NCBI GenBank assembly: GCA_050177605.1
Contig: JBFXGX010000016.1
Location: 1-39,538 of the forward strand
Source: Candidatus Izemoplasmatales bacterium
Lineage (GTDB): Bacteria > Bacillota_I > Bacilli_A > Izemoplasmatales > Hujiaoplasmataceae
Direction: 5' to 3'
DNA length: 39,538 bases
The translations under genes were made by a program, and so were the position numbers. This document shows, piece after piece, positions 1 to 39,538 of the stretch (its first letter is position 1; every line of letters starts with the position of its first letter). A model generated the notes under the pieces. The model saw nothing but the letters and a program-made list of their open reading frames with translations. It did not search any database and was not told where the DNA came from.

Positions 1-314
1 CCGATTCTTGTCATATTCGCATCAAGATGACACATTCCTCCTGTATGAAGTTGAATAACTCTTGCGCCTGTTTCAGCAATCGTTAAAGCATCAACATCAC
101 TATCAATATCCGCTTCAATCACCCCGAAACGACATGTTGATTTTAAATCATTTATTGTTCTTTTTAGTGTTGTTGTTTTTCCTGAACCTGGAGAAGACAT
201 CACATTGACTAAAAAGGTGTTTTCTTCTCTTACTGATTCCCTTACTTTTTTTGCTTCTTCATCATTTTTTGCATAGACGTTTTTTTGAATATCAATTACT
301 CTAAACTTGTCCAT
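1..314 (-). CDS. hypB: Hydrogenase nickel incorporation GTPase HypB (5' part; runs off window start)
   Basis: Not in the ORF track. Manual translation from ATG at 314 gives MDKFRVIDIQKNVYAKNDEEAKKVRESVREENTFLVNVMSSPGSGKTTTLKRTINDLKSTCRFGVIEADIDSDVDALTIAETGARVIQLHTGGMCHLDANMTRI. It has the P-loop SSPGSGKTT, IEAD and the metal-binding TGGMCHLDA motif typical of HypB. SD AAAGGGGA lies upstream. Confidence 0.9.
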   Translation of the reverse strand, partial: MDKFRVIDIQKNVYAKNDEEAKKVRESVREENTFLVNVMSSPGSGKTTTLKRTINDLKSTCRFGVIEADIDSDVDALTIAETGARVIQLHTGGMCHLDANMTRI

Positions 315-332
315 TGGTATCCCCTTTCAAAA

Positions 333-413
333 AGATAACGTTTGTTATCTATTTCCACAAATACTATAACATAGTAAGAATCATATTTCAATATAAAAAA
401 TAACGTTCGTTAT
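333..413. promoter_or_regulatory. Two copies of a palindromic operator ATAAC-GTTY-GTTAT flanking the hypB promoter
   Basis: AGATAAC-GTTT-GTTATCT at 333-350 and ATAAC-GTTC-GTTAT at 400-413. Confidence 0.65.
363..391 (-). promoter_or_regulatory. Sigma-A type promoter of hypB
   Basis: Minus strand TTGAAA (391-386), 17-bp spacer, then TATAGT (368-363) preceded by an extended -10 TGn. Confidence 0.65.
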
Positions 414-422
414 GTTTTTGAC

Positions 423-455
423 AAAAGAAAAAACTCTCACGTCAATGAGAGTTTT
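423..455 (-). terminator. Intrinsic terminator after phd-doc
   Basis: Stem AAAACTCTCA (430-439) / TGAGAGTTTT (446-455) with a 6-nt loop, followed on the minus strand by a U-rich tract. Confidence 0.75.
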
Positions 456-828
456 AGATTATTATTGTTTTTACCCAGTTTAGCAAATCAGGGTACCCCA
501 TTTTGTTACTGGCAACATCAAATCCTACTTGTATTACCTCTTCATTTGAAGGGAAATAAGAATAGCCTAAATAACGCAAAAAGAGAGCTTATAAGTGCAT
601 AGAGATTCTTTTGTTTCCATCAATAAAAGGATGACTTGTATTAAGATTAAAAGATAAACGGCATATTTTTTCAACATCCGAAGGATACAAATCTTTTCCC
701 ATAAATGTTTGATATACCGATGAAATAGCTGAATCCAGAATATTCATATCTTTGATACCAAATATTCCACCAGTAGCGTTGATCATTCTCTTTTGTAGTT
801 CAATTATAAAATCAATGGTAATAATCAT
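454..828 (-). pseudogene. doc: Doc (death-on-curing, Fic family) toxin interrupted by an in-frame TAA
   Basis: Doc motif HPFIDGNKR is present. After TAA at 591-589 the same frame continues ALFLRYLGYSYFPSNEEVIQVGFDVASNKMGYPDLLNWVKTIII to TAA at 456-454. This restores a ~124-aa Doc-sized protein with a typical Doc C-terminus. Confidence 0.8.
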
Positions 829-1073
829 TTCGCCAATGTTTTATACGCAACTTCATATTCGCATAATAATTGGTCTGATAGGTACTTAAGCTTCATTTTT
901 TCATATTCATTTACGAATTCTTCTCCCATGGTTTCAATATCCATCAGAATAAAAGCAGGTTTATTTCTTCTAAATATAACAGTGTCTCCATATTTTTCAG
1001 CAGTTTTAGCTACTTTATTGAAATTTTGATTTGCTTCAGTTACGCTAACAATTCGATTTGATGTAATGATCAT
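825..1073 (-). CDS. phd: Phd/YefM family antitoxin
   Basis: N-terminal IVSVTEANQNFNKVAK...VIFRRNKPAFILM pattern of Phd/YefM; 82 aa; ATGA overlap with doc; SD GGAGGTGG. Confidence 0.85.
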   Translation of the reverse strand: MIITSNRIVSVTEANQNFNKVAKTAEKYGDTVIFRRNKPAFILMDIETMGEEFVNEYEKMKLKYLSDQLLCEYEVAYKTLAK

Positions 1074-1095
1074 CTTACCACCTCCATTTGAATAT

Positions 1096-1128
1096 ATTAT
1101 ACCATATTATAGGTTATTTTCAACCTAT
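1096..1128 (-). promoter_or_regulatory. phd-doc promoter with overlapping palindromic operator
   Basis: Minus strand TTGAAA (1123-1118), 16-bp spacer, TGg-TATAAT (-10 at 1101-1096). The inverted repeat ATAGGTT-N6-AACCTAT (1109-1128) covers the -35. Confidence 0.7.
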
Positions 1129-1139
1129 TTTAATTCATA

Positions 1140-3275
1140 TTAATCTACCTTTTGATAGATAAATAGAACATCTCCACTTGTCCTTTGAAGATACTCATAA
1201 TCACCGACAATTAAATAGTAATCACTTGTGTAAACCATCGACAAAACAAGAATGTTTTCTCCAGCATTATCTCCAGGTTCAATCGTCCAAGTTCCTGTAT
1301 TAATGGAAATATACCCAGAACCATCATTTAGTTGATATTCTTCTTTCCAAGTACCATCTTGATAGACTTCAATATAGTTATAGGTCACGAGTACTTGATT
1401 GTCTGATCGACTAATAAAATTATACCGTCCGACAACAGTACTTGCGCAAGGCGTCGTCACGCCGCCTTCGTAAGTAATATTGATACGTTGAAAGTCGATA
1501 TAATAGAAGTCGTATCCATTGGAATACTCTACTAAAACACCAATTTCATTATCACCAATTTCTAAATCGAATTCTTTATAAAGATAACCATATTCATCCG
1601 TTGTATACGGCCCTCCTACTAGCGTATCACCTTGATAGAAAGTATAAACTATGGAAGTAGATTCTTCAACGGTAAAAGCTAAGACGACTTTATTTTGAAG
1701 AGAACAAGACATCAGTGAATTATGCGACGTTGTTAAAGTGATTTGATCGTTTTCGATATCTTCCCAAACTTGATTATCTAAGACTGTATCATAATCGGTT
1801 AAGTAGAGCGAACTAAGTTCTGGAAATACATCACGACCAATCGTTCCATCAAGTGTCTCAAGGTACCACTGATCCATCTGGTCGTAATCAACTAATGCAC
1901 TGGTGCCAATGAATAAAATTTGGTCGTAAAGAATCGTTCCAGATTCATCGATCATAGCGGCATTTGCCCCACTTGAATAAGGTAAAAATGCATTGTTAGA
2001 AAACTCAACATAACGGTCGCTCATTCCTGGATAATTCGGATCGGCAACATAGATTTTTCCATTCACAAACTTATAAGCAAGGATAGCGTGTCCCGATACG
2101 ATATCTCCAAAAGAATCATGCGAATAAATCGCCATAAACTGCGGTTCTCCTGTGATATACATCGCATATCCAAAAGCATAATAAACCCAGTTTTGATGAT
2201 CAGTACCATAATCGATATAATTGATAAATTCTTCATCGTACCAATCAATCGATGTTTGAACTGTGGAAGCAAAACGATATCCATTGGAGTCATCCTGCCA
2301 AAATGAAGTCGTAGCGCTTAAACCATTATTATCAAATAATCCGAATAAATGATTTTGATTCTCTTTTAACACTTTTTCTGTGTAATAATATCCCATCGTT
2401 AACGTCTGACCGGCACAGTGTCCACTAGGTGCGATGTAGGACCCATAGTTCGTAAACTGCCAGTCATCAATTCCCGGTGTAAATCCAGTGTCGAACTGGT
2501 TCACATAGGTAGATGTAATATGATCTAAATCTTCAAAACTAATTTTCGAGATGACAATCGAAGAAAAATGATTTGTCACCAAAGTGATTTCTTCTGTTGT
2601 TAAATTTGATACAGGAATCGCTTCTAATTCCAAGGTGTCGCTATCATAATAAAACCCCATCGCAAACTCATCTTCTTCAATGGAGATTGGGATGGTTAAC
2701 GTCATTGGATAGGTTGCGTATTGATGTGAATAATCAATCGTAATCAAAGGTGATACTGGCGTAAAATATTCTCCAAAATCATGACGCTCGATTTCTTGAT
2801 AGGATATTGTAAATGTTTCATCATCTTCAAAAGAAAAAGAATCGACAACGAGTTCTAATCCATACAGTATAGAATCTTCATCATCTATAAAAATATCACT
2901 ACCAAAGAAGCTCACTGTCGAAGTTGACAAGGTAACTTCTTCACCAAGTTGTAAACTTGGGGTGAATGTATCTGGTTTCTTCACAAGAGAAACAATAACA
3001 ATGATGACGATCATACTACCAAGAACCCCAAGAGAGATATAACGATTCCGTTTTACACTTAAGAATTTGAGGACTCTTGGTTTCGCAAAGACATATAATT
3101 TCTTTAAACTTTCGACTACCCAAATCGAGAAAAGAATCAAATAGGTGAGTGCCTTTTTCAAAATCAGTATTATGATATCTATCGCTTTTATTAACACACT
3201 TCCAGTTTCTTTTTGACACTTTGGACAAATTCGGTTCGTGACTTTTACGTCTTCGCCGCAACTCTTACATTTCAT
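1140..3275 (-). CDS. Membrane-anchored protein: N-terminal zinc ribbon, TM helices, extracellular papain-like (Cys-His-Asp) domain
   Basis: CKSC-x11-CPKC at the N-terminus; hydrophobic segments near aa 30-55 and 80-98; WQFTNY, GHCAG, GHAILAY and YVADPNYP motifs in the order of a papain-fold catalytic triad; beta-rich acidic C-terminus. Confidence 0.6.
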   Translation of the reverse strand: MKCKSCGEDVKVTNRICPKCQKETGSVLIKAIDIIILILKKALTYLILFSIWVVESLKKLYVFAKPRVLKFLSVKRNRYISLGVLGSMIVIIVIVSLVKKPDTFTPSLQLGEEVTLSTSTVSFFGSDIFIDDEDSILYGLELVVDSFSFEDDETFTISYQEIERHDFGEYFTPVSPLITIDYSHQYATYPMTLTIPISIEEDEFAMGFYYDSDTLELEAIPVSNLTTEEITLVTNHFSSIVISKISFEDLDHITSTYVNQFDTGFTPGIDDWQFTNYGSYIAPSGHCAGQTLTMGYYYTEKVLKENQNHLFGLFDNNGLSATTSFWQDDSNGYRFASTVQTSIDWYDEEFINYIDYGTDHQNWVYYAFGYAMYITGEPQFMAIYSHDSFGDIVSGHAILAYKFVNGKIYVADPNYPGMSDRYVEFSNNAFLPYSSGANAAMIDESGTILYDQILFIGTSALVDYDQMDQWYLETLDGTIGRDVFPELSSLYLTDYDTVLDNQVWEDIENDQITLTTSHNSLMSCSLQNKVVLAFTVEESTSIVYTFYQGDTLVGGPYTTDEYGYLYKEFDLEIGDNEIGVLVEYSNGYDFYYIDFQRINITYEGGVTTPCASTVVGRYNFISRSDNQVLVTYNYIEVYQDGTWKEEYQLNDGSGYISINTGTWTIEPGDNAGENILVLSMVYTSDYYLIVGDYEYLQRTSGDVLFIYQKVD

Positions 3276-3506
3276 ATGGTTTCCCCCCCCACATTCAACT
3301 TTATATCTTCTTTTTTACAATGATTTATCTTGTGTGTCAATACAACCTAGAAAAATCATCACAAAATTATCAAAAAAGTCGTACTTTTATCGAGATATTC
3401 ATCTATTTCACTTTTTTCCAATAAAGTCAACAAGTTGGTTGTTTACCTATACGTTGTAATGATTTATTAAAATCATTGTATGATAAAAAAAGTATGCTTG
3501 ATAAAC

Positions 3507-3536
3507 ATTGACAATAGTCAATAAGTATACTATGAT
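3507..3536 (+). promoter_or_regulatory. Sigma-A promoter of the ABC/lipoprotein operon with overlapping inverted repeat
   Basis: TTGACA (3508-3513), 17-bp spacer, TATGAT (3531-3536). The inverted repeat ATTGAC-AATA-GTCAAT (3507-3522) overlaps the -35. Confidence 0.75.
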
Positions 3537-3581
3537 AGACTTATCTTTTATTATATGATAGTGAATTTGTTAGGGGAAAAA

Positions 3582-5780
3582 ATGGCTTACTTACTTATAT
3601 TTGTCTTCACTACTCTTTTTGTTTTCTTGATTCATGCAAGAACTATCTTTTTCAAACAATCGGTCGTATTACAATTAAAAATAGCGTCAATTTTATTGCT
3701 TGGCGTTTTTATGATACGACTTTTTTCAAGTGATGCCATTAATAATGTATTTAACTTATTACTAATCGACATAGATACACCAGTGAACTCCTATGATACT
3801 TGGATTGACGGGTCTTCTATGTCTATTTTTATGATTTTCTTACGTTGGGCAGGAATCGTCATTTTATTGTTTGCGGTTTTACAACCTTTCTTTCATTTGA
3901 AAAGAGTCAAAATAATCACTGGTTTGTTCGGTGTACTCATTTCAATCACAAGCATTATATTCTTCAATGAAATGATATATATGTTCATCCTTGAACGTGA
4001 AATTGATTTCAGCAATATTCGTGTCGCAGAGTACCTTGTGGAACTTTCCTTATTACTCGCTATTTCTGGATCCATCTTATTTGATTCAATCAGAAAAAAG
4101 GAGTTTACGAATTACAAAGAAGTGTTATTTGCTTTCCTCATCTTCTTCTTTGCAAGTTTTGCTTTAATTCCTCAATCCTTCTTTTACAATATGTTTGGAA
4201 ATTTCGGAAAAACGCCGAAAGGATTCAACTTCACTCACACTTTATTTACCCTGATATCATTTGGTTTTCCTCTTATTGGTTATATCGTGATGAACAAAAG
4301 AAACCAACTCCAAAAGGATTTCTTTATCACCTTCATCGCTTTTGCGGGATTCTTCCAATATTTCTCTTATCGTCAATCAGGACTAGGAGGATTACCTTTA
4401 CACTTATGTAATACAGCGATTATCTTAATGGTCATTAGTGCTGTCTTTAGAGTCAAAGGAATTTTTTATTTTAATTACTTTGCGAATGTTCTTGGTGCAC
4501 TCGCCGCAATTCTATTCCCAGATATTTCTGGAGACTTCTTCTCAACTGGTGCAATGCGTTACTACTTTAATCACTGGTATGCATTTGCATGGCCAATCCT
4601 TGCGGTCGCATTACATACCTTTGATAGACCAAAACTCAAAGATATGTATAAAGCCATCTTTGTACTAAGTATCTATTTCATTTTGATGTTATTTGTGAAT
4701 GCTTGGTTTAATAATTATCAAACTGTTGATTATTTCTTCGTCTATGGCAATCACTTAACCGATATGTTCAATATCACAAGTATTCAGTATCACCACACTA
4801 TTTCATTCAATTTTAGAGACTTAACCTTCACTTTCTTCTGGTTGTATCAGCTCCTCTTCTACTTTAGTTTCATCACATTGATGTTTCTTAGTTGGTATGT
4901 ATATGATGCATTCTTCCAATACGCCGATGCGATGGATATATTACATCAAAAACAAGCAAAGATGCGTTATGATGAACTTGAACTAGAAAGATTACTAGAT
5001 GGTAGAAGTACGTCTGAACCAATCAACCCTGGAGGTAGCGACATGATAAAAATTTCACACTTTTCAAAAAGATATGGTCATTCATCTAAATACGCTGTCA
5101 AAGATTTCTCGCTAGAAGTACATAAAGGAGAAGTGTTTGGCTTTTTAGGTCATAACGGTGCTGGAAAATCCACAACGATTAAAAGTTTAGTCGGCATTCA
5201 ATCGATTAGTGAAGGTGAAATGGAGATTTGCGGATATTCGATTAAAACACAACCATTAGAAGCTAAATTACAAATCGGATATGTGTCTGATAATCATGCC
5301 GTCTATGAGAAACTGACAGGAAGAGAATATATTCATTATGTTGCGGACCTTTATCAGGTTGATCCTATCTTACGTGATGAAAGACTGGTTAAATTACTCG
5401 ATGAGTTTAGTTTAGCTTACGCGATTGACCAAGAAGTCAAATCCTACTCTCATGGAATGAAACAAAAACTTGTCGTCATCGCTGCGCTCATTCATGAACC
5501 ACCAGTTTGGATTCTCGATGAACCACTCACAGGACTTGACCCAACAAGTGCATATCAAATCAAAGAATCAATGAAAGAACATGCAAAAAAAGGAAATATC
5601 GTATTCTTCTCAAGTCATGTTATCGAAGTTGTAGAAAAGATTTGTGACCGTATTGCGATTATTACTAAAGGCGAATTACAAGGAATCTATGATATGAACG
5701 AAATCAGGAAAAACAATATTTCTTTAGAAGAACTCTATATGAGTAAAATCCTCCCAAAAGAAAAGAGTAAAGATGCTTAA
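3582..5780 (+). CDS. Fusion of a polytopic YwaF/TMEM164-like membrane domain and an ABC ATP-binding domain
   Basis: Start placed at ATG 3582 after SD AGGGGA. Many TM helices with LPLHLC, GALAAILFPD and YYFNH motifs. The C-terminal ABC domain has Walker A GHNGAGKST, signature YSHGMKQK, Walker B WILDEP and H-loop SSH. Confidence 0.85.
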   Translation: MAYLLIFVFTTLFVFLIHARTIFFKQSVVLQLKIASILLLGVFMIRLFSSDAINNVFNLLLIDIDTPVNSYDTWIDGSSMSIFMIFLRWAGIVILLFAVLQPFFHLKRVKIITGLFGVLISITSIIFFNEMIYMFILEREIDFSNIRVAEYLVELSLLLAISGSILFDSIRKKEFTNYKEVLFAFLIFFFASFALIPQSFFYNMFGNFGKTPKGFNFTHTLFTLISFGFPLIGYIVMNKRNQLQKDFFITFIAFAGFFQYFSYRQSGLGGLPLHLCNTAIILMVISAVFRVKGIFYFNYFANVLGALAAILFPDISGDFFSTGAMRYYFNHWYAFAWPILAVALHTFDRPKLKDMYKAIFVLSIYFILMLFVNAWFNNYQTVDYFFVYGNHLTDMFNITSIQYHHTISFNFRDLTFTFFWLYQLLFYFSFITLMFLSWYVYDAFFQYADAMDILHQKQAKMRYDELELERLLDGRSTSEPINPGGSDMIKISHFSKRYGHSSKYAVKDFSLEVHKGEVFGFLGHNGAGKSTTIKSLVGIQSISEGEMEICGYSIKTQPLEAKLQIGYVSDNHAVYEKLTGREYIHYVADLYQVDPILRDERLVKLLDEFSLAYAIDQEVKSYSHGMKQKLVVIAALIHEPPVWILDEPLTGLDPTSAYQIKESMKEHAKKGNIVFFSSHVIEVVEKICDRIAIITKGELQGIYDMNEIRKNNISLEELYMSKILPKEKSKDA

Positions 5781-7383
5781 TCGTCTTCGAATCCTGATTC
5801 TCTTACAGTTATCGAATAAATCTAAAATGATTCAAAAAAATTCAAAACGAATCTATAGTTACTATGCGATGCGTTTATTGATGGTCATCTTTTTATCGGT
5901 AATGATGGGATTCTTATTAGATGCAATTAAAAATATTGTTTATATCCCGGTCAATGAGTACTTTTTGATTTCAGTGATTTTATTTACCCAAATACTAAGT
6001 ATTGTGTCTTCAATTCTTGGATTATCGAATGATATTTACCATAGTAAAGACAATCAAATATTGCTTACCTTGCCTGCAAAAAATGATGAAATCTTTATGT
6101 CGAAACTGATTGTCTACTATCTGAGTGAATTTACCAAAAACTTCTACTTCTTACTTCCTTTCCTCATTGCCTATGGAGCGATGTCTAAACTTGGTTTCTT
6201 TTATTTCTTAAATATCATTCCCGTGATGATCTTATTACCGTTTATTGCCGTATTTCTAGCATCACTTCTTTCAATTCTCGTTACAATCATCGATACGTTT
6301 TTATCAAAGCATCCTTGGTTATCGTTTGTCGTCACGATACTAGCGATCATTTTATTGTTCGTTCTTGTATACTACGGAATATCGTTCATTCCAGAAAGAA
6401 TAAGAATTGTCGAATTATACAATAGTTTCATTGTAGGACTCACTAAGTTCTTACAAGCCGTTGCCTCCATCGGAACCATTTATACGATGATTGGCAAAAT
6501 GCTTGCGGGCATCCATGTCTTGTTATCATATGGATTGATTCTTCTTACTGTTGTGCTTTTATTTGTCATGAACTATTTAATCAGTCGACCCCTCTTCTTC
6601 TATCTAACTTCTAAGGCGAGTGAACAAGCTTCGGAAAAGAAACATCGGGTGAAAAGAGAAAAAAGACGAGGGTTATTTTGGACTTTTCTAAGGAAGGAAC
6701 TGATTATTGCCTCTCGTAGTCCAAATGAACTATTAAATAATTATGCCGTACTTTTATTCTTACCGATGATTATGTACGCGCTTAATTCTATTTATATGGG
6801 ATTGAATCGTTCTAGTTTTGGAAATCAACTCGTCATTATCTTCAATATCTTAATCGCTCTCACCCTGATTACCGCTTCCTCAAGCGCTAGTGCGACCGCG
6901 ATTACTGTTGAAGGAAGTGAATTTGTTTTATTAAAAACATCCCCTTCAAAAACGAAAATGATCGCTTGGGCAAAAATGGCATTTCATTTTGTGCTTTCAA
7001 GTTTGTTGCTATTGATGTCTTTTATTTTATTTCAAATTGCACTACCGATATTTGATAAAACAACGATTTGGCTCATTTTCACTTTTGCATTTTTCTTTAA
7101 TGCCAGTCAAATTCTGTGGTCATTCCAACTCGATGTGGTCAGTCCTAAACTATCTGAGTATGCCTCGACAGGATCCCTTTCTGAAAACACCAATATTCGT
7201 CAATCGCTAACCAATGGATTTATGATATCATTATTTTTTACGTTAGGGAGTATTTTATTACTTCTGCTCTTTCCTAAAGAAGCGTGGTATGTAATGATTG
7301 GTGTTTCATTATCATGGTTTCTTTTTAGACTCAAGAATTTCCATGATTATCTTGAAGCTTATTTCATCGATATTGAATATTAA
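5773..7383 (+). CDS. ABC-2 type exporter permease (double membrane domain)
   Basis: 536 aa with ~12 TM helices in two halves (IYHSKDNQILLTLP...SKL and EGSEFVLLKTSP...AKM loops). Overlaps the ATPase gene. Confidence 0.8.
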   Translation: MLNRLRILILLQLSNKSKMIQKNSKRIYSYYAMRLLMVIFLSVMMGFLLDAIKNIVYIPVNEYFLISVILFTQILSIVSSILGLSNDIYHSKDNQILLTLPAKNDEIFMSKLIVYYLSEFTKNFYFLLPFLIAYGAMSKLGFFYFLNIIPVMILLPFIAVFLASLLSILVTIIDTFLSKHPWLSFVVTILAIILLFVLVYYGISFIPERIRIVELYNSFIVGLTKFLQAVASIGTIYTMIGKMLAGIHVLLSYGLILLTVVLLFVMNYLISRPLFFYLTSKASEQASEKKHRVKREKRRGLFWTFLRKELIIASRSPNELLNNYAVLLFLPMIMYALNSIYMGLNRSSFGNQLVIIFNILIALTLITASSSASATAITVEGSEFVLLKTSPSKTKMIAWAKMAFHFVLSSLLLLMSFILFQIALPIFDKTTIWLIFTFAFFFNASQILWSFQLDVVSPKLSEYASTGSLSENTNIRQSLTNGFMISLFFTLGSILLLLLFPKEAWYVMIGVSLSWFLFRLKNFHDYLEAYFIDIEY

Positions 7384-7394
7384 GGAGGACCTCT

Positions 7395-7826
7395 ATGACA
7401 AAAAAATTACTATTAATCGTTGTTGTTGTAATGAGTTTATTATCTGTCATTTTAATTGCTGTTTGGGGAACGTTACCAGAAAGTCAAAACCTCCCAAGGG
7501 CTTCTTATATTTCCTTACAAAACTATGAATTTAACGAAGATAATGAAAAAATTATCAATGTATATGGCGTCGTTACAAATGAGAGTCCCTATTACACATT
7601 GACTTATGTCTTTTCACCAGATAATGCACTCGTTGATTTCAATGTCACCTCATCTTCTGATGATGTTACAGTCCTTCTCGATGTGATTAATCATGAAATC
7701 TTAGTCAATTTTAGCACTTCTTCATCAATTGGAAAAAGCGTCACGATTAGATTATTAGATCGACTCACAAACCAATATGATGAAGTTACACTAATATTTA
7801 AATTACCAATCATTATTACAGAATAA
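7395..7826 (+). CDS. Small N-terminally membrane-anchored protein, beta-rich (Ig-like) extracellular domain
   Basis: SD AAGGAGG; MTKK plus a hydrophobic anchor; alternating beta-strand pattern. Confidence 0.7.
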   Translation: MTKKLLLIVVVVMSLLSVILIAVWGTLPESQNLPRASYISLQNYEFNEDNEKIINVYGVVTNESPYYTLTYVFSPDNALVDFNVTSSSDDVTVLLDVINHEILVNFSTSSSIGKSVTIRLLDRLTNQYDEVTLIFKLPIIITE

Positions 7827-7839
7827 AAAAGGAGAACAA

Positions 7840-10800
7840 ATGAAAAAAACATTATTAACAATCTTTACAATTTTCGGATTATTTCTTCTCGTCGGTTGTA
7901 CGGGAAAAGATGTCACTGTGTCTTTTGTGGTCAACGGTGGAACACCTGTAAAAACGTTAACTGTAGCTCAAGAAAGTACTATCGATCTACAAACAACGAC
8001 AAAAGAAGGCTATACCTTCACTGGTTGGTATACCGATGCGACACTTTCTACGTTATTTAATTTTGACGATGCTGTGATTCGCAACATGACGCTGTATGCT
8101 GGATGGAGTGTCAATGCCTATACGATCACTTTTGTTTTCGATAATGGAAATGAAAATGATACTTTTACGGCTAATTTTGGTACAGCGATTACGTATCCAA
8201 CGAATCCTACCAAAGAAGGACATACCTTTGGTGGATGGTACATGAGCCAAACGTATACCACAGAATTTAACAGCACAAGTGTTCCAAGTAGTAATCTTTC
8301 TGTCTATGCCTATTGGATTCCAAATGTATATACCGTAAATTTCTACCTTGATAACACATCCGTACCGACGTACACCGAACAAGTTACTTTTGGAATGGAT
8401 GTTGTAAATATTCCTTCTATTCCGTTAGTGACTGGAAGTGATGGTGCTTGGGATCAAGAATTAACCAATATTACAAGTAATCTTGAAGTACATCTAGTCT
8501 ATACAAAACAAGTCTTCACCATTTCTTTTGCGGACGAAAATGGTACTGTTTATGATACAGTAAATGTTGAATATGGTGATACGATTACTCCTCCTTCTAC
8601 GAGAGAAAAAGTAGGATATGACTTCATTGGTTATTTTAGTGAAACTTTAAACCGTAATATCGATTTAAGTATTTATACAGTAACTGAAAATTTAACTTTA
8701 CAAGATGTATTCCAAATTGAAACTTACTCCGTCAGATTTTATGGTGGTGAAAACGGAAGCTTACTTGGCAGTGTAGAGTACATCAACTACGGAAGTAGCG
8801 CAACAGCACCAACCACTGGTCTTGATAAAATAGGGTATACTTTTGCTGGTTGGGACATTGATTTCTCCTCTGTCAGTGAAGATTTAGTTGTTACTGCAAC
8901 CTATACAATTAATCAATATGATGTTGTTTTTGATGCCAACGGTGGTGAATTTGCTGACGCAAGTACTACACTTACTGTAACAAAGGATTATAATGCAAAT
9001 GTGACCGTTCCAGAGGTTCCAACGAAAGAAGGATTTATCTTTATCGGATGGTTCAAACAATTAACCGATGTTTCTGACTTCTACTTTGGTACTGGAATTG
9101 CAATGCCTGAAGGTGGCTTTACAGTCTATGCAAAATGGGTCGAACTCATTGGTACGACTTACACTGTAAGTGGAACATATTACTTTGAACAAGAAGATAT
9201 TAGTGTAGATCAACTTTCGACACTGGGTACTTACACACAAACAAGCAGCGAAGCGTACACTCCATTTATTAATGTCTATTACAATACAGAAATGACCCCT
9301 GTAAGATCAATTGAAGGATATAGCTTCTATAAACTTGTATATCAAGGTAATGAATACTTTGATCCATCGATGTTATTAACGATCACCGAAGATGAAACAG
9401 TAGATGTTTATTATCGCAAGGTCGTTGTCACAGTCAGTTTTACTGACCGTGTGGATGGAGAGAACCAAACAACAGCTTACTATACTTATTACAATTCAAG
9501 TATTCTCAACCCACCTACACCAACACCTGTTGCTGGCATGACGGTTGCTTGGGAAAGACAAAACTTTACCAATATTAAATCCAATTTAAGTATTGCGGCT
9601 ATCCAATATGATAATTCTTTACAAACAGTCATCTTTACAAGTAATGGTTCAATTATCTATATCGCGACAAATCAACCTGATTTGTTTGGTACGATTGACG
9701 CTCATGCGATGATTCTTGCCTTAGACTCTCCTATTTGGACGCTCACGCAATCAGGATATCGTTTTGAAGGTTGGTTCATTGCCGGAACAAATACGCTTGT
9801 AAGCCAAAATATCCTGTATTTTGATGATTCGTATTTTACAACCAACTCCACGACAATCGAAGCTAGATGGACGAAACTTGATCAATTATCAAGCCCAACA
9901 GATGCTCAGATTAATGTCAATACAACTGATTCAACGATTACGATTACTTTCAACGTCAATCCTACACTAGTAGGGGAAACGTTAACGTATCCAACGGATT
10001 ATATTTTCATCCTTAATGGACAAACTATTATGTCGATACCTGCTACACCATTCATCGATGTACTAGTACAAAATAGTCATGCTTTCACATTAACACTTAC
10101 TCCTTCTTCTCCATATTATGTCTACTTTAGTGATTTATTAAATCCAGGAATGCATACTTTACAAATCATCTCTGTTGGAGATAATACCTATACACTTTCA
10201 AGTCATCCTTCTAACGTGATTGATTACACTGTAAAATCATTATATGATGGTATTCCAGAAAGTGCGGATGTAAAAGATTATTACATTATTGAAGATTTTG
10301 GTAGTGGAACACTTCGTTATATTTTCTATACGAACTTAACTTACCAATTCACTGGATTATCCTTTACTATTGAAACGGGTAGTAACCATATTTTCGCTGA
10401 TGGTAACATCCTAAGAACATCCAGTATTCCTGGTGACTTTACCTTTACCATTACCGATACAACAGGTTCAAGAACCTATCAAGGACTTGTCGTCGAAGAT
10501 ATTCGTCAGTTTAATATTGGTCCAAGTTACCAAAACTATATGACAGAAACTGACACTTCCCTTGAAAATGATTCTTTCTTACAAAATAATGTATCTACTC
10601 CTTACTACGCTGGCGCAAGCAATGCATTCTACCTAGATATGTTAATTCGTAATAATAATGGTTTGCGTATTCCTTTAGCTGATGTTCTTCTTGACTATAC
10701 TTTCTACTTAAACGGAAGTGAAGTTGCTTTGACAGAAGCTGAACTAGCAAGTTATGTCATCATCGATAAAAACGTGATGAACTTTACGAATTTAGCTGTT

Positions 10801-12417
10801 GGCAATGATTTCAAGATTGTTGTAGAACCAAGATATGAAGCTTTACAAATGGATATGGATCCACTCATTTATATGGTCACAGTCAACGATGGATACAATG
10901 CCTTCACAAATGCAGAGTTAAAAGCGTTATTCGCAGACTTTAATGTTCATACAATCAATATTCAACGTGATATTACCGCTTCATTAAATAGTAATCAACT
11001 TTATTCAGATGGTTCTCCAATTAACTTCCTCGCGACTCCAACGAATGACTATGAAAACTGTGGTAATGTCTACGCTCGTATCAAGAATGGTACCGATAAT
11101 GATTCGATTGTCATCGAAGGTAACTTTATGACGATTGATGGAACGGACTTACCATACATTAATCCTAATTTAACTTCAACGATTCCTTATTCTACTGCTT
11201 TCCAAATCGTCAGCACACAAATTGGATTATTCTATTACAATGTACTAAATACTACTCCAGTCAATAATAATGAGTTTACGATGAGTAATTTAAGACTACT
11301 CGGAAATACAACAACACCTTCAATTAACTACGCAGGTAGTGAAGAAGAAATTGCCAACCAAGAAAGATTAATGTCTCAAAACTCTGGTGGTATCTTAGGT
11401 GTTGTCGTTCGAAATGGTAAAGCTGACTTAACGAATATGGTCATTGCCTATACCGTCATCGGTGTAACGACGAATGCCTATGGTGAAAATAGTAGCGCAC
11501 TGCCATTAACTGTCGACTTAAGTTATGTATCGATTTACGATTCATGGGCAAATAGTGTCTACTTGTGGGGTGGTGCAGGTCTAGAAATTGATCACTCTAG
11601 TATCGGTTCATCCGGAGGAGCAGCAATTCACTTTGAAGATATTCATCCTGGAACAACAGGTTATGATGATCCACTTCTTGTCATTGGCGAAGGCAATGAA
11701 TTCAATAACTGGATTTCCGGTCAAGAAGCTTGGTTTAAAGCTTACGCAATGACTTCTGTAGCCCTCGCATTAAAGAGTAATATTAACAGTGGAATTGATC
11801 CACTTGGAAAAACAATTATTCAAATGATGGAAAATCCAGTCACCGGATATGATACTGAAATGATCAACCTTGTCTTCTTATCCTTACCAATGACTGGCGC
11901 TGTCACTTACTCGAATCCAAATGATACATCCAGTGTTATCTCTGCTTCAGAAGTATCATTCAATATTGCGGATGCGACAGGTTCAGTGACCTTAAATAGA
12001 GATTGGAATTTCACAACTAAACTTTGGCCGCTTAGCGCTGAAGTAGCTATTCCTGATCCTCGAATTTCTGGTGGTCAATATGGATTCGCACTTGGTAAAT
12101 TATCTGACACCTACGCTTTCTTACAAATGATTACGGATATTAAAACATTCTACTATCAAACCTATGGTGGGGCGATGTCGGATGCTGATGCTGGAAACTT
12201 AGCATCGATTGCTGGATTCTATAATTTAACAGCCCCTGAGGCTCTTCAAGTGGGTGGTTATGTCGGAGCTGGTTACAGCATTCCTCAAGCAGTCAGTGCA
12301 ATTAAAGGTAGCCTTGATTATCCTCAACCACAGTTTATTGAAGTAATCGCTCCTATCGCCTTAACTGGCGCTGCAGGAAATGCTACTGTCTTAATTGAAA
12401 TGTTTAATAAAGAATAA
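7840..12417 (+). CDS. Large surface lipoprotein with InlB B-repeat (Listeria-Bacteroides/Flg_new) domains and an uncharacterised, possibly beta-helical C-terminal region
   Basis: Signal peptide II with lipobox LVGC. Repeated units (FxxNGG...PTKEGYTFxGWY...TLYAxW) occupy the first ~680 aa. SD AAAGGAG. Confidence 0.85.
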   Translation: MKKTLLTIFTIFGLFLLVGCTGKDVTVSFVVNGGTPVKTLTVAQESTIDLQTTTKEGYTFTGWYTDATLSTLFNFDDAVIRNMTLYAGWSVNAYTITFVFDNGNENDTFTANFGTAITYPTNPTKEGHTFGGWYMSQTYTTEFNSTSVPSSNLSVYAYWIPNVYTVNFYLDNTSVPTYTEQVTFGMDVVNIPSIPLVTGSDGAWDQELTNITSNLEVHLVYTKQVFTISFADENGTVYDTVNVEYGDTITPPSTREKVGYDFIGYFSETLNRNIDLSIYTVTENLTLQDVFQIETYSVRFYGGENGSLLGSVEYINYGSSATAPTTGLDKIGYTFAGWDIDFSSVSEDLVVTATYTINQYDVVFDANGGEFADASTTLTVTKDYNANVTVPEVPTKEGFIFIGWFKQLTDVSDFYFGTGIAMPEGGFTVYAKWVELIGTTYTVSGTYYFEQEDISVDQLSTLGTYTQTSSEAYTPFINVYYNTEMTPVRSIEGYSFYKLVYQGNEYFDPSMLLTITEDETVDVYYRKVVVTVSFTDRVDGENQTTAYYTYYNSSILNPPTPTPVAGMTVAWERQNFTNIKSNLSIAAIQYDNSLQTVIFTSNGSIIYIATNQPDLFGTIDAHAMILALDSPIWTLTQSGYRFEGWFIAGTNTLVSQNILYFDDSYFTTNSTTIEARWTKLDQLSSPTDAQINVNTTDSTITITFNVNPTLVGETLTYPTDYIFILNGQTIMSIPATPFIDVLVQNSHAFTLTLTPSSPYYVYFSDLLNPGMHTLQIISVGDNTYTLSSHPSNVIDYTVKSLYDGIPESADVKDYYIIEDFGSGTLRYIFYTNLTYQFTGLSFTIETGSNHIFADGNILRTSSIPGDFTFTITDTTGSRTYQGLVVEDIRQFNIGPSYQNYMTETDTSLENDSFLQNNVSTPYYAGASNAFYLDMLIRNNNGLRIPLADVLLDYTFYLNGSEVALTEAELASYVIIDKNVMNFTNLAVGNDFKIVVEPRYEALQMDMDPLIYMVTVNDGYNAFTNAELKALFADFNVHTINIQRDITASLNSNQLYSDGSPINFLATPTNDYENCGNVYARIKNGTDNDSIVIEGNFMTIDGTDLPYINPNLTSTIPYSTAFQIVSTQIGLFYYNVLNTTPVNNNEFTMSNLRLLGNTTTPSINYAGSEEEIANQERLMSQNSGGILGVVVRNGKADLTNMVIAYTVIGVTTNAYGENSSALPLTVDLSYVSIYDSWANSVYLWGGAGLEIDHSSIGSSGGAAIHFEDIHPGTTGYDDPLLVIGEGNEFNNWISGQEAWFKAYAMTSVALALKSNINSGIDPLGKTIIQMMENPVTGYDTEMINLVFLSLPMTGAVTYSNPNDTSSVISASEVSFNIADATGSVTLNRDWNFTTKLWPLSAEVAIPDPRISGGQYGFALGKLSDTYAFLQMITDIKTFYYQTYGGAMSDADAGNLASIAGFYNLTAPEALQVGGYVGAGYSIPQAVSAIKGSLDYPQPQFIEVIAPIALTGAAGNATVLIEMFNKE

Positions 12418-12421
12418 ATAT

Positions 12422-12455
12422 AAAAAGTGATGCTTTTAAAAGTATCACTTTTTTT
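12422..12455 (+). terminator. Intrinsic terminator of the lipoprotein operon
   Basis: AAAAAGTGAT...ATCACTTTTT stem followed by a T-tract. Confidence 0.8.
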
Positions 12456-12463
12456 CTTGGAGT

Positions 12464-12497
12464 AAAAAAATAACGCAATCGACTGATTGCGTTTTTT
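12464..12497 (-). terminator. Intrinsic terminator after nagB (possibly bidirectional)
   Basis: AACGCAATC-GACT-GATTGCGTT hairpin flanked by A7 and T6 tracts. Confidence 0.8.
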
Positions 12498-12500
12498 GAT

Positions 12501-13250
12501 TTAAAATGTTAAATAATTGCCTTCCATCTCTAGTTTCGATGCAGCTTCTTCATCAACCATCACAGTAATATCCGGATGAAGTTGTAATATCGCTGCTGGA
12601 ACTTTTCCTCCAACTTCACCATAAGCCATTTGATAAAGGGCATCTGCTTTTGATTTTCCAGAAGCAATCATCAAAATCTTTTTAGAGTACATGATGTTTT
12701 TGATTCCCATCGTAATTGCGTATTGAGGAACTTCTTCTAGGCTATTAAAAAATCGAGCATTATCAATTCTTGTTTGTTCATCGAGTTTGACAATAAACGT
12801 TTGATTCCCTAAGAAACTACCAGGTTCATTAAATCCGATGTGACCATTTTGACCAATCCCTAGAATTTGTAAGTCTCGTTGATTACCAAACATTTTATCA
12901 TTGTATTCTTTGGCAAGTTTTTCCATATTATTTAAATCATTACTTGGGATATTAATATTCTTTGGATTAATATCAATATGATCAAATAAATATTTATGCA
13001 TAAAAGAATAGTAACTTTGAGGATGATCTTTATCGAGGCCAACATATTCATCTAAATTGAATGTCTTAACATCTTTAAAAGAGATAAACCCATCTTCATA
13101 AGCTCTAATTAAGTTTTTATATAATCCTATCGGCGAAGTACCAGTCGCCAGTCCTAAAATAAGGTCTGGTTTTTTGGCCATTTCCTTAATGACGAAAGCT
13201 GCCGCAGCTTTCGAAATCGCATCATAATCTTTGTATTTGAAAATTTGCAT
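12501..13250 (-). CDS. nagB: Glucosamine-6-phosphate deaminase
   Basis: LGLATGTSP, TFNLDEYVGL, LGIGQNGHIGFNEPG and AITMGI motifs. Confidence 0.95.
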   Translation of the reverse strand: MQIFKYKDYDAISKAAAAFVIKEMAKKPDLILGLATGTSPIGLYKNLIRAYEDGFISFKDVKTFNLDEYVGLDKDHPQSYYSFMHKYLFDHIDINPKNINIPSNDLNNMEKLAKEYNDKMFGNQRDLQILGIGQNGHIGFNEPGSFLGNQTFIVKLDEQTRIDNARFFNSLEEVPQYAITMGIKNIMYSKKILMIASGKSKADALYQMAYGEVGGKVPAAILQLHPDITVMVDEEAASKLEMEGNYLTF

Positions 13251-13269
13251 TCCTTTTCCCTCTATTCTT

Positions 13270-14169
13270 TTATACGCTTTTCAAACTCTCTCTTATGTTA
13301 CCATGATTTTCATCTAATATCTCTTTGATTTTATCAGAATCTGCAACTTTCGAAAGGATCGCGAAAATTGCATATTTCACAGAGTTATATTTTTCTAGAT
13401 ATAGTTCTGCAGTCGAACCATCTACCCCAGTCACTTCCATGACAATTTTTCTTGCCCGAGAAACAAGCTTATTATTGGTCATTTGAACATCAACCATAAG
13501 ATTTTCATAAACCTTGCCAAGTTTAATCATTGAAGCGGTAGAAATCATGTTTAAAATCATTTTTTGTGCTGTGCCTGATTTCATTCTTGTCGAACCAGTA
13601 AGCGGTTCTGCGCCAGTAATCGCTTCAATAGGATAGTCTGCGACTTGTGCTATTTTTGAATTATGGCTTGTCGTAATACACCCTGTAATCGCATGAACCG
13701 ATTTAGCATATTCAATCGCACCAATGGCGAAAGGTGTAACACCACTTGCGGCAATACCAATCACAACATCCTTACTTGTTAAGTGATACTCTTTTAAAGC
13801 TACAGCAGCTTCTTCTTTCGAATCTTCTGCGCCTTCAATCGAAAAGCGAAGCGCATGATCTCCACCAGCAATAATGCCAATGACTAATCCAGAATCAACA
13901 CCGAAGGTTGGTGGTACTTCACTCGCGTCAAGTACACCTAGTCTTCCACTTGTCCCAGCACCAACATAAAAGAGTCTTCCACCATTTCTAAAAGCATCGG
14001 TGACTACATCAACGACCTTTGCAATCTGATTAATTGACTTTTCAACAGCAAAAGGAACTTGTTTATCTTCGTTGTTGATGAGACGAAGAATCTCACAAGT
14101 TGAAACAATGTCAATATTTTTCGTATTATGATTTCTTTTCTCTGTCGAAATTTTACTTAGATCTACCAT
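13270..14169 (-). CDS. murQ: N-acetylmuramic acid 6-phosphate etherase
   Basis: TEKRN, GAGTSGRLGVLDASEVPPTFG, EGAED and GSTRMKSGTAQK motifs. Start moved to ATG 14169 after SD AAAGGAG. Confidence 0.95.
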   Translation of the reverse strand: MVDLSKISTEKRNHNTKNIDIVSTCEILRLINNEDKQVPFAVEKSINQIAKVVDVVTDAFRNGGRLFYVGAGTSGRLGVLDASEVPPTFGVDSGLVIGIIAGGDHALRFSIEGAEDSKEEAAVALKEYHLTSKDVVIGIAASGVTPFAIGAIEYAKSVHAITGCITTSHNSKIAQVADYPIEAITGAEPLTGSTRMKSGTAQKMILNMISTASMIKLGKVYENLMVDVQMTNNKLVSRARKIVMEVTGVDGSTAELYLEKYNSVKYAIFAILSKVADSDKIKEILDENHGNIRESLKSV

Positions 14170-15080
14170 AATGTATTCTCCTTTTTCTGTAACATAGCGA
14201 TATAACAAGCGCCAAAGACTGGCTCAAGATTCACTTCATCAAACGCTAATGGGTATCCAAGCTTAGAAATTTCTTGGATAAGTGTTTCTTTGACAAGAGG
14301 AGCGTTTAGTAAGAAACTTCCTCTAAGTCCGACAAGTACTACTTGATCTTTTCCTAAACGCCTAAGTGCGTTCTGCGCTTGCAGAGCAAGCAGTAATCCT
14401 TCTTGTTTTAATAGTTTTTGAATATATTTATCTTTGAGGGCTAACGTACTTAAGTATTTAGAGAGTCCTGCGATTTCATCTTTATGATGATGATAGACGA
14501 AATCTTTGATCTCTGTATATTCTTTTAACCCGAGATGTTTTAAGACCTTTTTAGAAGAACTTCGGATTGTTTTTTCTCCTTCATATTGGCTAATCATATT
14601 TTTTAAGAAAGTAATCGCAAGATGATAGCCTGAGCCTTCATCCCCCAGTAGTGCTCCATATCCACCGATCATATTCATCGTTCCATCTTTTTCTGTGAAT
14701 AATACGCTACCTGTCCCAGCAAGGATCATTAATGTCGGCAAATCCTGATTTTTTTTAACAGAATATAGACCTAAATAAGCATCGTTTTCGATAAATACTT
14801 TCGCTCCATAACTTTTTTCTAAATTTTCTTGGAGTTCGTGTTTCCGAAGAAAGGACATCACACCAGATAAGCCAAGGATGATTGCTTCAATTTCTTCTTT
14901 ATCGTGACGCTGTAGAAGTAAATCGATTGCCTCAACCACATGTTCGATTGATAATGCAGGATTGACGTTAAAGTTACAAAAACCGCTGAAAGCTTCATCA
15001 ACTTTATTTTTATTTTGGTCAAATAGGGCGGCTTGTGTTTTCGTCCCACCACCATCGACGCCAATGATGTATTTTTTCAT
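14163..15080 (-). CDS. BadF/BadG/BcrA/BcrD-family amino-sugar kinase (MurK-like MurNAc/GlcNAc kinase)
   Basis: GVDGGGTKT, IENDA, ILAGTGS and GGYGALLGDEGSGY motifs; lies between nagZ and murQ. Confidence 0.85.
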   Translation of the reverse strand: MKKYIIGVDGGGTKTQAALFDQNKNKVDEAFSGFCNFNVNPALSIEHVVEAIDLLLQRHDKEEIEAIILGLSGVMSFLRKHELQENLEKSYGAKVFIENDAYLGLYSVKKNQDLPTLMILAGTGSVLFTEKDGTMNMIGGYGALLGDEGSGYHLAITFLKNMISQYEGEKTIRSSSKKVLKHLGLKEYTEIKDFVYHHHKDEIAGLSKYLSTLALKDKYIQKLLKQEGLLLALQAQNALRRLGKDQVVLVGLRGSFLLNAPLVKETLIQEISKLGYPLAFDEVNLEPVFGACYIAMLQKKENTLW

Positions 15081-16636
15081 AGCACCATTCCTTTATCTTT
15101 TGGGAGAATTGTTCCTTCCAAATATTCTTTAAAAACTTCAAGTGAGTTTGGTGTGTACTCATAAAACTCTACCACATTTTTTAGTTTAGGTAAAAAATGA
15201 AGGTCATATGGATTTCTCATTGTAAAGACAAATAAATTACCTTGTTCATTCAGCTTTTCCATTAAATGATATTGGCTTGGATATTGATTCGGATTATAGG
15301 ATGCGAAGATAATTTGTTCATATTCTTTTGAAACTCTTAGTACTTTTTTCATTTCTTCTTTTGAGAGTGCAACACTCACAACCATCGATTCAAATGGATG
15401 GCCAATGCCTTTTACCACATCATCAATCGTTTGAAATCCACCTGCTTCATCCGCAATTGTCGTCGCTGCAGGACTAGATGAAATCACGAGCGTTGAGCGA
15501 GAAGGATGAATACATTCACCTTTCACGAGAGTGAAAGCACTCTTCACAACACTTAAGTTAAATGATTTCACTTCTTTGTTATAGAATGCTTTTTCCTTTT
15601 TTTCAAAAGGTGTTGTTAAATCAACTTGTAGATCTTGTTTATACTTTAGAATTCTTTTTACATGCTGATCAACCATCGCTTCATCAATTGTCCCTGCAAG
15701 AATACTCTCTTTTAAATACGTAATTGCTTTGATTTGAAGTTCTTGGTGGTGGCTCACCATCCCAAGATCGGCCCCAGCAAGAAGTGCCATACTAAACCCT
15801 TTTTCTGTTGTGTAATGTTTCTGAATAGCTTTCATTTCAAGACAATCAGTCATCACGAGTCCATCGTATTTCATATCTTCTCTTAATAGTCCAGTTATGC
15901 AGTTCTTTGATAAGGATGTTGGTAGACCATTTTCAGTTAACTCAGGAAAATTAATATGAGCAATCATCAGAGAATGGATCCCTTCTTGAATCGCTTTTTG
16001 AAAAGGAATTAACTCGAAATTCTTTAATTCTTTCACTGTTTTATGGATAACTGGTAGTGAAAGATGAGAATCTGTATGGGTATCCCCATGTCCTGGAAAG
16101 TGTTTGCCACAAGCATAGATACTTTCTTCGAGTCCTCTGACGTAAGGAATACCAAAATCAACGACTTTTTTTGGAGTATCGCCAAAACTTCTGACGCCGA
16201 TGACTGGATTAAGAGGATTATTATTGATATCGAGCGTTGGTGCTAAGTTCAAATTAATCCCTAAGTTCTTTAAAAACTCTCCCATATACTTACCACTAAA
16301 ATAAGCGTTATCGATTTTCTCTGAGGATGTAATCGTCATCGCGCCAGGGAAAAACGGTCCGTCTCCCTTGATTCTCGTGACCATGCCACCTTCTTGATCA
16401 ATCGTAATGAATAAGGGAATGCCAATATGGTATAAAGCCAGTTTTTGTAAGTTTTGGTTGAGTTCATAGAGTTGATGTAAATCACGAACATTTCGTTGAA
16501 ACAAGATCACATTCCCAACTTTATATTTTTGAATCATCTCGATGGCATGATCATTTACCTCTAATGCATCAAAACCAAAGATGAGACATTGTCCAATTTT
16601 TTCATCTAAACTTAAATCTTCAAATCGTTTATTCAT
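15077..16636 (-). CDS. nagZ: GH3 beta-N-acetylglucosaminidase, no signal peptide
   Basis: IDQEGGMVTRI, the NagZ signature KHFPGHGDTHTDSH and nucleophile region MTDCLEM; two-domain length. Confidence 0.93.
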   Translation of the reverse strand: MNKRFEDLSLDEKIGQCLIFGFDALEVNDHAIEMIQKYKVGNVILFQRNVRDLHQLYELNQNLQKLALYHIGIPLFITIDQEGGMVTRIKGDGPFFPGAMTITSSEKIDNAYFSGKYMGEFLKNLGINLNLAPTLDINNNPLNPVIGVRSFGDTPKKVVDFGIPYVRGLEESIYACGKHFPGHGDTHTDSHLSLPVIHKTVKELKNFELIPFQKAIQEGIHSLMIAHINFPELTENGLPTSLSKNCITGLLREDMKYDGLVMTDCLEMKAIQKHYTTEKGFSMALLAGADLGMVSHHQELQIKAITYLKESILAGTIDEAMVDQHVKRILKYKQDLQVDLTTPFEKKEKAFYNKEVKSFNLSVVKSAFTLVKGECIHPSRSTLVISSSPAATTIADEAGGFQTIDDVVKGIGHPFESMVVSVALSKEEMKKVLRVSKEYEQIIFASYNPNQYPSQYHLMEKLNEQGNLFVFTMRNPYDLHFLPKLKNVVEFYEYTPNSLEVFKEYLEGTILPKDKGMVL

Positions 16637-17771
16637 ATAGATGATATCTCCTTTTTAAATCACTGAAGACCTCTGTGTCCATATGCATATTCATCAGTAA
16701 TTCTCTTACTGGAATTTGATTTTCTCTTAAAAGATTATTACCCGTTAATAGATCGATAAAGGGATGCCCACCTTCTCTAAAAGGCGGAATATAATCAAAT
16801 TCCTTATGTGTTTTTCTAATGTAATCAAATAATAAATATCCTGTTTTTACAGGTTGGAACGAAGCTTCATTCGTTACAACAACCTCGAGTCCATGGCAAA
16901 GTGTATTTTGATGTTTTGAGAATGTTGGAGTAAAGTAGGTTTCTCTGAATAAGACGCCTGTGAGTTTCAATCCATTCATATAGCATACAACGTCCCGGTT
17001 GTTTAAATAAGGACTGCCAATAAAGTGGAATGGCTTGGTTGTTCCTCTCCCTTCAGAAAGGTTCGTACCTTCAAACAAACAAGTAGCGAGGAAAACCAGC
17101 GCAGTTTCAGGCGTTGGAATATTTGGACTCGGAAGAACCCAAGGAAGCCCCGTTTCTCTAAAACTCATTTTCCGCTCATAGTTCTCCATCGGAAGGATAT
17201 GAATATCCGCATGGATCTCAAATTCATTGTTAAAGAGTAATGCCAGTTCTCCAATCGTTAATCCATATCGTTGTGGAATAGAATAATATCCTACAAAAGA
17301 ACGATAATCAAGTTGTAATAAATTTCCTTCCACAAGATCCGCTCCCACAGGATTAGGATGGTCAATGATAATCATTTGTTTCCCGTATTCTTTACAGGAT
17401 TCCATGAGATAAGACATCGAATATAAATAAGTATAAAAACGAGCCCCCACATCAGCGATATCAAAAACAAGCACATCAAATAAATCCATCATTTCTTTAC
17501 TTGGATGGCGAGTCGCCCCATATAAAGAATAAACATGGAGATTGGTTGCTTCATCCAAATAACTTTCAGCATGAACACCGGCTTGTAAGTCACCTCTCAC
17601 ACCATGTTCAGGTGCAAATAATGCGACGAGATTCACTTTTTCTTTTAGGATATCAATAGTCGAAATTAAGGCTGAATTAACACCAGTAGGATTGGTCATC
17701 AGGCCAACTCTCTTTCCTTCAAACAAAGGAAGATAATCTTCAAAATGATCCATAGCTAAGAGGACTTTCAT
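16629..17771 (-). CDS. namZ: Exo-beta-N-acetylmuramidase NamZ (DUF1343 family), no signal peptide
   Basis: GKRVGLMTNPTG, LFAPEHGVRG, YSLYG, DIADVGARFYTY, PSPNIP and EGTNLSEGRGTTKPF motifs. Start placed at ATG 17771 (ATGA overlap with the upstream gene). Confidence 0.92.
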   Translation of the reverse strand: MKVLLAMDHFEDYLPLFEGKRVGLMTNPTGVNSALISTIDILKEKVNLVALFAPEHGVRGDLQAGVHAESYLDEATNLHVYSLYGATRHPSKEMMDLFDVLVFDIADVGARFYTYLYSMSYLMESCKEYGKQMIIIDHPNPVGADLVEGNLLQLDYRSFVGYYSIPQRYGLTIGELALLFNNEFEIHADIHILPMENYERKMSFRETGLPWVLPSPNIPTPETALVFLATCLFEGTNLSEGRGTTKPFHFIGSPYLNNRDVVCYMNGLKLTGVLFRETYFTPTFSKHQNTLCHGLEVVVTNEASFQPVKTGYLLFDYIRKTHKEFDYIPPFREGGHPFIDLLTGNNLLRENQIPVRELLMNMHMDTEVFSDLKRRYHLYE

Positions 17772-18403
17772 AGGTTCACGCTTTCTGCAAAATGAGTAAT
17801 TTTTCTCGTTAATAGGACAATGATTGACCAAGGACCAGTTAGTCCAACAAGAAGGAATACCATCGATGTCAATCCATTCGGGTAAAACATCAATAGGACG
17901 GGTAAAAGGGTGACAAAGAATAATACGAATGTGGTAATAAAGTATTTACCAGCTAAATAAAAAGCAAATTTAATCGTTTTAAGAAAGGTTGTTTTTTCCT
18001 TCATATCGACAATTAACGTATAGTAAATCGTCACTGCGAACCAAATCGCAATCAGAGACATCGATACATAGTACCCAATACTCATAAATAAAGGTGAAGA
18101 AACAGAAATACTTTCTCGGTAATAAAGAGTGTTTAAATATCCGAGTAAAAAGATAAAGAGTGTTAAGAGCGTAAATCCTAACTTCCGTAAGAAATTACGT
18201 TTGAATGAGACCCAGAAACCTTTAAAAAGTTCTGGGCTCTCATTATGTAAATACTTCTTTAACATTGAAAAACCAGCACTGATACTAGCAAAACTTGTGA
18301 CAATAGGAATACAGAAAAGTATCATCAAAAGATTGAGGACAACAAGTCTGATTATCCAATCAGCAATCATATTCAGTTTGGAAAAGAATGGTTTTTCAAA
18401 CAT
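17768..18403 (-). CDS. YesL/DUF624 family membrane protein (sugar ABC accessory)
   Basis: ADWIIRLVVLNLLMILFCIPIVT and FKGFWVSFKRNF pattern; ~5 TM helices; follows the permeases. Confidence 0.8.
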   Translation of the reverse strand: MFEKPFFSKLNMIADWIIRLVVLNLLMILFCIPIVTSFASISAGFSMLKKYLHNESPELFKGFWVSFKRNFLRKLGFTLLTLFIFLLGYLNTLYYRESISVSSPLFMSIGYYVSMSLIAIWFAVTIYYTLIVDMKEKTTFLKTIKFAFYLAGKYFITTFVLFFVTLLPVLLMFYPNGLTSMVFLLVGLTGPWSIIVLLTRKITHFAESVNL

Positions 18404-18412
18404 AAGAAACTC

Positions 18413-19399
18413 CTATCCAACAATACCGGTACGTTCAATCGATTCAACGAATTGTTTTTGAACAAATAAATACATAATTAATAGTGGCAACATCATCAGT
18501 AGCGCAGCTACATTACTAATGAGCGCTAAGAATAATGGGTTTTCCCAAACACTTTGACCAATTAGATCAAGTCCACCCGTATAGAATAAAGCTTGATACA
18601 TTCCTTCTGCCGCATTAATCAACTGCATTGTAAGCAAAGGGAACGCTTCTGTTGAAACATCAAAGATGGCGACATAATAAGCATCATTCCATTGCCACAC
18701 GAATGCGAATAAAGCGACCGTGACAAGAGCACCTCTTGCATTCGGTAACATGATATTCCAAAAAGTTCGAAAGACGCTCGCACCATCAATCTGTGCGGAT
18801 TCGTCCAACTCTTTGGGAAGACCTCGAAAGAACTGTCTGAAGATATAAATGAAGATTCCACTCCGAATTCCCATTCCGAGGAAACTCATAATATAGATAC
18901 TGATTTCTTTACCTATCAGTCCAACTTCTCTAAAATAAAGGAACTGGGCAAGCGATAAAGCTTGCGGTGGTGTAATAATTGTAATGATGACTAAAACGAA
19001 TAAGATATTACTTCCTCTAAATTTCAATCTCGAAAAAGCATAACCTGCAAGAGCAGTTGAGAAGATTTGTAATATCATTGAAATAAAACTAATCTTAAAG
19101 GTATCAAGGAGTGCTTTCCAATAATCTAAAACGACCATAGCGATTTTGATATTTTCTAAACTCCAAACCTCAGGAATCCAAACAACCGCTGGATTATTTA
19201 CATCTCCAGGAGCACGGAGTGCCATAGAGATTTGTTGGATCGTTGGAAAAAGGATTACGAAACATAATCCAAAGAGGAATATTCCTCTGAGAAGATTCAT
19301 TGTGAATGTCGAAATCTTCCGTTTCCACACAAACGCTGTTCTAGGATTTTTAAAATATTTATCGATACGATGGTAGAGATTCAACAGTTTATTCTTCAT
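18413..19399 (-). CDS. Carbohydrate ABC transporter permease (MalG-like)
   Basis: AGYAFSRLKFRG, EAA loop LDESAQIDGAS, FVWQWND. Start at ATG 19399 after GGAGG. Confidence 0.92.
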   Translation of the reverse strand: MKNKLLNLYHRIDKYFKNPRTAFVWKRKISTFTMNLLRGIFLFGLCFVILFPTIQQISMALRAPGDVNNPAVVWIPEVWSLENIKIAMVVLDYWKALLDTFKISFISMILQIFSTALAGYAFSRLKFRGSNILFVLVIITIITPPQALSLAQFLYFREVGLIGKEISIYIMSFLGMGIRSGIFIYIFRQFFRGLPKELDESAQIDGASVFRTFWNIMLPNARGALVTVALFAFVWQWNDAYYVAIFDVSTEAFPLLTMQLINAAEGMYQALFYTGGLDLIGQSVWENPLFLALISNVAALLMMLPLLIMYLFVQKQFVESIERTGIVG

Positions 19400-20330
19400 A
19401 ATGAGAACCTCCGATATGGAATGCTTTCGCAAGAAGCGCGAGCACTAATAAGATAAATACAATCGTCGTCACATAAATCCATGCCATCGCAGCACTTTGA
19501 CCCCACTGTGTCGACTTTCCAAGTTCAGACGAAATAATCGTGCTGACCGAACTCGTGAGGAAGGTATCGACAAGTGCATAAACTGTCACTGTTATCATAT
19601 GCGGACTTACGTTCGGCAATGTAATTAACCAAAACATTTCATAAGACGTCGCTCCTTCAATTTTTGCGGCCTCATACAAATGCTTAGGCACGGATTGGAT
19701 GGAAGCGAGGAATAACAAAATCGGAACGCCTGCGAGAGACAAAATGTCATAAATACGATCGATGAGTCCGACGATAAAAGTAATGAGCCATGGCATAATT
19801 CCTGTTTGTAATAAATAAAACTCTAAATCAAACACGGGTCCGATTCCTTGTTGCTCAAGGATTTGCGCAATTGCATCCCCTCCGCCTAGAGCTGAAGCGA
19901 CGGCGGCGCTATTGAGGATGACTGGAATAAAGAAGATAGCACGAACAATTGCTCTTCCTCTAAACTTCATATTGAGTAAGACAGCAATAAATAGACTAAA
20001 GATTAATAGTACAGGAATATTGATTAAAGCGTCCACCGTAGTATTAATCAGTTCAATTCGAAAACTTGATGTCGTTGTCACATGTTCATTGATTGCATAA
20101 ATATAATTTTGAATTCCGACAAAGGTAGAAACAATTCCATTTGGGGTTGGTTCTAATGTAAAGAAACTATAGTAGAAACTTCTTACAAACGGAATAAAGA
20201 AGAAAATGAGAAATCCTAAAAACCAAGGTGTTAAAAAGATAATTGCCCATAAAAGCTTTTGTTTTTTATATCCCTCAACGCCTTTTCCACCAAGTGTCTT
20301 TTTTGATTTTAACGTATCAGCATTAGCCAT
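19389..20330 (-). CDS. Carbohydrate ABC transporter permease (MalF-like)
   Basis: FVGIQNY, RAIFFIPVI and EAA loop LYEAAKIEGAT. Start at ATG 20330 after GGAGGTGA. Confidence 0.92.
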   Translation of the reverse strand: MANADTLKSKKTLGGKGVEGYKKQKLLWAIIFLTPWFLGFLIFFFIPFVRSFYYSFFTLEPTPNGIVSTFVGIQNYIYAINEHVTTTSSFRIELINTTVDALINIPVLLIFSLFIAVLLNMKFRGRAIVRAIFFIPVILNSAAVASALGGGDAIAQILEQQGIGPVFDLEFYLLQTGIMPWLITFIVGLIDRIYDILSLAGVPILLFLASIQSVPKHLYEAAKIEGATSYEMFWLITLPNVSPHMITVTVYALVDTFLTSSVSTIISSELGKSTQWGQSAAMAWIYVTTIVFILLVLALLAKAFHIGGSHYEE

Positions 20331-20331
20331 T

Positions 20332-22908
20332 TTACTCACCTCCTAGAACGAGGTAATTCATTGCCTCTACTGTTAAATTTGGCGCAAGTGTCACATCAGA
20401 TAAATTGTAGTTGATGATTATTTGAACGCCGTTAGAATACGAGACTTTCACGACATTATTAGCTAAGTATTCATGGTTGACTAAATAACCTTCATGGATT
20501 CTTATTTGGTTCAGTACCGATAATTGACTTTCAATACGGTCCAACCAATTTGAATACTGGGTAGAAAAATAGTAATTAAACTGCGTGTAGCTTAACTTAT
20601 GTGAATTGTCATAAGTTAAGGTGTATTTCAGATTAGACCCTGTCTCAATCGCTTTTAAGAAATAATACTCATCGGTACGATCATAATTTAAGTTCAGGCT
20701 GATTGTCGTATAATCAACTTTTCCTGAAAGGACTAATTGAAGCAAAGGAATCTGATTATCTAAAATCGCGTAAGCTGTTGTCTCCATTGGTAAATCCGTT
20801 ATTAGATCAGCATAAGGCATCGCAAATCCCAGAGGACTCGATAACAAAAGAGACATATCGATTTGATCTAAAATACTTTTTTCAATCGATAAACTATCTT
20901 GTTTATAAAGAATCGTATCGCTATAATTTCCTCCAAGAGCACTTCCTAAAAAATCAAACGCTACTGCATCTCCAGGATAATCTGCTTCAAAAGCATTATA
21001 GATTTCTTGTAAGAAAAGTGGACTAATAATGTAATCATCGTTATATCCATTATCATAAGGTGTTTCACTCAGTGGTAATTTGGATGGAAGATGATACGTA
21101 TAAAGAAGTGATAAACTACCATCGACACGTTTCGATGAATAACGATAGTTATCAAATAGTTTGTTATAGTCATTGGTGACCATCAAACGAACATTTGGAT
21201 AAATTGTAATTTGATGACTCGTAGCGTAATCGAGTAAACTTTGATAGTCTTTCCCTGAGCCTAATACACGTTCCGTTTTATATTCATTTGCTAGATTGGA
21301 AGAAAGTCCACCGGATAACATACCACTATAAATTACATTAATATTAGTTATGTTATTACTTGCAAATTGTTCAAGAATAATTTTTGCTTCATCATAGGTT
21401 GTAAGTGACTCACTCTTATAGTAAGGCACGCCTAAGAAGAATTCACGACTTTCATAGGCACCTAATAATTCAATCGTAAGGTTTGCTGAAGTAGTTGTAT
21501 CACTCGAAGTAAAACCTACGTTTGAATCTAAATACGCTTGATAAACATGAGCTACACCCACATAACTAGCGTCTGCTTGATCCAAGAAAACATATTTCAC
21601 GGTGAAGTCTGTATTCACACGATCTTCAGTCCATAAATCAAGTGCATACGTATTGTATCCAGAACCCAACGTAATCGCTTCATGTTCACGGAAATAAAAT
21701 GTAGGATAAATTTTGTTATAGGAATCGACTCTTCCTGAAACATCCGCATTGATTTGCGCTTGGGTATCTCCAGCAGTAATAATCGCTGCGAATCCTCCAT
21801 TATCCTTGACCATTCCATAAAGAGGAATACTTATTTTTTGACTTGATTCTGGCATTTTATGTGCGAGTAAAGCTAAATCTTCACCATAGAGTCTTTTTGA
21901 ATAAGGTTGTTGATAATATTTTCCATTATTAAATGAAATCGTTGCGCCACTACCATCAGGGACAATTAAATATCCCGAGGTCGCTACACCACCAATTTCA
22001 CTGATGGCTGTACCAAAATGAGGAAATAATGAGATACTCGCAAGTTTCGCATTTCCACTTTCAACGATGGAGTCTTGAATGACGGACATATCAATTCCTT
22101 GATCATTCAATACAACTTGAATCGCTACTTTAAATGAGATGGGATCACTCGTCTCTGTATAGCCATAAAGTGCGTTTTCCGCAATAGCTTGTTCTCTTGT
22201 GTATTCTAGGCTACCTTCACCATAAAAAATATCATAGAGTTTTGAACGAACGAGCACAGACATACTTTCATAATTTGAAATGACATACATATCTAGATCG
22301 GCATCATATCCTGTATAGGCTATTTGTTGTAATAATGCTCCTTGTGGATGAAGTTCAATAATCTCCGGAGAAAGGTATTTTGGGAAATATAGATAATCGA
22401 TATCCACTGTTTTTAAATCGTAATAAATTTGGAATCCATGATCTATGTATTTCACAGAATAAGTTCTGAGTCCCGCATCATATAAAACTGATTTTGGATG
22501 GTAGATACTTAGCGCATAGTTATTCACCATCGCTAAACTACCAGTATCATTAAAGTAACTAAGTTCTATCGTTGCTTTTTGTTTTTCGATTGCACTGGTT
22601 GTCATATTTTTTGACATATCAAGTTGCCAAGGATCCATTTCCGTTGGATTTGAGTTCCAAATAACGCCAGTGATTTTATTCTTTACTGCGAAATAACTTG
22701 TGGTTTCATCTAAGTAAAGCTCATAAATATCATTGCTCGCAACGAGATAATTTGTGTTCGATAATTCCATTGAATCTGTAAAACCGTTCAAATCAAAAGG
22801 AATCGTTTCACTCGCACTGACCGTGGCTGGGGACATATTGAATAAAAGATTCAATGAAACGAGTACAACAAGGAGGATAGTGATGCCTAGGATTATTTTC
22901 TTTTTCAT
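20332..22908 (-). CDS. Large extracellular DUF5696-like protein
   Basis: N-terminal anchor/signal; WNSNP, GYLIVPDGSGATISFNNGK, IPLYG, IPLLQLVLSG, LKAIETG and YSNGVQIIINY motifs recalled from DUF5696 proteins. Position in the cassette fits. Confidence 0.7.
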   Translation of the reverse strand: MKKKIILGITILLVVLVSLNLLFNMSPATVSASETIPFDLNGFTDSMELSNTNYLVASNDIYELYLDETTSYFAVKNKITGVIWNSNPTEMDPWQLDMSKNMTTSAIEKQKATIELSYFNDTGSLAMVNNYALSIYHPKSVLYDAGLRTYSVKYIDHGFQIYYDLKTVDIDYLYFPKYLSPEIIELHPQGALLQQIAYTGYDADLDMYVISNYESMSVLVRSKLYDIFYGEGSLEYTREQAIAENALYGYTETSDPISFKVAIQVVLNDQGIDMSVIQDSIVESGNAKLASISLFPHFGTAISEIGGVATSGYLIVPDGSGATISFNNGKYYQQPYSKRLYGEDLALLAHKMPESSQKISIPLYGMVKDNGGFAAIITAGDTQAQINADVSGRVDSYNKIYPTFYFREHEAITLGSGYNTYALDLWTEDRVNTDFTVKYVFLDQADASYVGVAHVYQAYLDSNVGFTSSDTTTSANLTIELLGAYESREFFLGVPYYKSESLTTYDEAKIILEQFASNNITNINVIYSGMLSGGLSSNLANEYKTERVLGSGKDYQSLLDYATSHQITIYPNVRLMVTNDYNKLFDNYRYSSKRVDGSLSLLYTYHLPSKLPLSETPYDNGYNDDYIISPLFLQEIYNAFEADYPGDAVAFDFLGSALGGNYSDTILYKQDSLSIEKSILDQIDMSLLLSSPLGFAMPYADLITDLPMETTAYAILDNQIPLLQLVLSGKVDYTTISLNLNYDRTDEYYFLKAIETGSNLKYTLTYDNSHKLSYTQFNYYFSTQYSNWLDRIESQLSVLNQIRIHEGYLVNHEYLANNVVKVSYSNGVQIIINYNLSDVTLAPNLTVEAMNYLVLGGE

Positions 22909-22910
22909 CG

Positions 22911-23552
22911 CTAATACCTCAAATTAAACTCTTCAATTACCGAAGTAACGAAAGCAATGGCTTGTTGGATTAAGTCAAAGAATAATAAACCAACAAACAT
23001 CATCACAGCCATACTTACGACGGTTGCTAAAAGAGCTAGGATTGTTTTTAAAAAACCATATTCATGAATATTGAGAATCCCCATAAAAAGCATCCAGCCA
23101 GTCGCTATATAGGCAACATACATAAATAGAGTATAAAAAGCCATTTCTTCCAGCGTTAAGAAATTAGTGAGAATAACTGCTGGAAATCCAATAATGATTA
23201 ATGGAAATAGGGCATACCCTGTAGTCATTAATATTTCTTTATAGGTTCCTTTTCCATCCATCAATGTTGTTACACTCCAGTTACCAATGGTGAATAGACC
23301 AATCAGAAGTGCCACACTGAAAATCTCTTGTAAACTATTTAAATCAATGGGATTATTTGTGTTAATTAAAAACCCAAGATGTTGAAAACTAAATATTTGA
23401 AAATAAGCGTAGAGAATAATGAAAACAATCGCAACACTTAATTTTCCTTGTTTATAGCGTTTAAAATCTTCAAATCCATCAAATGGATGGAATAATAGTC
23501 TCGCAGGAAACTGAATATAATCATGAAGGAACTTTTTGAACTTAATCTTCAT
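22911..23552 (-). CDS. Yip1 domain membrane protein
   Basis: LFHPFDGFEDFK, NWSVTTLMDGKG and GYALFP motifs; 5 TM helices. Confidence 0.8.
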   Translation of the reverse strand: MKIKFKKFLHDYIQFPARLLFHPFDGFEDFKRYKQGKLSVAIVFIILYAYFQIFSFQHLGFLINTNNPIDLNSLQEIFSVALLIGLFTIGNWSVTTLMDGKGTYKEILMTTGYALFPLIIIGFPAVILTNFLTLEEMAFYTLFMYVAYIATGWMLFMGILNIHEYGFLKTILALLATVVSMAVMMFVGLLFFDLIQQAIAFVTSVIEEFNLRY

Positions 23553-25017
23553 AATAGAATGTTCCTCCCTTTTTACGTAGATTCACTACTTTTCTTACTG
23601 TAATCACACCAGCAAGCACTACAATACCACCAATAATATACCCAAAATTCGCTTTTAAGATATCATTTCGATATTGTTGGTAGGCTTTTGAATAATAGAA
23701 CTGGTCATGAGAAAGTTCAAAGTAATAGAGTGCCTCTTCATACTTTTCTTGTCTTAATAAAAGCTTTCCAATACCATCATAAGCAATTTCATAATTTGCA
23801 TTCATTTCAATGACGCTTTCCCATAGGGTAGCGGCTGCTTCATACTCGCCAAGATTTTGATAGTGAATTGCTTGATTTACCGTATTACCAAACTCGGTCA
23901 TCGAATAAACAACGATCGTTTTTGTACCCCGATCAAGGACCAATAATTGGTCTTTAAAATAAGCTAATGCCACACCTTCACTAAATTTATCTGTTTGGTT
24001 GCCTGCATCGCCATCAACGTAGAGTAAATAACCCTCACTATCATAAGTGAAGATTCGACTTCTCTTTTGATCGAGAACAGAATAAATTCCATCACTCGTA
24101 TAATCAATATCGACAAGACTACTTGGTCCATCCACAACATAATTATTCATTCCAATGATGTATTCAACATCACCCATCGGTGGTTGATATCCATTTCGTT
24201 TGATGACATCGACACCTTTAGGATTAATTAATTGGATTGGATTCTTATCATTGTTTTCGGAAACTTTACTCGTTGCGTAAATGAAATTACGGTCATTAAT
24301 TTGAACGTTCGTATATTCTGTTGGTAAGTATAGTTGAAGTTGTGCGATTTGTTCTTCTGTCATTAATTTACGTTGTAATATTTCAAGTGGCGTCAATTCA
24401 ATTGGATTGACCCCTGTATAGCGATTAAAACTACCATCACTATTAATTTCCATGATTCCTTCATAGATATTCTTCGCGACAACATACATTCTGTCAGATG
24501 GATCTACGGTAATCTTCTTTGGTTCAAACATAATTTCATCAAAAGTTGCGTCATCCATTTCACTATAAATGCCAACAACTTCTAAATTGTGGTTGAGTTT
24601 AACGATACGATTATTACCAGTATCACATAAGAAGATGCCTGAATCAGTGACATCGACACCCATCGGTGAATCGAGTGTAAGAGGGGTTCCAAGGAGAGTA
24701 CTTGCGTCACTTCTTGTATTTAAATACTCACTATTATATTCAAATGAAGTAAAACTACCGATTAAACTAAAATCCGTATCTATCATCACTAGTGCATCGG
24801 TTTTACTATCCACGACATAGATTTGATCTTCATAGACCACTAAATCTTCAGGCGAACTGAATGTAGTCCCTAATGTTTCCGCATTAATGGAAGCACTAAA
24901 AGACATACCAGGTGCACTGTGAAGTACAGTGCCCCAGTATGAATAGTTATAGCTTCCAGCCCCCATAAGAAGTGGGATGAAACAAATCATCATAAGGAAA
25001 ATCAAAATCTTTTTCAT
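23542..25017 (-). CDS. Extracellular NHL-repeat beta-propeller + TPR protein with C-terminal TM anchor
   Basis: Signal peptide; NHL-type repeats (FSSPEDL..IYVVDS, LDSPMGV..FLCDTGNNRIV, FEPKKITVD..MYVV); TPR-like GEYEAAATLWESV..AYDGIGKLL; C-terminal TM helix and basic tail. Confidence 0.8.
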   Translation of the reverse strand: MKKILIFLMMICFIPLLMGAGSYNYSYWGTVLHSAPGMSFSASINAETLGTTFSSPEDLVVYEDQIYVVDSKTDALVMIDTDFSLIGSFTSFEYNSEYLNTRSDASTLLGTPLTLDSPMGVDVTDSGIFLCDTGNNRIVKLNHNLEVVGIYSEMDDATFDEIMFEPKKITVDPSDRMYVVAKNIYEGIMEINSDGSFNRYTGVNPIELTPLEILQRKLMTEEQIAQLQLYLPTEYTNVQINDRNFIYATSKVSENNDKNPIQLINPKGVDVIKRNGYQPPMGDVEYIIGMNNYVVDGPSSLVDIDYTSDGIYSVLDQKRSRIFTYDSEGYLLYVDGDAGNQTDKFSEGVALAYFKDQLLVLDRGTKTIVVYSMTEFGNTVNQAIHYQNLGEYEAAATLWESVIEMNANYEIAYDGIGKLLLRQEKYEEALYYFELSHDQFYYSKAYQQYRNDILKANFGYIIGGIVVLAGVITVRKVVNLRKKGGTFYYED

Positions 25018-25026
25018 AAATTACTC

Positions 25027-25890
25027 CTATTTCATTCCAGAATGAGAGAATGTCTCGACTACTTTTGATTGAGACAAGATGAAGAATGTCACTGGGACAA
25101 TCATCATAATAAATGAAACTGCCGCAATCGTACCGGCACGTTCAATCGTACCTTGTGCAATTTGTCTTAAGGCATAACTCAATGGTTTTAATTCTTCACT
25201 AAAGATAAAGCTTCCACCATCGGTAGTCCATAATCTTTGGAAAAGCAAGATGATAAGTGTTAACCATGCCGGCTTAACCAAAGGCATCACAATGGTAAAG
25301 AAAATTCGATATTCGCTTGCGCCGTCAATCTTCGCAGATTCAATTAATTCATCTGGAATTTGGGACATAAATTGTTTCATTAAATAGAGTCCTAAACTTG
25401 AGGCGATCGCTGGTAAGATAATCGCACTTGGTGTATCAATTAACCCAATACCAGAAATAATGATATAGTTTGGTACTGCGGTAACTTGTGGTGCGAACAT
25501 CAAAGAGTATACAACCAAGGTAAAGAAAAGTTTTCTACCTGGAAATTTGTATTTTGCAAGTGGAAAAGCCGCCATGGAGGCAATCAGTACGTGCCCACCG
25601 GTTCCAAGAACAGTGATTAAAATCGTATTAAAGAAATACCTGCTGAAAGGAACCCAACTATTTCCAATTAACTCCGATAGATCCCTAAAGTTATTCAGCG
25701 TTAAATTTCGAGGAAATAACTTCGGAGGGAATAAAAAGAGTTCATCGAGTGGTTTAAAAGCGTTAGATACTGTCATAATGAGTGGATAGGCACTAAAGAA
25801 TCCAAAGAATAATAACAGTGTAAATAAGAAGATATCGCCACCTAAACTACGGTTTAAACGATGGGTCTTTTTAAGAAATTTGAATGCCAT
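25027..25890 (-). CDS. Carbohydrate ABC transporter permease (MalG-like)
   Basis: AAFPLAKYKFPG and EAA loop LIESAKIDGASE. Start at ATG 25890. Confidence 0.92.
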   Translation of the reverse strand: MAFKFLKKTHRLNRSLGGDIFLFTLLLFFGFFSAYPLIMTVSNAFKPLDELFLFPPKLFPRNLTLNNFRDLSELIGNSWVPFSRYFFNTILITVLGTGGHVLIASMAAFPLAKYKFPGRKLFFTLVVYSLMFAPQVTAVPNYIIISGIGLIDTPSAIILPAIASSLGLYLMKQFMSQIPDELIESAKIDGASEYRIFFTIVMPLVKPAWLTLIILLFQRLWTTDGGSFIFSEELKPLSYALRQIAQGTIERAGTIAAVSFIMMIVPVTFFILSQSKVVETFSHSGMK

Positions 25891-25891
25891 C

Positions 25892-26824
25892 TTAATCACC
25901 CACCCTTCTTAATATTCTTCTTACAAGAAGGTTCGCAGACATCATAATCAAGAAGAGGATAGTCGCTATCGCACTCGCATAACCTAAATCATAGCGAACA
26001 GTACCATAATCGACTAAGTGAGTTACAATCGTATGTCCAGCATATTCCACCGAAGGGAATCCGACGAGTTGCATCGAAACCTCCGCAATCGCGAGCGATG
26101 TCGTAATCTGCATCACTGCACCAAACATTAATTGAGGTTTCATCGAAGGCAGTGTGATAAACCATAATTCTTGCCAACGATTTTTAATTCCATCAATCGC
26201 TCCTGCTTCATACAGTGTTTTATCAACACTTTGAAGTCCAGCGATAAATGCTAAGAAACTCACACCTAAACTTAACCATAATTGCACAATAATGATGACA
26301 AGCATCATATAATCAGGATCTTTTAACCATTGAATTGGTGTATTGATAAATCCCCAATTGATTAAAAAAGCATTGGCATAGCCATGAATATCTCCTGAGA
26401 AAATTAATAGCCACATTAAGAAGGCATTACCACTAATACTTGGAGCGTAAAAAACAAGTGTTAGGAAAGCTCTAAGCTTTGGACCAAGTTCATTGATTAG
26501 CCAGGCAAACACAAAGGCCATCAAATAAGAAACAGGTCCAGTAACGACTGCGAGAATTAACGTGTTTTTTAATGCGATGATAAAGACATCATCTTCTAAA
26601 AACAATTTAATGTAATTATGAAGTCCCACAAATCGTGGTGCTTCTAAGAGATTAAAATAGGAGAAACTAATTCCAAGAGACATAAAAACTGGAACCACAG
26701 TGAAAGTAATGAATAAAATCGCATAAGGCGCCATCATGACATAAGCATGTTTATGTTTCTTCATGTTTTTCCATAAAAGCTGTTTTTTTGTTAGAGGGGT
26801 ATAAGCCTTTGCTTGACTATCCAT
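25892..26824 (-). CDS. Carbohydrate ABC transporter permease (MalF-like)
   Basis: FVGLHNY, EAA loop LYEAGAIDG, GYASAIA. Confidence 0.92.
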   Translation of the reverse strand: MDSQAKAYTPLTKKQLLWKNMKKHKHAYVMMAPYAILFITFTVVPVFMSLGISFSYFNLLEAPRFVGLHNYIKLFLEDDVFIIALKNTLILAVVTGPVSYLMAFVFAWLINELGPKLRAFLTLVFYAPSISGNAFLMWLLIFSGDIHGYANAFLINWGFINTPIQWLKDPDYMMLVIIIVQLWLSLGVSFLAFIAGLQSVDKTLYEAGAIDGIKNRWQELWFITLPSMKPQLMFGAVMQITTSLAIAEVSMQLVGFPSVEYAGHTIVTHLVDYGTVRYDLGYASAIATILFLIMMSANLLVRRILRRVGD

Positions 26825-29744
26825 TTGACCCTCCTGTATCTAGTCCAAATTCTTTTCGTTTGGACGCAATCTCTGCGTTAATGATTTGGACATAATCATA
26901 TAAAGTTTCTCGAGGATTCGTGAGTTCGTTATAGACCTTTCTAAACGCATTATCTAAATGCCTTCCAGTCATATATCCACCAGGAACTTCTGGAATTCCA
27001 CGGACCCAGTCCCATTGTTCTTCTAATTTTGTGTATTCAGTGACCGTCCAAGGAAGTTCTGCCATTGCGGCGACATTCGCTGTTGGATATCTCGCGGCTG
27101 CGCCTAGGATTCCTTCCATCTCGCGACCAAATTGTACTTGCACTGGTGTTGAAGTCCACCATTTTAAGAATTCCCAAGCTGCTTCTTTATCTGAAGCGTC
27201 ATTCATAATCATCACGCTTGTGCCAGTGGATACTGTATCACGGCGGATATACGTTTCACCAAGTTCATTCGTATCAAGCGTTCCTGGAACTAAAACAAAG
27301 TCCCATTTCCCGCGAATTTCAGGTGCGAAAACACTTAGTGTATTATAAACATTGTAATAAGTAATCCCAATTGGCATTTGTCCGCTTCGAAAACGGTTCA
27401 CAAAATCTGCTTGAACTGGGAAACTGTAATCAGTATAAAACTGTGTCCACATTTCAAATACTTCTGGACCACGACCTAAATCAAATCCACTTCTAGTATT
27501 TCCATCGGTATAAAACTCACCATCATTTTGATAGAACAAGGTTGAGAAGATTGGATTTGGTGGTAAGTTCATCACCGATCCTTGTGTGATTGGCACTGGT
27601 AAATAAAACTCAAGATTATGTTTTTGAAGATCTGGAATTAAACGAATGACATCATCCCAAGTGCTTGGAACTTCCAGTCCTAATTCTTCAAAAATATCGG
27701 TTCTGTAGAACATCATCAAAAAGATTTGTTGTTCAGGAAGTGCATAATATCCTCCTTCATATTCGAAAGGAACCATCGCACTTTCTTTAAACCTGGATGC
27801 AGCTATGTCATAGAAATCATCAAAATTCGTTAAATCGTATACTGCACTACGCATCGCGTAATTCACTGGAATACTATTTCCGAGTCCCATCGCTACATCT
27901 GGACCTACATTTGATAATGTTGCTGGTAAAAGTGTACTTGAATTAACCAGTTTTAAATCAATTTTTATTTTTGAGTTTGGTGTAAAGGATTGGTCAATCA
28001 TCTTGCGGAGTACATTTGCTTGATCCCTACCAATCGATAACCATACTTCAACCGTCGTATTCGTTTCAAAATCATCTGTTTCGCCTAAACTAGAATAATC
28101 GGTATTAAACGTCGCAAAGAAGGATTCTATTTTATACCATAAGTTTGCGATAAAGGATGCATTCGCTAGCGGTAATTTAGTGTCGCTGCTATGCACTAAA
28201 AAGTAGTCGATTTCTAAAGGTTGTTCACTCAGTAAAATTACAAGTGTTCCTAAAGAAGAGATATTGCTATTAAACGTTGCTAGTTGTGTATGGATTTCTC
28301 TTGGCTTATCAAGAAAATCCTCTAACTGAACGATAACCGTATCAAGAATACCGGTCTTTTCACTCTTTGTCCCTGCAATATCAATAATTTCTTCTCGTAA
28401 AGCAGAAAGAATTGTATGTTGTTCTTCAATTCTTGAAATTAAATTTTCAATTCGTTCTGTGAGTTGATAATCTCGATACTGATCCGGTTCTGGACCCGTA
28501 TAGACTAAAATTTCACGATATAATTTATTGAGTGCATTAATTGATGACTGAACTTCATCAATCACACTACCATATCTACCAAGAGAAACTTCCATTTTGA
28601 AAGTATGTTCTCCTGCTTCTAAGTAAAACAGATAAGGAGTATCGGCATTTCCAAGTGTTTGAATACGCCAATTATTATCATAAACAAAAGCATAATTTTC
28701 CATTTCAGAGAAAGGTATTTGATTATCGATATAAATATTTCGGTATACATTCATCCCCGTTGCGAGACGTTGTTTGACTCGCATCGAGATTTCATATAAA
28801 CCATCTTCAGGAACTGAAAAATTCCATACAATATAATCTCCAGCAATTCTCCAGTTATTTCCACCAATGGTATTCATTTTGACAAGCTTTGGACTACTTG
28901 GATAAGTAACACTACTTGTACGATCGTTTAATGGATATAACGTTGGCGATGTGCTATATGCTAAATTCTCTGTTTGAATTGTCACTGACGCATCACTGAC
29001 GACTGACGCGTCATCATGTAAATTTTTGTATGTTTCATAATCGATGATTGAATCAACACTTTTAATCGTGATTGACTTAATCATCATTGGTTCACGAACT
29101 CCCTCAAGAGAGATCGTATTGACGCCTTGGTGAAAATAGAAGACATAAGGGTCTTCGGTGTATCCACTGGAATCATTACAAGTATCACTTAACCAAAAAG
29201 GTAATTCAACTTGACTTGGTCGGATATCATTTCCATTAATATCTTGAGCTATCGGTTCTTGATTTCCCCAAATTCGGTAAAAAGTCACATTCGAAGCACC
29301 ATCAAATGGGATTTCACCATTAATGTAAATCGCTCTTTCAATACTTGAACTTTTTCCTTCATAAGGATAATAATGAATCTCAACATTGTAATAACCTGCA
29401 ACATAGTTATAAAAATCCCAAGTCACAAAACTACTTTCATTGGTGAGATAGACATCTGTTTCACCTTCATAATAATCGAAGATTTGATTGTCTCCTGTTG
29501 CACTTAAGAAATCAAGTGCCTCAATCGTTATCTCTTCTCCAGAAGGTGTTGTTCCACCATGGAGTGCTATATACTCTTCATAATCTGAAGTATCATAAAC
29601 TGTGGTATCTTCTGATGTATCAGTCACACTATCTTCGTTTAATTCAAGTGTATCTTGAATGGTTGAAAACCATAAAGCATCAAATGTAACATAACTAAAA
29701 AAGAGGACTGTTATTATCAATAAGATTACAGAAAATTTCTTCAT
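26817..29744 (-). CDS. Oversized extracellular solute-binding protein (N-terminal beta-sandwich/CBM-like modules + family 1 SBP domain)
   Basis: 975 aa with an N-terminal anchor. Two repeated jelly-roll-like units (VTWDF..AGYYNVEIHY..IYINGEIPF and IVWNFSVPEDGLYEISMR..IYIDNQIPF). C-terminal SBP motifs GPDVA, YYALPEQQ, MFYRTDIFEELGL and AWEFLKWW. Confidence 0.85.
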   Translation of the reverse strand: MKKFSVILLIITVLFFSYVTFDALWFSTIQDTLELNEDSVTDTSEDTTVYDTSDYEEYIALHGGTTPSGEEITIEALDFLSATGDNQIFDYYEGETDVYLTNESSFVTWDFYNYVAGYYNVEIHYYPYEGKSSSIERAIYINGEIPFDGASNVTFYRIWGNQEPIAQDINGNDIRPSQVELPFWLSDTCNDSSGYTEDPYVFYFHQGVNTISLEGVREPMMIKSITIKSVDSIIDYETYKNLHDDASVVSDASVTIQTENLAYSTSPTLYPLNDRTSSVTYPSSPKLVKMNTIGGNNWRIAGDYIVWNFSVPEDGLYEISMRVKQRLATGMNVYRNIYIDNQIPFSEMENYAFVYDNNWRIQTLGNADTPYLFYLEAGEHTFKMEVSLGRYGSVIDEVQSSINALNKLYREILVYTGPEPDQYRDYQLTERIENLISRIEEQHTILSALREEIIDIAGTKSEKTGILDTVIVQLEDFLDKPREIHTQLATFNSNISSLGTLVILLSEQPLEIDYFLVHSSDTKLPLANASFIANLWYKIESFFATFNTDYSSLGETDDFETNTTVEVWLSIGRDQANVLRKMIDQSFTPNSKIKIDLKLVNSSTLLPATLSNVGPDVAMGLGNSIPVNYAMRSAVYDLTNFDDFYDIAASRFKESAMVPFEYEGGYYALPEQQIFLMMFYRTDIFEELGLEVPSTWDDVIRLIPDLQKHNLEFYLPVPITQGSVMNLPPNPIFSTLFYQNDGEFYTDGNTRSGFDLGRGPEVFEMWTQFYTDYSFPVQADFVNRFRSGQMPIGITYYNVYNTLSVFAPEIRGKWDFVLVPGTLDTNELGETYIRRDTVSTGTSVMIMNDASDKEAAWEFLKWWTSTPVQVQFGREMEGILGAAARYPTANVAAMAELPWTVTEYTKLEEQWDWVRGIPEVPGGYMTGRHLDNAFRKVYNELTNPRETLYDYVQIINAEIASKRKEFGLDTGGSNG

Positions 29745-29761
29745 CTTTTCACCTCAACAAT

Positions 29762-29793
29762 CAATACTCCCACCTAAAAAGGCGGGAATATTG
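29762..29793 (-). other. Intercistronic RNA stem-loop between the two SBP genes
   Basis: Minus-strand RNA CAAUAUUCCCGCCU-UUUU-AGGUGGGAGUAUUG forms a 14-bp stem with two G-U pairs and has no long U-tract. Confidence 0.7.
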
Positions 29794-29809
29794 TCTTCTA
29801 AATATTTCT

Positions 29810-31501
29810 TTATTCACCTAAATAATCTTCAAGCGCAGCTTCATAGATTGGTTTGATAGCATCCACAACCGTTCTTGAAGTTCCTTCTTTAATTGCAGTA
29901 TTAATATTTCTTGTCCAGCCATTTTCGCTAAATTGACTAATACCAAGAGCATTTGTAATATCTAAATAAGTATTGTCATATACAGAAAGATAAGCTTCAA
30001 CATAACTTTCTTTATCAAATTTAGTCATTAATGAAATTTCAAAAGCTTGATCAGTTTCAGCTTGTGTTTTCCAAAGTTGAATTGCATTCCAGACTCTGAA
30101 TACTAATTCTTCTTTTTCAGGAGTCATACCACTTGCAAGCGCCATAATTGCGACACTGCTAATCGGGCTAGAATATTCACCTGTAAAATCATCAGCGACA
30201 GGATAAGGAACAAATCCAAGTTCAAATGGAATGCTTCCCCAACGGTTATCGGCATTTACGAACCATAATTCTCCTGGATGCATCGCAATCTTTCCACCCA
30301 TCCAAAGAGGACTACCAGCGTCGTATTGAGGTGTTAACTCAAACAACCCTTTGCCATAAAGTGTAGTTAAAAAATCATACGTTTCAAGTGCTGGTGCTTG
30401 TGAAAAAGCAACACGACCTGTATTTTTATTGATGAGTGATCCGCCATTGAGGGGAATCATAAATTCAGCGTAATAACTTAACATACCACCAAGAGCATAC
30501 ATTTCATCTGCTTGACCATCGAGTGCTGTTTGAACAGCAGTAGCCCACGCTTCAAATGTAGTCCAATTCCATTGTCCTGCTAAGTATAAATCGGTTGGAT
30601 TCGCAACACCAAGAGAAGCTACTAAATCAGCATTATAGAATAATCCACCTGCCATCGTCGGTTTGTAAGATTCAAATCCATAAATACCACCTTGGTAAGC
30701 ACCAACATCACCATATGCATCATCAATGTTCGCACCAATCGTTGCCATATAAGGGCTCACATCTGCAATCGCATTCCCATTCACTAGTTCTTGAATCCAA
30801 TCACTAGTAATCCAATAAATATCACTTAATGGTTCTCCAGTAACGGACGCTTGAATGATTGCTTGAACACGGTCAGGTCCCCAAGCAGCACTTGAAGGAT
30901 AATTTTTGTATACGATTTTGACGTTGTATTGTTCCTCAACCAAACGTTGTAAATCTTGTCTAGCTAATTGATCAGTTCCGGAATAATCTGCATTAAACGG
31001 ATCAATTTCATAAACAGCTCCATGCATAATGACAATTTCAGTAGGTTCAATTTTTACACATTCATCGCCTACTTTTTCGTAATATAATGGACATTCCTCG
31101 TCTCCAACAACGGTAATCGTTCTTGTAGCTCTAGTTTCATGGCCATCTAAATCTTCAATAATGTAAACTAAAGTGTAAACACCAGCTGTCGCTGTGTTTA
31201 CTGAACCATTCACGACGATTTTGTCTGTTATATCGCCATCTTCAACATCAACGGCGTGAACACCATCTAATGGATCAAAAGTATCATTAAGATTAATTGT
31301 TGTGTTTTCTACACCACTTAATGTTGGTGCGTTTGTTTGCGTACCATTGATAATGCAATGACCAGCTACTAAAGTGTAGCCATCGGCACATGTCACAGTA
31401 ACATTTGTACTGGAAGTCGTCGTTGTTGTATCCGTCTCACCACACCCTACTAGTGCAACGGCAAGAAAGAGACCTACGAATAAAATAAAAAGTTTTTTCA
31501 T
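29810..31501 (-). CDS. Sugar ABC solute-binding lipoprotein with N-terminal DUF5011-like Ig domain flanked by Cys pairs
   Basis: Lipobox LVGC; APTLSGV..FDPLDGVHAVDVEDGDIT..VNTATAGVYTLVY Ig domain; SBP motifs LFYNADL, GQWNWTTF and GFVPYP. Confidence 0.88.
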   Translation of the reverse strand: MKKLFILFVGLFLAVALVGCGETDTTTTTSSTNVTVTCADGYTLVAGHCIINGTQTNAPTLSGVENTTINLNDTFDPLDGVHAVDVEDGDITDKIVVNGSVNTATAGVYTLVYIIEDLDGHETRATRTITVVGDEECPLYYEKVGDECVKIEPTEIVIMHGAVYEIDPFNADYSGTDQLARQDLQRLVEEQYNVKIVYKNYPSSAAWGPDRVQAIIQASVTGEPLSDIYWITSDWIQELVNGNAIADVSPYMATIGANIDDAYGDVGAYQGGIYGFESYKPTMAGGLFYNADLVASLGVANPTDLYLAGQWNWTTFEAWATAVQTALDGQADEMYALGGMLSYYAEFMIPLNGGSLINKNTGRVAFSQAPALETYDFLTTLYGKGLFELTPQYDAGSPLWMGGKIAMHPGELWFVNADNRWGSIPFELGFVPYPVADDFTGEYSSPISSVAIMALASGMTPEKEELVFRVWNAIQLWKTQAETDQAFEISLMTKFDKESYVEAYLSVYDNTYLDITNALGISQFSENGWTRNINTAIKEGTSRTVVDAIKPIYEAALEDYLGE

Positions 31502-31551
31502 CTTTTCTCTCCTAATAAAATTATATTTATTTCTTTTTAACTCTTAAGTCT

Positions 31552-31579
31552 ATTATACACAATAAATCTTTAGATTTAT
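31552..31579 (-). promoter_or_regulatory. Putative promoter (-10 TATAAT) and palindromic operator upstream of the transporter operon
   Basis: TATAAT on the minus strand at 31557-31552. The perfect inverted repeat ATAAATCT-TT-AGATTTAT at 31562-31579 occupies the spacer/-35 position. No consensus -35 is visible. Confidence 0.55.
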
Positions 31580-31645
31580 AGGCTTGAAAGGGCACTTTTT
31601 TCATACTTTCAATAATATAAAAATTTTTTCAGTGGTTTGAAAGCG

Positions 31646-31677
31646 AAAAAAAAACCAGTTTATTGCTAAACTGGTTT
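31646..31677 (-). terminator. Intrinsic terminator after the 846-aa surface protein gene
   Basis: AAACCAGTTTA-TTGC-TAAACTGGTTT hairpin with a U9 tract on the minus strand. Confidence 0.85.
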
Positions 31678-31684
31678 AAAACGA

Positions 31685-34225
31685 TTAGTGACGTTTTCTA
31701 AGTAAATAGAATGCTACACCAAGAATACTAACTGAAGCAAAGCTTGTGAATCCTAAGATTGATGCGGAAGCACCACATCCTGTTGTAGGTTCTTGCGCTG
31801 CTAAAGCTGCATCGATTAATGCTTGAACTTCTGCTTCATTTAAGAAAGCTCCGCCATCGATTAATGTTTGGATTTGTTCTGTTGTAACAACACCAGCATC
31901 GATTAATGCTTGAATTTCAGTAGCAGTTAAAGTTTGATCATCAAACATTGCTTGAATTTCAGCGTCTGATAAGAAGTTTCCAGCGTCAATTAAATCTTGA
32001 ACATCTGTACTAGTTAATGAATCATCAGCAACAACATCAACGTCAAATGTAACAACTGCACTGTTTCCAGTTAAGTCTTCAACAGTTACTTCTACTGTAT
32101 AAGTTCCAGGAGTACCAACAAGTAAACCACCATTATCACTTACATAAACTGCTAAATCATCTTGTGAATCAAAGTTATCAAATGCAACAACATTCGCTAA
32201 AATTGCCGCGTTAGCTGATGTATAATCACCAACTGTAATTGCATAATTATCGTTGACAACTAATAAATTAGGAGCTGTAGTATCATCTACAGTTAAAGTA
32301 TAAGTAGCTTCTGTAACGATATCATAATCAAATACTGCTTGTTGTGTTGGATCATAACTAACAGGAGCATCATATGCTAATGCGTCTGCTGCAGTATAAG
32401 GAGCACCAGTACTAACACCTACTAATAAAATGAATCCGCCATCTTCTAGTGTTACGTTGGTTAACCAATCAGTAAACATTCCAGAAGCGTCTGCAGGTGA
32501 ATTAATGCCATTAACATCAACTAATTCCCAAGTACGACGGTTGATTGTACGGATAATATTTCCATCGCCGCCAACTTCAAGAATCATACCAGCACTACTC
32601 CAAGAGAAAGTAGTTGTTTTTAAGTTTGTAACATCTGTAAAGAGAATAACTTGCGTAGCCCAGTTTGTTGATGAAGTATTTGTTAATCCATTCCATGTAA
32701 ATGTAGTTCCATCTAATACATAAGTTGGATCAATACCATCAAAATGAACATGATGAGTGAATGATAAGTTAATATCATAAACACCTGGTAATGGATAATA
32801 GAAATTGAATCCTTCAGGTAAAGTAACTTGAATAGAATCAGTTAAATCATTACCATAACCATCATTTGCAGTAATACCTTCAAGTAAGTTTACATATTCA
32901 CCTTCGTTGATATATCTGTTTTCTACGCCAGCAAATGCAGGAGGCATAACGCCGATAACGATATCAACTTCTTGTGTTGTAACATCACCAGATGGAGTTG
33001 TTACTGAATAAACAGCTTTGTAACCAGCACCGAAATCAGAAGAATCGATGACAGAAACAGCAGCACTTGGTGTATAAACTTGATTTACATCATCCCATAC
33101 AAAGTTAATTGTTTCTAAAACTTCACCATCTTGGCTAATTGCAACGCTATAATCTAAATGTTCAGTAGCATTGATAATATCGCCTGTAGTGTCATCAAAC
33201 ATATTGATCCATGTAGCAGAAACAGTATTAGGAAGATCAAATGTTCCATTGTAATCAACAACAACATTAACACCAGCTGTCACTGCGTCATCATCCATAG
33301 CAGTAATTCCAGCGAACACTGCAGGTTGATCAACATAAGACATTGTCATTGCGGCAACACCATCTGTAATCATTGCTGTAGGTAATGAAAGAATATAAGA
33401 AGTTGTTTTAGGATTTAATGTTCCACGGTCATTTGTACCAAAACTTACAACTGTCCATCCAGCAGGAACATAAACGTTATTTGGATCATCTGCAATAATT
33501 GTAGACCATTTTGTTTTGTCAAGTTCAACTGTAGTATCAACATCAGCGTTTGTCCATTTTAAGTATCCGATTGGTTCAACAACATATCCATCAGTATCAG
33601 TATCGCTTAAAGCCATACGGATATAAGTATATCTTGTTAATCCGTCTGAAGAAGGATTTCCAGAAGTAATCGTTCCAGCAGTTACTTCAGCGACATAGGC
33701 ATCAATTTCAGTTTGAGTAGCTAAGCGCCAGTCTGGAGTTTCAGTCGTACCATCATTATGAATATAATATTGGCTGACATGGTCTTCAAACATAGCAAGT
33801 GTGCCAGTTTCATCAAAATATGCATATTTACGATGTACAACATCTGTGATATCAGTACGAGCGTTAGCTGTTAAGATATCAATTTCAGAATCTGTATCGT
33901 TGATAAACATCACTGCGAATGCATTGTATTTTAATCCAGCAAGTTCATTGTCGTCTACCCATCCATCACTGTTGTCATCGATAGATTCATGACCATATCT
34001 TACGGATCCACCAATCACATAATAAGTATGTCCATAATAATTGAAACTCCAATGAGAATTCCCGACTTTTGTATAAGTACAATCAGATGTAGCTAATAAA
34101 CAAGCCTCTTGATCGTAAGGATACAAGTCGATGTTTGTTTCTTCTGCAGCTTGAACAAAATTAGAGAATGCTAAGCCGAGGAAGAATGTAAAGAATAAAA
34201 CAAAAATCGATAATAGTTTCTTCAT
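31685..34225 (-). CDS. Large secreted, C-terminally anchored acidic surface protein with Ig-like (DUF5011-like) domains, function unknown
   Basis: Signal peptide ending VQA-AEE; Ig-like segments (LLEGITANDGYGNDLT..PGVYDI and ANVVAFDNFD..PGTYTVEVTVED); helical repeats; EPTTGC + TM + RKRH. Confidence 0.8.
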   Translation of the reverse strand: MKKLLSIFVLFFTFFLGLAFSNFVQAAEETNIDLYPYDQEACLLATSDCTYTKVGNSHWSFNYYGHTYYVIGGSVRYGHESIDDNSDGWVDDNELAGLKYNAFAVMFINDTDSEIDILTANARTDITDVVHRKYAYFDETGTLAMFEDHVSQYYIHNDGTTETPDWRLATQTEIDAYVAEVTAGTITSGNPSSDGLTRYTYIRMALSDTDTDGYVVEPIGYLKWTNADVDTTVELDKTKWSTIIADDPNNVYVPAGWTVVSFGTNDRGTLNPKTTSYILSLPTAMITDGVAAMTMSYVDQPAVFAGITAMDDDAVTAGVNVVVDYNGTFDLPNTVSATWINMFDDTTGDIINATEHLDYSVAISQDGEVLETINFVWDDVNQVYTPSAAVSVIDSSDFGAGYKAVYSVTTPSGDVTTQEVDIVIGVMPPAFAGVENRYINEGEYVNLLEGITANDGYGNDLTDSIQVTLPEGFNFYYPLPGVYDINLSFTHHVHFDGIDPTYVLDGTTFTWNGLTNTSSTNWATQVILFTDVTNLKTTTFSWSSAGMILEVGGDGNIIRTINRRTWELVDVNGINSPADASGMFTDWLTNVTLEDGGFILLVGVSTGAPYTAADALAYDAPVSYDPTQQAVFDYDIVTEATYTLTVDDTTAPNLLVVNDNYAITVGDYTSANAAILANVVAFDNFDSQDDLAVYVSDNGGLLVGTPGTYTVEVTVEDLTGNSAVVTFDVDVVADDSLTSTDVQDLIDAGNFLSDAEIQAMFDDQTLTATEIQALIDAGVVTTEQIQTLIDGGAFLNEAEVQALIDAALAAQEPTTGCGASASILGFTSFASVSILGVAFYLLRKRH

Positions 34226-34262
34226 TTTTTTCTCCTTTTATATTTTATTTTTCTATAGTTGT

Positions 34263-34291
34263 ATTGTACAACCCTCTGAAAACGCTGTCAA
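34263..34291 (-). promoter_or_regulatory. Sigma-A promoter overlapped by a cre/LacI-family operator
   Basis: Minus strand TTGACA (34291-34286), 17-bp spacer, TACAAT (34268-34263). TGAAAACGCTGTCA (34277-34290) matches the cre consensus TGWNANCGNTNWCA. Confidence 0.75.
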
Positions 34292-34368
34292 TTCTCACTG
34301 GTAGAATTTCAGCGATTAAAGCCATTCTTACGTTTTTAGAAACTTTTTTTCATAAAACCATTCTATTT

Positions 34369-37300
34369 TTATCTAACAGAGCCTGGAATGTAGGTATAGA
34401 AAGTTCGGCTCTGTGTCACACTATTTTCAGTTACAGTAATTGTATAACTAACGGTGAGTGCTCTTTCAGGAATTTTAATGATTCGCCCTGTATTATCTAG
34501 GTATTCTGGATTGTTTGAAGTAAATGTAATGACTGCATTCTTGTGATTTGTTTGCATATAGTATTCGGATGCGACAAACTCTTCAAACAACCAAGTTAAT
34601 CCTGCTTCTCTTAATGTATGAGGACAATTTTTACCTGAAAAATCGACATGGAATTTTTGGTTTTCTTCTGGGAGACTATATTTTTCTAGTAAATAGGCCG
34701 CAAGCTTCGCCGTACGTTGCCACGTGCGATACATATCTCCATCTTGATTAATAGCCATTTCAATACCGATACCATTACGATTTCCACCGCCTAAATAAGT
34801 TCCCCCAAGCGTAGGAAGGGTCGAGCCGTCACCGGCATGATATCCTCTTTCAATTTCAGGTAAGTGTTGATAGATATTGACGCTATCTACAGTGAAATGC
34901 CATGAAACCCAAAGTTCGGTTCCAGCGATCGCATTATTGTATAAATAGTTTGCGTGTGCTAGTGCATTACTGCCTGTCGCAGTACTTGCTGTATCATGAA
35001 CGACGATCCAATAAACATTATACGGATTGTACTGTGTGACACCTTCAGGAAGTGGATCCATTGGTTCTCCAGGTCTTATTCCACTAGAAACAGGGACTAA
35101 TTTTGAAGTGTTAATTGGAATATCTCCAAAGTAATAACGAGAAACACTTTCAGCGCGAGTATCAAAATAGTTATATTCAAATCCATAAGCTACCCATTCA
35201 TGAATCGTTGAATATGCGACTTGTTGGGTTGTTAAATAATCAAGTAAATTATTTTCACTGTCTAAAGCGCCGTGAACATAGACAGTATAGCTAACATTGA
35301 CGGATGGATCACTATCTAGACTAGCTGTAAAGGTAACGAGTCCTTCTCCATACGTTGTAACGAAGCCTTGAGAATTAATATCCGCAACCATTGGTGCGCT
35401 ACTTACGATACTCGATGATTCTCCTTCAATTGTATAAGGGAATAATAAGGTAGAAAGGGTGAAAGTATCTCCTACTTCTATCGCACTGGAAACACTATCT
35501 GTAACAATTTCAATTCCAGGTGTGGTAATAATTGCAAAATCAAGTTGTGTACGAATCGTTGAAACTTGTGCACTTCGAATTTGAATGTATACAGCACCAC
35601 TTGATAATGGTGTGATTGTTCCGCTAGTATTGATGGTAACCAGACTAGGATTTCCTGTAATAAAGCGAACCGAAGCATCACTTAATTCATACGGAAGAAT
35701 TTCATAAGTAAATGTATAGGTTTCTCCAATCATAATCTCATCAATTGGATTCGTAATCGTAATAATGATTGGCAATAGAGGATTATAACTTGTTTCAGTA
35801 GGCATCGTCGATGAAGGGTAATTCCCTTTCAAATAATATGCATCAACATGAACAAACTGACCGTAATCAAGTTCTTCTGTTCCCCAGTAATTTAAAGTGA
35901 AATCAAAAGTGGATCCTGTATTTGCGATGACTGCACTAGCATAATTCGTCACTTGATTAAAACGTGCAATCTTTGTAAATTCTTGTTCTGTGGAGGAATA
36001 ACTCATATCAACAATAAAAGGATTAATAACTTGATCGATGACATTCCAATAGATTTTCAATACATCCGTAGAAGCAATATTCTCTTTTGCGGTTAGCGAC
36101 ATGGCTGTCGACATATTGGAAAACGAATTCGATTGAATAATAGTCTGTTCTCCGCCTAGATATTGAAGACAAATTGCGCCACTAGTAATTGTGTTAAATG
36201 TATTGTCAATGATTACTGTATTTAAAGCACTATTTAAATTGATAAAAAAGTTATTTGAAGCGGTTATTTGACTTGCATTGTTCTCTGAAAATGTAAAGTT
36301 AGAAATCGCGGTAGAGTTCGTAATGCTCGCATTTCCACTAAATAGCATGTTTGTAATTGTGACATCATTTGCATTAATCGTAAGCGTTCCTTCAAAGGAA
36401 GAAGTTTCACTAATACCTTCGATTGTAATTCCGTCTAAATTCACCGTCACATTTTCGATATAGTGGCCGCTTTCAACTTTCACTAAAGTCCCCTCAGTTG
36501 CGACACCTAAAGCAGAAGATAAGGTACTAAATAATTGCTCACCAAATTGAAGTTCTAGTCCATCCAAATCATACACATCACCAGATTGTAATGTACTATC
36601 GACAACCAAAATATTCATAACAGTCACATTAAACGTATCCGCGATGGTATCATCTAGCACTGATTTAGCAATAATCGTAGCGTTTCCTTCTCCTACTGCT
36701 TGTACATTCCCTTGTTCATCCACAGTAAGAATTGTTTCATCTGAACTTTCCCAAGTGACCACGCTGTAAGCTCCTACTGGAGAAGCGATGACTTCAAACA
36801 TAGCACTCATTCCCTTGATCAAAGAACTTGAACCATTGATTGATATTTCTTCAGTATATTTATATACCGTCACCGTGACTTCTTCTTGTAAGCTTGTATC
36901 GTAGGTTGAAGTTACTCTTACGATGGTTTCTCCAAATCCAATGGCAGTAAGTTGTCCATCTTCATCGACGGTCACAACATTCGTATTTCCAGATAAGAAA
37001 GTCAGTCCATCATTCGATGTAACTTGAATCAGTTCTGTGTCCCCGACGACTAACGTGTAGTCCTCTTTCTCAAAAGAAATGGTCACTAATTTTCTGACAT
37101 TCACGGTAATACTGATGGTTTTTGATTCATCATAGGTTGATGTTACATTGATCGTTGTGGACCCAACGCCAAGCGCTGTAATCAGTCCATCACTCGATAC
37201 TGAACAGATTTCACTGTTTTGAACATCATAACGTACACCATCATTACTTGTGATGACCAGTTGATTTGTTTCTTGTTCTGTTAGATTCACAATTAACGCA

Positions 37301-37650
37301 TTACTGGATAATGTAATTTGTTTGCGAACTTCTACGGTCACGTTTTGCATAACAGAATCATCATATTTAGAAGTAATTGTAACCACAACACTTCCTTCAG
37401 CTAATCCGGTAATATATCCTGTATCTGATAGAGAAATAATATTCTCTACATTGACAGAATATTCCAGCCCAACTGGGTCATTACTTGTCACAACAAGTTG
37501 ATAACTTTCACCTTCAATTACGGTGACCGAGTTGGTATTTACATTCACAACAATATCTTCATTCGTTGTCACAGTCGTTGTATCGTTATTGCATGCCACA
37601 ATAGAAAAACTCAACATAATTAACGTAACGAAGAATAATCCTTTTTTCAT
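34369..37650 (-). CDS. Lipoprotein N-acetylmuramoyl-L-alanine amidase (Amidase_2) on a stalk of Big_2 Ig domains and a beta-helix
   Basis: Lipobox IVAC; about six Big_2-type repeats (V..DG.ITA.G.G...I.V.S); beta-helix-like central region. The catalytic domain has IVVHDTA, SWHFTVD, YHAGDG, GIGIEMA and FHVDFSGKNCP (His/His/Cys zinc ligands, catalytic Glu). Confidence 0.9.
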   Translation of the reverse strand: MKKGLFFVTLIMLSFSIVACNNDTTTVTTNEDIVVNVNTNSVTVIEGESYQLVVTSNDPVGLEYSVNVENIISLSDTGYITGLAEGSVVVTITSKYDDSVMQNVTVEVRKQITLSSNALIVNLTEQETNQLVITSNDGVRYDVQNSEICSVSSDGLITALGVGSTTINVTSTYDESKTISITVNVRKLVTISFEKEDYTLVVGDTELIQVTSNDGLTFLSGNTNVVTVDEDGQLTAIGFGETIVRVTSTYDTSLQEEVTVTVYKYTEEISINGSSSLIKGMSAMFEVIASPVGAYSVVTWESSDETILTVDEQGNVQAVGEGNATIIAKSVLDDTIADTFNVTVMNILVVDSTLQSGDVYDLDGLELQFGEQLFSTLSSALGVATEGTLVKVESGHYIENVTVNLDGITIEGISETSSFEGTLTINANDVTITNMLFSGNASITNSTAISNFTFSENNASQITASNNFFINLNSALNTVIIDNTFNTITSGAICLQYLGGEQTIIQSNSFSNMSTAMSLTAKENIASTDVLKIYWNVIDQVINPFIVDMSYSSTEQEFTKIARFNQVTNYASAVIANTGSTFDFTLNYWGTEELDYGQFVHVDAYYLKGNYPSSTMPTETSYNPLLPIIITITNPIDEIMIGETYTFTYEILPYELSDASVRFITGNPSLVTINTSGTITPLSSGAVYIQIRSAQVSTIRTQLDFAIITTPGIEIVTDSVSSAIEVGDTFTLSTLLFPYTIEGESSSIVSSAPMVADINSQGFVTTYGEGLVTFTASLDSDPSVNVSYTVYVHGALDSENNLLDYLTTQQVAYSTIHEWVAYGFEYNYFDTRAESVSRYYFGDIPINTSKLVPVSSGIRPGEPMDPLPEGVTQYNPYNVYWIVVHDTASTATGSNALAHANYLYNNAIAGTELWVSWHFTVDSVNIYQHLPEIERGYHAGDGSTLPTLGGTYLGGGNRNGIGIEMAINQDGDMYRTWQRTAKLAAYLLEKYSLPEENQKFHVDFSGKNCPHTLREAGLTWLFEEFVASEYYMQTNHKNAVITFTSNNPEYLDNTGRIIKIPERALTVSYTITVTENSVTQSRTFYTYIPGSVR

Positions 37651-38696
37651 AACTCCTTAACCCCCATAGAACTTAATATTATATCTGCAATCTTTCCACG
37701 ATAGGAAAAGATTCGATTTCTTTCTCTTTTTGGATGAACCGCATTACTTAACATAACAAATCCGATGCCATGGAATGTATCCATCCATAGGTTACATCCT
37801 GTAAACCCAGTATGAAGAATCGTATGGTCAAAATCAACGAGTGTGCCCGCACTGCTATTGATTGAAGGTTTATCCCAACCATAGGATCTGATTTTTGTTC
37901 CTTCAGACAAATCAATGATTCGAGGTGGAAATAAGGAATCCACCGTTTCTTTTTTTAATATCTTTTCATCATTTTTTAAAATCGAAAAAATGAATTTTGA
38001 TAAGTCACCTACTGTGGAAAACATTCCCGCATGCCCTGCAACGCCGTTCATCGCAAATGATTTTTCATCATGTACTTTTCCTCTTAAAATTCCACTGTAC
38101 ACATGATCTACACGCATCTCCGTAGGGCAAGTTCTTTCACTATCAGGACTAAAACTGGTATCTTTCATTCCTAGCGGATCGTAAATGTATTCTTTAGCGA
38201 CAAGATCAAGTGGCTTGTTAGTCACTGTTTCAATCACCCATCCTAGTAAAATATACCCGATATCAGAATAGATGACTTTCGATCCTGTTGGATAAATCAA
38301 AGGTGCTTGTTTCACCTTGAATAAAACATCTTCTTTTGTTTTTAAATCCGCTGCTCTTTGGATATCTGCGGGTAAGCCACTGGAGTGTGTCAACAAATGT
38401 TTGATTTCAATATCAAGATGTTGAAACCAAGGTAATATAGAAGATACTTTTGTATCTAGTTTTAAAAATTGTAATTCAATTAACTTCATGATTAAAGTAG
38501 TCGTTGTTACGACTTTGGTTAAAGAGGCACAATCATAGATTTCATTGCCCTCTAATTTTTGAAGTTCAGGCACAAGTTCTTTATAACCAATGTAATTGGA
38601 ATCGATTGTTTTATCTACATATACAATCGCGTAGCTTGCGCCAGGAAAATCACCGTTTCGCACGCCTTCACTTAACAATTCGTCAATTTCTTTCAC
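37647..38696 (-). CDS. Beta-lactamase-fold serine hydrolase, AmiE-like muropeptide amidase/peptidase, no signal peptide
   Basis: SxxK (CASLTK), LLTHSSGL, YSD, GKVHDEKS, GVAGHAGMFST and HTGFTG motifs; GTG start; context with nagZ/namZ/murQ. Confidence 0.8.
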   Translation of the reverse strand: MKEIDELLSEGVRNGDFPGASYAIVYVDKTIDSNYIGYKELVPELQKLEGNEIYDCASLTKVVTTTTLIMKLIELQFLKLDTKVSSILPWFQHLDIEIKHLLTHSSGLPADIQRAADLKTKEDVLFKVKQAPLIYPTGSKVIYSDIGYILLGWVIETVTNKPLDLVAKEYIYDPLGMKDTSFSPDSERTCPTEMRVDHVYSGILRGKVHDEKSFAMNGVAGHAGMFSTVGDLSKFIFSILKNDEKILKKETVDSLFPPRIIDLSEGTKIRSYGWDKPSINSSAGTLVDFDHTILHTGFTGCNLWMDTFHGIGFVMLSNAVHPKRERNRIFSYRGKIADIILSSMGVKEL

Positions 38697-39538
38697 TAGT
38701 TTTTCTTCCTCATCATAAAAGATGCGCCGATGGAGACAAGCCCGAAGGTTAATAAATTAATCGCATTAAACCAAGTACATCCTGTTTTTGGTTCTTCAAC
38801 AATCACACAAGCCCCATCAACTCTCTCATAGCCACTTTCACATGGATTATCGATGCAATTTCCATCCACATACGTTTGATCTATTTGGCAAACAGAGACA
38901 CAGTCTCCATCTACGTAGGTTTCTCCAATCTGACACACAGAGACACAATCGCCATTCAAGTACTCTTCGCCAATTTCACAGACTGAGACACAATCTCCAT
39001 CTACGTAGGTTTCTCCGATTTGACACACAGAGACACAATCACCATTCAAGTATTCCTCGCCGATTTCACAGACTGAGACACAATCTCCATCTACGTAGGT
39101 TTCTCCAATCTGACACACTGAAACACATTCACCGTTCACATTTTCTTCGCCGATTTCACAGGAAAGTTGTTCTTTCTCAATGAGACTTTCCCAAGGGAAA
39201 GTCACATATTCTGGCCAGTAATAATCACTTAATCTCTCTAAAAACTGAACGACTTCAGTATCTGTACTGTTTAAAGTTCGATAACTAAAGAATGAACTTC
39301 CTATAATAGCGTCGTACTGAGAAATATATCGTAACTGTTCAGGTAATTCATTCACATCTGTCCAAGTATCATCATCATATCTGTAAAAACCATGACCAAT
39401 GATTAAATCAACGTTATAGGTATCACATAAATCTGCCCACCAGTCTACTAAGTCTGCGAATGGTGCACTCGAATGATCAAATTGCCAATAGAGTTGCGGA
39501 AGAATATAATCAACCCATCCTTCCATCACCCATTTTCT
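38696..39538 (-). CDS. GHL10 (YngK/DigH-like) glycoside hydrolase, 3' part, with Cys-rich repeat stalk and C-terminal anchor
   Basis: The frame is open to the window end. KWVMEGWVDYILPQLYW, LVDWW, LIIGHGFYR and GSSFFS match the end of the GHL10 TIM barrel; EPKTGC + TM + RKKN. Confidence 0.8.
   Translation of the reverse strand, partial: RKWVMEGWVDYILPQLYWQFDHSSAPFADLVDWWADLCDTYNVDLIIGHGFYRYDDDTWTDVNELPEQLRYISQYDAIIGSSFFSYRTLNSTDTEVVQFLERLSDYYWPEYVTFPWESLIEKEQLSCEIGEENVNGECVSVCQIGETYVDGDCVSVCEIGEEYLNGDCVSVCQIGETYVDGDCVSVCEIGEEYLNGDCVSVCQIGETYVDGDCVSVCQIDQTYVDGNCIDNPCESGYERVDGACVIVEEPKTGCTWFNAINLLTFGLVSIGASFMMRKKN
38807..39160 (-). repeat. Coding tandem repeat: 45-bp unit (C-x10-C-VSV), ~8 copies, with 90-bp higher-order periodicity
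   Basis: CTACGTAGGTTTCTCC recurs at 38911, 39001 and 39091. Protein units alternate CQIGETYVDGDCVSV and CEIGEEYLNGDCVSV. Confidence 0.95.

Follow-up and report, generated by a model that had tools for sequence, protein, structure and literature searches.

A probable catabolic locus for the peptidoglycan of other bacteria in a wall-less Izemoplasmatales bacterium

The genes described here most probably form a locus through which a wall-less Izemoplasmatales bacterium catabolises the peptidoglycan of other bacteria. We infer that the locus would supply food from foreign peptidoglycan, as a sequence-only reading of this DNA had proposed, and a search for wall-synthesis genes in the host did not refute this idea. 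Relatives that can be cultured carry these genes too and would allow the use of foreign walls as food to be tested.

Results

Extent and gene content

The window, i.e., the whole stretch of 39,538 nucleotides that was analysed, is an entire contig (C16). The listing of open reading frames placed 19 co-oriented genes on its minus strand, spanning 12501-39538; 16 of their 18 junctions overlap or are gapped by at most 19 bases, and the extremes are an overlap of 46 bases and a gap of 183 bases. The ends of C16 and of contig C33 share an exact overlap of 127 bases, and this join is backed by gene order in the related genomes G006, G039 and G319. The earlier description of a locus of at least 27 kb with 19 co-oriented genes therefore holds for genes, orientation and tight spacing but not for size: since the window is a whole contig and the locus continues on C33, its extent is about 42 kb, with about 28 genes. 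Gene families were assigned by Pfam and NCBIfam searches, which recovered the gene content previously proposed (surface hydrolases, importer, AmiE-like protein, NamZ, NagZ, MurK-like kinase, MurQ and NagB). In order of coordinates, the features are:

12472..12493, both strands: bidirectional terminator-like hairpin closing the locus right after nagB
12501..13250, minus: NagB, glucosamine-6-phosphate deaminase, final gene of the locus (TIGR00502, 288.9 bits, cut-off 236.9; Glucosamine_iso in Pfam)
13270..14208, minus: MurQ, MurNAc-6-phosphate etherase (TIGR00274, 373.9, cut-off 302; NF003915, 398.1, cut-off 168)
14163..15080, minus: MurK-like (MurNAc/GlcNAc) BadF-type sugar kinase (BcrAD_BadFG)
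15077..16636, minus: NagZ-like GH3 beta-N-acetylhexosaminidase (Glyco_hydro_3, 277.7 bits)
16629..17831, minus: NamZ exo-beta-N-acetylmuramidase (NamZ_N, 271.8 bits; NamZ_C, 143.9 bits)
17768..18403, minus: DUF624/MusI-like membrane protein, five helices (Pfam, NCBIfam, topology)
18413-19432 and 19389-20339, minus: second permease pair, perm1b and perm1a (BPD_transp_1; UgpA/UgpE- and MalF/MalG-like)
20332..22908, minus: DUF5696 protein (PF18952, 496.9 bits)
22911..23552, minus: Yip1-domain membrane protein, five helices (Pfam, topology)
23542..25017, minus: NHL-repeat/TPR protein, signal peptide and C-terminal membrane helix
25027-25899 and 25892-26824, minus: first permease pair, perm2b and perm2a (Pfam, NCBIfam)
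26817..29744, minus: giant membrane-anchored solute-binding protein, 975 aa (SBP_bac_1 at residues 579-869)
29810..31501, minus: lipoprotein with Ig-like and solute-binding domains, 563 aa (Pfam; lipobox LVGC, residue 17)
31677-31652 and 31547-31520, minus: terminator-like hairpin, then promoter-like site (consensus matches only)
31685..34225, minus: unk846, 846-aa surface protein (no Pfam or NCBIfam match)
34369..37650, minus: surface lipoprotein with Big_2 and C-terminal Amidase_2 (N-acetylmuramoyl-L-alanine amidase), 1093 aa (Pfam)
37647..38696, minus: AmiE/PBP4B-like beta-lactamase-fold protein (PF00144, 170.3 bits)
38696..39538, minus: C-terminal 280 aa of a double-GHL10 protein leaving the contig (whole protein about 1355 aa, start on C33)

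Beyond these genes, the locus includes a cytoplasmic GHL10 protein, AnmK, a MurR regulator, an LctBCD-type lactate dehydrogenase and a PIG-L deacetylase.

The stem of the hairpin at 12472..12493 comprises nine pairs, and a T run is present on each strand. The signals at 31520..31677, as consensus matches only, may divide those genes of the locus that lie in the window between two or more putative transcription units, and the MurR/RpiR regulator presumably controls the locus. A cre-like site had also been claimed; the cre consensus has no match in the window or on C33.

The host and its missing wall

No MraY, Mur ligase, MurA, FtsW/RodA, Transgly or transpeptidase was detected at family thresholds in the host genome (G000), a draft that is 89% complete, in agreement with the wall-less host originally suggested. 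The single Mur-ligase-domain match in this genome is FolC, and the only MurA-like match is AroA. The locus could serve to recycle the bacterium's own peptidoglycan if a cryptic or reduced wall existed and its synthesis genes lay in the 11% of the genome missing from the assembly, a reading to which homologous core loci in walled relatives also lend some support. We consider it highly improbable, given that six independent synthesis markers are missing from the host, that sampling of the host's family (22 genomes) and its sister family (23), with closed genomes in the sample, revealed no transpeptidase, and that none of five locus-bearing genomes examined, the complete Acholeplasma laidlawii chromosome among them, has MraY. 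Across the host's order, 1 of 40 relatives has a transpeptidase above cut-off. Furthermore, a cultured Izemoplasma isolate was reported to have no wall by electron microscopy (PMC8397711).

A contig mis-binned from a walled organism would also account for the combination of locus and missing wall genes. The G+C content of C16 (0.36) is slightly over the bin's typical 0.34, and the tetranucleotide correlation of segment 26001-39538 with the bin is lower (0.937). However, the correlation of the entire contig with the remaining bin (r = 0.98) lies inside the bin range of 0.965-0.997, three importer paralogues reside elsewhere in the bin, also on large contigs, and G006 carries the locus within a contig of 342 kb; two closed chromosomes without wall-synthesis markers, those of G319 and A. 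laidlawii 8195, carry it as well. The titles of 40 of the 42 related loci name the wall-less clade or, broadly, Bacilli, Bacillota or Firmicutes. Mis-binning is thus scarcely credible. The nearest loci come from Candidatus Izemoplasmatales MAGs, and the initial guess of an Izemoplasmatales or Acholeplasmatales host agrees with these titles.

Surface enzymes

Predicted topology agrees with the outside-to-inside pipeline of the sequence-only reading. The 1093-aa lipoprotein has a lipobox (IVAC, residue 17), and its Amidase_2 domain matches XlyA (3rdr, E = 9.4e-23) with the His/His/Cys metal ligands conserved in the alignment. The double-GHL10 protein, a Cwp19-like glycan cleaver predicted to be membrane-tethered, carries both GHL10 domains in its C33 portion (ORF 12838-16188, 402.9 bits), and its C-terminal part consists of a Cys-rich region followed by PKTGC, a helix and an RKKN C-terminus. 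On the basis of family and predicted topology, the amidase would remove stem peptides outside the cell and the tethered GHL10 protein would cleave glycan strands, possibly assisted by the clade-specific surface protein unk846. In the latter, an N-terminal domain of unassigned family (about residues 30-300) is followed by Ig-like domains in tandem (301-733), a stalk of helical repeats and a C-terminus of PxTGC, helix and basic tail (AF2 model, pLDDT 82.4). It has no family match in Pfam or NCBIfam, and none of its 181 relatives has an informative name.

These surface enzymes bear on whether the bacterium attacks polymeric sacculi at all or only scavenges soluble (anhydro-)muropeptides shed by the wall turnover of growing neighbours. 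AnmK and an oligosaccharide importer fit soluble turnover products, in the two walled relatives examined, importer and cytoplasmic enzymes are present but the large surface enzymes are not, and the large Amidase_2 lipoprotein is missing from the 70 kb of A. laidlawii examined (as are the Lct genes). However, the surface Amidase_2 lipoprotein and the tethered double GHL10, both polymer-acting enzyme types, occur together in G000, G001, G006, G039 and G319, and the giant binding protein and the polysaccharide-type importer paralogues suggest long-chain handling. Scavenging restricted to soluble fragments is consequently unlikely.

The importer

Fragments released from foreign walls would be captured by the two surface binding proteins, whose genes precede those of an 8-gene ABC-type importer. 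The 975-aa binding protein has an N-terminal transmembrane helix by topology prediction, and its residues 1-560 have no family match in Pfam. Import would proceed through four permeases with the NHL/TPR protein, the Yip1-domain protein and the DUF5696 protein. The locus encodes no ABC ATPase, and transport may be energised by an ATPase of the MsmX/UgpC type whose gene lies in another part of the genome. DUF5696 has an N-terminal membrane anchor (helix at 1-31), and its AF2 model (pLDDT 84.8, pTM 0.85) matches 5opq in Foldseek (E = 6.4e-29), a GH129/GH101/GH36-like fold. The genome holds four paralogous glycan importers, this one included, all built around the uncharacterised DUF5696; the others lie among alpha-glucan enzymes (C6), beta-glucan enzymes (C9; GH94/GH144-like/GH3) and laminarin-type beta-1,3-glucan genes (C2), and in the C2 and C9 paralogues Yip1 and NHL/TPR form one fused protein. 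A literature search for 'DUF5696' found nothing on the module of DUF5696, Yip1, NHL-TPR, four permeases and giant binding protein.

Cytoplasmic enzymes

NamZ, the NagZ-like protein and the AmiE-like protein have no predicted signal peptide and are therefore considered cytoplasmic here. Two of them score below the cut-offs of narrower models: the NagZ-like protein against NF003740 (187.6, cut-off 207) and the AmiE-like protein, which has an SxxK motif at S58, against PBP4B (140.8, cut-off 385). Together with the cytoplasmic GHL10 (E = 8.2e-85 against Cwp19), they would convert imported fragments to MurNAc, anhydro-MurNAc and GlcNAc. The Cwp19 GHL10 domain was reported to be, by experiment, a lytic transglycosylase producing anhydro-MurNAc ends (PMC6016235), which explains the presence of AnmK. 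AnmK and the MurK-like kinase (top PDB match the MurNAc/GlcNAc kinase 8zo3, E = 3.3e-24) would phosphorylate the three sugars, and MurQ would convert MurNAc-6-P to GlcNAc-6-P and D-lactate.

The lactate dehydrogenase linked to the locus matches LctD (E = 7.4e-189) and LctC (E = 1.8e-123), each over the full length, and the LctBCD-type complex may oxidise the D-lactate that MurQ releases. No canonical NagA was found above cut-off in G000 or in five other locus-bearing genomes; the deacetylation of GlcNAc-6-P is therefore assigned, as a guess, to the linked PIG-L deacetylase, which probably performs it. NagB would then pass the amino sugar to glycolysis with release of ammonia. NagB and the linked LctBCD strengthen the reading of the locus as catabolic.

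The resemblance to peptidoglycan enzymes would mislead if the substrate were a different polymer of amino sugars (chitin, glycans of a host or the bacterium's own capsule, for example). NagZ, NagB and PIG-L deacetylases are also used in chitin/GlcNAc catabolism, and no substrate has been assigned to DUF5696 or unk846. Against this, family searches of the window and C33 revealed no chitinase family, and a link to MurNAc, a sugar that to our knowledge occurs only in peptidoglycan, is common to MurQ, NamZ, AnmK, Amidase_2, the Cwp19-like GHL10 and the lactate dehydrogenase. Such a substrate is very improbable.

Distribution among relatives

Gene order is kept in 31 of 42 related loci, so that the arrangement is not due to chance; the other 11 stop short of the NamZ position. 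This order recurs wherever contigs reach, including the A. laidlawii chromosome. Within the host's order the locus is patchy, with NamZ in 3 of 22 genomes of family f1 and 2 of 23 of family f2. An architecture unique to wall-less hosts, as had been implied, was not upheld: relatives with a wall also have the importer and the cytoplasmic core, and transpeptidases are present in the walled, core-bearing families f7 (all 12 genomes sampled) and f19 (22 of 23). Consequently, the core could have evolved for recycling of the producer's own wall. Restriction to the wall-less clade holds only for the outer part, of which unk846 is the marker.

Discussion

As nutritional context, an RNA-SIP study with 13C-labelled dead Escherichia coli cells reported that Acholeplasma predominated among the early assimilators (PMC4628116). 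In wall-less Spiroplasma, murP and murQ were linked to MurNAc catabolism, the MurNAc necessarily coming from other bacteria (PMC3762197). The likeness is that of a wall-less Mollicute using the MurNAc of others; however, the Spiroplasma system is a monosaccharide PTS and an etherase alone, without the depolymerising enzymes, oligosaccharide importer, AnmK, NamZ and lactate module of the present locus.

The murQ-murR-murP-amiE-nagZ-namZ cluster of Bacillus subtilis shares the NamZ, NagZ, AmiE-like, MurQ and MurR/RpiR families. In that organism muropeptide hydrolases are secreted and MurNAc is taken up by the MurP PTS. Here, in contrast, the hydrolases have no signal peptide, family searches of the window and C33 found no PTS gene in the locus, and uptake would use the four-permease ABC system. 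Surface lytic enzymes, AnmK, NagB and LctBCD are additional, and there is no host wall that could be recycled. NamZ itself was defined in B. subtilis (PMC8054146).

The GHL10 catalytic domain is shared with Cwp19 of Clostridioides difficile and with DigH of E. coli, which we take to be a GHL10 member. DigH degrades the peptide-free glycans that amidases leave, an order of amidase first and glycan cleavage second that we also propose here. Those enzymes, however, act in remodelling or autolysis of the wall of the cell that makes them, whereas our host is wall-less and its locus has three GHL10 domains: a pair within the membrane-tethered protein and a single cytoplasmic one.

Tannerella forsythia scavenges peptidoglycan fragments of its neighbours with MurK and MurQ (a MurK-like kinase and MurQ are also found here) and builds them into its own wall; our host, with neither Mur ligases nor MraY, has no such anabolic sink. 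Overall, the locus resembles the polysaccharide utilisation loci of Bacteroidota (Sus-like) and Gram-positive bacteria (ABC-based) in its surface enzymes, glycan-binding proteins, importer, cytoplasmic exo-enzymes and regulator, and in the paralogous loci for different glycans. It differs from them in having no outer membrane or SusC/D pair, in its peptidoglycan target, and in an importer core made of the DUF5696/Yip1/NHL-TPR/four-permease/giant-SBP module.

Organization of the Locus

The ORF listing of the window places 19 genes on the minus strand between 12501 and 39538, nearly all of them overlapping or abutting, and most of the assignments made in the sequence-only reading were borne out by Pfam and NCBIfam profile matches. 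These include a GH3 NagZ-like protein, a BadF-type kinase, four CUT1-type permeases, two solute-binding proteins (SBPs), a 1093-aa Big_2+Amidase_2 protein, a beta-lactamase-fold protein, and a truncated GHL10 protein. Components that had been left without a name are a DUF5696 protein (858 aa), a Yip1-domain membrane protein, an NHL/TPR protein, a DUF624/MusI-like membrane protein, and an 846-aa surface protein that matched no family, unk846. A strong bidirectional terminator (12472-12493) ends the locus after nagB, and a terminator and promoter pair (31677-31520) defines at least two transcription units in the window part, the two elements of this pair being consensus matches only. No RNA run is listed for 26817-36800, which counts neither for nor against transcription. 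The cre-like site that had been read in the sequence was not recovered; the cre consensus, WTGNAANCGNWNNCW, had 0 matches in the window and 0 on contig C33 of the same genome. The claim of such a site was consequently rejected, and the locus does not class as a catabolic operon controlled by CcpA/cre.

The locus itself stood up to analysis and was found to extend past the window. The window comprises all of contig C16, the end of which shares an exact 127-base overlap with the end of C33, and C33 completes the truncated GHL10 gene, which after joining encodes two GHL10 domains in ~1355 aa. The gene order at the junction is the same in three relatives (G006, on a 342-kb contig, G039 and G319), so the join is not an accident of assembly. 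The part of the locus on C33 (locus L003) holds the following genes, all of them upstream of the double GHL10 gene:

upstream of the double GHL10 gene: a second, cytoplasmic GHL10 protein, 399 aa
9824-11632: GH4 glycosidase and second BadF-type kinase, one ORF only through a 100-N scaffold gap
on C33: AnmK, above the equivalog cut-off
on C33: MurR/RpiR regulator
on C33: EtfB-EtfA-FAD-oxidase trio (LctBCD homologue)
3189-4031 and 1777-3192: PIG-L deacetylase and a 471-aa protein without family match

The apparent BadF-GH4 fusion is an artefact, since the ORF contains 33 X (the N gap) and relatives carry two separate genes. The GH4 (NAD-dependent) glycosidase and the second BadF-type kinase are conserved within the locus of G001, G006 and G039.

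The remainder of the window contains neighboring genes of other kinds:

7840-12417 (+): 1525-aa protein, probably another surface protein, whose gene converges on the locus; it has Listeria-Bacteroides repeats and a pectate-lyase-like adhesive domain
3555-7383 (+): ABC ATPase fused to a TMEM164-family membrane domain, then a putative ATP-binding cassette protein
825-1073 (-): Phd/YefM-type antitoxin

Enzymes of the Proposed Catabolic Pathway

Gene content, similarities and predicted topology lead us to infer the enzyme activities, their order of action and their substrates. The profile scores of the central enzymes are as follows, those of MurQ and NagB exceeding curated equivalog cut-offs.

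Table. Profile matches of locus enzymes (model, score vs. cut-off)
MurQ (MurNAc-6-phosphate etherase; SIS domains in Pfam): TIGR00274, 373.9 vs. 302
NagB (glucosamine-6-phosphate deaminase): TIGR00502, 288.9 vs. 236.9
NamZ (predicted exo-beta-N-acetylmuramidase): Pfam NamZ_N, 271.8 vs. 26.9; NamZ_C, 143.9 vs. 25
AnmK (anhydro-MurNAc kinase, C33): NF007142, 437 vs. 435; NF007148, 421.1 vs. 387
Amidase_2 domain (XlyA/T7-lysozyme type): Pfam, 69.9 vs. 26
GHL10 domains on C33: 224.5 and 402.9 bits vs. 27.9
NagZ-like GH3: NF003740, 187.6 vs. 207 (below cut-off); GH3 N-terminal domain, 277.7 bits
AmiE-like protein: PF00144, 170.3 bits; best NCBIfam model PBP4B, 140.8 vs. 385
MurK-like BadF kinase: NCBIfam NagK model, only 74.6 vs. 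370

Alignment with XlyA showed that the Amidase_2 domain keeps the three His/His/Cys metal ligands, and the AmiE-like protein has its SxxK motif as SLTK at S58. The best solved relative of the MurK-like kinase is the MurNAc/GlcNAc kinase 8zo3, matched over the full length (E = 3.3e-24). The cytoplasmic GHL10 protein matches the Cwp19 catalytic domain 5oq2 over residues 27-382 (E = 8.2e-85). The GHL10 domain of Cwp19 is a lytic transglycosylase, and the strands it cuts end in 1,6-anhydro-MurNAc (PMC6016235). Such ends would account for AnmK in the locus, whose presence is in turn a circumstantial sign that the GHL10 proteins of the locus may release lytic transglycosylase products.

MurQ yields GlcNAc-6-P and D-lactate. 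The lactate derived from it would be converted to pyruvate by LctBCD, encoded beside the regulator, and NagB would commit the amino sugar to glycolysis. The LctBCD homologues on C33 match the solved complex over their full length (LctD to 7qh2_C, E = 7.4e-189; LctC to 7qh2_A, E = 1.8e-123), and the EtfB gene adjoins them. No canonical NagA scored above cut-off in the host genome or in five other locus-bearing genomes, the closed Acholeplasma laidlawii genome included. A PIG-L-family deacetylase accompanies the locus, upstream of the Etf genes in the host and in G039 and as the gene next after nagB in A. laidlawii, where it and the 471-aa protein lie at G041:C1 298348-300556. This deacetylase is a possible candidate for the deacetylation step, as a non-orthologous replacement of NagA.

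Surface Proteins and the PxTGC Signature

Hydropathy and motif inspection of the predicted proteins divide the locus into a predicted surface set and a set devoid of signal peptides. The double GHL10 protein and unk846 have a signal peptide, and at their C-termini a PxTGC motif precedes a hydrophobic helix that is followed by a basic tail. Lipoprotein lipoboxes are present in the Amidase_2 protein and in the 563-aa SBP, the 975-aa SBP and the DUF5696 protein have N-terminal membrane anchors, and the NHL/TPR protein is also predicted at the surface. Signal peptides are absent from the AmiE-like protein, the 399-aa GHL10 protein, NamZ, NagZ, both kinases, AnmK, GH4, MurQ and NagB.

The N-terminal domain of unk846 had no match in Pfam, NCBIfam or PDB sequences and no usable ESM Atlas match, and Foldseek and VIA-align returned matches only in the Ig-like middle part of the protein and none to that domain. 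Of the 2026 frames in the host genome that reach 100 aa, only four credible proteins have the C-terminal signature (with RKKN, RKRH or RKKY as the basic tail). Each is a surface protein encoded in a glycan locus, two from the peptidoglycan locus and two from an alpha-glucan locus:

window 31685-31810 (-): C-terminus of unk846 (gene at 31685-34225)
window 38696-38820 (-): C-terminus of the double GHL10 protein
C6, ~53280-53413 and 57300-57434: C-termini of the two alpha-glucan locus proteins

The signature has the three-part layout of a putative sorting signal, and a search of the host genome for sortase and exosortase/archaeosortase families gave no match.

The Importer and the DUF5696 Protein

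According to Pfam and NCBIfam the locus encodes a CUT1-type carbohydrate ABC importer with two SBPs and four permeases, but no ATPase for it. Contig C2 encodes a candidate ATPase of the MsmX/UgpC type (UgpC subfamily, 487.9 vs. 432), and we infer that it serves this importer. The module composed of a giant SBP, two permeases, NHL/TPR, Yip1, DUF5696, and two more permeases is present in four copies in the host genome. The three paralogue regions (loci L004-L009) are each found beside other glycosidases:

C6, ~60-70.5 kb: beside pullulanase-type domains (alpha-glucan)
C9, ~48.9-59.4 kb: beside GH94, GH144-like and GH3 genes and a LacI regulator (a beta-glucan)
C2, ~83.5-94.5 kb: beside GH30, GH3 and GH16 genes (laminarin-type glucan), with the MsmX/UgpC-type ATPase nearby

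A genome of 2 Mb thus carries four PUL-like loci. In two importer copies NHL/TPR and Yip1 form one gap-free ORF, and this fusion supports the view that they act together. A Yip1-DUF5696 fusion on C6 was discarded as an artefact, its ORF crossing a scaffold N gap (34 X). In A. laidlawii 8195 the NHL/TPR gene (G041:C1 285017-286804) matches in two pieces, which may reflect a frameshift or a divergent insert and would bear on experimental use of this strain.

The structural model of the DUF5696 protein (pLDDT 84.8, pTM 0.85) has a fold of the GH129/GH101/GH36 type (Foldseek match to 5opq, E = 6.4e-29, TM 0.53/0.66; also GH129 NagBb, GH101 and GH36). Among the columns that are invariant across orthologues and paralogues are D318 and D344 of the beta-sandwich part; the barrel has few invariant acidic residues. 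On this model the DUF5696 protein is a GH-fold protein, the likeness being one of shared fold only. We found no publication on DUF5696 in the open-access literature.

Wall Synthesis in the Host and in Carriers of the Locus

That the host makes no wall had been supposed in the sequence-only reading, and the search for wall synthesis genes agreed with it. The genome (1.94 Mb in 66 contigs, 89% complete) yielded no MraY, transpeptidase, FtsW/RodA or GT51 transglycosylase, and no MurA or MurC-F, the Mur-ligase-domain match being FolC and the MurA-like match AroA. TGA is a stop codon in this genome. A transpeptidase scored above cut-off in only 1/40 relatives of the host's order. That one relative, G030 (family f3), has clear transpeptidase genes of 264 and 80 bits and is either a walled member of the order or a contaminated bin. 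A search of five locus-bearing genomes, among them A. laidlawii, found no MraY. Electron microscopy of a cultured Izemoplasma isolate shows no wall (PMC8397711), and from a comparison of genomes peptidoglycan has been inferred to be lost completely in Izemoplasmatales and within Acholeplasmatales (PMC10868615).

A scan of named genomes with the DUF5696 alignment recovered 42 loci. The closest are titled Candidatus Izemoplasmatales; next come loci titled Mariniplasma, Acholeplasmataceae and Acholeplasma, one of which lies on the complete A. laidlawii 8195 chromosome. NamZ and its neighbors follow DUF5696 in the window's order in 31 of the 42 loci, and the other 11 end before that point. Two loci with a Mollicute-type arrangement (L046 and L052) are titled Halieaceae and Candidatus Falkowbacteria and are probably mis-binned or mislabelled MAG contigs. 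Mis-binning of C16 itself was rejected, given that its composition fits its bin and that the locus recurs in contigs and chromosomes of relatives. Furthermore, mis-binning would not bear on the conclusion, because the locus also lies in relatives in which wall synthesis markers were not found.

Distribution and Evolution of the Locus

We searched one sample of 400 genomes of the class four times, with one or two genomes per search that could not be scored.

Table. Occurrence in the class sample
DUF5696 above cut-off: 145/399 genomes
NamZ: 76/400 genomes
Transpeptidase: 200/400 genomes
unk846: 27/399 genomes

Transpeptidases were found in 0/22 genomes of the host's family (f1), 0/23 of its sister family (f2), 1/30 of f15 and 0/7 of f20, and in 12/12 genomes of the walled family f7. 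In the transpeptidase-free families and in f7 alike, NamZ follows DUF5696 at a distance of a few kb. An f7 genome, G125, carries the importer, NamZ, NagZ, kinase, AnmK, MurQ, MurR, one GHL10 gene, the AmiE-like gene and LctBCD; the 55 kb examined contained no large Amidase_2 lipoprotein, double GHL10 or full unk846, and the same three were absent from the 40 kb examined in G065 (f19). In turn, unk846 is present in exactly the NamZ-positive genomes of f1, f2, f15 and f20 and in 0/49 NamZ-positive genomes of f7, f12, f17 and f19. Consequently, on the evidence of these examples and of the distribution of unk846, the core is older than the loss of the wall and only the Izemoplasma-Acholeplasma clade has the outer part, two walled loci (G125 and G065) having been inspected. 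Note that the families are kin, so the pattern of unk846 represents few evolutionary events and not a statistical association.

The locus is patchy within the host's order, NamZ being present in 5/45 sampled genomes of f1 and f2. In the locus genes the same-genus relative G001 is no closer to the host than are relatives from outside the family: its DUF5696 protein is 55% identical, against 56-58% in those relatives and 64-69% in some named MAG loci. These values hint that the locus may have moved laterally within the clade. Another same-genus relative, G002, has a smaller and different cluster (L026, G002:C9, 1-19325) at 27-55% identity, with AnmK, kinase, NagZ, NamZ, two SBP-like genes, NagB, a second NagZ, one permease pair, and DUF5696; variant peptidoglycan loci therefore occur within one genus.

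Significance

The central proposal of the sequence-only reading, that foreign peptidoglycan serves as food, is supported as far as computation goes. A broader reading, which we hold to be rather unlikely, would make the Izemoplasma-Acholeplasma clade dedicated wall eaters. Their membrane-displayed amidase, double GHL10 protein and unk846 would attack living as well as dead neighbors, since cells that have lost their own wall could display lytic enzymes without risk to themselves. They would feed through an undescribed class of glycan-import machine (giant SBP, four permeases, NHL/TPR-Yip1 and the GH-fold DUF5696 protein), and PxTGC would be a new anchoring or sorting signal of the surface enzymes.

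A large share of bacterial necromass is peptidoglycan. If foreign peptidoglycan does serve as food, the free-living Mollicute-like bacteria would have a defined niche as consumers of the walls of other bacteria. In evolutionary terms, a salvage core common to walled relatives outlasted the loss of the wall and then gained surface lytic enzymes. Feeding on walls would also explain how Acholeplasma comes to be the first to take up dead bacterial cells; in the study concerned it was the main early assimilator of 13C-labelled dead E. coli, for which the authors name no mechanism and do not mention peptidoglycan (PMC4628116). Culturable relatives allow a direct test, the locus being present in A. 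laidlawii (at ~266-301 kb of strain 8195) and the marker unk846 in Mariniplasma anaerobium. Finally, the locus flags unstudied components, namely the DUF5696 importer module, the unk846 family and the PIG-L deacetylase that may replace NagA.

Comparison with Known Systems

In salvage of the Bacillus subtilis type, NagZ, AmiE and NamZ are secreted and uptake is by a PTS (MurP). Extracellular muropeptide salvage of this kind does not describe the locus, in which NamZ, NagZ and the AmiE-like protein are without signal peptide and no PTS gene is present. The enzyme families are common to the recycling pathways of B. subtilis and E. coli, from which the locus differs in compartment, uptake system, added surface enzymes, lactate module and host. 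Among wall-less bacteria, Spiroplasma is reported to use MurNAc through murP/murQ (PMC3762197). Searches of the open-access literature turned up no account of a locus for peptidoglycan catabolism in either Izemoplasmatales or Acholeplasmatales. The uncharacterised components of the locus could prove more novel than its enzyme families, which are known.
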